NCBI GenBank assembly: GCA_024707205.1
Contig: JANQAD010000001.1
Coordinates: forward strand, 1,327,979 to 1,391,978
Source of the DNA: Demequina sp.
GTDB lineage: Bacteria > Actinomycetota > Actinomycetes > Actinomycetales > Demequinaceae
DNA length: 64,000 nt
Reading direction: 5' to 3'
The notes under the pieces were generated by a model. That model was not told the origin of the DNA. It searched no databases and saw only the letters and a program-made list of their open reading frames with translations. A program made the position numbers and the translations under genes. The first letter of the stretch is position 1. Each line of letters begins with the position of its first letter. This document shows, piece by piece, positions 1 through 64,000 of this stretch.

Positions 1-446
1 ACCAGCGCGCACACGATTGCGGCCGCTGACTGGTTGAGATTCGTGAAGCCGAGCAGGCCGTTGCGCGCGAAGAGCGCGCCGAACGCCGCGGCCACCACGA
101 CCGTGGGCAGCACGAAAGGCACGGCGACGATCGCCCTCGCGACCACTTGCCCGCGCCACCTCAGCCGATACAGAGCCCACGCGGCCGGAACGCCGAGCAC
201 CACCGACCCAACCGTCCCCAAAGCCGCGAGGACCGCGGTGGTGACGATGGCGTCGGGCACCCCGGGCGAGGTGAGCACCTCCCAAGCGGCGCCCGTGCCG
301 GTGCCCGCGAGCCCGCGGTGCAGCACCGTGAGCAGCGGCCACACGAAGAACAGCGCGAGGAATGCGACGGGCAGGGCGACGACCGCCGCCCACGCGAGGT
401 GGCGGCGCGAGCTGTGGCGGAGGCGGCTCGGGGCTGGCTGGGTCAC
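1..446 (-). CDS. thiP: Thiamine ABC transporter permease (N-terminal part; runs off window)
   Basis: Manual translation from GTG 446 (GTGA overlap with thiB stop): MTQPAPSRLRHSSRRHLAWAAVVALPVAFLALFFVWP...VPFVLPTVVVAAAF, hydrophobic ABC permease downstream of thiB. Confidence 0.8.
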   Translation of the reverse strand, partial: MTQPAPSRLRHSSRRHLAWAAVVALPVAFLALFFVWPLLTVLHRGLAGTGTGAAWEVLTSPGVPDAIVTTAVLAALGTVGSVVLGVPAAWALYRLRWRGQVVARAIVAVPFVLPTVVVAAAFGALFARNGLLGFTNLNQSAAAIVCAL

Positions 447-1501
447 TTCACGACGACCGCCGTCCAGTCCTTGATCCACTGCTCGCGGTTGGCGTCGATC
501 TCGCTGGCCGGGAGCGACCACGGGTTGGGGGAGAGCGGCGCGTACTGCTTCCAGTCCACGGGCACGCTCACCGAGCTGGAGACGGGGTAGACGTACATGT
601 TCTCCGGCAGCGACGCCTGGAAGTCGTCGCTGAGCATCCAGTCGACGACCTTCTGCGCCGCCTTGGGGTGCTTGGCGCCGCTCAGCACGCCAACGTACTC
701 GACCTGGCGGAAGCAGGTGTCGAGCAGGGCCGCGGTGGTGGGCGTGCCGTCGATCACCTCGAAGGGCGGGGACGAGGCGTAGCTGAGCACGATCGGGTAA
801 TCGCCGCCGTAGTTGGGCGCGCTGAAGTCCGTGTAGTAGGTGTCGCTCCAACTGGCCGTGACGCGCAGGTCGTTCTTGGCGAGCGCCGCCCAATAGTCCT
901 GCCAGGCATCGCCCTTCGCGGCGATCGTCGCCATGAGGAAGGCAAGGCCGGGGCTCGAGGTCGCGGGATTGGTGACGGAGACGAGGCCCTTGTACTCGGG
1001 CTTGAGGAGGTCGTCGAAGGTCTGCGGCACGGCGAGGTTGTGGTCCTCGAAGTAGCCGATGTCAAAGTTCAGGCACACGTCCGAGTAGTCCACCGCCGTG
1101 AGCGCGTCGCTGCCCTCGATCGCGTACTTCTTGGCATCGGCGGCTGCCGGCACGCCCGAGGCGTAGTCCGCAAACACTCCCTCCCCAAGTGCGCGACCCG
1201 CGAACGTGTTGTCCACTCCGTACGCGACGTCGCCGAGTGGGGCGTCCTTGGTGAGGATCAGTTTGTTGGTGAGCGTTCCCGCATCGCCGGGGGCAACGAA
1301 GGTGACGTGAATCCCCGTCTCCTTCTCGAATGAGGCCACCACATCGTCGGGCACTGCAAAGCTGTCGTGGGTCACCACGGTGACTTCGGTATCGGCCGGT
1401 GCGGCGGTGCCCGACGCCGTGGTTGCCGGTGCGGTCGAGCTGCAGCCCGCGAGGGTTGCGATGGCGAGTGCTGCTGGTACTGCGATGCGCGAGGCGCGCA
1501 T
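443..1501 (-). CDS. thiB: Thiamine ABC transporter substrate-binding lipoprotein
   Basis: Lipobox LAGC; THDSF, GDAG, NPATSSPGLAFL, CFRQVEY motifs; TPP riboswitch upstream. Confidence 0.92.
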   Translation of the reverse strand: MRASRIAVPAALAIATLAGCSSTAPATTASGTAAPADTEVTVVTHDSFAVPDDVVASFEKETGIHVTFVAPGDAGTLTNKLILTKDAPLGDVAYGVDNTFAGRALGEGVFADYASGVPAAADAKKYAIEGSDALTAVDYSDVCLNFDIGYFEDHNLAVPQTFDDLLKPEYKGLVSVTNPATSSPGLAFLMATIAAKGDAWQDYWAALAKNDLRVTASWSDTYYTDFSAPNYGGDYPIVLSYASSPPFEVIDGTPTTAALLDTCFRQVEYVGVLSGAKHPKAAQKVVDWMLSDDFQASLPENMYVYPVSSSVSVPVDWKQYAPLSPNPWSLPASEIDANREQWIKDWTAVVVK

Positions 1502-1530
1502 GGTTCCTCCTTGAAAAGGAGGGGACGAGT

Positions 1531-1638
1531 CTCGACTCCCTACGCCGGTGCGAGCCGGATCAGGTTCGAGGGTCTGCGGCTGGTCCGCACTCTCAGCGCT
1601 CTTGGTTCCTTGCGGACCGGAGGCGCTCCCCTGTCGTG
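1531..1638 (-). promoter_or_regulatory. TPP (thi-box) riboswitch
   Basis: Minus strand reads GGGGAGC...GCTGAGAG...GACCCTCGAACCTGATCCGG...CCGGCGTAGGGA, the canonical TPP core, directly upstream of thiB. Confidence 0.93.
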
Positions 1639-1659
1639 TGGGACCAGCCTAGCGCGCGA

Positions 1660-1965
1660 CTACTCGCAGGCCCAGCCGTCTTTGTCGCGATCGAGCTTCG
1701 AGTTCTGCGCGTAGATGCTCGCGGACACCTTGGTGTTCTTCTTGAGGCCGTTGCGCTTCTTGCCGCTCACCTTGTTCACGGTGGACTTGCTCTTCGCGAC
1801 GCCGCCCGGGTAGACCTTCTTCAGCGCGGTGCAGTTCGCGTAGGACTTCGTTGGCAGAAGTTCGTGGGCGGGCGTCGCCGAGGCGAGGCTGGCGCCGAAC
1901 CCGGCGATCACAAACCCGGCGAGCGTGGCGACGGCAGTGGCGCGGATGGAACGACGTGCGGACAT
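1660..1965 (-). CDS. Secreted excalibur calcium-binding domain protein
   Basis: Signal peptide; YANC..LKKVYPGGV and C-terminal LDRDKDGWACE excalibur motif. Confidence 0.85.
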   Translation of the reverse strand: MSARRSIRATAVATLAGFVIAGFGASLASATPAHELLPTKSYANCTALKKVYPGGVAKSKSTVNKVSGKKRNGLKKNTKVSASIYAQNSKLDRDKDGWACE

Positions 1966-2059
1966 GGTGACCCCCTCAAAGGAACTCTGTGAGTCAAGGA
2001 TGACCGGTCTCGCTGGTCGTACTCAACGGATTGCGACCAACCTCACATGCGTTGGGTGT

Positions 2060-2112
2060 GCCGTGTGAGTGGACTTTCGCGGTGATCGGCGCTCAAACCT
2101 CGGGAATCCGCT
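2060..2112 (+). repeat. Left arm of ~53-bp imperfect inverted repeat flanking the DUF559 gene
   Basis: GCCGTGTGAGTGGA-N24-CCTCGGGAATCCGCT; mirrors 3072-3124 with 13/14 and 14/15 matches and the same 24-nt spacing. Confidence 0.75.
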
Positions 2113-2124
2113 CAGGGGAGAGTT

Positions 2125-3072
2125 ATGCACAGACCCCGGCGGAGATTGGGTTCGATGCGATTGCCTTGTGCGGTGTCGACTCGTGAACTGGAGCAGTGGC
2201 TCAAGGCCAGTGGAGAGCCGCACCGTCTTGGTCATCTCAACTCGCGGTGGGGTAGCTGGGCGCCGCGCGCCTTGGTCAGCTCCGGCGCTGCGGTTTCCCT
2301 CGTGCCCGGCGTGATCGCCCACTCCGCCCATGCAGGTGACCCGCGCGTTCGGGGTCTGGCGTTGGCGCTGTGGCACCCCTTGCTTCACGTGACAGGGTCG
2401 CTTGCCCTGCATCTGATCGCCCCACAACTTCAGGTCCCTACCGTCGCCCATGTCGTCGTGCCTTATGGTGTGCGGCTCGCCGCGGTCGACGGCGTGGTGG
2501 TGTGGCAGCGGGCAAGGATCCTGACTAGCCAGTTGCCGCAAGGCGTGCGGACCGTATCGGGTGAACGCGCGCTGATCGACGCTTGGCAGAGCGCTACCGA
2601 CGACACACGGCACACCGTCGTTTACGAAGCCCTTTGGGCGCGTGTGTCATCCGCCCGCGCGGCGTTGCGCGAGCTTGACCGCATGCCGAGGGTCCGGGGT
2701 AGAGACGCGCTGCGCCGACTACTCGAATCCGTACGTGGCGGGTCCACGTCGCCGCTGGAGGCGATAGCGCGCACACAGGTGTTCACCGGGTCCGAATGGA
2801 AAGAACTCGAGTGGCAGGCGCCGATCGAGGACGCTGACACGTTCCGACGCGCCGACGCGCTCCACCGGCGCGCACGCGTGGTGATCGAGTTTGACGGGCA
2901 GAAGTATCACGGCAGCCCGCAGGCACGCGAGCGGGACCGAAAGCGGGATATCGAACTCGCCGCGGCCGGCTACCTCACCCTTCGGTTCACGCACGCCGAC
3001 CTCACGCAGCGTCCGGAGTGGTGCCGCGCAGTTGTGCGTCGCGTGGTGAGCAGTCGCATCGCCGTTCTGTAA
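2125..3072 (+). CDS. AbiEi-like N-terminus plus DUF559/Vsr-like PD-(D/E)xK endonuclease domain protein
   Basis: C-terminal RADAL...VVIEFDGQKYH...RDRKRDIELAAAGYLTLRFT typical of DUF559; start may be ATG 2155. Confidence 0.75.
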   Translation: MHRPRRRLGSMRLPCAVSTRELEQWLKASGEPHRLGHLNSRWGSWAPRALVSSGAAVSLVPGVIAHSAHAGDPRVRGLALALWHPLLHVTGSLALHLIAPQLQVPTVAHVVVPYGVRLAAVDGVVVWQRARILTSQLPQGVRTVSGERALIDAWQSATDDTRHTVVYEALWARVSSARAALRELDRMPRVRGRDALRRLLESVRGGSTSPLEAIARTQVFTGSEWKELEWQAPIEDADTFRRADALHRRARVVIEFDGQKYHGSPQARERDRKRDIELAAAGYLTLRFTHADLTQRPEWCRAVVRRVVSSRIAVL

Positions 3073-3124
3073 GCGGATTCGCGAGGAAATGGGCCAACAG
3101 TCCTCGAGCATCCACTCACAGGGC
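3072..3124 (-). repeat. Right arm of the inverted repeat flanking the DUF559 gene
   Basis: AGCGGATTCGCGAGG-N24-TCCACTCACAGGGC, beginning at the ORF stop codon. Confidence 0.75.
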
Positions 3125-3131
3125 CGTTGGC

Positions 3132-3707
3132 CTACACGTCCGTGCGGTGGAAGTTCTGAAAGCTCTTGGACGCAGTTGGCCCGCGCTGGCCGCGGTAGCG
3201 AGATCCGTACTTCGCGGAGCCGTACGGGTTCTCGGCCGGAGAGGACAGCCGGAAGAAGCACAGCTGCCCGATCTTCATGCCGGGCCACAGGTTGATGGGC
3301 AGCGTGGCGGTGTTCGAGAGTTCGAGCGTCACATTGCCCTCGAATCCAGGGTCGATGAACCCCGCGGTGGAGTGCGTCAGGAGCCCAAGGCGACCAAGCG
3401 AGGACTTGCCTTCGAGACGAGCCGCAATATCGTCGGGCAGAGTCACCGACTCAAAGGTGGAGCCGAGCACGAACTCGCCAGGGTGCAGCACGAACGGCCC
3501 CTCGCTGCCCACATCCACGAGCCGCGTGAGCTCGGCCTGCTCGGCGGCCGGATCGATCGCGGCATAGCGGTGGTTCTCGAAGACGCGGAAGAACTTGTCC
3601 AGTCGCACGTCGATGGACGAGGGCTGGATCATGTCCGGGTCGTACGGGTCAAGGGCGACGCGGCCCGCGTCGATCTCGGCGCGGATATCGCGGTCGGAGA
3701 GCAGCAT
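3132..3707 (-). CDS. dcd: dCTP deaminase
   Basis: [33 protein letters not shown] motifs. Confidence 0.97.
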
Positions 3708-3757
3708 GCGGCAAACTTACCGCGTGTGCGCGGCACGAGCACTGCTACGTTGCTCGC

Positions 3758-4909
3758 ATGACGGGGTCGCTGAGGACATTCGGGCGTATGGCGGCGCTTG
3801 CCGTTGCTGCGTCGATCGTGCTCGTTGGATGCATTCCCATTGGCGGAGATCCGTTCGCACCCTCCGACGAGCCCACGTTCAGTCCGCCCGCCGACCAACG
3901 GCGAGCCGCGGAGCAGTCTCGCGCGTTGCTCGACTACACGATTGAGCTGCCGCGTGGCTGGAACGACCTGACCGATGAGTACCTTGAGTCGCTCCCCACG
4001 TCGGTGTTGTCTGGGTACTGGACCATGGCGGATGACCTGTCCACAGAAGGTCCCTACGTCACGGTGTCGATGAACGCACTGGATCCCAAGGCTGACCTCA
4101 CGGAACTGACGGAGCGGTCCGCACAAGACTGGGTGGACGAACTGGGGAACCCCGTGCGCGGAGACTCGGGTTACGCAGAGACAAACGACGGCGGCATCAT
4201 CACGTGGGCGAGCGTGACCGGAGACTTCAACGACGAGCGGCGCACGGAGCACGTCGCGCACATCCTTTACGGGCCCTACTACATGTACGTGGAGATCGAC
4301 ACCCCGGAGGGAGATGAGGCGAACGCTCACTCGATTCTCGATGCGCTCAAGACGGTGACCATCTCCGGGCCGCTGCAGCTGGGCGACCGCGCGGGAGCGC
4401 CCGTCGCCGCAGACGGTCGCTGGGTCTCCTATTGCGGAACCATCACCGCCGACGCTCAAGACGGCTGGGAGTACCAATACTCCTATGGGACCGACGCGCA
4501 TCATTGGGCTTGTCCCGAGGATGGGGACGTGCTCGGAGAGTGGCTCGTACACCGCGATGGAGACTCCATGAGCGTGTACGTGGACCGCCTGGCGGACATG
4601 ACGCTCAAGGATCTGCGCGAGCTTCGCACCATTCCAAGCGCCGAAGGCGAAGAGCTCGTGAGCCCCAACGACTTCACGATGAGACTCGTGCGGGAGCGCA
4701 CGTTCGACTCGCCGGAGGGAGGCCCGGGCTTGGTCGTTGATGAGATGACGACCCCACCCGACTCCGACGACGGGAGTGCCTCTCGGCTCTACGCGTTTGA
4801 AGATGCGCACGGCGGGGTGGTTGAGGTGTACGTGTTCGACGAGTCGAGGTCGCAGTTTCCGGAGACGGACTGGCTGGAGCCTTTCATCGCAAGTCTCGCT
4901 ACCGCATAG
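3758..4909 (+). CDS. Hypothetical lipoprotein
   Basis: Lipobox LVGC, acidic extracellular body; TACGTT-N6-ATG leaderless-type start. Confidence 0.7.
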
Positions 4910-4963
4910 GCGACGCTGCCGCCCGCTCGCCACAGCGTCGGGCCTCCCCGCTTCCATAACGTT

Positions 4964-4990
4964 TCGGTTACGCGGTCGCAACGTTTCGAG
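4964..4990. promoter_or_regulatory. Putative LacI-family operator pair upstream of cellobiose phosphorylase
   Basis: Two AACGTTTCG copies; the second lies in the near-palindrome TCGCAACGTTTCGA. Confidence 0.4.
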
Positions 4991-5045
4991 CCGCGCATTA
5001 CGCTTGGGCCAGTTGCACCCCCGTTCATCCTTAGGAAGGGATGTC

Positions 5046-7468
5046 ATGCAGTTCGGTCACTTCGACGACGAAGCGCGCGAATACGTCATCACGACGCCGC
5101 ACACCCCCTACCCATGGATCAACTACTTGGGTGCCCAGGACTTCTTTGGACTCGTCTCCCACATGGGGGGTGGTTACTGCTTCTACCGCGACGCGAAGAT
5201 GCGCCGCCTCACCCGCTACCGCTACAACAACATCCCCGTCGACGACGGCGGTCGCTACTTCTCGATCAACGACGGGGGCGACGTCTGGAGCCCCTCGTAC
5301 CGCCCGTACAAGACGGAGCTGGACTCCTTCGAGACCCGCCACGGCATGGGCTACACGCGCATCACCGGATCGCGGAACGGTGTTGAGGCGTCCGTGCTGC
5401 TGTTCGTGCCCGTGGACGTGAATGCGGAGATCCACCAGGTCACGCTGACCAACACTTCGGGTGCGGCCAAGAGCCTGCAGCTGTTCAGCTTCATCGAGTT
5501 CTGCCTGTGGAACGCGGAAGACGACCAGACCAACTACCAGCGCAATCTCAACATCGGCGAGGTTGAGGTCGAGGACGGCGCGATCTACCACAAGACCGAG
5601 TACCGCGAGCGTCGCGACCACTACGCGGTCTACGGCGTGAACGCGCCCGTGGCGGGCTTCGACACCGACCGCGACTCGTTCCTCGGCTACGGCAACGGCT
5701 TCGACGACGCCGTGGTGCCCCACACCGGCAAGGCCACGAACTCGGTCGCCTCTGGCTGGTACCCCATCGCGTCCCACCAGCTTTCCGTCGACCTAGCTCC
5801 CGGCGAGTCCAGGCAGTTCACGTTCGTGCTCGGCTACCTCGAGAACCCAGCGGACGAGAAGTGGGAGGCCCCTGGCGTCGTCAACAAGAGTGGGGCCCGC
5901 GAGCTGCTCGCCCGCTTCGCGACGAACGAGGCAACCGACGCCGAGTTCGCGAAGCTCAACGCCTACTGGGACAACCTGCTGGGCTCGTACACCGTGGAAT
6001 CCGGCGACGACAAGCTCAACCGCATGGTCAACATCTGGAACCAGTACCAGTGCATGGTGACCTACAACATGTCGCGCTCCGCCTCGTACTTCGAGACGGG
6101 CATCGGCCGCGGCATGGGCTTCCGGGACTCCAACCAGGACCTGCTCGGCTTTGTGCACCTGGTCCCCGAGCGTGCCCGCGAGCGCATCATCGACATCGCG
6201 TCCACGCAGTTCGAGGACGGCTCCGCATACCACCAGTACCAGCCGCTCACCAAGCGCGGGAACAACGCGATCGGCTCTGGCTTCAACGACGACCCGCTGT
6301 GGCTCATCGCGGGCGTGGCCGCGTACGTCAAGGAGACCGGCGACTGGGACATCCTCAAGGAGCTCGTCCCCTTCGACAACGACGAATCCCGCTCCACGAG
6401 CCTCATGGATCACCTCAAGCGCTCGTTCGACCACCCATTGAAGTTCATGGGCCCTCACGGGCTGCCGCTCATCGGGCGCGCGGACTGGAACGACTGCCTC
6501 AACCTCAACTGCTTCTCCACCACCCCAGGGGAGTCGTTCCAGACCACCGAGAACCAGCAGGGCGGGGTCGCGGAGTCTGTGTTCATCGCCGGGATGTTCT
6601 GCGCCATCGGGCCCGATTACGCCGCCATGGCTCGGCACTTTGGCGACGACGGTGAGGCGGAACGCGCCGAGTACGCCGTGCAGCAGATGCGCGAAGTGGT
6701 GCTCGAGCACGGCTGGGATGGCGCCTGGTTCCGCCGCGCGTACGACTACTACGGCAACGTGGTGGGCGGCGAGGAGAACGCCGAGGCGAAGATCTGGATC
6801 GAGCCGCAGGGCTACTGCATCATGGGTGGCATCGGCGTGGAGGACGGCAAGGCCGTCCAGGCGCTGGATTCCGTGCGCGAGCGGCTCAACACCCCGCACG
6901 GAATCGTGCTGCTCAACCCCGCCTTCACCGAGTACCACGTGGAGCTGGGCGAGGTCTCGAGCTACCCGCCCGGGTACAAGGAGAATGCCGGCATCTTCTG
7001 CCACAACAACCCGTGGATCATCATCGCGGAGACCATCGTTGGCCGGAACGAGTACGCGTGGGAGTACTACAAGCAGATCACGCCCGCGTACCGCGAGGAG
7101 ATCTCCGAGGTTCACCGCCTCGAGCCCTACGTCTACGCGCAGATGATCGCGGGCAAGGACGCGCAGCGTCACGGCGAGGCGAAGAACTCGTGGCTCACCG
7201 GCACCGCGTCGTGGAACTTCGTGACCGTCTCGCAGTACCTGCTCGGCGTGCGTCCCGACTACGACGGTCTTGTCGTTGACCCGTGCATCGGCGCCGAGGT
7301 CGGCGAGTTCACCGTGCGCCGCCAGGTGCGGGGGCCACGTACGAGATCCACGTGACCAACTCGGGAAGCGGTCGGGCGTCGCTCACGGTCGACGGCGTGG
7401 CCGTCGAGGGCAACCACGTGCCGTACGCGCCGGCGGGCTCTGTTGTGAAGGTGGAGGCGACGGTCTAG
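5046..7468 (+). CDS. cbp: Cellobiose phosphorylase (GH94), with a 1-nt frameshift near 7330-7334
   Basis: [48 protein letters not shown]; closely resembles Cellulomonas-type CBP; C-terminus GATYEIHV... continues in another frame. Confidence 0.88.
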
Positions 7469-7474
7469 CGGTAA

Positions 7475-7519
7475 CCAGCCACAGCGTCGGGCCGGGTTCC
7501 AGCCCGACGCTGTGGCTGG
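7475..7519. repeat. Perfect 18-bp hairpin made of two inverted copies of the CCACAGCGTCGGGC motif
   Basis: CCAGCCACAGCGTCGGGC-cgggttcca-GCCCGACGCTGTGGCTGG, 6 nt after the cbp stop. Confidence 0.9.
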
Positions 7520-7535
7520 GCTAGCATCATCTGAC

Positions 7536-7558
7536 ACCCCCGCGACTGCGGGGGTTTT
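7536..7558 (+). terminator. Intrinsic terminator-like hairpin
   Basis: ACCCCCGC-gact-GCGGGGGT followed by TTT. Confidence 0.65.
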
Positions 7559-7574
7559 GTGCAAGGAGCGCATC

Positions 7575-9325
<1,751 letters not shown>

Positions 9326-9363
9326 CCACAGCGTCGGGCAGAGGGGCGGCCTACGCTGGAAGG

Positions 9364-9990
9364 GTGGCCCGGTTGCGCGACCGTGCGCACGCGGGCGAGC
9401 GCCTCGCTCCCCTCGTGGCGCCGCTGCTTGCCGGGGGCGAGGCGATCGTTCTCGGCATTCCGCGCGGCGGCGCGATCGTGGCGCGCGCACTCGCTGATGC
9501 GCTCGTGCTTCCGCTGGATCTGCTGGTGGTGCGAAAGCTCGGCGTGCCCGGGCACGAGGAGTACGGTTTCGGGGCCATCGGCGAGGACGGCGTGACCGTG
9601 CTCGACCGCGAGACCGTCGCGAGCGTCGGCCTGTCTCAGGAGGCGATCGAGGCCGTGGCGGCGCGCGAGCGGGCGGAGCTCGAGCGGCGCGTGGCCGCGT
9701 ATGCCGGCGGGCGCCTGCCTCAGCCGATGGCCGGCAGGATCGCGGTGATCGTCGACGACGGCATCGCGATGGGCGGCACCATGCGGGCCGCGGTCGCCGT
9801 GTGCAGGGCGCGCGGTGCCAGCTCCGTGATCGCGGCGGTGGGGGTGGCGCCGCTTGGAGGACTTGACGTAGTGGGCGCAGACGCCGCTGTCGCTGCGCTC
9901 GAGCCTGAGCGGATGGGAGCCGTGGGCGCGTTCTACGACGACTTCGCTCAGACCTCGGATGCGGAGGTCATGAGGGCGCTTGCGCGCTAG
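9364..9990 (+). CDS. Phosphoribosyltransferase-family protein
   Basis: LGIPRGG, VVRKLGVPGHEE, IVDDGIAMG PRPP-binding loop. Confidence 0.85.
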   Translation: MARLRDRAHAGERLAPLVAPLLAGGEAIVLGIPRGGAIVARALADALVLPLDLLVVRKLGVPGHEEYGFGAIGEDGVTVLDRETVASVGLSQEAIEAVAARERAELERRVAAYAGGRLPQPMAGRIAVIVDDGIAMGGTMRAAVAVCRARGASSVIAAVGVAPLGGLDVVGADAAVAALEPERMGAVGAFYDDFAQTSDAEVMRALAR

Positions 9991-10002
9991 GGGCCCGCTG
10001 TT

Positions 10003-10668
10003 CTAGGGACGCCGCGCGAAGCGCTCCAGGAGCTCGCCCTCTCCGGCGACGACGAGGAGGTCGTCCGGGCGCACGATCGTCTCGGCGCTCGCGTACTCGA
10101 AGGCATGGCCCGGGCTCTTCACCCCGATGACCTGCACCCCATAAGTGCCAGGCAGGTTGAGCTTGCCGAGCGTGAAGTTGTGGGTCTCGAGGGGCGCTCG
10201 CATCTTCACGATGGTGAAGCCGTCCTCGACCTCGATGTAGTCGAGCATGCGGCCGCCCACTGAGTGGGCCACGCGCACACCGAGGGCGGATTCGGGCAGG
10301 ACCACGTGGTGGGCGCCGATGCGCTCAAGGATGCGCCCGTGCTCATTTGAGATGGCCTTGGCCCATATCTCGGGGACGCCGATGTCCACGAGGTTGCCGG
10401 TGATGAGCACGGAGGCCTCGAGCTCATTGCCGATGCCCACCACCGCCGTGGCGAACTCGCGGGCGCCGATCTGCTCCAGCGCGAGGGGGTCGGTGAGGTC
10501 CGCCTGGACAACGGGGATGCGCGTGGACCAGCGCTCCACGAGCCGTGCGTCCTTGTCGACCCCGAGCACCTCGACGTCCATCGTGTCGAGCGTGTCCGCG
10601 ACGGCGGAGCCGAAGCGGCCGAGCCCGATCACGAGCACGCCGCGCGAGGAGGATTCGTTCTTAGCCAA
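10003..10668 (-). CDS. trkA: Trk/Ktr potassium uptake NAD-binding subunit
   Basis: VIGLGRFG RCK_N motif and RCK_C domain. Confidence 0.9.
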   Translation of the reverse strand: MAKNESSSRGVLVIGLGRFGSAVADTLDTMDVEVLGVDKDARLVERWSTRIPVVQADLTDPLALEQIGAREFATAVVGIGNELEASVLITGNLVDIGVPEIWAKAISNEHGRILERIGAHHVVLPESALGVRVAHSVGGRMLDYIEVEDGFTIVKMRAPLETHNFTLGKLNLPGTYGVQVIGVKSPGHAFEYASAETIVRPDDLLVVAGEGELLERFARRP

Positions 10669-12037
10669 CGAGGGGCCTTTCTGCTGGGTAGCGGATGACG
10701 GTCCGCTGCCGGTTCAACGCTAGCGCGGCGACCACCGTGAGGGAGCCCACGCGCCCCACGTACATGAGCACGATGAGCGTGACGTCCCCAGCGGTGTTGA
10801 GGTCCGGGGTGATGCCGGTGCTCAGCCCGCAGGTCGCGAAGGCGGACACCACCTCATAGAGCGCGCGATCGAGGGCGATGCCCGTGACCGCCATGAACAC
10901 GATGGTGCCGACGATGACGATGAACAGAGATACGAGCGCAACGGAGACCGCGAGCCGCAGCACTTCGGTGCCGATGCGCTTGTGGAACGCCTCGATGTCT
11001 CTTCGGCCGCGCGCCTCCGCCCAGATGGCGAGGAGCAGCACGGCAAGGGTGGTCACCCTGATGCCGCCGGCCGTACCGCCGGAGCCACCGCCGATGAACA
11101 TCAGCACGTCCTCGAGCAGCCACGTCTGCTGGTGCGCGTTGCCGATGTCGATGATGGAGAAGCCGCCGGAGCGCTGGTTGATGGACTGGAAGAGGACGCT
11201 ACCGATGGTCGCTCCCGTTGTCTCGTCTCCCAGGGTTCCCGGGTTGTCCCACTCGAACAGCAGCAGGAGCGACGCGGACACGACGCTCAGCACAGCGAGC
11301 ATGCTGAGCGTCAGCTTGGTGTGGAGCGTCCACTTGCGGGGGGTGCGCCATGCGCGCAGCAGGTTGAAGTACACGGGGAAGCCGAGCGCGCCGAGCAGCA
11401 CTCCCATCGCGATCGGCAGCAGCATCCACATGTCGGTCGCGTACGGCCCAAGCCCGGCGGGGTCCGGCGACATGCCGCAGTTGTTGAATGAGGAGATGGC
11501 GTAGAACGCCGCGTATCCGGCGGAGGTCCAGCCGCCGTACCCCAGCGTCAGGAAGCGCGGAAACAGGATCGCGCCGATGAGCAGCTCCGTCGCGGTCGAG
11601 ACCACCACCACGATGCCGAGCAGCCGCTTGACGTCGCCGAGCCCGCTCGCGCGCGCCTCGCCAGCCGCGAGGATCCGCTGGGTCAGCCCGAGCCGTCGGG
11701 ACACCGCGAGTCCCACGAGCGATGCGAGCGTCATGATGCCCAACCCGCCAACCTTGATCGCGGTGGCGATGATCGCGAGCCCAAGCGGCGACCAGAAGGT
11801 CGCGATGTCGACATTGGCCAGGCCGGTCACACACACCGCGCTCGTGGCGGTGAACAGCGCGTCGATGAAACTCGCCGAGTCGCCGGAGGTTGTCGCCGCG
11901 GGAAGCTTCAGCAGCGTGGTGAAGATGAGGATGACGAGCGCGAATGCGCCGAGCGCGAGCCGCGCCGGCGTCTCGATTGCGACGCGATTGACCCATTCGC
12001 CGACGGTCGTTCGCAGGGTCCGCGTGGCGGTCATCAC
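10661..12037 (-). CDS. trkH: Trk/Ktr potassium uptake membrane subunit
   Basis: FTATSAVCVTGL, FIGGGSGGTAGGI, SAFATCGLSTG, MYVGRVG. Confidence 0.92.
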   Translation of the reverse strand: MMTATRTLRTTVGEWVNRVAIETPARLALGAFALVILIFTTLLKLPAATTSGDSASFIDALFTATSAVCVTGLANVDIATFWSPLGLAIIATAIKVGGLGIMTLASLVGLAVSRRLGLTQRILAAGEARASGLGDVKRLLGIVVVVSTATELLIGAILFPRFLTLGYGGWTSAGYAAFYAISSFNNCGMSPDPAGLGPYATDMWMLLPIAMGVLLGALGFPVYFNLLRAWRTPRKWTLHTKLTLSMLAVLSVVSASLLLLFEWDNPGTLGDETTGATIGSVLFQSINQRSGGFSIIDIGNAHQQTWLLEDVLMFIGGGSGGTAGGIRVTTLAVLLLAIWAEARGRRDIEAFHKRIGTEVLRLAVSVALVSLFIVIVGTIVFMAVTGIALDRALYEVVSAFATCGLSTGITPDLNTAGDVTLIVLMYVGRVGSLTVVAALALNRQRTVIRYPAERPLVG

Positions 12038-12208
12038 CCTCCTCGACTCACGGTAATCGCGGCGCTCTCAAGCCCGCTGTGCGGCAGTGCCGCCGTTATC
12101 ACTATCGGCAGGTGTCACAGGGTTCACAACCGTCACTTCTGCCCCTACAGTGGAGGCTCAAGACGGCCGATATCAGCGGTGAAGTCTAGCGAGGGAGCAG
12201 CAACACAC

Positions 12209-12447
12209 ATGGCGAACAGCGGCGCAAATCGCACCACGTTCCTCACGGTAGCGGAGGTGGCGGATATGGTGCGCGCTCTCGCATGACCGTGTACCGGTGG
12301 ATCCACACCGGCGAGCTGCCTGCGGTGCGCTTCGGCCGCTCGTTCCGTGTTCCGCAGCAGGCCGTCGAAACTTTCATGGAGCAGGCCGAGCTTGCCGGGG
12401 GCTTCATCACCGAGGATGACGAGCACCGCTCGGGCACGGTAGGATAG
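12209..12447 (+). CDS. Excisionase-type helix-turn-helix DNA-binding protein (Rv0500A-like), 1-nt frameshift near 12275-12281
   Basis: FLTVAEVADMVR then, in another frame, MTVYRWIHTGELPAVRFGRSFRVP; sits upstream of bS22 as in many actinobacteria. Confidence 0.8.
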
Positions 12448-12509
12448 TTGCTTGTCTGTCACGTCCGACGGACTGTGACTCATAAGTTTCTAGCTCCAAG
12501 GTTGGTTCC

Positions 12510-12608
12510 ATGGGATCCGTCATCAAGAAGCGCCGCAAGCGCATGTCGAAGAAGAAGCACCGCAAGCTTCTTCGCAAGACGCGCCACCAGCGTCGCAACA
12601 AGAAGTGA
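12510..12608 (+). CDS. 30S ribosomal protein bS22 (AURKAIP1/COX24 domain)
   Basis: [32 protein letters not shown], read directly (too short for the ORF track). Confidence 0.97.
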
Positions 12609-12610
12609 TC

Positions 12611-12634
12611 AAAGCCCGCTCCGGCGGGCTTTTT
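12611..12634 (+). terminator. Intrinsic terminator
   Basis: AAAGCCCGC-tccg-GCGGGCTTTTT right after the bS22 stop. Confidence 0.85.
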
Positions 12635-12655
12635 CATGCCCGACGCCACGGCGGG

Positions 12656-12787
12656 GTGGAGCGTGAGTTCCGGCTGTTTCGCGGTGCCGGGTGCCAGTGG
12701 AGCATGCGTTCCGGGCACGACCGGGCGCTTGGAACTCAGACTCCACTGCAATGCACTGCGGAGCCCGGGCCGGAACTGAGGCTCCAC
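12656..12787. repeat. 132-bp composite palindromic (REP/BIME-like) element with four 19-bp units
   Basis: GTGGAGnnTGAGTTCCGG-like units at 12656 and 12697 (+) and 12728-12746, 12769-12787 (-); 41-bp period on both arms. Confidence 0.8.
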
Positions 12788-12824
12788 TTCGGCGCGCGGG
12801 CAGCGGCGCGGGGGCAGCGGTGAG

Positions 12825-13628
12825 CTAGCGGCGGAAGACCGCCTTGCGGCAGCCCCGGCCGATCGCGAGCACCACCCACACCGACCCCGTGATTGACGCC
12901 TTCACCACGCCCCGGCGCCCGCTCTTGCGGCGCTTGCGGAACTCGCGGATGGGCCAGTTGCGCTCGGCGGCGATGCGCCGCATGCGCGCGTCCGGGTTGA
13001 TCGCGCCGGGCACACCAACCGCCTCGAGCATGGGCACGTCGTTGGACGAGTCCCCATACGCGTACGACTTCGCGAGGTCCAGCCCGCGTTCGGCAGCAAG
13101 CTCGCGCACCGCCTCCGCCTTGCGCGGCCCGTGCATTAGCCCGTGCTCGAGCACCCCCGTGTAGTACCCGTTGCGGGTCTCGGCAACGGTCCCCAAGCCA
13201 CCAGTCGCGCCCATTCGGCGCGCGATGAGGTGCGCGATCTCCTGAGGCGTGGCGGTGACGAGCCACACCTCGTGCCCGCGCTCCAGGTGCGACTCGATGA
13301 GCGCCTTGGTGCCAGGGAAGATGCGGTGGGTCAGCACCGTGTCCCACACCTCCTCGCCGATCGCGATGATCTCGGCGGCGCTCCACCCGGCGAAGAACTT
13401 GGGCGCCTGCTGCGTCACGGTCTCCATCTGCTGCTTGGTCTCGCCGAACAGGTGGTACTTGAACTGCTCGAACGCGAAGCGGAAGATCTCGCGATTGCGC
13501 AGGTAGCCGTGCTCGCGGAGGCCGCGGGAGAGGTGGTACGCGCTCGCGCCGCGAATGATCGTGTTGTCCACGTCAAAGAACGCGGCAACGCGAGTGCCAC
13601 CTTCCGCCACGGAGTTCACGCGGCCCAT
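12825..13628 (-). CDS. HAD-IB family hydrolase (SerB1/Rv0505c-like)
   Basis: FFDVDNT, LVTATP, AYGDSSND motifs; start trimmed to ATG 13628. Confidence 0.88.
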   Translation of the reverse strand: MGRVNSVAEGGTRVAAFFDVDNTIIRGASAYHLSRGLREHGYLRNREIFRFAFEQFKYHLFGETKQQMETVTQQAPKFFAGWSAAEIIAIGEEVWDTVLTHRIFPGTKALIESHLERGHEVWLVTATPQEIAHLIARRMGATGGLGTVAETRNGYYTGVLEHGLMHGPRKAEAVRELAAERGLDLAKSYAYGDSSNDVPMLEAVGVPGAINPDARMRRIAAERNWPIREFRKRRKSGRRGVVKASITGSVWVVLAIGRGCRKAVFRR

Positions 13629-13661
13629 GGTACCCAGGGGGTTCCGCCGTATCCTGACGCC

Positions 13662-13898
13662 ATGAGCGCCCGTGTGACGATGTACACCCGCGCCGGCTGC
13701 CATCTGTGCGACGACGCCCTCGAGGTGGTAGCCGCCGCCTGCCAAGCGTCGGGCAGTGATTATCAGCTGGTGGACGTGGACGCGACGCCGGAGCTCCGGG
13801 AGCGCTTTGGCGAGCAGGTGCCCGTGGTGACCGTGGACGGGCAGACGGTCGGCTTCTGGCGCATAGACCCGCAGGTACTGGCCCAGGCACTCGCGTAG
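13662..13898 (+). CDS. Glutaredoxin-like protein (DUF836)
   Basis: YTRAGCHLCDDA, EQVPVV.VDG. Confidence 0.88.
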   Translation: MSARVTMYTRAGCHLCDDALEVVAAACQASGSDYQLVDVDATPELRERFGEQVPVVTVDGQTVGFWRIDPQVLAQALA

Positions 13899-13917
13899 CC
13901 GGGGGACAATAGGCGCC

Positions 13918-14556
13918 ATGCCCTTGATTCACCTGGTGCGTCACGGTCACGTCCATAATCCGGACAAGATCCTGTACGGCCGCCTCCCGGAGTTTCGCCT
14001 GTCCGACGCTGGCGAGGCCATGGCGCGCGCCGTCGCCGAGCACTTTGTGCGGCAGGGCACCGATGTTGGCCGGGTGGTCGCGTCGCCTCTGCTCAGGGCT
14101 CAGCAGACGGCGGCGCCGATCGCCGAGGCGTACGGCCTGCCCGTGGACACCGACGAGCGGCTCATCGAGGCCGCGAATGCGTACGAGGGCGGCAAGGTCC
14201 AGTCGGGCCCCAAGGACTTCATCCACCCGCGCAACTGGTGGCTGTTGCGAAACCCTGCGCGGCCATCCTGGGGAGAGCCCTACCGCGAGCAGGAGGCGCG
14301 CATGTGGGCCGCTATCCGTGACGCCGCGGCCGCGACGCCTGACCACGACACCGTTATGGTCTCCCACCAGCTGCCCATCTGGGTGGCGCGCATGAGCTTC
14401 GAGAAGCGCCGGTTCCTGCACGACCCGCGCTCGCGTGAGTGCGGACTGGCATCGGTCACGAGTTTCGATGTCTCTCCCGATGGCGAGGTGGGCGCGATGT
14501 TCTACGCGACTCCCGCCGCGCACGTCGAGGTGCCGAAGCACGGGGGAGCCGAGTGA
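13918..14556 (+). CDS. Histidine phosphatase family protein (Rv0525-like)
   Basis: HLVRHG, SPLLRAQQT, VSHQLPIW. Confidence 0.9.
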   Translation: MPLIHLVRHGHVHNPDKILYGRLPEFRLSDAGEAMARAVAEHFVRQGTDVGRVVASPLLRAQQTAAPIAEAYGLPVDTDERLIEAANAYEGGKVQSGPKDFIHPRNWWLLRNPARPSWGEPYREQEARMWAAIRDAAAATPDHDTVMVSHQLPIWVARMSFEKRRFLHDPRSRECGLASVTSFDVSPDGEVGAMFYATPAAHVEVPKHGGAE

Positions 14557-15104
14557 GACCGATAGCCCGCTGGATCATCGGCGGCGCCCTTGTCCTCGCG
14601 ATTGTGCTGTGGCTCGTCGGCTGCACGCCCGGCGACGCCGTGGATTCGCCCGGCTACGTCAGCGGCGACGGCACCGTGACGATCTTCGACGACGGGACCG
14701 CGCTCACGCTCACCGGCACGTCCTTCGCCGGCGATCCCGTAGACACGAGCGACTTCAAGGGCCAGGTCGTCCTCATCAACACGTGGTACGCGACGTGCCC
14801 GCCGTGCCGCTCTGAGGCGCCGCTGCTCGTGGAGATGGACGCGCGCGACGACACCCAGGTGGTCGGCGTCAACCGCGAGGATGACGCGGCAACGGTCGCC
14901 GCCTTTGAGCGCACGTTCGGCGTGGAGTATCCGAGCATCGACGGCGGCGACGGCAAGGCGATAGCCCAGCTGCAGGGCAAGGTCTCGATCGCGGCCGTCC
15001 CCACCACGCTCGTGCTTCGCCCCGACGGCACGCTCTACGCACGGATCATCGGCGAGGCCGACCCGTCCACCCTCAAGTCCCTCATCGAGGACGCGCAGCA
15101 GTGA
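14553..15104 (+). CDS. resA: TlpA/ResA thiol-disulfide oxidoreductase lipoprotein
   Basis: WYATCPPCRSEAP CxxC, VPTTLVL; GTGA overlap start. Confidence 0.85.
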   Translation: MRPIARWIIGGALVLAIVLWLVGCTPGDAVDSPGYVSGDGTVTIFDDGTALTLTGTSFAGDPVDTSDFKGQVVLINTWYATCPPCRSEAPLLVEMDARDDTQVVGVNREDDAATVAAFERTFGVEYPSIDGGDGKAIAQLQGKVSIAAVPTTLVLRPDGTLYARIIGEADPSTLKSLIEDAQQ

Positions 15105-15832
15105 GCGGCACCGTCCTCACCGGCTCGCTGCTGCTCGCCATCCCCATCGCCATCCTCGCGGGCCTCGTGAGCTTCGCGTCGCCGTGCGTGGTGCCGCTCG
15201 TCCCCGGCTACCTGGGATACGTGAGCGGCATGGCCGGTGCGGACGCCAAGCGCTCGCGGCCGCGCCTCGTGCTCGGGGTGCTGCTGTTCATCGCGGGCTT
15301 CAGCGCGGTGTTCATCGCGCTCAGCGTTGTCGTCACGGCGCTCGGAGCCCAGGTGCAGGCCCAGTTGGACGTCATCACGCGCATCCTCGGCGTGGTCGTG
15401 ATCCTCATGGGCCTCGCGTTCATGGGCGCCGTTCCGTTCCTCCAGGCGGAACGCCGCCTGCACGTCTCGCCTCGCGCGGGGCTGTGGGGCGCTCCCGTGC
15501 TCGGCATCGCGTTTGGGCTCGGTTGGGCGCCCTGCATCGGCCCGACGCTGTCAGCAGTTTTGGCGCTCGCCCTCACCGAAAGCTCGCAGGCCAGGGGCAT
15601 TCTGTTGGCAGTTGCGTATTGCCTTGGGCTTGGGCTGCCGTTTCTCGCGCTCGCGTTCTGGATTGAGCACTCGTCGAAGGTTCTTGGCTGGCTTCGTCGC
15701 CACCGCCTTGGGCTGATGCGCTTTGGCGGGGCGATGCTCATCGTGCTCGGAGTGCTGCTGGTCACGGGGCTGTGGGGCTCGCTCACGAACCTCCTCCAGG
15801 GCTGGATCGACGGCTTCTGGACGGCCGTCTAG
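15101..15832 (+). CDS. ccdA: Cytochrome c biogenesis protein CcdA
   Basis: SFASPCVVPLVPGYL, GWAPCIGPTL. Confidence 0.93.
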   Translation: MSGTVLTGSLLLAIPIAILAGLVSFASPCVVPLVPGYLGYVSGMAGADAKRSRPRLVLGVLLFIAGFSAVFIALSVVVTALGAQVQAQLDVITRILGVVVILMGLAFMGAVPFLQAERRLHVSPRAGLWGAPVLGIAFGLGWAPCIGPTLSAVLALALTESSQARGILLAVAYCLGLGLPFLALAFWIEHSSKVLGWLRRHRLGLMRFGGAMLIVLGVLLVTGLWGSLTNLLQGWIDGFWTAV

Positions 15833-17433
15833 TGGCCCGCGTCAAGCTCGACAACTACGCGCTGCCGGAGGCGCCCCGCCTCGGCTTCCGAGGCTGGCTG
15901 CGGTGGATGTGGCGCCAGGTCACGTCGATGCGCGTTGCGCTCATCCTGCTGCTGTTCCTCGCGCTCGGCGCGATTCCCGGCTCGATCCTCCCGCAGGCCC
16001 CGCGCGAGCCCGTCAAGGCCGCCCAGTTTGTCCGCGACAACGGCTGGTGGGGGCAGTTCCTCGAAAAGGCGGGCTTCCTCGACGTCTATGGCTCTGCGTG
16101 GTTCACGGCCATCTACGTGCTCCTCTTCGCTAGCCTCATCGGTTGCATCATCCCGCGGTGCATCGCGCACTACCGCGACATGCGCGCCCCGGTGACGCCG
16201 GCGCCGAGCCGGCTGGACCGCTACGAGCCCCGCGCCTCGGGCGAGGCGACGGGCGAACCTGGCGACGCCGTCGGGCGCATCGCCAAGGAGCTGCGGCCGA
16301 ACCCTTCTTTCTGGGGGACCTTCACCGGCTACCGGGTGCGCGTGGACGTGCGCGAGAAGCGGGGCCAAACCCAGACCGCGCTCGCGGCGGAGAAGGGCCA
16401 CATCCGCGAGCTGGGCAACCTGGTGTTCCACGTGGCGCTCATCGGGATCCTGTGCTCGGTGGCGTATGGCGCGGCGTTCATCTATCGCGGCCAGGCGATC
16501 ATCGTGGAGGGCGACACCTTCACCAACTCGGTGGTCGCGTATGACACGTTCAGCTCGGGGAGGCTGTTCAACGAGGATTCGCTCGAGCCGTTCACCCTGC
16601 GACTCGACGAGTTCCACGCGGACTTCTCGCTCTCCGGGCGGCCCGAGAGCTTCGCCGCCGACGTCACCCTCACGGAGCCCGGCCAGCAGCCGCGCCAGGA
16701 GGTGATCAAGGTCAACCACCCGCTCGGCGTGAACGGCGCGAACATCTACCTGCAGGGCAACGGATACGCGCCGGACCTGACCTTCACCGATGCGGACGGC
16801 AACGTCGCATACAGCGGGCCCGTGATCTTCATCCCCAAGGACTCCTTCTACACGTCGACGGGCGTGGTGAAGGTGCCGGACGTCACGAGCGGCGAGCAGG
16901 TGGGCATCAAGGCGACGCTCTACCCAACCGCCGTTGGCGAGGGCACGGACTGGGCGTCCATTCACCCCGACCCCACCAATCCCGTCATCGTGTTCACCGC
17001 GTATACCGGGGACCTGGGGCTTGACGACGGCGTGCCGCAGAACGTCTACAAGCTCGACGAGACGCACCTCAGCCCCGTTCGCGGGGACGACGGCCAGCAG
17101 GCGGTCATGGCGATCAAGCCCGGCGAGACGGTGGAGCTGCCCGACGGCCTGGGATCGCTGACCTGGAACGACACCCCTCGCTACGCGGCCTTCGATATCC
17201 GCGCGGACCCGTCGCTGCCGTTCCTGCTGTTCTTCGCCGTGTGCGCGCTCCTAGGGCTCTCGCTGAGCCTGTTCGGCGCGCGGCGGCGCATCTGGGTCAT
17301 CGCGACCGTTGGGGAGGGCGAGGCGCCCGTTAGTCTTGTCACCGGCGCCGTACTCGCGCCCGCGCACGATGCCGCAAAGTCCGCGGCCGAACTGCGCAGG
17401 GCCATGGCGGCGGCAACGGAGGAGGAAGCATGA
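15832..17433 (+). CDS. resB: Cytochrome c biogenesis protein ResB/Ccs1
   Basis: TSMRVALILL, VYGSAWFTAIY, GNLVFH, VNHPL. Confidence 0.92.
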   Translation: MARVKLDNYALPEAPRLGFRGWLRWMWRQVTSMRVALILLLFLALGAIPGSILPQAPREPVKAAQFVRDNGWWGQFLEKAGFLDVYGSAWFTAIYVLLFASLIGCIIPRCIAHYRDMRAPVTPAPSRLDRYEPRASGEATGEPGDAVGRIAKELRPNPSFWGTFTGYRVRVDVREKRGQTQTALAAEKGHIRELGNLVFHVALIGILCSVAYGAAFIYRGQAIIVEGDTFTNSVVAYDTFSSGRLFNEDSLEPFTLRLDEFHADFSLSGRPESFAADVTLTEPGQQPRQEVIKVNHPLGVNGANIYLQGNGYAPDLTFTDADGNVAYSGPVIFIPKDSFYTSTGVVKVPDVTSGEQVGIKATLYPTAVGEGTDWASIHPDPTNPVIVFTAYTGDLGLDDGVPQNVYKLDETHLSPVRGDDGQQAVMAIKPGETVELPDGLGSLTWNDTPRYAAFDIRADPSLPFLLFFAVCALLGLSLSLFGARRRIWVIATVGEGEAPVSLVTGAVLAPAHDAAKSAAELRRAMAAATEEEA

Positions 17434-18401
17434 TCGACATGCAGGCGCTCAGCGTCGCCGCCCTGTGGGGCGCCACGATCCTGTACGCCGTGGCCATGGT
17501 CGCGTATTCGATCCGCCTTGCCGCGGAGGCAGACGCGCGGGTCCAGGTGAAGCGGCTGGCGACGGTTGGAGCGGGGGCAGGGACAGCGTCGGGCGGGGAG
17601 GACCTGACCGCGGCGCAGTTGCCCCAGCGCGCCAGGAAGGCGCTCGGCATCGCGCGGTCGGCAACCCTGGTGGGCTTCGTCCTCAACGTCATCGGCGTGA
17701 TCGCGAGGGGCATCGAGGCGGGCCACGTGCCGTGGTCCAACATGTACGAGTACACGATCAGCGGCTCCATGGTGGCGGTGGGGATCTTCCTTGGAGTGCA
17801 GCGCAAGCGGGACGTGACGTTCCTTGGCGCCGGCATCACGGGACTCGCGACCATCGTGATGGGCCTCGGCCTGACCGTCCTCTACGCAGAGCCGGAGTCG
17901 CTGCCGCCCGCGCTGCAGTCGATGTGGCTCATCATCCACGTGTCGATCGCGACGATCTGCTCTGGCATCTTCGGGGTCGCGTTCATCGTGACGTCGCTGC
18001 AGCTGCTCAAGGACTACCGCGACAGCGGCACCCCGCGCACGCAGTGGTCGCGCGGCCGTGCCCTCCGCTTCCTAGAGGCCGTGCCCAAGGCGGACGTGCT
18101 CGAGGCGCTCGCGTTCCGCCTCATCGCCGTCGGCTTTGTGCTGTGGACCTTCACGGTCATGGCCGGCGCCATCTGGGCCGAGCACGCCTGGGGCCGCTAC
18201 TGGGGCTGGGACCCCAAGGAGGTCTGGAGCTTCGTGATCTGGGTGGTCTACGCCGCGTACCTGCACGCGCGCACCACTCAAGGCTGGGCCGGCCGCAAGA
18301 GCGCGTACCTGGCTCTCGTCGGCTTCGGCTGCCTCATCATCAACTTCACCCTGGTCAACTACGTCTTCCAGGGTCTCCACACGTATGCGCCGGGGCAGTA
18401 G
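17430..18401 (+). CDS. ccsB: Cytochrome c biogenesis protein CcsB/ResC
   Basis: PWSNMYEY, IHVSIA, WAEHAWGRYWGWDPKE tryptophan-rich motif. Confidence 0.95.
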   Translation: MIDMQALSVAALWGATILYAVAMVAYSIRLAAEADARVQVKRLATVGAGAGTASGGEDLTAAQLPQRARKALGIARSATLVGFVLNVIGVIARGIEAGHVPWSNMYEYTISGSMVAVGIFLGVQRKRDVTFLGAGITGLATIVMGLGLTVLYAEPESLPPALQSMWLIIHVSIATICSGIFGVAFIVTSLQLLKDYRDSGTPRTQWSRGRALRFLEAVPKADVLEALAFRLIAVGFVLWTFTVMAGAIWAEHAWGRYWGWDPKEVWSFVIWVVYAAYLHARTTQGWAGRKSAYLALVGFGCLIINFTLVNYVFQGLHTYAPGQ

Positions 18402-18405
18402 GGCT

Positions 18406-19536
18406 TTGAAAGTAGCGCTCGTCCTCGATGACAGCATCGATAGGCCCGACGGCGTCCAACAGTGGGTGCGCGCGCTCGGGGCCTACTTGGAGCGGGTTGG
18501 GCACGAGGTGCACATCATCTGCTCGGTGTCTGAGTCTTCCGACCCCCGGGTGCATGCGATTGCGAAGAACGTCTCTGTGCGCTTCAACGGCAACGGACTC
18601 CAGACCCCGCTACCGGCTTCCAGGAAGCGGGTCCGCGAGCTGCTGATCGCCGAGGACTTCGACGTGATCCACGTGCAGACGCCGCACTCGCCCGTGCTTG
18701 CCGGCCGCGTGGTGGACGAGGCGCGGAAGCTGCGCGCGCGCTCCGTGCGGATCGCCGGAACGTTCCTGATCATGCCCACGGGCCGGGTGGCTGCGCTGGG
18801 GACCCGCGCGCTGGGGATCGCGCTTCGGAAGAACCTCCGCAAGTTCGACGCGATTCACGCCGTGTCGCCGGGTTCGCTTGAGTTCGCGCGCGAGGCCTTC
18901 CACATCGAGCCGCTGCTCATCCCGCTGGCCATCGACACGGCCGCCCTCAAGGGTGCGGTGAAGACCACCCGGCCGCCGCGCAGGGCAGGCGACAGGCTTG
19001 TCTTGGCGTTCCTTGGGCGGCTCGTGGAGCGCAAGGGCGTGCTCGAGCTGATCGACGCGCTCGCGCTGCTCGACCGCGACACGCTGGACCGGTTGGACGT
19101 GCGGATCGGCGGGCGCGGACCGCTCCTCGAGGAGGCGCAGGACGCGGTGGCGCGGCATGGGCTCGGCGAGGTGGTGAGCTTCGCCGGGTTTGTCTCCGAG
19201 GAGGACAAGCCGCAGTTCTTCGCGGACGCCGACATCGCGGTGTTCCCGTCAACCGGCGGGGAGAGTTTTGGGATCGTGCTCGTGGAGGCGATGGCGTCGG
19301 GTGCGGGAGTGGTGGTCGCCGGGGCGAACCCGGGGTACCTGTCGGTGATCGGTTCGCGGCCGGAGGTGTCCGTCGATGCGACGGACACCGCGGCCTTCGC
19401 GGCGCTGCTGACGCGGCTCGTGGGCGATGGGGCGCTGCGCGAGGAACTGCATCGTGAGCAGCAGGAGGACGTGAAGCAGTTCGATCTTGAGGTCGTTGGC
19501 GAGCGGATCGTGCGGGAGCTCTACGGGGTGGAGTGA
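18406..19536 (+). CDS. Glycosyltransferase family 4 (PimA-like)
   Basis: GGV/DGVQQWV-like start, FLGRLVERKG, PSTGGESFGIVLVEAMASG. Confidence 0.85.
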   Translation: MKVALVLDDSIDRPDGVQQWVRALGAYLERVGHEVHIICSVSESSDPRVHAIAKNVSVRFNGNGLQTPLPASRKRVRELLIAEDFDVIHVQTPHSPVLAGRVVDEARKLRARSVRIAGTFLIMPTGRVAALGTRALGIALRKNLRKFDAIHAVSPGSLEFAREAFHIEPLLIPLAIDTAALKGAVKTTRPPRRAGDRLVLAFLGRLVERKGVLELIDALALLDRDTLDRLDVRIGGRGPLLEEAQDAVARHGLGEVVSFAGFVSEEDKPQFFADADIAVFPSTGGESFGIVLVEAMASGAGVVVAGANPGYLSVIGSRPEVSVDATDTAAFAALLTRLVGDGALREELHREQQEDVKQFDLEVVGERIVRELYGVE

Positions 19537-19628
19537 AGCACGGCGTTCATGACGCCGAGGAACTCCCCGTCCACTGGGGCGCCGCGTTGGTCCAAAGCCG
19601 GAACCCACACTCCATCGAGACGCCGGCG

Positions 19629-19901
19629 CTACTCGCCCTTCCGCCGCTGCTGATCCCTCAGCCACCGCAGGTACTCGGGGTCATCATCGGGCGCGGTCGG
19701 CGCGGAGCCGCCATAGCGTCGGCCCTCCCGACGCCGGGCGACCAACCAGAAGATCCCGCCCACGAACGGCACCACCACGATGAAGACCACCCACAGCGCC
19801 TTGTGGAGACCGAACGGCTCGCGCTCGGTGCGGTTCGCGACATCCGTCACGCAGTACGAGACGAGCGCGACGTAGAGCACGAGGAGGACGAGGTACTTCA
19901 T
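19629..19901 (-). CDS. PLDc N-terminal domain small membrane protein
   Basis: Two TM helices, K.LWVVFIVVVPFVGGIFWL, APDDDPEYL tail. Confidence 0.8.
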   Translation of the reverse strand: MKYLVLLVLYVALVSYCVTDVANRTEREPFGLHKALWVVFIVVVPFVGGIFWLVARRREGRRYGGSAPTAPDDDPEYLRWLRDQQRRKGE

Positions 19902-19950
19902 GGCCCAACTGTAGTTCTGTTGGTGCCGCGGCCACGCCTACGCTTGACCC

Positions 19951-20247
19951 ATGAGAGTTCTCGCCTACTGGGCCGCGCGGCTCGGCATCTTCCTCGCCAT
20001 CGCGGCCTTCCTGTGGTGGGTGGTCAAGTGGCAGGACCTGATCTCGCTGATCGCGGCGTTCATCCTCGGCTGGCTCGTGAGCTACCTGGTGCTTCCGGGG
20101 CTGCGACGCGACGCCGCCGCGCAGATGGACGGGTGGATGACGCGGTCGGAGAAGGGCATTCGCGAGGCGGACGCCGAGGAGGACGCCGAGATCGGCGCAC
20201 TGCCCGACGCTGGCTCAGGTAAGCCCGAAGACCGGCGGCAGGACTAG
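19951..20247 (+). CDS. DUF4229-like small membrane protein
   Basis: Y...RLGIF, two TM helices, acidic DAEEDA tail; usual men-cluster neighbour. Confidence 0.7.
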   Translation: MRVLAYWAARLGIFLAIAAFLWWVVKWQDLISLIAAFILGWLVSYLVLPGLRRDAAAQMDGWMTRSEKGIREADAEEDAEIGALPDAGSGKPEDRRQD

Positions 20248-21588
20248 CACGACAACGAGCGCCCACGCCCCATAGACGGGCAGGAGCGCCGTCTGCCAGG
20301 TCTCGAGCGAGCGCACGGCTCCCGCACGGCCGCGCTGGAGGCGCACGAGCAGCCACGCGCTCACCACCAGGTTTACCAGCAGGATCACATTCGCGCCGAG
20401 GACGACCGCCCTGTTGAAGGTCCAGCCATCCGTGATGCGGATCGCGATGTTCACGAACGCGATTGCATCGAGCGCGAAAGCCGAGCCGACGAGCGTGAGC
20501 TGGATCCAGTCGAACCAGCCGAATCGCGTGTCTGCCCCGCGTGCGGTGAGGTTGTAGAGGATGAGCCCGACCGCGACGACGAGGATGCCGTCGGTCGCGA
20601 TGAGGAGCTCCCTATTGAGTTCGCCGATCTCGCCGGAGAACAGCACGACCGCGAGCAGCCCGAGGAAGGCCAGCGTGAACAGCGGCGTGAAGATTCGAGC
20701 GAGCACGGGCGCCATGTTCTCGACGATCGCCTGCTTGGCCTCGACGAGCCAGGCGGCGACGATGACGGCCGCCGCGGCGCCGCATGGAACCACCCACTGG
20801 ATGAGGAACTGCTCCGTGTCGATGCCGACGAGGGTGGGGACCACCCCGATGAGGAGAAGCAGCACGTAGCTTGCGGCCTGGATGAGCACCAGGTAGATGA
20901 GGAACTCTCCCGTGAACCGCACGTAGTCCATGCGACCCTCTGTGCTTCGCCAGCGCGCGGTCGCGTACGCGAGGCCGATGATCACCCACACCGCGATGGG
21001 CACGTGCAGCGCGGTCATGGGGAGGGCGTCGCCGTTGATGTCGAGCGGGTACACGTTGGCCGCCACCGCAATGACGGCGAAGCCGGCGGCGGTGGCGAGG
21101 ACGTAGTTCAGCGTCGCGCGGCGGCGCCACAGCAGGTAGGCGGCGACGGTCACGAGGCCCAGCAGCGACACATTGCGGAGGTAGAACTCAGGGTTGTCGT
21201 CGAAGGTCAGCCCGAATAGCGCGGGAACCTTGACCACCAGTGCGGCGATCAGCGCGAAGATCACCACCGGCACCCAGCCGCCGCGGTCGCCCGCCTCCCG
21301 CGGCCGCTTCGCGTCATCGTCGAGAACGAGTTGCTTCCACAGGCGCTGCGAGTTCTCGCGCGCGAACTCGCGGGCTATCTCGTGCTGGCTGCCGAGCCTC
21401 TTGACCGCGACAAGGAAGGCCTCATCGTCACTGAGCCCAGCACCCGCGAGCTCATCAACCTCGGCGCGCAGGTGATCCTCTAGCTCGTCCACCTCGACGG
21501 CGGTGACGCCGGCTCGCCTCGCCATGTGCTCGCGCCACAGTTGGATCTGCGCCTCAAGCGCGACCTGTGGCTCTGTTGCGTCGCTCAT
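20215..21588 (-). CDS. Permease-prefix domain 1 membrane protein
   Basis: ELEDHLRAEVDEL...GLSDDEAFLVAVKRLG then multiple TM segments; coupled to PadR; start trimmed to ATG 21588. Confidence 0.8.
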   Translation of the reverse strand: MSDATEPQVALEAQIQLWREHMARRAGVTAVEVDELEDHLRAEVDELAGAGLSDDEAFLVAVKRLGSQHEIAREFARENSQRLWKQLVLDDDAKRPREAGDRGGWVPVVIFALIAALVVKVPALFGLTFDDNPEFYLRNVSLLGLVTVAAYLLWRRRATLNYVLATAAGFAVIAVAANVYPLDINGDALPMTALHVPIAVWVIIGLAYATARWRSTEGRMDYVRFTGEFLIYLVLIQAASYVLLLLIGVVPTLVGIDTEQFLIQWVVPCGAAAAVIVAAWLVEAKQAIVENMAPVLARIFTPLFTLAFLGLLAVVLFSGEIGELNRELLIATDGILVVAVGLILYNLTARGADTRFGWFDWIQLTLVGSAFALDAIAFVNIAIRITDGWTFNRAVVLGANVILLVNLVVSAWLLVRLQRGRAGAVRSLETWQTALLPVYGAWALVVVLVLPPVFGLT

Positions 21589-21959
21589 GCCGTCACGGCC
21601 CGTCTGTTCGAGCCGATCGGCACGGTCTTTCGCGACTGCACCCATGTGGTCTCGAGGGTTGCGACCACGGCACGCCACTGGGCCTGATGCTGCGCGAGGG
21701 CGGCCCTGCCTTCGTCGGTGACCTCGTAGTACTTGCGCTTGCGGCCGGAGTCCGAGTGCGCCCAGAAGGCGTGGACATGGCCCTGCCGCTCGAGGCGGTG
21801 GAGGAGCGGATAGAGCAGCCCCTCGCTCCACTCGAGCTGCCCGTCAGAGAGTTCCGTGACCCGCTTGAGGATGGCGTACCCGTAGCTCGCGCCCTCGCTC
21901 AGGATGCTGAGCACTAGAGGAGCGGCGCTTGCCGCCACGAGGTCCTTGGGGATGTCCAT
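21585..21959 (-). CDS. PadR-family transcriptional regulator
   Basis: SYGYAI, EGLLYPLLHRLE, RKRKYYEVT.EG. Confidence 0.92.
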   Translation of the reverse strand: MDIPKDLVAASAAPLVLSILSEGASYGYAILKRVTELSDGQLEWSEGLLYPLLHRLERQGHVHAFWAHSDSGRKRKYYEVTDEGRAALAQHQAQWRAVVATLETTWVQSRKTVPIGSNRRAVTA

Positions 21960-22015
21960 GCACGCCTCCTATCCCTAGAGGCAGTATGCATAGCAGTGCT
22001 AGGTAAGTCAACGAA

Positions 22016-22885
22016 CTAGAGTGCGATTCCCGTCGCCAGCAGCATTCCGTAGAGGAAACCGACCACGGTGGTGCCCAGGAACAGCGGGCCCAGCGCGGCG
22101 CCAACGCGCAGCCGCATCCCGAGCACCAGCAGCAGCGCGGGAAGGGCCAGCAGGAGCGTGAGCAGCACCCAGGGCTGCTCGAACGCGATCAGCACGGAGA
22201 TCAGCAGCGGCAGCGTCACCGCGGCTGAGTAGAACTGCCGCGCCCGGTAGTCGCCAACGCGCACGGCGAGCGTGCGCTTGCCCGCTGCGGCGTCAGTCTC
22301 AATATCCCTGATGTTGTTCACCAGCAGCATCGCCACCGCGTAGAGGCCAAGGGCAACCGACCCGAGCACCGCCCACCACGTCACGGTCCCCGCCTGGGTG
22401 TACATGGTGCCGAGCGTCGCGACCGGGCCAAAGAAGATGAAGACGCTCACCTCGCCCCAGCCCGCGTAGCCGTACGGCCGGCCGCTTCCCGTGTAGAACC
22501 ACGCGGCCACGATCGCCACCAGCCCCACGGCCAGCAGCCACCAGTACCCGCTGAGCGCGACGAGCGCGAGCCCAAGCAGCGCCGCCACGCCAAAGCACCC
22601 GAACGCCGCGGCCTTCACGGCGGACGGCGTCGCCTTGCCCGTCGCCACCAGCCGGTCGGGGCCGATGCGGTCAACGTCCGTGCCGCGCACGCCGTCCGAG
22701 TAGTCGTTCGCGAAGTTCACGCCCACCTGCAGCGCCAGCCCCACCCCGAGAGCGAGCATCGCCAGCAGCCAGTCGGAGTCGCCGACCGCGTTCGCCGCCG
22801 CCGAGCCAACGAACACGGGGGTGATCGCCGTCCACAGGGTCCGCGGGCGCGCGCCGGCCACCCAGTCGTCAAGGGAAGTCGCCAC
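22016..22885 (-). CDS. menA: 1,4-dihydroxy-2-naphthoate polyprenyltransferase
   Basis: GARPRTL, NFANDYSDGVRGTD, NNIRDIETD...GKRTLAV. Confidence 0.95.
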   Translation of the reverse strand: MATSLDDWVAGARPRTLWTAITPVFVGSAAANAVGDSDWLLAMLALGVGLALQVGVNFANDYSDGVRGTDVDRIGPDRLVATGKATPSAVKAAAFGCFGVAALLGLALVALSGYWWLLAVGLVAIVAAWFYTGSGRPYGYAGWGEVSVFIFFGPVATLGTMYTQAGTVTWWAVLGSVALGLYAVAMLLVNNIRDIETDAAAGKRTLAVRVGDYRARQFYSAAVTLPLLISVLIAFEQPWVLLTLLLALPALLLVLGMRLRVGAALGPLFLGTTVVGFLYGMLLATGIAL

Positions 22886-22888
22886 CAG

Positions 22889-23912
22889 CTACTCCTCACC
22901 GCGCGCAAGCGCTCGCATCGCGCGTCGGTCAATCTTGCCACCCTCGGTGCGCGGCAGTTCGCCTACCCGCCTCACCTCGCGGGGGAGCTCGTGCGGCTCC
23001 AGTTGGGTTGCCAGCTCCCCTCGTACTGCCTCCAGTTCCGGCAGGCCCGACGGCGTGGTCACCCAGGCGACGACCCTCGTCCCCCACTCGGGGTCGGGGA
23101 CGCCGGCGACCGCGGCCGCGTCGATGTAGGGGAGGGATTCGAGCGCGCGCTCGACGCGCGCGGGGTGCGCCTTGAGGCCGCCGGTGATGATGACGTCGTC
23201 CGCGCGACCTGCGATGGTCAGGCGTTCGCCGTCCCACTCGCCGACGTCCGGGGTGGTGAACCAGCGGCGGCCGTTCCGCTTCACGAAGGCGACGTTGTCA
23301 CCGTCGGCGTAGCCCTCCGCGAGAGTCGCGCCGCCGATCCGCACAATGCCATCGCCGCTGGTATCGACCATGACGCCGTCGAGGGGGAACGCCGTCGTAG
23401 ACGCACCCGCCGCACGTCTCCGTGGCGCCGTAGGTGGAGATCAGGTTCGCGTCCAGGCCCAGCGGCGGCAAGGGCGCGCCGCCCACGAGCACGGCGTCGA
23501 AGGATGCAAGCGCGGCGCGCCCCTCCGCCGATCTCGACAACCGCACCACCTGGGTGGGGACTAGCGACGTGAAGCGCCGCCCGGGTGGCATCGACGCGGC
23601 CGCGGCCGAGAACGCCTCCGCCGTGAACGGCCCGGTCGGCAGTTCGTGGAGCGTGGTGCCATCCAGGTGGGCCCGCGCAACGACTAGAGCCCCGCCGATC
23701 CGCTCCGCCGGAATCGCGAGAAGCCACGCGCCCGGCCCGCCCAAGCGCGAGGTGGTGGCGCGAGCGGAGGCGAGAACAGCGTCGGACCCTATGAGGACCT
23801 CGCGGGGGGCGCCGGTGGAGCCGGACGTGGCGACCGCAATCCCGGCCGCGTCACCGGAAAGAGCCGCCAGGAGCGCCCGCCGCGGATCGTCGACGAGGCG
23901 GGCGTGCTGCAT
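22889..23912 (-). CDS. menE: O-succinylbenzoate-CoA ligase, 1-nt frameshift at 23383-23387
   Basis: TSGSTGAPR, TYGATETCGG, then GRADDVIITGG.K and GKIDR in the second frame. Confidence 0.88.
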
Positions 23913-23947
23913 GGGGCAAGCGTAGGCCGCGACGTAGACTGCGCGAC

Positions 23948-25036
23948 ATGATCAGGGTGAGGTCCTCAGGGCTGGTGGCACTTTCGGTGGCGTCCGCGCT
24001 TGCTCTCGCGGCGTGCGCGCCGGCCGACATCGTGCAGCCGAACACGACCGTCCAGGCGTCCGCGCCGCCGGTGGAGCGCCAGGCCGCGCCCACGCCGCCG
24101 CCGGACCCGAGGCCGGCCGTGACCTTCCCGCTTACGGGGCTCGACGCGACTCAGGCGTCGGAGACCGTGCTCAAGCAGCCGGCGATCTCCGTGAAGATCG
24201 AGAACACGGAGCAGGCCCGGCCGCAGACCAACCTCGAGTTCGCGGACGTCGTGTTCGAGGAGAACGTCGAGTACGGAATCAGCCGCCTGATCGCCGTCTA
24301 CCAGAGCGATTACCCCAAGGAGGTGGGCCCCATCCGTTCCATGCGGCCCATGGACAAGAACATCATGGGGCAGTTCGGCGGGCCGCTCGTGTTCTCCGGC
24401 GCCCAGATGCGCTTCATCACGCAAGCGCGCAACTCTGGGACCACCCTGATCGCGCAAGACGTTGGCTCCTACGGGTTCTTCCGCACCACCGACAAGGCGC
24501 CGCCGCACAATCTGCACGGGTACCTCGCGGACTTCAAGAAGCAGTCGAAGGGCGCCGTGGCCCCCGCGACCCAGTGGGCGTTCGCGTACCCGGAGACGGG
24601 AGCGTCGGCCTCTCTCAACGGCAAGGAGATGTCGAAGGTCGACATCCTCTTCTCGCCGTTCTCGCACCCGCACTGGGACTGGGACGCGAAGACCTCGCTG
24701 TACAAGCGCTACGAAGGCAGCGTGGCGCACAAGACGGCGGCGGGCAAGCAGCTCACGGCGACGAACATCGTGCTGCTCTACGTCACCACCCGCATGACCG
24801 GTCACGTCCCGAACGGCAAGTCCGTGCCGGAGACGCTCGTCAACGGCAAGAAGGGCAAGGGCTTCGTCTTCACCGGAGGCAAGTACATCCCCATCACGTG
24901 GTCAAAAGCGAGCCAGTTCAAGCCGTTCGTGGTGCTGGATGGCAGTGGTGATGCCGTGGCGCTCGCTCCAGGGCAGTCGTGGTGGGAGCTGGTGCCGACC
25001 AACGGCGAGTTCACCACCAAGGTGACGATCAGCTAG
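23948..25036 (+). CDS. DUF3048 domain lipoprotein (YerB-like)
   Basis: Lipobox LAAC; VKIENT..ARPQ, EYGISRL, GPIRSMR, APPHNL. Confidence 0.85.
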   Translation: MIRVRSSGLVALSVASALALAACAPADIVQPNTTVQASAPPVERQAAPTPPPDPRPAVTFPLTGLDATQASETVLKQPAISVKIENTEQARPQTNLEFADVVFEENVEYGISRLIAVYQSDYPKEVGPIRSMRPMDKNIMGQFGGPLVFSGAQMRFITQARNSGTTLIAQDVGSYGFFRTTDKAPPHNLHGYLADFKKQSKGAVAPATQWAFAYPETGASASLNGKEMSKVDILFSPFSHPHWDWDAKTSLYKRYEGSVAHKTAAGKQLTATNIVLLYVTTRMTGHVPNGKSVPETLVNGKKGKGFVFTGGKYIPITWSKASQFKPFVVLDGSGDAVALAPGQSWWELVPTNGEFTTKVTIS

Positions 25037-25080
25037 GTCTGGTCGCGGGGTCGGGTCCCGACCGCACCTACCGCACCTGG

Positions 25081-25132
25081 AATGGGTCCTGAAGGTCGCG
25101 AAATCGCGATTTCGTGACCCTAGGAGCCCATT
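25081..25132. repeat. ~52-bp imperfect palindrome
   Basis: Core GGTCGCGAAATCGCGATTTCGTGACC (one mismatch) with AATGGG...CCCATT outer arms, between convergent genes. Confidence 0.75.
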
Positions 25133-25219
25133 TGGGGCGGGATGGGGACGCGCTAGGGCCCGCCAAGCACCAGGCGGCACCCACCGGCCCGACGCCATGG
25201 CCCCGTCACGCGCAACGGT

Positions 25220-26149
25220 TCAGAACGCGTAGGGGAACTTGGTCCAGTCCGGGTCCCTGCGCTCGAGGAACGCGTCGCGTCCCTCTTGCGCCTCTTCGGT
25301 CATGTAGGCGAGCCGCGTCGCCTCGCCCGCGAACACCTGCTGGCCGGCCAACCCGTCGTCTGCCAGGTTGAACGCGAACTTCAGCATGCGGATCGCCTGC
25401 GGCGACTTGGTGGCGATGAGCCTCGCGTACTCGAGCGCCCGCGCCTCCAGTTCCGCGTGGGGAACGGCCTCGTTGACGGCGCCCCAGCGCTCGGCGTCCT
25501 CGGCGGAGTACTCGCGCGCCAGGAAGAAGATCTCGCGGGCGCGCTTGTCGCCCACCTGGCGCGCCAGCAGCGCGGACCCATAGCCCGCATCGAAGGACCC
25601 GACGTTGGCGTCGGTCTGCTTGAACCGCGCGTGCTCCCGGCTCGCCAGGGAAAGGTCCGCGACCACGTGCAGCGAGTGCCCGCCGCCGGCGGCCCAGCCG
25701 TTGACCGCCGCGATGGTCACCTTGGGCGAGGTGCGCATCAGGCGCTGCACCTCGAGGATGTGGAGGCGCCCGCCGTGCGCGGGGGCGTCGGCTGCGGTCC
25801 CGTCATACAGATACCCGTCCCGGCCCCGTATCCGCTGGTCGCCTCCAGAGCAGAAGGCGTGGACGCCGTCGGCCGCCGGGCCGTTGCCGGTGATGATGAC
25901 CGCGGCAACATCAACCGTCTGGCGCGCGTGGTCGAGCGCGCGGTACAGCTCGTCCACGGTCTGCGGCCGGAAGGCGTTGCGCACCTCGGGCCGGTTGAAC
26001 GCGATGCGCACGGCGGGCAGGTCGCTCTCGCCATCCCCGGATCGGGCGACCCAGCGGTGATATGTGATGTCGCCGTCGGGAAATCCCTCGATCGAGCGCC
26101 ACTGCGAGGCGTCCATGAGGTCGCTGACTTGGGCCGGAACGGAACTCAT
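25220..26149 (-). CDS. menB: 1,4-dihydroxy-2-naphthoyl-CoA synthase
   Basis: RPEVRNAF, FCSGGDQRIRG, GWAAGGGH, GSFDAGYG. Confidence 0.96.
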   Translation of the reverse strand: MSSVPAQVSDLMDASQWRSIEGFPDGDITYHRWVARSGDGESDLPAVRIAFNRPEVRNAFRPQTVDELYRALDHARQTVDVAAVIITGNGPAADGVHAFCSGGDQRIRGRDGYLYDGTAADAPAHGGRLHILEVQRLMRTSPKVTIAAVNGWAAGGGHSLHVVADLSLASREHARFKQTDANVGSFDAGYGSALLARQVGDKRAREIFFLAREYSAEDAERWGAVNEAVPHAELEARALEYARLIATKSPQAIRMLKFAFNLADDGLAGQQVFAGEATRLAYMTEEAQEGRDAFLERRDPDWTKFPYAF

Positions 26150-26170
26150 GTGGCGAGCCTAGTGCGCGTA

Positions 26171-26197
26171 CCAACCCCAAACCCGGCCAGTGCCGTT
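26171..26197 (+). promoter_or_regulatory. Putative ECF autoregulatory promoter 1
   Basis: CCAAC-N18-CGTT upstream of ECF sigma 1. Confidence 0.5.
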
Positions 26198-26217
26198 CAA
26201 TAGGCGAAGGAGGGGCG

Positions 26218-26754
26218 ATGGCTGCCTGGCAGGCGATTGCGGACGAGCTGATGGAGCGGCGCTACGGCGCGCTCGTCGGCTACGCTTCGCTGCTCACGCG
26301 CAACCGGCACGACGCCGAGGAGCTGGTGCAGGACGCGCTCATTGCGACGTTCACCCGGCGCGCCCGCTTCGAGAGCGTGACCGCCGCCGAAAGCTATGTG
26401 CGGCGGGCGATCGCGTCTCGCTTCGTTGACGCCTCGCGTTCCCGGGCCCGACGCTTGCGCAGGGAACGCGCCGCCGCTCCCCTTGAGGCCGTGCTTGGGC
26501 CTGACGCCACGGTTCAGCCGGATCCCGCCCTCGCCGCCGCGCTGGCTCAGTTGGCGCCCCGGGTGAGGGCGTGCGTGGTGTTGCGGTACCTCGCGGACCA
26601 GTCGGTTGTCGAGATCGCGACGGCGCTCGGGATAGCGGAGGGCACCGTGAAGCGGAACGTGTACGACGGCGTTCGAGCGCTCGCGGCCGCACTGGGCACG
26701 GAGGATTCCGCTGACGACTTCGCGGATGTAGTGGTGAAGGAGGTAGCGCCATGA
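26218..26754 (+). CDS. ECF sigma factor (SigE-like family), copy 1
   Basis: Region 2 AEELVQDALIATF, YVRRAI; region 4 RACVVLRY...EIATALGIAEGTVK. Confidence 0.92.
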   Translation: MAAWQAIADELMERRYGALVGYASLLTRNRHDAEELVQDALIATFTRRARFESVTAAESYVRRAIASRFVDASRSRARRLRRERAAAPLEAVLGPDATVQPDPALAAALAQLAPRVRACVVLRYLADQSVVEIATALGIAEGTVKRNVYDGVRALAAALGTEDSADDFADVVVKEVAP

Positions 26755-28013
26755 CCGAGCTTCGCGAACGGATGCTGAGCGCCGAGCGATCGGTAACAGC
26801 GGCGCAGGACCTGGCGGGCGCGAAGGAACGGGTGTTCCGGGCGGTGCGCAGGCGCCGGGCCACGCGGTCCGCAGGCGTGACCGTGGCGGCCCTGGTGGTC
26901 GTAGGTGGCGCGGCGGTGGTCGCAGCGTCGTTCCTCGACACGGTTCGTCCCACCCCGCCCGCGGAGCACCCGACGGTGCAAGCGACCGTGGTCGATGCGT
27001 CGGACATGTCCACGTACGACGTGGGTGAGATGCCCGCTGCTCCAGTGCCGAGGCGCGCGTGGGACGAGGTCGACAACCGATGGGCGATGGCCGTGTGGGC
27101 GCCGGTCAACGCGGCGTGGAAGAACTCCTTCGCGCTCGACTACCCGCTGCTGCTGACCGCGCCAGACGGCCGCTCGTGGACCGCGGCGACCGTCAAGGGC
27201 ACCGTCGCGCCGCAGATCTTGGCGTGGGACCCAGTCACCCGGAAGGCGCTGGTCATCTCGGGAGCGACATCCACTCCAACAGATGCGAACCTCGGGGCGG
27301 TGTCGCTCGACGATGGTCAGGACGTCTTCACGTCCGAGTGTCTCGACGGCGCGCCGCCTCCAAACGCGGAGCGCTGGGCGACACCTGTAGATCGCGGGTT
27401 CGCGGTGCACAACGGGTGCGGCGAGGAGTTCTTCACGGAGGACGGCAGCGTCCGACGGAACCTCACCGAAGCTGAACAGGTTGCTCTGTGGGATGCGAAG
27501 TATCCGTTCTCCGGCATCGCCGAGGTGCAGTGGAGTGACCACGACGCCCAGGTTGGAAACACCGCCCTTGGGATTGACCCGTCCAGCTGCGTCATCTTGG
27601 TGCGTCCCCGCCAGCACCAGGTCGGTTCCGGTTGCAACGTGGGCGACGGCTTCAACCTCGACGATGGAACCAACCCGGTGTGGCTCACTTCTTTGCCCGG
27701 CGTTGCGGGCCAGCCGAGCATCACCAAGCTCTGCGGAGCGGGAACGGCATTTGGCACGCTATCCGACGGCTCGGTTGGCGTTGGCGTGGTCCAGGACCCC
27801 TACGTGTTGCCGCTGGTGCTCAACGGGGCGCCGGCCACGGCCTGCCGCGACAGGCTCTATACCTGGTATCTCGCGGGCGGCAACCTGTACTTCTCCGTCA
27901 ATATGGATCAGGCGACCCGGGTTATCGCCATCAACTCCATTCCAGAGGACGTCCCTGAAGGCGCCGGCGTCGTCGACGTCGCCCCTGCTCCCTCCCCGAA
28001 CTCGTTGGGCTGA
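26751..28013 (+). CDS. Putative anti-sigma/membrane partner with Cys-containing ectodomain
   Basis: ATGA overlap with ECF; RRRRATR then TM helix then ~350-aa unassigned domain. Confidence 0.7.
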   Translation: MTELRERMLSAERSVTAAQDLAGAKERVFRAVRRRRATRSAGVTVAALVVVGGAAVVAASFLDTVRPTPPAEHPTVQATVVDASDMSTYDVGEMPAAPVPRRAWDEVDNRWAMAVWAPVNAAWKNSFALDYPLLLTAPDGRSWTAATVKGTVAPQILAWDPVTRKALVISGATSTPTDANLGAVSLDDGQDVFTSECLDGAPPPNAERWATPVDRGFAVHNGCGEEFFTEDGSVRRNLTEAEQVALWDAKYPFSGIAEVQWSDHDAQVGNTALGIDPSSCVILVRPRQHQVGSGCNVGDGFNLDDGTNPVWLTSLPGVAGQPSITKLCGAGTAFGTLSDGSVGVGVVQDPYVLPLVLNGAPATACRDRLYTWYLAGGNLYFSVNMDQATRVIAINSIPEDVPEGAGVVDVAPAPSPNSLG

Positions 28014-28040
28014 GCCTCGCGCGCCGCGTAGTTTAGGGGC

Positions 28041-28927
28041 ATGGACTTCCGCCCCTTCCGCGTCGACCTCACCACGCGGTTCCGGGGGTCACCGAACGCT
28101 CCGGCGTGCTCCTCCACACCAAGGGGCCCGACGGCGTTGACCACTGGGGGGAATACTCGCCTTTCGCGGACTACACCCCGCGAAGGGCCTCCCGCTGGTG
28201 GGCGGCCGCTATGGAGGCGGCACGGGGCGAGTGGCCCGATCCCGTCCGTGACGAGGTTCCGGTCAACGTGATCATTCCCGAGGTGCCGGCGGCCCAGGCC
28301 GCGGAGATGACGATCGCCTCCGGGTGCCGCACCGCGAAGGTCAAGGTGGGCGGCTACGGGTCGACGCTCCAGGACGCCGCGCGGGTGGAGGCCGTCGCGG
28401 GGGCGCTCGGTCCCGGCGGGAAGGTGCGGGTCGACGCCAACGGCGCGTGGGACGTCGACGACGCCGTGCGCGCCCTCACCGAGCTTGAGCTCGCCGTGCG
28501 CCGGGGCGGAATCGAGGGCCTCGAATACGCGGAGCAGCCCTGCGCCACGGTGGCCGATCTTGCGGCGCTGAGGCGCCGCGTGGACACGCCCATCGCCGCC
28601 GACGAGTCCGTGCGGCTTCCCGGCGACGCCGACGCGGTCGTGGCCGCCGATGCGGCGGACATCATCGTGCTCAAGGTCGCGCCGCTCGGCGGGGTGCGCG
28701 CGTGCCTCGAGATCGCGGAGAGGGCCGGGCTGCCGGTTGTCGTCTCGAGTGCGCTCGAGTCCTCCGTGGGATTGGCCGCAGGAATAGCCCTTGCGCGAGC
28801 GCTCCCGGAGCTTCCCTACGCGTGCGGGCTCGGAACCGGGCTTCTGCTTGCGACGGACACGGTCACCAAGACGTTGGTTCCTAGAGATGGCGTGCTCCGC
28901 GCCAGGGAACTCGAGGTGATCGTGTGA
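28041..28927 (+). CDS. menC: O-succinylbenzoate synthase, 1-nt frameshift at 28084-28088
   Basis: MDFRPFRVDLTTRFRG then WGEYSPF, KVKVG, RVDANGAW, YAEQPC, AADES, LKVAPLGG. Confidence 0.9.
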
Positions 28928-30573
28928 CCACTCCCGCCGCGTCCTTCGCGCGCGAGTTGATCGCCGCGCTCGCGGTCCACGGCGTCGAGGACTTCGTCTT
29001 GTGCCCAGGCTCCCGGAGTGGACCGGTGGCGCACGCGCTCGTCCAGGCGGCGTCGGGCAGCGAGGGCGCACCCAAGGTGAGTCTGCACGTGCGGATCGAC
29101 GAGCGATCGGCATCGTTCCTGGCACTTGGCATCGCGAGGGGTCTCGCGGCCGTAGGAACCCCGCGGCCGGTGGCCGTGGTGACCACGTCCGGCACGGCCG
29201 TGGGCAACCTCATGCCCGCGGTGATGGAGGCGCATCACGGCGGCGTGCCGCTCATCCTCATCACGGCGGACCGGCCGCGCGAGCTGCGCGGCGTCGGCGC
29301 GAATCAGACCACGGACCAGGTGGGGATCTTCGGCACGTTCGTGCGCTGGTCCGCGGACATCGCCGCCCCCGCCGACTCCGAGCCCGAGGGGCGGGCCACC
29401 CGCCTCGCCGCGCGGGCCGCGGCAACCGCGACCGGCGACGCGTCGAGCGACGAGGCGCGCGCCGCCCCAGGGCCGGTGCATCTCAACGTCGAGTTCCGCG
29501 AGCCCCTGGGACCCGACGGCGGAGCCTGGCCCGAGACCGCGCGCGTGGAGCCCGTGTTCTCCGGGCCCATCTACGTTGGCCACCCGGCGGACGTGCTCGG
29601 CGAGCCGCTGCCCGCAGTGGCGCGCGGAGTGGTGGTCGCGGGCGACGGGGCTGGTGACGCCGCGCGGATCGTGGCCGAGGCGCACGGCTGGCCGCTGCTC
29701 GCGGAGCCAACCTCGGGAGCGCGCGCGGGCGCGTCGTGCGTTGCGGGCTACGTGCACGCATTGGGCACGCCGGAGGGGCGCGAACTCGCCGCCGAGACGG
29801 AACTCGTGGTGGTGATCGGTCGCCCCACCCTGACGCGTGGGGTGCAGGCGCTGATCGCGGAAGCGCCCAAGCTCTACGTGGCCGCGCACGGCGCGCGCTG
29901 GCGCGAGGCGCCGCTCCACGCGACTCAGGTGCTGCCGCGCGTGCCGCGCGCCTGGCTCGACCGCCCGGACGCAACCCCAGACTCGGCGTGGCTCGACGCG
30001 TGGCTGGAGGTGGCGTCGGACATACCGGTGACCGAAGGCTGGAACGCGAAGGCGGTCGCGGAGACGTGGCTCGCGGCGCTCGACGCGGAGAGCCTCGCCG
30101 TGGTGGGCTCGTCGGGGCCCATTCGCGCGATCGACCGCGTCGCTCCCGCGTGGCCGGTTGGCCGCGCGCCGCAGCTGCTCGCAAACAGGGGGCTGTCGGG
30201 GATCGACGGCACGGTCTCGACCGCGGTGGGCGTGGCACTGGGCTCGCGACGGCCCGTGGAGGCCCTCATGGGGGATGTGACGTTCCTGCACGACGTTGGT
30301 GGGCTGCTCGTTGGCCCGCTCGAGGCGCGGCCAGACGTGCGCATCGTGGTCGTCAATGACGGCGGAGGGACCATCTTCGGGGGCCTCGAGCACTCCGCGG
30401 CGCCGGCCGAGCACATGGAGCGGGTGTTTCTCACGCCGCACGGCGTGGCCCTGGGCCCGCTGTGCGCGGCGTATGGCGCGGGGTACTCGCTCGTGACGTC
30501 CGTTGCCGAGTTGGGGCTTGCCTTGAGACGGGCGCCGCGCGGGGTCGAGGTGGTGGAGGCGGTGCTGGCCTAG
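28924..30573 (+). CDS. menD: SEPHCHC synthase
   Basis: CPGSRS, IDERSA, TTSGTA, ANRGLSGIDG, GDVTFLHD, NDGGGTIF. Confidence 0.95.
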   Translation: MTTPAASFARELIAALAVHGVEDFVLCPGSRSGPVAHALVQAASGSEGAPKVSLHVRIDERSASFLALGIARGLAAVGTPRPVAVVTTSGTAVGNLMPAVMEAHHGGVPLILITADRPRELRGVGANQTTDQVGIFGTFVRWSADIAAPADSEPEGRATRLAARAAATATGDASSDEARAAPGPVHLNVEFREPLGPDGGAWPETARVEPVFSGPIYVGHPADVLGEPLPAVARGVVVAGDGAGDAARIVAEAHGWPLLAEPTSGARAGASCVAGYVHALGTPEGRELAAETELVVVIGRPTLTRGVQALIAEAPKLYVAAHGARWREAPLHATQVLPRVPRAWLDRPDATPDSAWLDAWLEVASDIPVTEGWNAKAVAETWLAALDAESLAVVGSSGPIRAIDRVAPAWPVGRAPQLLANRGLSGIDGTVSTAVGVALGSRRPVEALMGDVTFLHDVGGLLVGPLEARPDVRIVVVNDGGGTIFGGLEHSAAPAEHMERVFLTPHGVALGPLCAAYGAGYSLVTSVAELGLALRRAPRGVEVVEAVLA

Positions 30574-30580
30574 CGCTGGC

Positions 30581-30607
30581 ACAACGTTTTCGCGTGTCGC
30601 GGTCGTT
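30581..30607 (+). promoter_or_regulatory. Putative ECF autoregulatory promoter 2
   Basis: ACAAC-N18-CGTT upstream of ECF sigma 2. Confidence 0.5.
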
Positions 30608-30633
30608 GGTCGTCAAAGGTGAGGGGAGTGGGT

Positions 30634-31170
30634 GTGGCGACGTGGCCAGCGGTGCTCGACGAGCTGATCCGGACGCGCCGCGGCGCGCTCGTGGGTTTCG
30701 CGGCGCTGCTCACCGGCGACCTCACTAGCGCCGAAGACGTGGTGCACGACGCGATCGTCAAGTCGTTCTCGCGCGGCCGCGGCTTCGCGCACGTCAACCA
30801 GGCGGACGCCTATGTGCGCCGCGCAATAGTCTCCGTCTTCATTGACCGGACGCGACGCGAACAGCGGTTTCGCGACGCGGCGCCGGCTCTCGTTGGCAGG
30901 CCCGACGCTGTGGTTACGTCCGAGGGGAACGTCGACTTGGATCGCGCGCTCGCTTCCTTGAGCCCGCAGCTGAGGGTGGTCATTGTGCTGCGCTTCTATG
31001 ACGACCTCACCGTGCCGCAGATCTCCTCGGCAATGGGCGTGGCGGAGGGGACAGTCAAGAGGTATCTGCACGATGCGCAGGCGATCCTCGCGACGTCATA
31101 CGGCGAGGACTTCGAGGGAGTGGCGGACGAGGTCTCCGTGGTGACGCCGACGGGAAGGAGGGCGCGGTGA
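30634..31170 (+). CDS. ECF sigma factor (SigE-like family), copy 2
   Basis: AEDVVHDAIVKSF, YVRRAI, RVVIVLRFYDDLTVPQI...AEGTVKRYL; start set by alignment with the other copies. Confidence 0.92.
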   Translation: MATWPAVLDELIRTRRGALVGFAALLTGDLTSAEDVVHDAIVKSFSRGRGFAHVNQADAYVRRAIVSVFIDRTRREQRFRDAAPALVGRPDAVVTSEGNVDLDRALASLSPQLRVVIVLRFYDDLTVPQISSAMGVAEGTVKRYLHDAQAILATSYGEDFEGVADEVSVVTPTGRRAR

Positions 31171-32288
31171 GCCTTCAGACTGAACTGCGCGGGCGGGCAA
31201 TGGGCTACGCGGCCGAGTGGGAGGGGGCGCGCCCTCCGTCGGATGGGGTGCGCGAGTTGCAGAGCCAGGTCACGCGGAGGCGACGTGTGCGCTCAGCCGT
31301 GGGGGCCGTCGGCGCTATTGCGTGCGTGGCGATTGTCCTCGCTGTGGTGTACGCGGCGATCGGGCGCGAGGCAGAGCCCGCTACGAGCACGAGCGGCCCC
31401 GCGCTCTTGGCACCGCTGGCGAACCTCGGCCCAGACGATGTGGTGCTCACGGTCCAGGATCAGGAGCCGGCCAACATCGCCGGCCTGGGGCCACGGGGCG
31501 TGTACGTCGTGAGTGCGCAAGGGGACGTGGTGGTGAAGCTCTCCGAGGCCCTGGTGCGGTCGGCGCTCGGCGCCACGGTCGAGGCTTGGCCCGATGTGGA
31601 GCTCCTGGCCGTCGACACAGAGCAGGATCTCGCGGTGTTCCGCCTCTCGCACCCAACTGCGTACGTGGTCCCGCACGTCGCCGTTGTGGACTTAAGGACC
31701 GGGGCGACGGTGGAGCTGGACCCGTGCGAATCCACCGTTGAGCGACTCAATGTAACGCCGTGGTGCCTCGAGCCGGCCACCGGGCCCGCACTGCTCGTTG
31801 ATCCGGTCACCGGGGAAACGGTCACGCTCGACAAATACACGGAGTGCGTGGCGGCGGGTGAGCGATTTGGCGCCGCCGTGGTGGCGGTGTGCAGTGCGAA
31901 CGTCGCTGACCGCTACCTCGTCACGTGGAACCCGGCAACGGGCGCCAGGGCTGCGCAAGCCTTGGGACTGGGTCAGCTTGTCGCCCCGTGGATCGTGGAC
32001 GGCAAGCTGTACCTGAACTCGTCCACCACGGAGGGCGGTCAGATCCTTGTCGATGCAGGCGGGGCCACGGTCGAGATAGGCGGCGGCCCGGCCGGTGGTG
32101 TTGCGCAGGTTGGCGACCAACTGTTGGTGTACACGGGCTCCGATCCGTGGGGCGCCGCCTCGTCCTATGGGCACGCGCTGGGGCTCTGGTCGCCGGCGAC
32201 GGGCGAGTTCACGGCCATCAAGGGCGTCCAGCTCGGCGCCGGGACGACTGTCTCCGCGGTCACGATCCTTGGCCAGGACTCTCCGTAG
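31167..32288 (+). CDS. Putative anti-sigma/membrane partner with beta-rich ectodomain
   Basis: GTGA overlap; RRRRVR then TM helix then unassigned ectodomain. Confidence 0.7.
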   Translation: MSLQTELRGRAMGYAAEWEGARPPSDGVRELQSQVTRRRRVRSAVGAVGAIACVAIVLAVVYAAIGREAEPATSTSGPALLAPLANLGPDDVVLTVQDQEPANIAGLGPRGVYVVSAQGDVVVKLSEALVRSALGATVEAWPDVELLAVDTEQDLAVFRLSHPTAYVVPHVAVVDLRTGATVELDPCESTVERLNVTPWCLEPATGPALLVDPVTGETVTLDKYTECVAAGERFGAAVVAVCSANVADRYLVTWNPATGARAAQALGLGQLVAPWIVDGKLYLNSSTTEGGQILVDAGGATVEIGGGPAGGVAQVGDQLLVYTGSDPWGAASSYGHALGLWSPATGEFTAIKGVQLGAGTTVSAVTILGQDSP

Positions 32289-32300
32289 CGTGTAGCGAGG

Positions 32301-33563
32301 TTAGCTGAGGCCGAGCGCCCGGCGCATGGGTTCGAGCTTGGCCTCGGACTCGGCCCACTCGTCTGCGGGGTCGGAGGCCGCCACGATGCCGCACCCGGCA
32401 AACAGGCGAAGCGAGCGGGGGTCGGAAGGCGAGATCTCCGCCGACCTGAGCCCGATGCACCACTCGCCGTCCCCGGCCGCGTCGATCCAACCGACCGGGC
32501 CCGCGTAGCGGCCGCGATCAAGTCCCTCGAGCTCGTCGATCACCCGGGCGGCTGCCAGCGTGGGCGTGCCGCACACCGCGGCGGACGGGTGCAGCTCGCG
32601 CACCAGTTCCAGCGCGGACACGTTGTGCGAGAGCACGCCCGTCACGTCCGTAGCGAGGTGCATGACGTTGGGGAGGTGCAGCACGGACGGCTCGTCCGGA
32701 ACGTTGACGGACCCGCAGTGCTCTGCCAGCACCTGGGTCACGGAGCGCACCGCGTACTCGTGCTCCTCGCGATCCTTCGACGACCGGGCAAGCGCTCCCG
32801 CGCGTGCAAGATCGCCCATGTCGTCGCCGGTCATGCGAATGGTCCCGGCGAGCACGCGTGAGGCGACCAGCCCGTGGTCCACGCGGACCAGCAGTTCGGG
32901 AGTGGCGCCAACGAGGCCGTCCACGTGGAACGCCCAGCACGTCGGGTACTCGGCGGCCAGGGGAGCGAGCAGCGTGCGCACGTCAACGGGGCGAGACGAT
33001 CGCGCCCCCACCGCCCGCGCGAGCACCACCTTCTCGAGCTCCCCCTGCTGAATCCGTGCCACGGCCGCGCTCACCGAAGCGCGCCAGGCCCCCTCGTCCC
33101 CGGCGTCAACCGTTACCTCGCCAAGGGGCGCGGGCTGCGCATACATGACCCGAGCGTCGGCCAGGCTTGGGAGTTCCTCCGCCGAATCCTCGCTGATGAC
33201 CGTGAACCAATGCGCCCCCTCGTGGGTGCCGACGACGAACCGTGGCACCACGAGCGCCCCGCCGGCCGGCGAGTCGTCTGCGAACGAGAACGAGCCGAAC
33301 GCGAGCAGCCCAGTGCCGCGGGCGCGCACCTCGTCGCGGATCGCGGCGTGCCGCACGAGGCGACGCCACCATGCGGCCGCGTCATCTAGGCGCGCGGGCC
33401 CGGAAACGTCGATGCGCGCGATCTCCCCCCACGCGACCATCCCCTCGTCGCGGCGCACCCAGGAGATTCCGGCCTCGGGAAGCACCTCGAGCAGCGGCCC
33501 GGGGTCATCGATCGCGATGGTGCGCACCGTGAGTGGGCCGGGGGTGGGCGCGTGGACGGTCAC
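32301..33563 (-). CDS. menF: Isochorismate synthase
   Basis: KVVLAR, GATPELL, LAGT, KDREEH, HPSAAVCG, RGRYAG, FAGCGIV; start GTG 33563 after TACGCT-N6. Confidence 0.88.
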   Translation of the reverse strand: MTVHAPTPGPLTVRTIAIDDPGPLLEVLPEAGISWVRRDEGMVAWGEIARIDVSGPARLDDAAAWWRRLVRHAAIRDEVRARGTGLLAFGSFSFADDSPAGGALVVPRFVVGTHEGAHWFTVISEDSAEELPSLADARVMYAQPAPLGEVTVDAGDEGAWRASVSAAVARIQQGELEKVVLARAVGARSSRPVDVRTLLAPLAAEYPTCWAFHVDGLVGATPELLVRVDHGLVASRVLAGTIRMTGDDMGDLARAGALARSSKDREEHEYAVRSVTQVLAEHCGSVNVPDEPSVLHLPNVMHLATDVTGVLSHNVSALELVRELHPSAAVCGTPTLAAARVIDELEGLDRGRYAGPVGWIDAAGDGEWCIGLRSAEISPSDPRSLRLFAGCGIVAASDPADEWAESEAKLEPMRRALGLS

Positions 33564-33567
33564 CGGG

Positions 33568-34818
33568 CTAGCGTACGGCGAGCCGGTGCAGGTGATCGTT
33601 CGCGAACCTTCCCTTGGGGTCGCGCTCGGCGAAGACTGCGCGCGCGTCCGCGAGCCGCGGGTATGCCGCCGCGATGCGCCCGGCATCGAAGGCGTGCCAC
33701 TTGCCCCAGTGCGGCCGCGGCGCGAACGGCTCGAGCGCGCGCTCGATGTCAGGCAGCACCTCCGCCACCGGGCCCGGCAGATTGCGCCACGTGAAGTGGA
33801 TCGCGAGCGTGTCCCGTCCGTAGGCGCCGCTGAGCCACAGCCCGTCGGCCGCGACGGTGCGCAGCTCGGTGATCATGAGCAGCGGGTCAATGCGCGAGGC
33901 GAGGGCGCGCACCGCCGTCAGGGCCTCGGCCGCGTCCTCGCGCGCCACGAAGTACTCGGTCTGGATCTCGTCGCCGTTGCTTGGCGTCCCGTCGAGGCGG
34001 AAGTGGGGCAGGCGGTGCAGCCACGGGCCCGGCGTCCCCTGCTCGGTGAGATCGTTGGGGTCGCCACCCACGAGCTGGGTTGGCACGTCCAGTCGTGCGC
34101 CGCCCATCCAGCCCGACGCCGGGGCCGGGTCCCGCTCGACCCGCCGCTTCACCCATACCTGCTCGAGCGTCGGCTCTCCCCACCGGGTGAAGACGGAGAC
34201 TGAGTACGCGGCGGCGAGGATGGTGTCCGGCTCGTCGAGCAGCGCGGACCACGAAATGCCGGTGTGAACGTCCTGTTGCACCTCGTAGGTGGGCTGGATG
34301 GCGAGGGTGATCCGCGTGATGATCCCGAACGCGCCGAGCCCCACGGCGAGGGCGTGGAGGTCGAGTTCGCCGCGGTGAACGGACACGATGGATCCGCTCG
34401 CGTCGAGGTACTCGAGCCCCACCACAGCCGTGGACAGGTTGCCGTTGCCCACCCCCGACCCGTGCGTTCCCGTCTGAGTTGCACCCGCAACGGAGATGTG
34501 GGGGAGCGAACCCAAGTTGTGCAGGGCCCAGCCGCGCTCCTCAAGCCACTCCGCGAGCACCCCGTAGCGCGTGCCGGCGCTCACGGTGACGGTGTGCGCG
34601 GCCTCGTCGAGCTCGGGGTCCGGCGGCACCTCGACGAGCGTCACGAGCGTCCCGGCCGTGTCCGCTAGGTCGTGGAAGGAGTGCCTGGTCCCGAGAGCGC
34701 GGATGGGGCCTGTGGTGCCCGCGACCACGTCGGCCACCTCATCGAGCGAGCGAGCGACCACGAGGCGCGCCGCGCCGAAGGTGTGGGTTCCCGCCCAGGT
34801 GGCGCCAGCGTCGGGCAT
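33568..34818 (-). CDS. FAD-linked alditol/xylitol oxidase-like protein
   Basis: RALGTRHSF (covalent FAD His), NLGSLPHISVAG, EIQTEYFV, RPHWGK. Confidence 0.85.
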   Translation of the reverse strand: MPDAGATWAGTHTFGAARLVVARSLDEVADVVAGTTGPIRALGTRHSFHDLADTAGTLVTLVEVPPDPELDEAAHTVTVSAGTRYGVLAEWLEERGWALHNLGSLPHISVAGATQTGTHGSGVGNGNLSTAVVGLEYLDASGSIVSVHRGELDLHALAVGLGAFGIITRITLAIQPTYEVQQDVHTGISWSALLDEPDTILAAAYSVSVFTRWGEPTLEQVWVKRRVERDPAPASGWMGGARLDVPTQLVGGDPNDLTEQGTPGPWLHRLPHFRLDGTPSNGDEIQTEYFVAREDAAEALTAVRALASRIDPLLMITELRTVAADGLWLSGAYGRDTLAIHFTWRNLPGPVAEVLPDIERALEPFAPRPHWGKWHAFDAGRIAAAYPRLADARAVFAERDPKGRFANDHLHRLAVR

Positions 34819-34827
34819 GGCACGAGC

Positions 34828-36773
34828 CTAGGCGGGAGCGTGGGTGAAGGGTGCGATGATCGGCGCGCGCGCCGTGCGGTGCTCGGGCTCGAGCATGTGC
34901 GCCGCGAAGAACTCGGTGAGCTCCGAACGCGCATTGAGAGGAAGCACCCCGGCCACGTACATGTCGGGGCGCACCACGACGATCGCGCCCTCTCGGCTGA
35001 TGCTCCGATCCCGGTGGATGTCGCGCCCATGGCCGCTCGCGAAGATCTGGTTGTTGTCCCTGAGACCGAACGGCACCTTGACCGGCCTGAAGGCCGCAGG
35101 GACGTCGGAGGGGTCCAAATCGGTGTATTCCTGCTGGTAGATGACCTTGGTGTCGAACACGGCATCATCGTCGCCATCGCCAGGGGTGAAGCGGACGCGC
35201 GGCGAGGCGGGATCGTTGGCCCACCACTCGGCGAAGTCCGCGACGGGCGTCCCGGACACCGCAGGCGCCGAGGAGTCGGCGGACACGTAGACGCGCCAGC
35301 GGCCGTCGGCCTCGTGAAAGTGACCGAGGTGCTGCCAGCGGTTGTCCGCTCGCTGGATGACCTCGGCCGACTTGAACCGCTTGCCAACGGGGTAGTCGGT
35401 CGCGAGGTCCTGGTGCTCGGCGCCGAGGGTGATCTGCGAGGTCGAGTATTGCGTCATGAAGCCCGCGGGGAACTCCATCGTGGCCACGTAGTAGCGCTCG
35501 AGCTCCCCCGGGTCCTCCCAGGAGTCAACCGGGCGGGCGAGCATCTCCGCCCACTCCTTGTCGAAGTCGATGAGGTTCTGGGCGATCACCTTGCGCTCGG
35601 CCGCATAGGTCGCGAGGAGCGATTCCGGGGCTCGCCTCTCGAGGACCGCAGCGAGCTTCCAACCGAGGTTGAACCCGTCCTGAATTGACACGTTCATTCC
35701 CTGGCCGGCCTTCGCGGAGTGCGTATGGCATGCGTCGCCCATGATGAAGGCGTGAGGCGCGCGCACGCCCGCGAGTTCCGGGGGAACGTCGTCGAAGCCG
35801 TCGGCGATCCGGTGTGCAACCTCGTAGACCGACCACCAGGTGACCGCCCGCACATCGAGCGTGTAGGGCGAGAGGATGCGATTGGCCCGGTCGATCATCG
35901 CCTCGATGGGAGTCGCCCGCACGGCCCCGCCGTCCTGCTCGTCCACCTCGCCCAGGTCCACGTACATGCGAGACAGATTGCCGCCCTCGCGCGGGATCAG
36001 CAGGATGTTGCCCGCGTCGCGGGACTGGATGGAGCACTTGACCTGGAAGTCGGGGAAGTCCGTGTTCGCCATGACGTCCATGACGCCCCACGCGTGCAGG
36101 GAGGCCTCTCCGTGCAGGCTGTGACCGAGCGCGGTGCGCACGGCGCTGCGGGCGCCATCTCCGCCAACGAGGTACTTGGCGCGAACCGTGCGCTCCTCGC
36201 CTTCGCGGGGGCCCGCGGTGTACCGGACTCGCGCGGTGACCGCGAACTCGGCGTCAGGGTCGATGGTGCAATCGACGAACTCGATGCCGTAGTCCGGCAC
36301 GATTCGCCCGGGCGCTCGCTCGGCATCCCTCAGGAAGTAGTCGAGGATCCGCGACTGATTGACGTAGATGTGGGGAAACTCGCTCAGGCCCGTGGCGTCG
36401 TCCGGCGCGCGGGACACCCTGACGATCTTCGAAGGGTCCTCCGGTGAGGGCTTCCACCAGCACATCTCGACGTTGCGGTACGCCTCTTCGATCACCTCGT
36501 TCGCGAAGCCGAACGCCTGAAAGGTCTCGACCGAGCGCGCCTGAATGCCGTCGGCCTGGCCCACCTCGAGCCTGCCCGCGCGTCGCTCGATCGCCCGAGC
36601 GTTGATAGACGGGAAGCGCGAGAGTTGGGCGGTCACCACGGTCGCGGCCGCCCCGTGCCCACGATGAGCACGTCCATCTCGTCGGGCAGCTCTCGCGGAC
36701 GGTCAATGCCGTACCCCTTGGCGGGCCGGATCCGAGGGTCACCTGACTCGTAGCCGCGGAAGTGAATCTGCAT
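34828..36773 (-). CDS. Phenol 2-/3-hydroxybenzoate 4-monooxygenase family flavoprotein, 1-nt frameshift near 36650
   Basis: MQIHFRGYESGDP N-terminus, GQADGI, VGGDGARS, GDACHTHSAKAGQGMN, C-terminal VVRPDMYV thioredoxin-like domain. Confidence 0.85.
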
Positions 36774-36890
36774 CGTTGAATCTCCCCGCTCGGCGCCGAT
36801 GCCGAGGTAGTATTGTCTCTATAGTTGAGACAAAAGTGCAACTATCGAACAAGAATAGGCGAAAGCACCAACTACCGCAAGGAGACCTCG

Positions 36891-37550
36891 ATGGCGACCG
36901 AACGCGTGGAAACCGGCTCCCAGACCCTGGCGCGCGGCCTGAGCGCGCTCGCCATGATCGGCGAGTCCGAGCGTCCCCTGACGGTGGGAGAACTCGCCGA
37001 GCGCCTCGGCGTGCACCGGTCCATGGCGTACCGCCTCGTCAAGACGCTCGAGTCCCACGGCTTCGTGGAGCGTCTCGCGTCCGGAGACCTGACCATCGGG
37101 GCACGACTCGTCGCGGTGGCGCGCGGCGCCTCTCGCGACCTGCAGTCGGCAGCCTCGCCGGAACTCGGCGCCGTCGCCGACGACCTGGACATGACCGCGT
37201 TCCTCGTCACCTTCGACGGAGAGGCCGCGGTCACGCTGACGAGCGCCGAGCCGCGCCGTGCGGATTCGACCGTGGCGCAGCGCCCTGGCAGCCGCCACAG
37301 CATCGACGCCGGTGCACCGGGCCGGGTCATCCGCTCGCAGCTGGACCCCGCGCAGTTTCCGCCCGCCCGCTTCGAGCACAGCCACGACGAGGTGTTCGCC
37401 GGGCTGTCGTCGGTCGCCGTGCCCCTGCGGTTGCCCGGCGGGCGCCCGGCAGCGGTCGCGGTCGTCTACCTCAGAAGACCGATCGACAAGGAGGCCGTGG
37501 CCGATCGGCTCGCCGCCGCGGCCGCCCGCATAGCCGCGGCGGTGCACTGA
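36891..37550 (+). CDS. IclR-family transcriptional regulator
   Basis: SQTLARGL, LGVHRSMAYRLVKTLE HTH; divergent from the monooxygenase. Confidence 0.88.
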   Translation: MATERVETGSQTLARGLSALAMIGESERPLTVGELAERLGVHRSMAYRLVKTLESHGFVERLASGDLTIGARLVAVARGASRDLQSAASPELGAVADDLDMTAFLVTFDGEAAVTLTSAEPRRADSTVAQRPGSRHSIDAGAPGRVIRSQLDPAQFPPARFEHSHDEVFAGLSSVAVPLRLPGGRPAAVAVVYLRRPIDKEAVADRLAAAAARIAAAVH

Positions 37551-37633
37551 GCGGGGAGATCCCTCCTCCGGGGCGAACCTAGGCGCGCGCCCCGCGTACA
37601 AGGTCCCGGTCGAGCGCGATTACCCTGGATGGC

Positions 37634-38903
37634 GTGAAGACCGAGGCCGATGTCATCGTCGTCGGCGCGGGTCCAGGAGGCGCCTCCGCCGCGCGCTACC
37701 TCGCGACCGAGGGCTTCGACGTCATCGCCCTCGAGAAGTCCCGCTTCCCCCGCGAGAAGGTCTGCGGCGACGGCCTCACCCCCGCGCGGTGCGCGAGCTC
37801 CAGCTGATCGGCCTGCCGACCCCGCGCGAGGAGGGCTGGATCCCCAACCGCGGCCTGCGCATGATCGGCGGCGGCCACCGCCTCGAGTTCCCATGGCACG
37901 AGCTCGAGTCCTTCCCGGACTACGGCCTGAGCCTCCCGCGAGCGGCCTTCGATCACCGCCTCGCCGAGCACGCCCGCGCCGCAGGGGCCGACGTTCGGGA
38001 GGCCTGGCACGTCGACGCACCCCTGCGCGAGGTCGGCAGGGTGGTGGGGGTCACCGCTCGCGAGGTGGACGACGCCGGGCGCAAGTCGGGCGAGTCCGTT
38101 GAGTTTCGCGCCCCCTGGTGATCGCGGCCGACGGGGTCAGCGCGCGGATGGCGCTCGGCTTGGGGATCGAGCGCAAGAAGAATCGCCCCATGGGCGTCGC
38201 CGTGCGGACCTACTTTCAGACCGCTCGTCACGACGAGGAGTGGATGGAGGGGCACCTCACCATCCGCGACCGTTCCCAGGGCAAGGACAAGCTGCTGCCC
38301 GGATATGGGTGGATTTTCCCCCTTGGCGACGGCACCGCGAATGTGGGCTTGGGCACACTCAGCGCCAAAGGCACGCCCTCGAAGCTGGACCACAGGGCGA
38401 TGCTCAGGGAGTGGCTTGCCACGTCCGCAGAGGACTGGGAGTTCGGCGAGCAGGTGGGCGAGGTCAAGGGCGCCGCGATCCCCATGGCCTTCAACCGCCA
38501 GCCCCACTACATGCCAGGCATGATGCTCATCGGCGACTCCGGCGGCATGGTCAACCCGTTCAACGGCGAGGGAATCGCGTACGCGATGCAGGCCGCCCGC
38601 CGGGCCACGGAGGCGGCGGTCGGAGCGCGCGAGGCGACCACAGCGTCGGGCCGCGAGGCGGCACTTCAGGGCTACGCCCGAATGATGAAGGACGACCTCG
38701 GCGGCTACTACTCGCTTGGCCGCGTGTTCGCCTCTCTCGTTGAACACCCGAGCGTCATGGAGGCATGCACCCGGTACGGGCTTCCGCGTCCGCTCATCAT
38801 GGATTTTGTCTCTAGACTGCTGGCAGACGTTTATGAGCCCCGCGGTGGGTCATGGTCAGACCGGATGCTGGCCCTGATGACGAAGATCGCCCCGGCGGCT
38901 TAA
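37634..38903 (+). CDS. menJ: Menaquinone reductase (geranylgeranyl reductase family), frameshifts at ~37779-37783 and ~38111-38115
   Basis: VGAGPGG, REKVCGDGLTP, IAADG, GYGWIFP, IGDSGGMVNPFNGEGI; upstream of nuoA. Confidence 0.85.
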
Positions 38904-38936
38904 AGGCGCGCCACTTGTGAAGAAGGAAGGCCTGGC

Positions 38937-39296
38937 ATGAATCCCTACGTGCCGATCATCGTGATGATGGTGGTCGCCGGACTCCTTGCCGTAGGCGCGC
39001 TCGCGGCATCCCGGTTCCTCGGCCCGCACCGCGACAACGCCGCGAAGCTCGACCGCTACGAGTCAGGACTGCAGCCGACTCCTGGCGCCACCGGGGGCGG
39101 CCGCATGCCGATCAAGTACTACCTCGTCGCGATGACGTTCATCGTGTTCGACGTCGAGGTGGTGTTCCTGTATCCGTGGGCCGTCTCGCACGCGGCACTT
39201 GGCTGGTTCGGCCTCTTCGCGATCATGACATTCGTGGTGCTCATCACGATCCCCTTCGTGTACGAGTGGCGCCGCGGCGGATTTGAGTGGGAGTGA
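38937..39296 (+). CDS. nuoA: NADH-quinone oxidoreductase subunit A
   Basis: [18 protein letters not shown]. Confidence 0.95.
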
Positions 39297-39299
39297 ACC

Positions 39300-39851
39300 A
39301 TGGGCATTGAGGAATCCGCACCGCCGTTCATGCTCGGCACGGTCGAGGGGCTGCTCGGCTGGGCGCGCTCAGGCTCGCTGTGGCCCGCGACCTTCGGCCT
39401 CGCGTGCTGCGCGATCGAGATGATGAGCACCGGCACACCGCGCTTCGACATCGCGCGCATCGGCATGGAGGTCTTCCGCGGCTCCCCGCGCCAGGCGGAC
39501 CTGATGATCGTCGCCGGCCGCGTCTCCAACAAGATGGCGCCCATCGTGCGCCAGGTCTACGACCAGATGCCGGAGCCCAAGTGGGTGCTCGCCATGGGCG
39601 TGTGCGCCTCGTCCGGCGGAATGTTCAACAACTACGCCATCGTGCCTGGTGTTGACCACATTGTGCCGGTCGACATCTACCTTCCCGGCTGCCCGCCGCG
39701 CCCCGAGATGCTGCTCAACGCGCTGCTCGAGCTGCACACGCAGATCCAGAACACTCCCCTGGGCGCCAACCGCCGCGAGATCGCTGCCGCCGCCGAGGCC
39801 GCCGCGCTCAAGGCGACGCCCACCTCCGACATGATGGGGCTGCTCAGGTGA
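39300..39851 (+). CDS. nuoB: NADH-quinone oxidoreductase subunit B
   Basis: [26 protein letters not shown]. Confidence 0.97.
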
Positions 39852-40567
39852 GTGACGCGACCGAGGTGACCCCAGCGTCGGACCAGCAGGCGCCCGACGG
39901 TATGGCCGACGGCCGCGAGCCGCTGACCCTCATCAATGTGCGCACCGGCATGTTCGGCGCTCGCGGCGACACCTCCGGATACGACGGCCTCGTTCGCCGC
40001 ATCGAGATGCCCGGCGCGACCGACCGTCCCTACGGCGAGTGGTTCGACGGCGTCGTCGACATCCTCGAGGAGCTGCTTGGCGATCGCGCGAGCGAGGCCA
40101 TCGAGTACGTGGTCGTCGACCGCGGGGAGCTCACGCTCTACATCGCGCGCGAGCACCTTCCAGAGGTGGCGCGCCACCTGCGCGACGACCAGGACCTCCG
40201 CTTCGAGATGTGCCTTGGCGTCTCCGGCGTTCACTACCCGGCGGAGACGGGCCGCGAGCTCCACGCCGTATATCCGATGCAGTCGATCACCCACAACCGC
40301 CGCCTGCGGCTCGAGGTGGCGGTGGCGGACGAGGACCCGCACATCCCGTCCATCGTCGACATCTACCCGATGAACAACTGGCACGAGCGCGAGACGTGGG
40401 ACTTCTTCGGAATCATCTTCGACGGCCACCCTTCGCTCGCGCGCATCGAGATGCCGGACGACTGGATCGGCCACCCGCAGCGCAAGGACTACCCGCTTGG
40501 CGGCATCCCCGTGGAGTACAAGGGCGCCTCCATCCCCTCTCCTGACGAGCGGAGGCAGTACCGATGA
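39848..40567 (+). CDS. nuoC: NADH-quinone oxidoreductase subunit C
   Basis: [21 protein letters not shown]. Confidence 0.96.
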
Positions 40568-41925
40568 CCGCGCAGTCAAAGAATGCGGAGCAGGCCTATC
40601 ACGCGATGGGCGCGTTCACCGACGACCCCGAGGCCGCCGAGTACTCCGCGTACGGCTCCGACTGGAGCGACATCGCCGACGAGGCCGCTCGCCTCGCGCA
40701 GCAGCGCATCGTCGTCAACATGGGACCGCAGCACCCCTCAACGCACGGCGTGCTCCGGGTCATGCTCGAGATCGAGGGCGAGACCGTCACCGAGACTCGC
40801 GCCGGCATCGGCTACCTGCACACCGGCATCGAGAAGAACATGGAGTTCCGCACCTGGACCCAGGGCGTGACTTTCTGCACGCGCATGGACTACGTCGCGT
40901 CCATGTTCCAGGAGGTCGTGTATTGCCTCGGCGTCGAGAAGCTGCTTGGCATCACGGACGACGTCCCCGAGCGCGCCAACGTGCTGCGCGTGCTCATGAT
41001 GGAGCTCACCCGCATCGGCTCCCACCTGGTCGCCGTTGGCACGGGCGGCAACGAGATGGGCGCCACCACGGTCATGACCGAGGCCTTCGTTGCCCGCGAG
41101 GACACCTTCCGCATCATCGAGATGGTCACGGGGCTGCGCACCAACAACGGCTACATCCGACCAGGGGGCGTTGCCCAAGACTCGCCCGTCGGCACGGTGG
41201 AGTACATCCGCGAGCTCATCCCGCGGATGCGCAAGCAGCTCGACAGCCTCGTTGACCTGCAGCTGCAGAACCCGATCTTCAAACTGCGCCTCAAGGACGT
41301 CGCCAACCTCAACCTCGCGGGCGCGATGGCGCTCGGCGTGACCGGGCCCATCCTGCGCTCGGCCGGCCTCCCGTACGACGTGCGCAAGGCCGACCCGTAC
41401 TGCGGCTACGAGACCTACGACTTCCAGGTGCCCACCAGCACCGATGGCGACGCCTACAGCCGCGTGGTGCTTCGCCTCGAGGAGTGCTACGAGTCGCTAA
41501 AGATCGTGGCGCAGTGCGCCGACCGGCTCGAGCAGCTCGAGGGCCAGCCCGTGATGGTCGCGGACAAGAAGATCGCGTGGCCCGCTCAGCTCGCCATCGG
41601 CCCGGATGGTCAGGGCAACTCGCTCGAGCACATCCGCCACATCATGGGTGAGTCCATGGAGGCGCTGATCCACCACTTCAAGCTGGTGACCGAAGGCTTC
41701 CAGGTTCCCGCGGGCCAGGTGTACACGGCGATCGAGGGCCCCAAGGGCCTGCTCGGGTGCCACCTGGTCTCCGATGGCGGCACCAAGCCGTGGCGCGCGC
41801 ACTTCCGCGACCCCGGCTTCAACAACCTGCAGTCGCTCGGCATCCTCACAGAGGGTGGTCAGATCGCGGACGTGGTGGTTGCCATCGCAACTATCGACAT
41901 GGTGCTTGGAGGTGTGGACCGATGA
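40564..41925 (+). CDS. nuoD: NADH-quinone oxidoreductase subunit D
   Basis: [29 protein letters not shown]. Confidence 0.97.
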
Positions 41926-42584
41926 CGTACGACGGGCCGACGCTCGAACAGCTCACGGCGGACGCGCAGGAGATCATCGCGCGCTACCCGGTGCCGCGCT
42001 CCGCGCTGCTGCCGCTGCTGCACCTGGTGCAGTCCGTGGACGGCTTCGTGAGCCCGGACGGCATCGCATTCTGCGCGGAGCTGCTCGACCTGAGCGCGGC
42101 CGAGGTCAGCGCCGTCGCCACGTTCTACACGCAGTACAAGCGCCGCCCGAACGGCGAGTACCAGGTGGGAGTCTGCACGAACACGCTATGCGCGATCATG
42201 GGCGGCGACCGCATCTGGGACGAGCTCAGCGGTCACTGCGGGGGTCGGCAACGGCGAGACCACCGCCGACGGTTCCATCACGCTCGAGCGCATCGAGTGC
42301 AACGCGGCCTGCGACTACGCGCCCGTGATGATGGTCAACTGGGAGTTCTTCGACAACCAGACCCCCGAGTCCGCGAAGCAGGTCGTCGACGACCTGCGTG
42401 CGGGCAAGGACGTCACCCCCACGCGCGGCCCCAACAAGGTGCAGACCTTCAAGCAGGTGGAGCGCGTGCTCGCCGGCTTCGAGGATGGCCTCGCCAACGA
42501 GGACCAGGGCGCCGGCGGCCCGACGCTGGCCGGGCTTGAGGCCGCGAAGGCGGCCGGGTGGAAGGCACCGAAGGGGGCAAAGGC

Positions 42585-42588
<4 letters not shown>
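41922..42588 (+). CDS. nuoE: NADH-quinone oxidoreductase subunit E, 1-nt frameshift at 42240-42244
   Basis: [20 protein letters not shown] then [12 protein letters not shown] in the second frame. Confidence 0.92.
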
Positions 42589-43910
<1,322 letters not shown>

Positions 43911-43914
<4 letters not shown>

Positions 43915-46412
43915 CGACCACTGCGGACAAGGCCGCCGCGAGCTCGCAGGCCGTCGAGACCGTCACCCTGACGATTGACGGCACCGAGGTCACCGTCCCC
44001 AAGGGCACCCTGATCATCAGGGCCGCGGAGCAGATGGGCATCGACATCCCGCGCTTCTGCGACCACCCGTCGCTCGAGCCGGTGGGCGCGTGCCGCCAGT
44101 GCCTCGTCGACGTCGCGAGCCCCGGCCCGGACGGCAGCCTGCGCGCGTTCCCCAAGCCCCAGCCGTCGTGCACGATGACGGTCACCGAGGGCATGGTGGT
44201 CAACACGCAGCACACCTCCGCGGAGGCCGACCGCGCCCAGAAGGGCGTGATGGAGCTGCTGCTCATCAACCACCCGCTCGACTGCCCCGTATGTGACAAG
44301 GGAGGCGAGTGCCCGCTGCAGAACCAGGCGATGAGCAACGGCCGCCCGGAGTCCCGCTTCGTCGACGTCAAGCGCGTCTTCGAGAAGCCTCTCGCCCTCA
44401 GCAGCGAGATCCTGCTCGACCGCGAGCGCTGCATCCTGTGCCAGCGCTGCACCCGTTTCTCCAAGGAGATCGCCGGAGACGCCTTCATCGACCTGCAGAA
44501 CCGTGGAGCGATGCAGCAGATCGGCACCTTCGACGAGGACGTGCTCGACTTCGACGGCTACCGCCCCATCGGCGTCGCGGCCGAGGACGAGTCTGGCAAG
44601 GCCTTCTCCTCGTACTACTCGGGCAACACGGTGCAGATCTGCCCCGTCGGCGCCCTCACGAGCGCGGCGTACCGCTTCCGCTCGCGCCCCTTCGACCTGA
44701 TCTCGAGCCCGGGAATCTCCGAGCACGATTCCTCCGGCAGCGCGATCCGCACCGACCACCGCCGCGGCCACATCCTGCGTCGCCTCGCCCACGAGGACCC
44801 CGTGGTCAACGAGGACTGGATCACGGACAAGGATCGCTTCGCGTTCACGTGGCAGAACCTCGACGACCGGATCACCCGCCCCTTGGTGAGGGTTGACGGC
44901 GAGCTCGTCGAGGCCTCGTGGCCCGACGCTGTTGCGGCGGCGGCTGCCGGCATCAGAGCGTCGCTTGCTGTCGATGGGAAGAGCGGCAAGAAGCCAAAGG
45001 GCGCGGCAGTCCTGCCCGGTGGTCGCGTCACCTTCGAGGACGCCTACGCGTACCAGAAGTTCGCCCGCGTCGTGCTGGGCACCAACGACGTCGACGCGCG
45101 CACGCGCGTCGCGAGCGACGAGGAGCTCGCGTTCCTCGGCCACCACGTTGCCGGCCGCGGGCTTGGAGTCACGTTCGGCGAGCTCGAGAAGGCTCCCGCC
45201 GTTCTGCTCGTCGGCTTCGAGCCCGAGGACGAGGGCGGCGTCGTGTTCTTGCGCCTCAAGAAGGCCGCCCACAAGGTGTTCGCGGTCGCGCCGTGGCTCA
45301 GCCGCGGCAACGAGAAGCTCGGCGCCACGCTCATCCCCACGCGCCCCGGAGACGAGGGCGCCGCTCTGGGCGACCTCCCCGCCGACGCCGTGGCCGCGCT
45401 TGGCGAGGCCGGCTCCGTGATCATTGTTGGAGAGCGCGCGGCCGGAGCGCCCGGAGCCCTCACCGCGGCACTCGCGCTCGCCAAGAAGTCGGGCGCCAAG
45501 CTTGCGTGGATCCCGCGTCGCGCGGGCGAGCGCGGCGCCGTCGAGGCCGGCGCGCTGCCCACGCTCCTTCCCGGCGGGCGTGACGTCACGAAGGCCGCGG
45601 CCCGCTCGGCGGTGGCGAAGGCATGGGGCGTCGACGACCTTCCCGCGCACGCCGGCCGCAGCGCGGCCGACATCATCGCCGCGGCGGCGAAGGGACAGCT
45701 CGGCGCGCTCGTCATCGGCGGCGTGACCCCCTCGGACCTCACCTCGGACCTCACAAAGGCCCTGGAAAAGACCGAGTTCGTAATCAGCCTCGAGGTTCGC
45801 CGCGGCGAAGTCTCTGAGTACGCGGACGTCGTGCTGCCGGTCGCGCCGCCCTCGGAGAAGCCCGGCACCTTCCTCAACTGGGAGGGCCGCTTGCGCTCCT
45901 TCGCCACGGCCATCCCCACGGATGCGCTCAGCGACCACCGCGTTCTCGACGTGCTGGCCCGCGAGCTCGGCGTCAACCTGGGCACCGGCACCGTCAGCGA
46001 GATCTCGGCGGAGATCAGCGGGCTCGGGATCGACGACTCCGCCCGCGTGGCGGCACCAAAGGTCAAGGCGAGCCCGGCACCGAAGGCGGCAGCAGCGTCG
46101 GGCGGGCTTGTGCTCGCGACGTGGCACCAGCTGGTGGACGAGGGTTCGCTGCAGGACGGCGAGCCCTTCCTCGCGGGCACGGGCCGCACCTCCGTGGCGC
46201 GGATGTCCGCCGCGACGGCTGCCGAGTTTGGCGCCGAGACCGCGGTATCGCTCAAGGGCGCCGCGCGCGCGAGCATCAACCTCCCGGTCGTGATCACCGA
46301 AATGCCCGACGGCGTTGTCTGGGTGCCCGCGAAGTCGCCTTCGTCGTGGGTTGCCAGGGATCTTGGGGTCGAGGCCGGTTCCGAGATCACCGCGAAGGGG
46401 GTGTCCGCGTGA
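43911..46412 (+). CDS. nuoG: NADH-quinone oxidoreductase subunit G
   Basis: IPRFCDHP, GACRQC, HPLDCPVCDKGGEC, RCILCQRC. Confidence 0.96.
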
Positions 46413-47911
46413 AGCTGCTGACGTCCCTCATGATGGCGGCGACGCCGTCCCCCGCGCCCTCGGTGGTCGCCACGGCTGTGGAGCCGCTGAACGCGGTGCA
46501 GAAGATGTGCGGCATGACGGACCCGACGGCGACGCCGACGGACGAGCAGGCCAAGTGCGTCGCGGACGCGGCGCTTAGCGGCGACTCGATCTGGATCGTG
46601 ATCATCAAGGCAGTGATCGTCCTGGTGTTCCTGCTGCTGTCCGTGCTGTTCGCGGTGTGGTTCGAGCGTCGCGTTATCGGCAGGCTGCAGCAGCGGCCCG
46701 GCCCCAATGTGCACGGCCCGTTCGGCCTGTTCCAACCTCTTCAGGACGCGCTCAAGCTGGTGTTCAAGGAGGACATCACCGTGCGCGCAGCTGAGAAGCT
46801 CGTATACATCGCGGCGCCGATCATCTCGGTGTTCTGCGCGCTGCTGATCTTTGCGGTGATCCCGTTCGGGCCTGCGACGAGGATCCCGTTCACGCAGGAG
46901 ATCACCCCGCTCCAGCTGACCGACTTCCCGGTGGCCGTGCTGTACATCCTGGCGTGCGCGTCCATCGGCGTGTACGGCATCGTGCTCGGCGGCTGGGCCT
47001 CCGGCTCCACCTATCCGCTCATGGGCGCGGTGCGCTCCACCGCCCAGGTGATCTCCTACGAGCTCGCGATGGGGCTGTCGCTCGTGACGGTGTTCATGAT
47101 GGCGGGATCGATGAGCACGTCCACCATCGTGGACTCGCAGGCCGAGCGCTGGTGGGTGTGGCCGCTTCTGCCGGCCTTCGTCCTGTACGTGATCTCGATG
47201 GTCGGCGAGACCAACCGCCTCCCGTTCGACCTCCCCGAGGCCGAGGGTGAGCTCGTCGCCGGCTTCATGACCGAGTACTCGTCCACGAAGTTCGCGTGGT
47301 TCTTCCTCGCCGAGTACATGAACATGATCAACGTGTCCGCCATTGCCGCGACGCTGTTCCTCGGTGGCTGGCGGGCTCCATGGGGCGAGACGTGGCCCGG
47401 CGCCGACTTCCTGAACTCCGGGATCTTTCCGCCCATCTGGCTCATCATCAAGATCTGGCTGCTCATGTTCGTCTTCGTGTGGATCCGCGGCTCTTTGCTG
47501 CGCTTCCGGTACGACCAGTTCATGAAGTTCGGCTGGAAGGTGCTGATCCCCGTCGGCCTTGGCTGGCTTGGATTCTTCGCGATCAGCCGCCAGGCGTTCG
47601 AGTCGTGGGGCCGCAACATGGACCTCTTCGACGCCGTGGCGGGGCTCGTCGCCATCCTCCTCGTCGTCGCGTTCTGGAGCTTCGTCTCCGACTCCAAGAA
47701 GCAGGCGGACAAGGAAGAGGAGCGGGACCGCGAGCCTGAGCTGCTCGACGCCTTCGCTGGCGGCTACCCGGTGCCGCCGCTGCCGCACCAGGTGCTTCCC
47801 CCATCGCCGCGATCCGGCCGCACCGTGGAGGCGCGCGTCGCCGCTGGTGTTGACGCCAATGATGCCGATGCCACTGGTTCTGAAGACTCCGAGGAGGCCG
47901 GCGATGAGTGA
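46409..47911 (+). CDS. nuoH: NADH-quinone oxidoreductase subunit H
   Basis: [41 protein letters not shown]. Confidence 0.95.
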
Positions 47912-48608
47912 CCACGACGAGCGCTGGCAAGTGAACCGCGAGCGCGACGGCGCCACCACGCCCTTCGAGTCCAACTTCCCCAAGAAGGGGCAGATCGGCG
48001 AGGCGCTCGCCCCCGTGGCCGGGTTCGGCGTGACGCTGCGCAACTTCTTCCGGCCGGTGGTGACCGAGCAGTACCCGTACAAGAAGACGCCGCCCATGCC
48101 GCGGTACCACGGCCGTCATCAGCTCAACCGCCACCCGGATGGCCTCGAGAAGTGCATCGGCTGCGAGCTGTGCGCGTGGGCCTGCCCCGCGGACGCGATC
48201 TACGTCGAGGCGGACTCCAACACGCCAGACGCGCAGTTCAGCCCCGGTGAGCGCTACGGCCGCGTGTACCAGATCAACTATCTGCGGTGCATCTTCTGCG
48301 GGCTGTGCATCGAGGCGTGCCCCACTCGCGCGCTCACGATGACCACCGAATACGAGCTCGCCGGTCCCACTCGTGAGGGGCTCATCTTCGAGAAGCAGGA
48401 CCTGTTGGCCCCGATGGGAGCGAACATGCTTGCGGCGCCGCACCCGATGGTGCCCGGCACCACCGACGGCGACTACTACCGCGGCGACGTCACCGGAGCG
48501 GTCGACGCACAGGTGGAGTGGGTGCGCGAGCACCGCCCCGAGGACCCGACGCTGCCGGAGAACGCAACCACAGCGTCGGCCAGTGCCAAGGCCGGGGGTG
48601 CCGCGTGA
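47904..48608 (+). CDS. nuoI: NADH-quinone oxidoreductase subunit I
   Basis: [12 protein letters not shown] and [12 protein letters not shown] ferredoxin motifs. Confidence 0.96.
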
Positions 48609-49333
48609 TCAACCCGTTCCTGTTCTGGGTGGTAGCGGCGATCACGGTGCTGCCGTCGCTCGCGCTGCTGTTCGCCAAGAAGGCGGTGCACGTGGCGATG
48701 GCCGTCGTGCTCGTGATGATCGGCCTCGCGGTGGCGTACGTCATGCTCGCCGCGCCGTTCCTTGGCATGGTGCAGATCGTGGTCTACACGGGCGCGGTCA
48801 TGATGCTGTTCATCTTCGTGCTCATGCTGATCGGCGTGAAGGGCAAGGAGAGCCTGCGCGAGTCGATCATCGGCCAGCGCTGGATCGGCCTGCTCGTCGC
48901 CATCGGCACGGGGGTGTTCCTCACGGGCGTCATCTCGCGCGTGACGCTCAATGTGCAGACCCCAACCGAGGGCAACCCCGAGCAGATCGCGGGCGCGCTC
49001 TTCGGTCGCTTCGTGGTGATCGTGGAGACCCTCGGCTTCGTGCTGATCGTCGCCGCAGTGGGCGCGCTCGTGCTCACGCACGTGCCGCGGCTGGCTCCCA
49101 AGCACACGCAGAAGGAGATCGCGGAGGACCGCGTGCGCGTTGGTGCGAACCCCGTCAACAAGCCGATGCCCGGCGTGTACGCGCGGCACAACGCGCTCGA
49201 CGTCCCGGCGCTCGACCCGCACGGCCAGCCCATCGAGGAGTCGATCTCCCGCGTGCTCCAGGAGCGGCACCAGATCGACGAGGTTGACCCCTACATCCCC
49301 GACATCGCGATCGAGGAGAGTGGCGACAAGTGA
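48605..49333 (+). CDS. nuoJ: NADH-quinone oxidoreductase subunit J
   Basis: [19 protein letters not shown]. Confidence 0.93.
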
Positions 49334-49629
49334 ACCCCATCGCCTTCGTCTACCTCGCGGCCGTGCTGTTCTCCATCGGCTCCGCCGCCGTGCTGCTGCG
49401 CCGCAACGCCATCATCGCCTTCATGGGCGTGGAGCTGATGCTGAACGCCGCGAACCTCGCGTTCGTGGGCTTCAGCAACATCCACGGCACCGTTGACGGT
49501 CAGGTCATGGCATTCTTCGTGATGGTCGTCGCCGCCGCCGAGGTGGTGGTTGGGCTCGCGATCGTCGTCGCGATCTTCCGCGCCCGCCAGTCCATTTCCC
49601 TCGATGATCCGTCGGAGCTGAAGGGCTGA
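49330..49629 (+). CDS. nuoK: NADH-quinone oxidoreductase subunit K
   Basis: [21 protein letters not shown]. Confidence 0.96.
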
Positions 49630-49631
49630 CC

Positions 49632-51512
49632 ATGCTTGATCTGACCTGGCTCCTCATCGCCGTGCCGCTCGCGAGCGCGCTCGTGCTGCTGCTCGCGGGC
49701 AAGCGCGCGAACCCGTGGGGGCACTGGCTCGGCGTCGCCGCGTCCGGCAGCGCGTTCGTGATCGCGCTCATCGCGTTCCTGCAGATGCTCGGCCTCGACT
49801 CGGCCGACCGCGCCACGCAAGTGCACCTGTTCTCGTGGATCACCACCGGCGAGCTCAACGTCGACGCCGGCCTCCTCGTGGACCCGCTGTCGATGACGTT
49901 CGTGCTGCTCGTGACGTTCGTCGGCACGCTCATCCACATCTACGCGGTGGGCTACATGGAGCACGACCCCGATCGTCGCCGCTTCTTCGCGTACCTCAAC
50001 CTCTTCATCGCGGCCATGCTGATCCTGGTGCTCGCGGACTCCTACCTGCTGATGTTCGTCGGCTGGGAGGGCGTGGGTCTCGCGTCGTACCTGCTCATCG
50101 GCTTCTGGAACTACCGCAACGACTACGCCACCGCCGCCAACAAGGCGTTCGTGGTCAACCGCATCGGCGACATCGGCCTCATCATCGCGATGGGTCTCAT
50201 GTTCACGGCCTTTGGCGGGGTGGACTTCCACACCGTCTTCTCTGGTGTGGGGCAGGCATCGACCGCGCAGCTCACCGCGATCGGCCTGACGCTGCTGCTC
50301 GCGGCCTGCGGAAAGTCCGCGCAGTTCCCGCTGCAGTCCTGGCTCGGCGACGCGATGGCTGGCCCCACGCCCGTGTCCGCGCTCATCCACGCGGCCACCA
50401 TGGTCACGGCGGGCGTGTACCTCATCGTGCGCTCCGCGCCCGTGTTCGAGGGCGCGCCCAACGCTCAGCTCGTGGTCGCGATCGTCGGCGCCGTGACGCT
50501 CATCTTCGGGGCCATCGTCGGTATGGCGAAGGACGACATCAAGAAGGCGCTCGCGGCCTCCACCATGTCGCAGATCGGCTACATGATGCTCGCCGCGGGC
50601 CTCGGCCCCGTCGGCTACGCGTTCGCGATCTTCCACCTCGTTACGCACGGCTTTTTCAAGGCGGGCATGTTCCTTGGAGCCGGCTCGGTGATGCACGGCA
50701 TGCACGACCAGGTGGACATGCGCCGCTTCGGCGCCCTGCGCACCGCCATGGTGGTGACGTGGGTGACGTTCGGCCTCGGCTGGCTCGCGATCCTCGGCGT
50801 CCCGCCGTTCTCCGGCTTCTTCTCGAAGGACAAGATCATCGAGGCGGCGTTCATCGGCGAGGGCTGGCAGCCGTGGGTCTTCGGCCTCACCGCGCTGATC
50901 GGCGCCGGGCTCACGGCCTTCTACATGTCGCGCCTGTTCTTCATGACGTTCCACGGCAAGGCCCGCTGGACGGACGAGCAGCACCCGCACGAGAGCCCGG
51001 CCATCATGACCGCGCCCATGATCGTGCTGGCCGTCGGCTCCGCGTTCCTGGGACTGATCCTCGCGTCCGGTGACCGCTTCGTTGACTGGCTCGAGCCGGT
51101 TGTGGGAGGAGGAGAGCACGGCGAGCCCGTGCTTTCGGTGCCGGTGATCACGGTCACGACGCTCGTTCTGGTTCTCCTCGGCGCCGGCTATGCCTGGCTC
51201 AAGTACGGAAGGGCCGACGTGCCGCTCACCGCTCCCGCCGCGTCGCTTGCCACGATCGCGGCCCGCAACGACCTGTTCCAGGATTCCGTGAACCGCGCGG
51301 TGTTCGAGCGCCCCGGCACCCACCTCACGCGCACGCTCGTGTACGCGGACGCCGCGATAGTGGACGGCGCCGTGAACGGCACCGGCGCAGGCACCGCCAA
51401 GACCGGCGAGGCGCTCACGAAGCTGCAGAGCGGCAAGGTGCGCGCCTACGCGCTGATCATGGCCGCCGGCATGGTGCTCATCGCCTTCTTCGCCGTGCTT
51501 GGGGGTAAGTGA
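49632..51512 (+). CDS. nuoL: NADH-quinone oxidoreductase subunit L
   Basis: [39 protein letters not shown]. Confidence 0.97.
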
Positions 51513-52993
51513 TGTTCCCCATCCTCACCGTCCTCGTGGTGCTCCCCGTGGTGGGGGCCGGGGTGCTGTTCCTGCCTCAGGCCCGGGCCAAGTCGCGCGA
51601 GATCGCGCTGTTCTTCGCGCTTGCGGAGCTCATCATCGCCGCCAACCTGTTCCTGCGCTTCGACCGCAGCCAGGCCGGCACCATCCAGTTCGCCGAGACG
51701 CATTCGTGGATCCCCCAGATCGGCACCAGCTGGGCGCTCGGCGTCAACGGCATCGGCCTGTCGCTCGTGGTGCTCAGCGCGATCCTGGTCCCCGTCGCCA
51801 TCCTCTCGGCGTGGCGCGACGATAAGGACGAGAAGCGTCGGGCCACGTACTTGGCCCTCTTGCTCTCAAGCCAGGCGTTCATGATCGGCATCTTCGCGGC
51901 ACGAGACGTCTTCCTGTTCTACGTGCTGTTCGAGGCGATGCTGATCCCGATCTACTTCCTCATCGGCTACTTCGGCGGACTGCAGCGCCGCTATGCAGCG
52001 GTGAAGTTCCTGATCTTCTCGCTCGTGGGAGGGCTGGTGATGCTCGTGGGCGTGATCGCGCTGTACGTCGCCGGTCCCGGCGGCGAGCAGGGCTTCCTCA
52101 CGGACAAGCTCACGGGACTCTCGCTCTCGACGAGCACGGAGCGCCTGCTGTTCCTCGCGTTCTTCATCGCGTTCGCCATCAAGGCGCCGATGTTCCCTGT
52201 GCACACGTGGCTGCCCACCGTCGCGGAGAGCGCGCGACCGTCGACGACCGCGCTGCTCGTGGCCGTGCTGGACAAGGTGGGCACCTTCGGCATGCTGACG
52301 CTGTGCCTGGTGCTGTTCCCAGGTGCGGCGCACTGGGCGGCTCCCGTCATCATCGTCTTCGCGGTGATCTCGGTGCTCTACGGCGCGATCCTCGCGATCG
52401 GCCAGGACAACATGCTCAAGCTCGTGTCGTTCACCTCGGTGAGCCACTTCGGCATCATGATCATCGGCATCTTCGCGTTCGCGCAGACGTCGGTCACCGG
52501 CGCCGCGCTCTACATGTTCAACCACGGCCTGTCCACGGGCGCGCTGTTCTTCGCGGTCGCGTACCTCGCGAAGCGTCACGGCACCGTCTCCATCAAGGCG
52601 TTCGGCGGTCTGCAGAAGATCGCCCCTGTCCTCGCAGGCACCTTCCTCATCATCGGCCTCAGCTCGCTGTCGCTGCCGGGCCTGTCGCCGTTCATCTCGG
52701 AGATCCTGGTGTTCATCGGCGCCTACCCGGTGGTGCCCGTCGCGATCTGGTTCGCCGTGGTGGGAGTGGTGCTCGCCGCGCTGTACATCCTGCTGATGTA
52801 CAAGCGGGTGTTCACCGGCCCGGCACCCGAGGCCATGGAGGGCACGCGCGACCTCTCGGTGCGCGAGCGCCTCGTGACGTGGCCGCTCATTGCCGCGATG
52901 CTCGTGCTTGGCTTCGTGCCAGGGATCCTGCTAGGCGTGCTGCACGAGCCCGTCCATGACATCGTCACCATCGTTCAGGAGGCTGGCAAGTGA
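51509..52993 (+). CDS. nuoM: NADH-quinone oxidoreductase subunit M
   Basis: [25 protein letters not shown]. Confidence 0.95.
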
Positions 52994-54576
52994 ACTGGAC
53001 TCAGCCGGACATCACGTGGGCGCCGCTGGTGCCCATCCTGGTCGTCCTCCTGGCCGGCGCCGTCGGCATTCTGGTGGAGGCGTTCATTCGCACCCCGGCC
53101 ACCCGACGCCTCGTCCAGCTCTCGCTCACCCTCGCGGCCCTTGTGGTCGGGCTCGGCGCGGCTATCGTGCTGTGGGCCACGCAAGAGGGAAGCGGCACAG
53201 TGGTGCTGCGCCTCATGCTCGTCGTCGACCGGCAGTCGCTCGCGTGGCAGGTGCTGCTCGCGGTGTTCGGCATCCTCGCCGCGCTGCTGTTCGCCGCACG
53301 CACGCGCACGGGCGAGGAGGAGTTCACTCCGCTCGGCTCGAGCACGCCCGGTGCCCTTGACGAGACCCGGGCCTTGCGCGCGGGCCTCCAGGTGACTGAG
53401 GTCTTCCCGCTGCTGCTCTTCGCGGTCGGCGGCATGATGCTGTTCACCGCGGTGACGGACTTCGTGTTCCTGTTCGTGGTGCTCGAGCTGTTCTCGCTCC
53501 CGCTGTACATCCTCGTGGCGCTCGCGCGTCGGCGTCGCGCCCTCAGCCACGAGGCGGCGCTGAAGTACTTCCTGCTCGGCGCCTTCTCCTCGGCGATCTA
53601 CATCTTCGGCGTCGCCCTGCTCTTCGGCGCCACGACCCAGACGTCGTTCACGGCCGTGCAGCGCGCCATCGAGATCATCGCGGGTCACGATCCGCTGATC
53701 ATCGCCGCCGCGGTGCTGATCCTCGTCGGCCTGTTCTTCAAGCTGGGCGCCGTGCCGTTCCACTCGTGGGTCCCCGACGTCTACCAGGGCGCCCCCACGG
53801 CGGTCACGGGCTTCATGGCGGCCGCCACCAAGGCCGCCGCTGTCGCAGCGCTGCTCCGCGTCGTGTTCGCCTCGTTCTATCCGCTCGAGTGGGAGCTCAA
53901 CTGGCTGTTCTGGACCATCGCGATCGTGACGATGATCCTCGCGACGCTCGTCGCCCTGGTCCAGACGGACATCAAGCGCATGCTCGCCTACTCCTCGATC
54001 GCGCACGCGGGCTTCATCCTCGTCGCGTTCGCCGGCTTCAGCCCCGACGCGCTCAGCTCGCTGCCGTTCTACATGCTCGCCTACGGCCTCGCGACGTTTG
54101 GCGCATTCGCCGTTGTCACCCAGGTGCGGGAGCGCACGGCCGACGGCGCGGTGGGTGCAGAGGCCGTTCGCCTTGGGCAGTGGGCCGGGTTGGGTAAGCG
54201 CGCCCCATGGCTCGCCACCGCGATGGCGCTGTTCCTGCTGTCGTTCGCGGGCATCCCGCTCACGGCGGGCTTCGTCGGAAAGTTCGTGGTGTTCCGTTCT
54301 GCGATCGAGCAAGGGGCGTGGCCGCTCGTGCTCGTTGCCGTGCTCGCCTCGGCCGCGGCCGCGTTCTTCTACGTCCGGCTCATCGTGCTGATGTTCTTCA
54401 CGGATGTCCCGGAGGGCCAGGCGGACGCGATCGAGATCGAGTACTCGCCGCTCACGCGGGCCGTGGTGGTCGTGACCGCTGTGCTGACGCTCGTGCTCGG
54501 CATCGTGCCTGGTCCCGCGCTCGCGGCCGCGGAAGACGCGGGCGTGATGCTGTCAACGCTGTCCAGCGGAAGCTGA
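52990..54576 (+). CDS. nuoN: NADH-quinone oxidoreductase subunit N
   Basis: EAALKYF, FKLGAVPFH.W.PDVY, KRMLAYSSIAH. Confidence 0.96.
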   Translation: MNWTQPDITWAPLVPILVVLLAGAVGILVEAFIRTPATRRLVQLSLTLAALVVGLGAAIVLWATQEGSGTVVLRLMLVVDRQSLAWQVLLAVFGILAALLFAARTRTGEEEFTPLGSSTPGALDETRALRAGLQVTEVFPLLLFAVGGMMLFTAVTDFVFLFVVLELFSLPLYILVALARRRRALSHEAALKYFLLGAFSSAIYIFGVALLFGATTQTSFTAVQRAIEIIAGHDPLIIAAAVLILVGLFFKLGAVPFHSWVPDVYQGAPTAVTGFMAAATKAAAVAALLRVVFASFYPLEWELNWLFWTIAIVTMILATLVALVQTDIKRMLAYSSIAHAGFILVAFAGFSPDALSSLPFYMLAYGLATFGAFAVVTQVRERTADGAVGAEAVRLGQWAGLGKRAPWLATAMALFLLSFAGIPLTAGFVGKFVVFRSAIEQGAWPLVLVAVLASAAAAFFYVRLIVLMFFTDVPEGQADAIEIEYSPLTRAVVVVTAVLTLVLGIVPGPALAAAEDAGVMLSTLSSGS

Positions 54577-54582
54577 CGGCCA

Positions 54583-55575
54583 ATGGCGTCGCTTGTGGGC
54601 CAGGGGGGCCTTGACGAGGCTCTCCAGTCGCGGCTCGCCCTCGTTGAGGAACGGCTCCGCGACGCGGTCTCCCAATCGGATCGCCTAGCCGACGCGACCT
54701 CGCGCCACCTCGTCAACGCGGGCGGCAAACGCCTTCGCCCCGCGCTCGCGCTGCTCACGGCACACCTTGGCGACGCCGCCCGGCCCGAGGTCGTGGACGC
54801 GGCCGTCGTCGTCGAGCTGACCCACCTCGCCACGCTGTACCACGACGACGTCATGGACTCCGCTCCCACCCGTCGCGGCGCCCCCGCCGCCCACGAGGTG
54901 TGGGGCAATTCGGTGGCCATCCTCACCGGCGATCTGCTCTTCGCCCGCGCCTCTTCCGTCGTTGCGGGCCTGGGGCCGCAGGCCGTGCGCATCCAGGCCG
55001 AGACCTTCGAGCGTCTGTGCCTCGGTCAGCTCCACGAGACCGTCGGACCTTCCGAGGGCGACGATGCGATCGAGTTCTACCTCCAGGTGCTCGCGGACAA
55101 GACGGGCTCGCTCATCGCGACCTCCGCGCGCTTTGGCGCGATGTTCGCCGGCTGCGCCCCGGCGGTGGTGCAGCAGGTGACGCGCTACGGAGAGCTCGCG
55201 GGCGTCGCCTTCCAACTCGCCGACGACGTCATCGACGTCCGCTCCGACGCCGCCACTACGGGCAAGACCCCTGGCACCGACCTGCGCGAGGGAGTGGCGA
55301 CCATGCCAGTTCTCCTGCTCCGGCGTCGGGTAGCCGCCGGCGGCACGCCAGAGGACGCCGAGCTGCTGGCCGCGATCGACGGCGACCTCAGCTCCGACGA
55401 GGCGCTCGCGGCCGTCGTGTCGCGTCTTGGCGCGCACCCCGTGGTCGACGAGACCGCCGCGCTCGCGGCCCAGTGGGCCGCTCGCGCCAAGGAGGCGATC
55501 GCAATGCTGCCCGAGGGGGACGTCAAGGCGTCGCTCATCGACTTCGCCGACTCCCTGGTGGCCCGCACCGCCTAG
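54583..55575 (+). CDS. Polyprenyl diphosphate synthase (HepST/GrcC-like)
   Basis: GGKRLRP, LYHDDVMD (FARM), FQLADD (SARM), GTDLREG. Confidence 0.93.
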   Translation: MASLVGQGGLDEALQSRLALVEERLRDAVSQSDRLADATSRHLVNAGGKRLRPALALLTAHLGDAARPEVVDAAVVVELTHLATLYHDDVMDSAPTRRGAPAAHEVWGNSVAILTGDLLFARASSVVAGLGPQAVRIQAETFERLCLGQLHETVGPSEGDDAIEFYLQVLADKTGSLIATSARFGAMFAGCAPAVVQQVTRYGELAGVAFQLADDVIDVRSDAATTGKTPGTDLREGVATMPVLLLRRRVAAGGTPEDAELLAAIDGDLSSDEALAAVVSRLGAHPVVDETAALAAQWAARAKEAIAMLPEGDVKASLIDFADSLVARTA

Positions 55576-55596
55576 GCCCGTCGCTAGGGTTGGGGC

Positions 55597-56277
55597 ATGT
55601 CGAGCTCAACGGACCTGAACGGCGCGGACCGCTGGCGCGCGGTGGACGCCTACATCGAGGAGCACTACACGCAGTCCGACGCTGTGGCGGCCCGGGTGCT
55701 CCAGAACCAGCGGGATGCCGGGTTGCCGGACATCGCCGTGAGCCCCACCCAGGGCAAGCTGCTCTCCGTCCTCGCACGAGCCTGCGGGGCGCGCCGCGTG
55801 CTCGAGTTCGGCACGCTCGGGGGCTATTCGACGCTGTGGTTCGCCCGCGCCGTCGGACCGGAGGGCGCGGTGGTGAGTTTTGAGCTCGAGCTGCGCCACG
55901 CGGAGGTCGCGAGGGCGAGCCTCGCCCAAGCCGGCGTTGGCGACAGGGTCGAGGTGCGCGTCGGCCCGGCGGTCGCCAATCTGGGCACGCTCGAGTACGA
56001 CGAGCCGTTCGACCTGGTCTTCATCGACGCGGACAAGCCGAGCAACGTCGCGTATTACGAGGCCGCGATGAACCGCGTGCACGCGGGGACCGTGGTGATC
56101 GTCGACAACGTGGTGCGCGACGGCGGCCTCATCGAGGCGGACTCGCCGGACGACCGCATCCAGGGCTCGCGCGCGATCGTGGAGCGGATGGGCGCCGACC
56201 CGCGGGTCGAGGCCTCCGTGATGCAGACGGTCGGCTCCAAGTATTACGACGGGATTATCGTCGCGGTGGTGTTGTAA
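55597..56277 (+). CDS. Class I O-methyltransferase (CCoAOMT-like)
   Basis: VLEFGTLGGYSTLW, DLVFIDADK, VIVDNVV. Confidence 0.88.
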   Translation: MSSSTDLNGADRWRAVDAYIEEHYTQSDAVAARVLQNQRDAGLPDIAVSPTQGKLLSVLARACGARRVLEFGTLGGYSTLWFARAVGPEGAVVSFELELRHAEVARASLAQAGVGDRVEVRVGPAVANLGTLEYDEPFDLVFIDADKPSNVAYYEAAMNRVHAGTVVIVDNVVRDGGLIEADSPDDRIQGSRAIVERMGADPRVEASVMQTVGSKYYDGIIVAVVL

Positions 56278-56297
56278 GCGTGGTGTTGTAGCGCGAC

Positions 56298-56323
56298 CCA
56301 ACGATCGCGGCGTCGGCTGCGTG
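56298..56323 (+). promoter_or_regulatory. Putative ECF autoregulatory promoter 3
   Basis: CCAAC-N17-CGTG upstream of ECF sigma 3. Confidence 0.45.
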
Positions 56324-56355
56324 TGGAGGGGTGAAGGCAACCTAGGGGAGGCGGC

Positions 56356-56886
56356 GTGCGGGAGTGGCAGGGGCTCGTCGAGCGGCTCGTTGAGGAGCGC
56401 GGCTCGCGGCTCACCGCGTACGGCCGGATGCTCGTCGGTCCCGGTGAGGACGCGGAGGACCTCGTCCACGACGCGATCGTCAAGACCTTCTCTCGCGGCC
56501 GCCACATCCATGACGTGGACCACGCCGAGGCGTACGTTCGGCGCGTGATGCCCACCCTGGTCATCGACAGAGCTCGCTCGCGCGCCGCGCAGTCCCGCAC
56601 CAGCAGGCGGGCGTTCGAGCGCGAGCGCGCCTCGGCGGACCTGGACGCGAGCCTTGACGTGAGGCGCGCGCTGCAGGGCCTGCCGCCGCGCGAGCGCGCG
56701 TGCGTCGTGCTGCGGTTCTTCGACGACCTGACCGTTCCGCAGATCGCCGCCCAGCTGGGCCTCGCGGAGGGAACGGTCAAGCGCTACCTTGCCGACGCGT
56801 CGGGCAGGCTCGCGAACCAACTGAACGTAGATCCAGAAGCAGGGGAGACGGTGCGGGTGTCCGCGCCGGGGAAGGAGGGGCGATGA
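56356..56886 (+). CDS. ECF sigma factor (SigE-like family), copy 3
   Basis: AEDLVHDAIVKTF, YVRR, RACVVLRFFDDLTVPQIA..LGLAEGTVKRYL. Confidence 0.92.
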   Translation: MREWQGLVERLVEERGSRLTAYGRMLVGPGEDAEDLVHDAIVKTFSRGRHIHDVDHAEAYVRRVMPTLVIDRARSRAAQSRTSRRAFERERASADLDASLDVRRALQGLPPRERACVVLRFFDDLTVPQIAAQLGLAEGTVKRYLADASGRLANQLNVDPEAGETVRVSAPGKEGR

Positions 56887-58394
56887 ACACCATCGGTGAC
56901 GCCCTCAACCAGTCATTTGCGGCCGACGCTGCGCGTGAGAACACGCTCGACGCTCGCCGCGCGATCGGCGCGATCGGGCGCAGGCGTGCCGTCCGGGCGG
57001 CCGGCATGGGCACGGCGGCCGCGGTGGGGATCGGCGCCATGGGTGCCGTGTGGTGGTTCGCTCCGGGCGGGCGCTGGGCCAGCCCGGCGCAGCCTGCGCC
57101 CAGCACCCAATGCACGGACGCGCAGCTGTACCTGCCGCCCAACCCCGAGGCAATGGGCGACGTAGACCTGAAGTTCCGTGCCTATGTGGACCTGCGGCCC
57201 GGTTCGCCAACGGACGGCGTGGTGGTGGTGCGCCAGGACGGGACGCTGGTGAGAGTGGAACCAGGTGACGACGGCACGTACACCTACTTGGGCAACCCCA
57301 TCACGTTCCCGGACATGCCGGATGAGATCAAGTTCCGACCCATGGTGATGGACTTCGAGGCCACCGGCGGAGGCGGCGACTATTGGGACGGCGTTAACCC
57401 GGTGACCAAGGACTACGCGTGGACCATGGTGCTTCCGGAGCAGGTGCCCGATGGCACCGACACCGCGCTCCTGTCGTCGACGCTGCGAATCGCGATGGAG
57501 CTAGGGGGTACGGGATACATTCCGGATTCCGTGCCGCACGGCGCGGTCGCCGACGAAGTCCTCACGACGACATCCGGCGAAACGGAAGAGGCGCGGTTGT
57601 CCGAGGGCGACCCTGGGTTCAGCACCGAGGGTCGTACGGACGTCGCCTCCGTGGCCCTCCGAGTCACTATGGCCGACGGCTCGTCCTTCGCGCTGGTGGC
57701 TAACCACCACGAGGTGGACCCGGCGCTGACGGCCTGCGCCTCGGCGTCCACGAGCGTCACAGCTACTCCCACGGGCAGCCCGGAACCAGCCGCCACGGGC
57801 CCGATCCCCGGTTCCTCGCCGGACCCCGGCGTCTCCCAAGGTGGTGTGCCTGAGGTGTTGGCCGGCCCCGAGTCCGCTGTGTTCGCGTGTGGGGCGGCGT
57901 TGCCGAATGACCTCGAGGGCACTCTGGGGCTGGACGTCGTGTGGGCGAGCGGCTCCGAGCCGCTCGGTGGCAGCGGGGTGCCGGGCACGTTCGACTTTGG
58001 CGCTGGCGGCATCATGGCCACCGGCGAGCTCAAGAGAGGCGAGGCGCAGCACGGAAACCTGGAGTCCTTTAACTGGGCGTCCAGTGGCACCGAAGGCCAG
58101 GAGTCCCTCGCCATCTACATGACGGCGGTGGCCGTCAAGGACGACACCGTGGTCGGGGTGGTGAACGTCTCAAGCGATCCGCCGCCGACAGAGGTCTTCA
58201 ACTTCGGCGGGCCGGGTTCAGACCCGACGCTGGAGAACGTGACCATGGCGATCAAGGACGTGGGCGAGCGGATGGAGCCGTGCCCCGGCTACGTGGAGCG
58301 TGAGCTCGAGGGCGCGACAACCGTTGCACTGCTCGGGACCGGCAGCGTTGGCGGCCCGTATACCTTCGCGTGGACTCCGGTGACCGTGGACTAG
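56883..58394 (+). CDS. Putative anti-sigma/membrane partner with two-part ectodomain
   Basis: ATGA overlap; RRRAVR then TM helix; two domains joined by a Pro/Ser/Thr linker. Confidence 0.7.
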   Translation: MNTIGDALNQSFAADAARENTLDARRAIGAIGRRRAVRAAGMGTAAAVGIGAMGAVWWFAPGGRWASPAQPAPSTQCTDAQLYLPPNPEAMGDVDLKFRAYVDLRPGSPTDGVVVVRQDGTLVRVEPGDDGTYTYLGNPITFPDMPDEIKFRPMVMDFEATGGGGDYWDGVNPVTKDYAWTMVLPEQVPDGTDTALLSSTLRIAMELGGTGYIPDSVPHGAVADEVLTTTSGETEEARLSEGDPGFSTEGRTDVASVALRVTMADGSSFALVANHHEVDPALTACASASTSVTATPTGSPEPAATGPIPGSSPDPGVSQGGVPEVLAGPESAVFACGAALPNDLEGTLGLDVVWASGSEPLGGSGVPGTFDFGAGGIMATGELKRGEAQHGNLESFNWASSGTEGQESLAIYMTAVAVKDDTVVGVVNVSSDPPPTEVFNFGGPGSDPTLENVTMAIKDVGERMEPCPGYVERELEGATTVALLGTGSVGGPYTFAWTPVTVD

Positions 58395-58511
58395 TACCCG
58401 GCCACGGACTCATCGGAAGATGTAACGCAAAGGGCCTCGTGCGATGCCAACCGCGCGTGCTAGCGTCGGCGACATCCAGGGCCATTCGGGGGAATGGTGC
58501 GGAGGATCGAC

Positions 58512-59432
58512 GTGGCCGACGAGTCAGTAGCAGGAACCTTGAGCGGAGCGGCCGCGCGGCAGCTCTCCACGGTGACGAAGAGCGCTCCGCAGTGGAGCGG
58601 GATCACGCCAAGATGGCTGGTGCCGCTGCTCGAGTGGGTGCCTGTAGAGGCCGGCGTCTACCGCGTGAACCGCGTCGCGGAGCCGAAGGCGGCGGAGGCG
58701 GACGTCGTCTGCAGCCCCGAGGGCGACGCCGACCTCCCGGAGTCGTTCGTCGACTACGAGACCAACCCTCGCGAGTTCACGCTCAACGCCGTGACCACGG
58801 TGCTCGAGGTGCAGACCCGCGTCAGCGACCTCTACCAGTCGCCCCACGACCAGGTGCGCGAGCAGCTGCGCCTCACCGTGGAGAAGGTCAAGGAGCGCCA
58901 GGAGCGCCAACTGTTCAACAACGAGGACTACGGCCTGCTGCACCAGGTCACCCCCGAGCAGCGCATCAAGACGCGCACCGGCGCCCCCACCCCGGACGAC
59001 CTTGACGCCCTCATCGCCAAGGTCTGGAAGCAGCCCTCGTACTTCCTCGCCCACCCCGACGCGGTGGCCGCGATCGGCCGTGAGTGCACTCGCCGCGGGG
59101 TTCCGCCGGCGACGACCAATATCTTCGGCGGCACGTTCCTCACGTGGCGCGGCATCCCCATCATCCCCACGGACAAGATTGACGTGGAGAAGGGCAAGAC
59201 CACCGTCCTGCTGGTCCGCATCGGCTACGAGAAGCAGGGAGTGATCGGCCTCTTCCAGCCGGGAGTGCCCGGGGAGGTGGGGCCCAGCCTGTCCGTGCGC
59301 TTCATGGGCATCGACAAGCGCGCCGTGGCATCGTACCTGGTATCGCTGTACTGCTCGGCCGCCGTGCTGTCGCCGGACGCGATCGGCGCCCTCGACAACG
59401 TGGATGTCACCAAGTTCCATGAGTACGCCTAG
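58512..59432 (+). CDS. Family 2A encapsulin shell protein (SrpI/MMP-I family)
   Basis: AARQLSTVTKSAPQ, PRWL..LL.WVPVEAG.YRVNR, LRLTVEK.KE.QE, GAPTPDDLD.LI, TWRG.PI.P.DK, SYL.SLY.S.AVL; GGAGG RBS before GTG 58512. Confidence 0.92.
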   Translation: MADESVAGTLSGAAARQLSTVTKSAPQWSGITPRWLVPLLEWVPVEAGVYRVNRVAEPKAAEADVVCSPEGDADLPESFVDYETNPREFTLNAVTTVLEVQTRVSDLYQSPHDQVREQLRLTVEKVKERQERQLFNNEDYGLLHQVTPEQRIKTRTGAPTPDDLDALIAKVWKQPSYFLAHPDAVAAIGRECTRRGVPPATTNIFGGTFLTWRGIPIIPTDKIDVEKGKTTVLLVRIGYEKQGVIGLFQPGVPGEVGPSLSVRFMGIDKRAVASYLVSLYCSAAVLSPDAIGALDNVDVTKFHEYA

Positions 59433-61140
59433 CCACGTCCCTGGCATCGACGAACTCACCGCGCTCGCGAACGAGTTCTTCCACGCGAGTGGGGATGTCC
59501 CCGTGCCGGCTGGCGCTCCCGCGACCCCTGCGCCGTCCCCAGCGACCGTGCCCACGTCGCCCGTGAATCCCCCAGCCCCCGCCGCGGCGAGCCGAGCGCA
59601 CACCGCTCCCGTGCCGTCGGCCCTTGGGGTGGGCGTTCCCGGGCCTGGCGGCACGCTCCCGCCGCTCGAGTTGCTGGCCATTCCCGTGGTCCACGAGCAG
59701 GTGCCGCCGCTCAGTTGGAAGCAGCCGCTGCCCGACGCTTGGGCGGGTTCGCCGCTCCCTGCGCCTGACGCTCCGGTCGACTTCTCCTTCCCGCTCCTTC
59801 CGGAGACGCTCGACCTGCGAGAGGTGCCGACGCATTCGGTGCGCGCCCGCGAGCCGCTTCCCGACGCCGCGAGCCTGCAGGCGTTCTCGCCGAGCCTCGT
59901 GCCCGCCGTGCAGGCCACTTCGCCCGGGCACGATGCCAACGTGGCGCGCCGCGACTTCCCCATCCTCAAGACCACGGTCAACGGGAAGCCCCTGGTCTGG
60001 CTCGACAACGCGGCCACGACGCAGAAGCCGCAAGCCGTCATCGACCGTCTTGTGCACTTCTACGAGCACGAGAACTCCAACATTCACCGCGCCGCCCACG
60101 AGCTCGCGGCCCGCGCAACGGACGCCTACGAGGGCGCCCGCGAGTCCGTGCGCCGCTTCCTCAACGCGCCCACCCGCGAAGAGATCGTCTTCACTCGCGG
60201 CACCACGGAGGCGATCAACCTCGTGGCGAAGTCGTGGGGAGCGGCGAACATCGGCGAGGGCGACGAGATCCTCATCACTCACCTGGAGCACCACGCGAAC
60301 ATCGTCCCGTGGCAACAGCTGTGCGCCGCGACGGGCGCGGTGCTGCGGGTGGCACCGGTCGACGACAACGGCGACGTAATCGTCGAGGAGTTCGCGAGGC
60401 TGATTGGGCCGCGCACCAAGCTCGCGAGCTTCACGCAGGTCTCCAACGCCCTCGGCACGGTCACGCCAGCGGCCGAGATGATCGGCATCGCGCACGCAAA
60501 GGGCGTGCCCGTGCTGTTCGACGCCGCGCAGTCTGTGGCGCACGTCCACACGGACGTGAGCGCGCTCGACGTCGACTTCCTCGTCTTCAGCGGTCACAAG
60601 ATCTACGGCCCAACCGGCATCGGCGCGCTGTACGCAAAGCGCGCGATCCTCGAGTCGATGCCCCCGTGGGAGGGCGGCGGAAACATGATCGAGGACGTCA
60701 CCTTCGAGAAGACCGCCTTCCACGGCCCGCCCGCGCGATTCGAGGCGGGCACCGGCAACATCGCCGACGCCGTCGGCCTCGGCGCTGCGCTCGACTACGT
60801 GAGCGCCCGCGGGATCGACGCGATCGGCGCCTACGAGCACGGCCTCATCGAGTACCTCGTGGCCCAGCTCGCGGGAGTGCGCTCCCTGCGCTTCATCGGC
60901 AGCCCCACCCTGCGCGCGGGAGCGTTGTCCTTCGTTCTCGAGGGCCGCACCACCCAGGAGGTGGGGGAGGCGCTCCACCGTGACGGAATCGCGGTGCGGT
61001 CCGGGCACCACTGCGCGCAGCCGATCCTGCGGCGCTTCGGAGTGGAGACGTCGGTGCGGCCCTCGCTCGCTCTCTACAACACCGCCGGCGACGTGGACGC
61101 GCTCGTGACGTCACTGAACCGGATCGTCGCACGGGGTTGA
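59419..61140 (+). CDS. Encapsulin cargo cysteine desulfurase (SufS type) with disordered N-terminal targeting domain
   Basis: LTALANEFF motif then a Pro/Ala-rich ~150-aa extension; LDNAATTQKP, FSGHK, RSGHHCAQP. Confidence 0.92.
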   Translation: MSTPSHVPGIDELTALANEFFHASGDVPVPAGAPATPAPSPATVPTSPVNPPAPAAASRAHTAPVPSALGVGVPGPGGTLPPLELLAIPVVHEQVPPLSWKQPLPDAWAGSPLPAPDAPVDFSFPLLPETLDLREVPTHSVRAREPLPDAASLQAFSPSLVPAVQATSPGHDANVARRDFPILKTTVNGKPLVWLDNAATTQKPQAVIDRLVHFYEHENSNIHRAAHELAARATDAYEGARESVRRFLNAPTREEIVFTRGTTEAINLVAKSWGAANIGEGDEILITHLEHHANIVPWQQLCAATGAVLRVAPVDDNGDVIVEEFARLIGPRTKLASFTQVSNALGTVTPAAEMIGIAHAKGVPVLFDAAQSVAHVHTDVSALDVDFLVFSGHKIYGPTGIGALYAKRAILESMPPWEGGGNMIEDVTFEKTAFHGPPARFEAGTGNIADAVGLGAALDYVSARGIDAIGAYEHGLIEYLVAQLAGVRSLRFIGSPTLRAGALSFVLEGRTTQEVGEALHRDGIAVRSGHHCAQPILRRFGVETSVRPSLALYNTAGDVDALVTSLNRIVARG

Positions 61141-61187
61141 CTCGATAACTGGGCCGTGCTCGGCTAACCCAAGCGTCGCCCCTGTAT

Positions 61188-61284
61188 GCTCCGCACGGAA
61201 CGTGTGACGCGTGTGACCCATGAGGAGCCCGATCACCTCCGCCGCGTCACTCCAGCCACACCAATCACAACCTCCGTGCGGAGC
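61188..61284. repeat. Nested inverted-repeat element between convergent genes
   Basis: GCTCCGCACGGA (61188-61199) / TCCGTGCGGAGC (61273-61284) and GTGACGCG (61204-61211) / CGCGTCAC (61243-61250). Confidence 0.6.
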
Positions 61285-61293
61285 CTACGGGGG

Positions 61294-62277
61294 CTAGACG
61301 TTCTCCGCGAACTCCGGCTCAGCGTCGGGGTCGCCGCGGCGTGACCAGGCCCGCCACGAGTCGGCGGTGATGAGGATGAGCGCCACCCACACCAGGGCGA
61401 ACCCGATCCATCGTCCGGTGGGCATGGGCTCGTGGAAGTACCAGACCGCGAGCATGAACATCATCGTCGGCGCGATGTACTGGAGCAGCCCGGTGATGTT
61501 GAGCGGCAGCCTTGCAGCACCCGCCGCGAACAGCAGCAGCGCGCCCACCGTCGCGACGCCGGCGAACATGAGCAGCACGTCGTGGTGGAGGCCGAGACCC
61601 TCGGAGCCGCGCGCGCCAAAGGTCAGCGTCCCCCGTGCGCGCATCCAGAGGAGCGCGATGAGCGCGAACGGCGCCAGCACCATCGTCTCGACCGTGAGCC
61701 CGGTGACCGCGTCAACGGACGCGCCCACCCGCTTCTTGATGAGCCCGTAGAACCCAAAGGACAGCGCAAGCGCGAGCGAGATCCACGGCAGCTGGCCCAT
61801 CTCGAAGCCGATCACCGCTACGGCGACCGCCGCGACGACAACGGCAACGAGCTGCATCCGGCGCAGCCGCTCCCCAAGGAGCGTCACGCCGAGCGCCACG
61901 GTCACGAGCGGGTTGATGTAGTAGCCGAGCGAGGCCGACGCCACCTGGTCGCTCACCACCGCGTACACGTAGACGAGCCAGTTGAACGCGATCAGCACGG
62001 CGGCCAAGGCGAGCGTCCAGAACGTCTTGCGGTTCGCCAGCACCACTCGCAGGCGCCCCCAACTCCGCGCCGCGCCCACGATGACGAGGCACACCACGAG
62101 CGACCACACCGCCCGCTGTGCCGTGATCTCGATCGCGCTCGCGGGGATGAGCGCGTGCATGAGCAGCGGGAACAGGCCCCAGACGAGGTAGGCCGACGCC
62201 CCAAAGATCAGGCCGCTGCGGTCCAGTGAACTGCTGCGGTCTATGGAACTGCTGCGGTCCTGCGGCGCGCTCGTCAC
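61294..62277 (-). CDS. rarD: EamA-family transporter RarD
   Basis: YLVWGLFP, ASLGYYINPL, FGFYGLIKK, LLQYIAPT. Confidence 0.93.
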   Translation of the reverse strand: MTSAPQDRSSSIDRSSSLDRSGLIFGASAYLVWGLFPLLMHALIPASAIEITAQRAVWSLVVCLVIVGAARSWGRLRVVLANRKTFWTLALAAVLIAFNWLVYVYAVVSDQVASASLGYYINPLVTVALGVTLLGERLRRMQLVAVVVAAVAVAVIGFEMGQLPWISLALALSFGFYGLIKKRVGASVDAVTGLTVETMVLAPFALIALLWMRARGTLTFGARGSEGLGLHHDVLLMFAGVATVGALLLFAAGAARLPLNITGLLQYIAPTMMFMLAVWYFHEPMPTGRWIGFALVWVALILITADSWRAWSRRGDPDAEPEFAENV

Positions 62278-62376
62278 TCAAGCATTCTCGCAGGCCCGAC
62301 GCCCGGGCCGGGTTCGCGCGCGGGTGCCAGTGGCGCGCGGGCTGGCCCCGCAATATGGCCCGACGCCTTGACCGGC

Positions 62377-63729
62377 TCAGATGGTCAGGTACCCGTCCTC
62401 GCCGGTGCCGGGCACGGCCGCGCGGGCCGTGGCGGCCGCGAGGGTGTTGCCGTCCTGTGGGTCGACGAGGCAGAAGGCTCCCGTGCGGCGGTGGCTGCCG
62501 TAGTCCTCGATCGCGAGCGGCTGCGCGAGTTGAAGCGCGACCACCCCGATGTCGTTGAGGCCCAGCTGGAGATCCTCGCCGGGGATGATCGAGGCGTCGA
62601 GGGTGCCCCCTGGAAGCGAGATGTCGAGCTTGCCCTCGATCCCGATGACCATGGCCTGCACCAGTGACGAGCCGTGCTGCACGAGCACCCGATCGCGGAT
62701 CCGCAGGGGCCGCTCCGAGAGCCACGCCACGTGGGCGTGGAAGTTCTTCACCGCGAGCGCCGCGTCTCCCGCGGCGCTCAGCAGGTCGCCGCGCGCCACG
62801 TCGATGTCGTCGGCGAGCCGCACCGCGATCGAGGCGCCCGCTGGCGCGGAGGTGAGCGGGCCGTCGGCCGTATCGATGCCGGCCACCGTGGTGCGGCGGC
62901 CCGAGGGCTGGACCACGACGGCGTCGCCGACCCGGATGGTGCCTTCGGCGACCTGGCCGGCGTAGCCCCTGTACTCGCGGTGCTCGGGGCTGACGGCCGC
63001 GTCTTGGGGCCGGAGCACGTACTGGACGGGGAAGCGCCAGCCGCCTTGGGCGATGGCGGCGAGCTCATCGGCGCCGGGAACGGTCTCGAGCAGCTCGAGC
63101 ACCGTCGGGCCCTCGTACCAGGGGGTGCGGGCGGAGCGCTCCACCACGTTGTCGCCCTCGAGCGCGGAAACGGGGATGGCGACGACGTCCGGCATGCCGA
63201 GCTTTGCCGCGTGCGCGGCGACGTCGCCGGCGATCTGCTCGAACGGGTCGCGAGCGAAGCCGATGAGGTCGATCTTGTTGACGGCGACCACCACGTGCGG
63301 CACGCGCAGGAGCGCGGCTACCGCCAGGTGACGGCGGGTCTGCTCCACGACCCCGTGGCGCGCGTCCACCAGCACGATGAGCGCGTCCGCGGTGGAGGCT
63401 CCGGTCACGGTGTTCCGCGTGTACTGAACGTGGCCGGGGCAGTCCGCGAGGATGAAGGTGCGGTTGGGAGTCGAGAAGTAGCGGTAGGCGACGTCGATCG
63501 TGATGCCCTGTTCGCGCTCGGCGCGCAGGCCATCCGTGAGGAGCGCGAGGTCGACGGTCTCGGCACCTCGCGCGCGCGAGACGCGCTCGACGGCCTCGTA
63601 GGCGTCGGCGAGGATCGACTTGGTGTCAAAGAGCAGGCGCCCAACGAGGGTGGACTTGCCGTCGTCGACGGAGCCCGCGGTGGCGAACCGGAGCAGCGAC
63701 GTTGTGCGCGTTTCAGTGAGTACGCTCAC
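62377..63729 (-). CDS. cysN: Sulfate adenylyltransferase subunit 1
   Basis: TAGSVDDGKSTLVGRLL, AEREQGITIDVAYRYF, DCPGH, NKID; GTG start overlapping the restored cysD TAG. Confidence 0.93.
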   Translation of the reverse strand: MSVLTETRTTSLLRFATAGSVDDGKSTLVGRLLFDTKSILADAYEAVERVSRARGAETVDLALLTDGLRAEREQGITIDVAYRYFSTPNRTFILADCPGHVQYTRNTVTGASTADALIVLVDARHGVVEQTRRHLAVAALLRVPHVVVAVNKIDLIGFARDPFEQIAGDVAAHAAKLGMPDVVAIPVSALEGDNVVERSARTPWYEGPTVLELLETVPGADELAAIAQGGWRFPVQYVLRPQDAAVSPEHREYRGYAGQVAEGTIRVGDAVVVQPSGRRTTVAGIDTADGPLTSAPAGASIAVRLADDIDVARGDLLSAAGDAALAVKNFHAHVAWLSERPLRIRDRVLVQHGSSLVQAMVIGIEGKLDISLPGGTLDASIIPGEDLQLGLNDIGVVALQLAQPLAIEDYGSHRRTGAFCLVDPQDGNTLAAATARAAVPGTGEDGYLTI

Positions 63730-64000
63730 TAGAAATACCCCCTCCTTCTTGCGGTCCTCCATGGCTGCCTCGCTGAGGCGATCGTCGGCGCGGGTCGCGC
63801 CGCGCTCGGTGACGCGCGTGGCGGCCACCTCGGCGATGACCTCGGCGACCGAGACTGCGGACGACTCAACCGCTCCCGTGCACGAGGCGTCCCCAACGGT
63901 GCGGTACCGAACCGTCTTGGTGACCACAGCGTCGGACTCCGTGACTGTCACCGCGGGGTGCGGGGTCAGCCACATGCCATCGCGCTGGAACACGGGGCGC
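63729..64000 (-). CDS. cysD: Sulfate adenylyltransferase subunit 2 (C-terminal part; extra base at 63738-63742)
   Basis: VRYRTVGDASCTGA, TERGATRADD, MEDRKKEG(YF) canonical terminus. Confidence 0.93.

Follow-up and report, generated by a model that had tools for sequence, protein, structure and literature searches.

In the 64-kb stretch of DNA from a soil/rhizosphere Demequina (Micrococcales) that we analysed, hereafter the window, a non-palindromic word of 14 bases, CCACAGCGTCGGGC, is strongly over-represented, and our comparisons support the view that this word looks and evolves like a DNA uptake sequence. That is, sequence hallmarks described so far only from two proteobacterial families are found here in an actinobacterium. 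The DNA sampled consisted of the window and about 250 kb from relatives.

In an unbiased k-mer census, the top 10-mer, 12-mer and 14-mer of the window were all this word. The 12-mer ACAGCGTCGGGC occurs in ten exact copies, five on each strand; all ten had been reported, correctly placed, in the first-pass annotation, and dinucleotide-preserving shuffles of the window averaged 0.05 copies and never gave more than 1. The same annotation had counted 23 copies of the 9-mer core CAGCGTCGG (12 plus, 11 minus). Its claim of over-representation held, but it had missed a minus-strand copy at 55676, and the true number is 24, compared with 2.83 expected (sd 1.94, largest 9). An order-3 Markov model predicts 0.002 copies of the full 14-mer, of which there are 6, and 0.56 copies of the 10-mer AGCGTCGGGC, of which there are 18. 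Unrelated high-GC bacterial DNA, 1.28 Mb in all, had the 10-mer at a rate of 0.40 per 64 kb, so the enrichment of the 10-mer in the window over comparable DNA is about 45-fold. The mean spacing of copies in the window is 6.4 kb for the 12-mer and 3.6 kb for the 10-mer, and the word occupies about 0.2-0.3% of the DNA.

We then shuffled synonymous codons within each gene, leaving non-coding DNA unchanged. The genic copies numbered 6 for the 12-mer, 13 for the 10-mer and 18 for the 9-mer core, and the values expected from this codon null were about 0.15, 1.4 and 2.4, respectively. A fall to expectation under such a null, which had been named beforehand as what would speak against the signal, thus did not occur, since the genic counts lie far above it. 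The excess was robust to all four nulls (dinucleotide, Markov, empirical and codon-preserving). The mismatch spectrum, another check that had been suggested, gave 2, 7 and 11 genic sites with 0, 1 and 2 mismatches, where about 0, 0.9 and 4.9 were expected; at 3 mismatches there was no excess. The mismatches were confined to positions outside 7-12 of the word; that is, the core CGTCGG(G)C is invariant and the 5' part, CCACAG, is softer.

Within genes, exact 14-mers lie antisense in an ECF sigma-factor gene (30900..30913, minus; read as R-P-D-A-V) and in sense in a menJ-like geranylgeranyl reductase gene (38638..38651, plus; T-T-A-S-G-R). Copies of the 12-mer are GCACAGCGTCGGGC in gdhA (9034..9047, minus, antisense; T-P-D-A-V), TGACAGCGTCGGGC in ccdA (15540..15553, minus, antisense; G-P-T-L-S), GGACAGCGTCGGGC in ccsB (17581..17594, plus, sense; G-T-A-S-G-G, with a rare ACA codon) and CAACAGCGTCGGGC in nuoG (44921..44934, minus, antisense; W-P-D-A-V). 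The 9-mer core is found in a phosphoglycerate-mutase-like gene (14003..14011, minus) and in the frameshift-split menE region (23777..23785, plus). Further copies are CGCCAGCGTCGGGC in the start codon region of an ALO-type FAD oxidase gene (34803..34816, plus, antisense; M-P-D-A-G), GGCCAGCGTCGGGC in nuoE (42518..42531, minus, antisense; G-P-T-L-A), CAGCAGCGTCGGGC in nuoG (46090..46103, plus, sense; A-A-S-G-G) and GAAGCGTCGGGC in nuoM (51833..51844, plus, sense; E-K-R-R-A), which includes the 10-mer at 51835-51844. The one-mismatch form CCACAGCGTCGGAC lies in an O-methyltransferase gene (55674..55687, minus) and at the 3' end of cysD, which runs in frame into cysN (63924..63937, plus, antisense; E-S-D-A-V). 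Core copies GCGCAGCGTCGGCC (56921..56934, minus) and CTCCAGCGTCGGGT (58222..58235, minus; D-P-T-L-E) share the gene at 56700-58394, and GCTCAGCGTCGGGG is antisense in an EamA transporter gene (61317..61330, plus).

The genic copies occupy all six frame/strand combinations and stand 21:9 antisense versus sense relative to the mRNA. The word forces rare codons, namely GCT, used for 5.3% of alanines, and ACA, used for 3.0% of threonines. These observations agree with the first-pass annotation, which had noticed the rare codons and the TASG, PDAV and PTL readings in several frames, and whose gene names proved right.

Non-coding DNA makes up only 7.5% of the window, but it contains four of the six full 14-mers, 4 of the 10 12-mers (P=0.005) and 10 of 27 9-mers (P=1e-5). 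Most of these copies lie directly 3' of a stop codon and have an inverse copy as partner; as had been claimed, the longest ones are among them. One 14-mer (4930..4943, plus) lies 21 nt past the stop codon (TAG 4907-4909) of the strain-variable gene g5 and has a degenerate inverse partner, GCGACGCTG, at 4910-4918. Another (9326..9339, plus) abuts the gdhA stop codon (TAG 9323-9325) and has a weak inverse partner, CCTACGCTGG, at 9350-9359. Two more (7479..7492, plus, 10 nt past the true GH94 stop codon, TAG 7466-7468; 7502..7515, minus) are the 5' and 3' arms of a perfect hairpin at 7475-7519, with an 18-bp stem, CCAGCCACAGCGTCGGGC, and a 9-nt loop. A search of the metagenome collection gave no second occurrence of this palindrome. 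In the relative L211, the counterparts of its two arms are 1.8 kb apart, that of 7502 being upstream of a greA-like gene; the palindrome apparently arose when a deletion joined two copies.

Close inverted pairs had also been noted before, and we found three against 0.32 expected (P=0.005), mostly of the '+-' type. Of the pairs within genes, two are close: a '+-' pair of degenerate copies at the nuoC start (39870..39905; CCCCAGCGTCGGAC, 39870-39883, plus, and CCATACCGTCGGGC, 39892-39905, minus) and a '-+' pair in nuoI (48544..48581; CGGCAGCGTCGGGT, minus, and CCACAGCGTCGGCC, plus). A further '+-' pair, with one mismatch in each arm, lies in the 5' part of a solute-binding-protein gene (1339..1422; CCACATCGTCGGGC, 1339-1352, plus, and CCACGGCGTCGGGC, 1409-1422, minus). 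Downstream of a HAD hydrolase gene, CCGTGGCGTCGGGC (12638..12651, minus) and its inverse copy GCGACGCTGGTGG form an outer stem that encloses a canonical terminator hairpin; this stem is kept in L211, where the arm corresponding to CCGTGGCGTCGGGC matches the 14-mer exactly. Single copies are seen as AGCCAGCGTCGGGC (20202..20215, minus), which starts on the last stop-codon base of the gene at 20215-21831 (minus), as CCATGGCGTCGGGC 20 nt past the menB stop codon (25187..25200, minus) and as TCAAGGCGTCGGGC 6 nt past the cysN stop codon (62358-62371, minus), each in sense to its gene; CCCGGGCGTCGGGC (62294-62307, minus) is likewise in sense to cysN.

The comparison with relatives clarified how the copies arise and persist. 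Orthologous alignments showed that the genic copies were created in situ, through point substitutions within conserved genes: they align base for base with motif-less orthologs, without insertion, and for the nuoG 12-mer (44921) the ortholog series approaches the motif stepwise. In the 95% relative, 9 of 12 10-mers were kept, compared with a background of 23% (P=2e-4), and retention between close relatives was about three times that of ordinary k-mers. The gdhA genic 12-mer is conserved in L211, L212 and L213, and the 14-mer past the gdhA stop codon in L213 and L212 but lost in L211. The menJ-like 14-mer is conserved in L122 and L123, with unrelated sequence at its place in D. aurantiaca and D. 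capsici; the nuoM copy is common to L122 and L123 and absent from the same two species; and the nuoE (42518) and nuoG (46090) copies are conserved in L122. In the distant strain NBRC 110052, which has the same core, retention of the 10-mer was at background and copies stood at different places. In these comparisons, copies once made are shown to persist far more often than the sequence around them; on a longer time scale the word is shown to disappear and to be re-created elsewhere in the chromosome.

The sister-taxon check that had been proposed earlier showed that sister lineages use a related word of their own. In the window's clade and NBRC 110052 the enriched word is GCGTCGGGC; in D. aurantiaca and D. 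flava it is GCATCGGCC, which differs from the window's word by two bases. The two are mutually exclusive, each being absent from the other's group, and each exceeded the codon shuffle in 300 of 300 trials; GCATCGGCC is, however, only a 9-mer, and its excess relative to the codon null is 2-4-fold, measured at a single 21-kb locus in each species. The window's own word was not found in other Demequina species.

We tentatively propose that the word may be a lineage-specific, uptake-sequence-like tag of self-DNA, as with the DNA uptake sequences of Neisseriaceae (DUS) and Pasteurellaceae (USS). Its features agree with those of DUS in Neisseria and USS in Pasteurellaceae, and they speak against Chi/KOPS signals, REP/MITE decay and codon artefacts. 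The first-pass annotation had offered a DUS/USS-like reading, and all of its predictions that we tested at the level of sequence were borne out. They concerned balanced, non-polar strands, use of every reading frame, creation of copies by point substitution within core genes, an invariant core with soft flanks, close '+-' inverted pairs at the 3' ends of genes, divergent but related words in sister lineages, and an excess that outlasts a codon-preserving null. It is supported that the word looks and evolves like an uptake sequence; that it is one we infer. The driver would be a DNA-level process that passes on word-bearing alleles preferentially, most likely natural transformation, in which the uptake machinery would bind the word and homologous recombination would follow (molecular drive). 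In Micrococcales this machinery would be Tad/Flp pili with ComEA/ComEC, as in Micrococcus luteus, a naturally transformable member of the same order (PMC6370729). Receptor specificity would have diverged among lineages, from GCGTCGGGC to GCATCGGCC. In this species the core CGTCGG(G)C is extended to CCACAGCGTCGGGC. No competence or pilus genes are present in the 64-kb window, and in the papers we consulted, the only accounts of sequence-specific uptake concern Neisseriaceae and Pasteurellaceae, with none for M. luteus.

It is less likely that the word is a dispersed binding site for a lineage-specific DNA-binding protein unconnected with uptake, such as a nucleoid-organising factor, or a 'self' mark recognised by a nuclease of repair or defence, which would protect as Chi does but with no replication polarity, with selection acting on the density of sites rather than on their position. 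A co-evolving protein reader would predict maintenance with turnover, strand symmetry, an invariant core with soft flanks and lineage versions, and a density of one copy per 3.6-6.4 kb resembles that of E. coli Chi, about one per 4.5 kb, more than that of DUS. However, the dispersed architectural sites known to us are either palindromic (matS, NBS, SBS, parS) or strand-polar (Chi, KOPS, SRS), and the word is neither. Moreover, selection on hundreds of individually weak sites would be hard to sustain without drive, and '+-' hairpin pairs past stop codons are not predicted.

A functionless mutational by-product, in which sequence-biased repair or modification of the very-short-patch type, coupled to a methyltransferase or glycosylase, turns near-matches into the word, is distinctly unlikely. 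The in-place origin by point substitution and the enriched variants with 1-2 mismatches would fit it, and a lineage-specific word would fit a mobile modification system. Cyanobacterial HIP1 (GCGATCGC), an 8-bp palindrome, spreads within genes by the same route and in a lineage-dependent manner; it is, like the word, short, hyper-abundant and of unproven function. The word differs in being asymmetric, longer and present as inverted pairs at gene ends. Its contiguous 10-14 bp exceed known recognition lengths, all methyltransferase and Vsr-type specificities known to us being shorter, and an enrichment of at least 45-fold is far beyond known repair-driven biases. The window contains no methyltransferase/repair gene pair; its sole candidate, a DUF559/REase-like gene, is of a kind common among actinobacteria.

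We think it improbable that the word serves primarily in RNA, that is, as 3'-UTR stem-loops (terminators or stabilisers) or as a site for an RNA-binding protein, with the genic copies secondary. Besides the strong non-coding enrichment and the outer stem around the HAD terminator, the orientation of the post-stop copies speaks for it: sense copies number seven in the window and three in relatives, 0-26 nt past the stop codon (about 174 nt for the HAD copy), and single post-stop copies are nearly all in sense, which hints at an additional RNA-level role. In L211, the GH94 motif pair is predicted to form a T-tailed, terminator-like hairpin built on the motif, with two predicted G.U pairs. On the other hand, about 60% of the exact 12-mers are genic, the genic copies are 10-40-fold over the codon null and preferentially retained, their antisense majority is inexplicable by an RNA element, and no Rfam family matches. 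Because co-option of uptake sequences as terminators has been described for Neisseria and Haemophilus, an RNA role is more readily regarded as secondary.

A Chi-like recombination hotspot or a KOPS/AIMS-like chromosome-orienting signal is more improbable still. The word resembles these octamers in being over-represented, asymmetric, G-rich and read at the DNA level, in its Chi-like density and in its variation among lineages. However, the core is split 12+/12- with the strands interleaved in a window of mostly one transcriptional direction, a Chi-like 75% skew is rejected (P=0.007), in line with the balance claimed earlier, and no polarity was seen in the relatives either. Furthermore, known Chi and KOPS are 5-8 bp long, the word 10-14 bp, and '+-' hairpin pairs are foreign to them.

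Decayed REP/MITE-type mobile hairpin elements with half-sites scattered through the genome, an alternative raised by the first-pass annotation, are scarcely credible: REP/BIME and MITE repeats are likewise intergenic imperfect palindromes past stop codons, the window has the perfect palindrome and other intergenic inverted pairs, and copies border two strain-variable gene cassettes, but the unit is only about 14 bp, conservation ends at about 16-18 bp, the palindrome's arms are separate in L211, no RAYT or transposase gene was seen in the window, most copies are single and genic, and for the genic ones in-place substitution without insertion refutes such decay.

Compared with known systems, the word is closest to uptake sequences in its behaviour, not in its letters. 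Both types of Pasteurellaceae USS (AAGTGCGGT and ACAAGCGGT) are unrelated to it in sequence, and the word lacks their AT-rich flanking segments. As with USS, the coding copies keep to particular frames (PMC2817400) and a favoured orientation (PMC2346458), about half of the copies are in ORFs (34-65% for DUS/USS; PMC2817400), and different lineages carry one or the other of two related motif types. H. influenzae USS are 3-6 times denser than the word, whose density is near that of A. pleuropneumoniae USS (765 copies; PMC2817400); its '+-' bias, which rests on very few pairs, looks stronger than that of Pasteurellaceae. The Neisseriaceae DUS (AT-GCCGTCTGAA and dialects) is read by ComP, a minor type IV pilin described only for the Neisseria system (PMC6370729). 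Its sequence is also unrelated, the word having no CTG core; the word's host is a high-GC Gram-positive. DUS occupy 1-2.5% of the DNA; set against Neisseria DUS, the density of the word is lower by roughly 5-10 times, and against N. meningitidis DUS by 3-6 times. In contrast, the likeness in organisation is extensive. Both are non-palindromic, with 10-12 bp, occur equally on the two strands in genic and intergenic DNA, and form hairpins from close '+-' pairs 3' of genes, here one terminator-like; equal strands, '+-' pairs and terminator co-option are known for DUS and USS (PMC1852404). Finally, both combine an invariant core with softer flanks, and their versions in related lineages are 1-3 bases apart, just as DUS dialects share a conserved core (PMC3630211).

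In an unbiased census of all k-mers, the word ranked first in enrichment among the 10-mers, the 12-mers and the 14-mers of the window. The ten exact copies of the 12-mer ACAGCGTCGGGC counted by eye in the first-pass annotation were all confirmed where it had placed them, five on each strand, and dinucleotide-preserving shuffles of the window gave a mean of 0.05 copies and never more than one. The same annotation had counted 23 copies of the 9-mer core CAGCGTCGG. Its claim of over-representation on both strands held, and the true number is 24 (12 on each strand, with 2.8 expected), because a minus-strand copy at 55676 had been overlooked. Six copies of the full form CCACAGCGTCGGGC are present, where an order-3 Markov model predicts 0.002. 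The 10-mer AGCGTCGGGC occurs 18 times in the window and 0.40 times per 64 kb in the empirical control, 1.28 Mb of high-GC DNA from unrelated bacteria; that is, it is enriched 45-fold. Metagenome loci around gdhA (81% or less identity, no close relative) were used as control DNA only. Scaled up from the 64 kb to 2.54 Mb, these densities would correspond to about 400 copies of the 12-mer and about 700 of the 10-mer.

When 185,579 species genomes were scanned for the 14-mer, the matches listed included Demequina sp. NBRC 110052 together with single chance matches in unrelated taxa. The viral contigs scanned gave single chance matches only. Metatranscriptome runs contained 4-8% of words; they thus derive from other organisms and are unsuitable for mapping 3' ends.

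For the genic copies we used a null that shuffles synonymous codons gene by gene and leaves non-coding DNA as it is, with gene models taken from GC3 frames after correction of four homopolymer frameshifts. There were six genic 12-mers against about 0.15 expected, 13 genic 10-mers against about 1.4, and 18 genic 9-mer cores against about 2.4. That is, the genic counts did not fall to expectation but stayed far above this codon-preserving null. The use of rare codons by the motif copies, also proposed in the first-pass annotation, was borne out: GCT accounts for 5.3% of Ala codons and ACA for 3.0% of Thr codons, and each is used repeatedly.

The anatomy of the word was read from mismatch classes; a logo seeded with 7-mers was drowned in background sites. 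Genic sites with 0, 1, 2 and 3 mismatches to the 14-mer numbered 2, 7, 11 and 32, and the numbers expected under the codon shuffle were about 0, 0.9, 4.9 and 29, respectively. All mismatches of the sites with one or two mismatches fall in positions 1-6 (CCACAG) or at position 13, and positions 7-12 (CGTCGG) do not vary among them. Thus, the word consists of an invariant core and a softer 5' extension. It is not self-complementary, and the information in its flanks ends about two bases out. A second enriched variant, ACGCCGTCGGGC, has five copies against 0.1 expected (at 16263, 23045, 28126 and 46304, and one more). Two of its 5' positions are changed and the CGTCGGGC core is intact, which is evidence that CGTCGGGC is the strict core.

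Genic copies of AGCGTCGG occupy all six combinations of strand and frame, 21 antisense and nine sense to the gene, and are most often read as x-P-D-A, P-T-L and A-S-G. The outer 15% of genes holds 12 of the 30 genic sites against 9 expected, which is not a significant bias towards gene termini. The two strands of the motif alternate along the window, and a Chi-like skew of 75% was rejected (P=0.007). This interleaving means that the motif has no polarity within the window, and it is strand-balanced in the relatives' loci too.

We compared relatives through the nuo and gdhA neighbourhoods. When the genic sites were aligned with their orthologs, no insertions were found. At the nuoG site, for example, the window reads GCCCGACGCTGT, the 95% relative GCCCGACGCTAT, the 88% relative GCCCGACGCCAT, D. 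aurantiaca GCCCGATGCTCT and D. capsici GCCAGAGGCCAT. Judged from these alignments, the word is built up by substitutions within conserved coding sequence. The aligned DNA of the window and of the 95% relative is 83.5% identical, and that relative keeps nine of 12 10-mer copies, compared with 23% of ordinary 10-mers (P=2e-4), and 11 of 14 8-mer cores against a background of 30% (P=2e-4). In the 91-92% relatives, nine of 12 cores are kept (background 27%). Retention in NBRC 110052 is only two of seven, which equals the background although this species is itself rich in the core. High retention in close relatives with background retention in NBRC 110052 indicates active upkeep in the short term and replacement at new positions in the long term. 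It appears, then, that the density of copies matters and their location does not.

The form of the word differs among lineages. In 21 kb of the 95% relative the top 10-mer is AGCGTCGGGC (8 copies), and the 88-92% relatives carry GCGTCGGGC at 6-11 copies per 20 kb in three loci of 17-21 kb each. In NBRC 110052, whose NuoD is 83% identical, GCGTCGGGC is the top 9-mer (18 copies against 3.2 expected in 29 kb), and the base 5' of the core is usually C, not A. The top 9-mer of D. aurantiaca and of D. flava is GCATCGGCC, which differs from GCGTCGGGC by two bases and has 12 and 14 copies, respectively, in 21 kb each, balanced between the strands and in mixed frames. The background of GCATCGGCC is about one copy per 20 kb of control DNA and 0-4 copies per locus (18-64 kb) in the GCGTCGGGC lineage, and GCGTCGGGC has 0-1 copies in the 21-kb loci of D. 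aurantiaca, D. flava and D. capsici. The enrichment in each lineage exceeded the codon-preserving shuffle in 300 of 300 trials. GCGTCGGGC and GCATCGGCC exclude each other in the loci sampled (one or two loci, 21-29 kb per species). Nothing convincing as a version of its own was found in the sampled locus of D. capsici, where GCATCGGCT (7 copies) and GCCGTCGCC (14 copies) have counts similar to those in other Demequina.

Non-coding DNA makes up 7.5% of the window, yet it holds four of the six exact 14-mers, four of the ten 12-mers (P=0.005) and 10 of the 27 GCGTCGGGC copies (P=1e-5). Most intergenic copies lie 0-26 nt past a stop codon and are sense to the gene (g5, GH94, gdhA, the gene at 20215-21831, menB and cysN); the copy after the HAD gene lies about 174 nt past the stop. 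The orientation of copies after stop codons was assigned by hand from curated coordinates. These post-stop copies have an inverse copy, variably degenerate, 9-60 nt away. Close inverted pairs among sites with at most two mismatches number three against 0.32 expected (P=0.005), and their order is mostly '+-'. The copy after GH94 in L211, a relative's locus, has GCCCGGCGTTGTG as its pairing partner, with TTTTT following; folding predicts 15 pairs, including two G.U pairs, in a structure that resembles an intrinsic terminator. An unrelated terminator hairpin stands at the same place in a more distant relative, L212, which suggests that the word colonised a stem that is otherwise free in sequence. 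Downstream of the HAD gene, in both the window and L211, the word and its inverse form the outer stem around a canonical terminator. Rfam gave no RNA family at any motif site.

The window contains one perfect palindrome, at 7475-7519, with an 18-bp stem. In L211 (7698-9516) its two arms stand 1.8 kb apart and flank DUF4328 and DUF4349 genes, which are present in both L211 and L212 and missing from the window. From this comparison, the palindrome is most likely the product of a deletion that joined a + and a - copy, and not an inserted element. The perfect hairpin CCACAGCGTCGGGC-N(3-20)-GCCCGACGCTGTGG had no match in the metagenomes scanned. Next to the palindrome, a canonical hairpin with a T-run (CCCCCGC-N4-GCGGGGG-TTTT) lies at 7536-7558, upstream of a GreA/GreB-family gene, and is kept in L211 (9530-9552), where it has no gene before it on the same strand. 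This hairpin may act as a leader attenuator, as in the E. coli greA leader (GraL).

Other differences in gene content were also seen. The g5 gene (3758-4909; 383 aa, no family match) is strain-variable within the species. One metagenome contig has an empty site that joins 3723 to 4947 through 34 nt containing GCCCGACGCTGTGG, with the motif in the opposite orientation, and L211 and L212, which also lack g5, carry GCCCGACGCT at this spot. A 2.7-kb segment at 34828-37550, between an ALO-type oxidase and a menJ-like gene, encodes a phenol-hydroxylase-like FAD monooxygenase and an IclR regulator, is inserted relative to all sister loci and has no motif copy with fewer than three mismatches. Two of these three differences (g5 and DUF4328/DUF4349) are bordered by the word, and the third on one side only. 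We read no further meaning into such borders, because the intergenic DNA is rich in the motif anyway. At 9567-10012, starting about 240 bp downstream of the gdhA motif, three of four metagenomes share dense SNPs (about 3% divergence), and the neighbouring contigs differ by about 0.1%; such a mosaic suggests import by recombination between strains.

NuoD and GdhA place the host in Demequina (Demequinaceae, Micrococcales, Actinomycetota). The window NuoD shares 95% identity with its counterpart in a Demequina MAG and 78-85% with those of named species, and DNA nearly identical to the window is present in many metagenomes of soil and rhizosphere that come from separate studies. Housekeeping genes of the window include those for menaquinone synthesis, nuoA-N, cytochrome c maturation, Trk, cysD and cysN; GH94 phosphorylase, gdhA and ECF sigma factor genes are also present. 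A family 2A encapsulin shell gene (SrpI-like), followed by a cysteine desulfurase cargo gene, adjoins cysD and cysN (58494-61140). The sole Rfam match is a TPP riboswitch (RF00059; 1520-1642, minus strand; 59 bits) upstream of a solute-binding-protein gene (443-1501), which is probably a component of a thiamine-related ABC transporter. No competence, pilus, transposase or methyltransferase-endonuclease genes were found within the 64-kb window.

Single-base indels in homopolymers disrupt the frames of GH94, nuoE and nuoF and, it appears, those of menE (22889-23951) and of the N-terminus of the menJ-like GGR (37650-38117). A metagenome contig 99.2% identical to the window differs from it by single-base homopolymer indels at 38111, 42240 (nuoE) and 43391 (nuoF), and all four independent metagenomes examined at GH94 carry an extra G after 7329. 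These are therefore long-read assembly errors, not pseudogenes, and the true GH94 stop is the TAG at 7466-7468.

The only processes that, to our knowledge, fill genomes with a short asymmetric word by point substitution, regardless of strand, frame and gene, are uptake drive, selection for a dispersed protein-binding signal and sequence-biased repair. In the first, sequence-biased DNA uptake would act as a molecular drive that spreads the word. Such a drive predicts every feature seen, and each has a published precedent. We tentatively consider the word to be uptake-sequence-like, with a confidence somewhat short of even. We are more doubtful of the joint proposal that Demequina, a Gram-positive soil actinobacterium, has a genuine DNA uptake sequence system with a non-ComP receptor, barriers between versions and exchange of cassettes. 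In that system, the receptor would be something other than a ComP-type type IV pilin, presumably a Tad/Flp-pilus or ComEA component; the versions GCGTCGGGC and GCATCGGCC would restrict gene exchange among soil lineages that occur together; and the word would stand at the borders of strain-variable cassettes because these are exchanged by transformation. Points against uptake are that only about 0.3 Mb was sampled, that the occupancy is well below that of Neisseria, and that copies after stop codons follow a sense-orientation rule.

An array of binding sites with no role in uptake would belong to the second of these processes, and we consider it unlikely. A by-product of repair or modification would belong to the third, and sequence-biased repair is one proposal for HIP1; for the present word we regard it as quite improbable. 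The sense-orientation rule suggests an additional use at the RNA level, and it is very unlikely that the word is primarily an RNA-level element. A Chi/KOPS signal is contradicted by the direct test of the strands (12 copies on each, interleaved over the 64 kb) and has very little probability. Decay of REP or MITE elements, raised in the first-pass annotation as decayed REP half-sites, is hardly credible, as the alignments contradict it directly with genic copies made by substitution, the perfect palindrome apparently came from a deletion between two single copies, and the window holds no transposase.

A full-text literature search for the motif sequence returned only primers and other incidental matches, and none of the competence papers found dealt with Demequina. 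In the literature consulted, Neisseriaceae and Pasteurellaceae are the only families, both proteobacterial, for which uptake of DNA by specific sequence is described. As far as we know, it is treated as an oddity of the type IV pilus receptors of these two families, DNA of any sequence is taken up by the well-studied Gram-positive models, and an uptake system in Demequina, if true, would be the first outside Proteobacteria. Self-preferring transformation would then have evolved independently with a different machine and a different receptor, with species-level versions in soil bacteria. The word would be a genomic marker of active competence for Actinomycetota, where natural transformation is barely studied, and its addition to transforming DNA could improve genetic tractability. 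The idea is directly testable, since both versions occur in strains in culture, one in NBRC 110052 and the other in D. aurantiaca and D. flava. Should uptake play no part, what is left is an unexplained genome-wide signal that is actively maintained and lacks a described counterpart.

Micrococcus luteus, of the same order, is naturally transformable via Tad/Flp pili and ComEA/ComEC (PMC6370729); no uptake sequence was described for it in the literature searched. The Neisseriaceae DUS is of the GCCGTCTGAA type with an essential CTG core, and its dialects have this core in common (PMC3630211); CCACAGCGTCGGGC does not match it. The Pasteurellaceae USS has a AAGTGCGGT or ACAAGCGGT core and AT-rich 3' flanks, and the Demequina word has neither. 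As its sequence is unrelated to those of DUS and USS, it belongs to neither family. Other repeated words also differ from it: Chi and KOPS are strongly co-oriented with replication, whereas the Demequina word lacks strand polarity; REP/BIME elements and MITEs are inserted, intergenic palindromes of at least 20 bp linked to RAYT or transposase, whereas the genic copies here are substitutions; and HIP1, unlike this word, is palindromic. The word occupies about 0.2-0.3% of the DNA, compared with 1-2.5% in Neisseria, and is close to A. pleuropneumoniae in this respect. DUS and USS have equal strand counts and '+-' pairs (226 vs 5 pairs in N. meningitidis) and are co-opted as terminators (PMC1852404); uptake sequences show frame preferences, with 34-65% of copies in ORFs (PMC2817400), where one orientation is favoured (PMC2346458). 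Uptake sequences as a class are favoured in uptake or transformation by competent cells, whose uptake machine comprises a pilus, ComEA, ComEC and DprA, and they number hundreds to thousands, well beyond what composition predicts. The Demequina word is enriched in the 64 kb counted (10 copies against 0.05 expected, and 45-fold over control DNA), and its total copy number is an extrapolation. It shows the hallmarks of equal strands, substitution-made copies in conserved genes in several frames, and '+-' pairs as terminator hairpins at gene ends, the terminator being predicted. Lineage dialects with a common core fit as well, on 21-29 kb per species. We claim no membership for the word, and we think it possible, with some reserve, that it behaves like DUS and USS.
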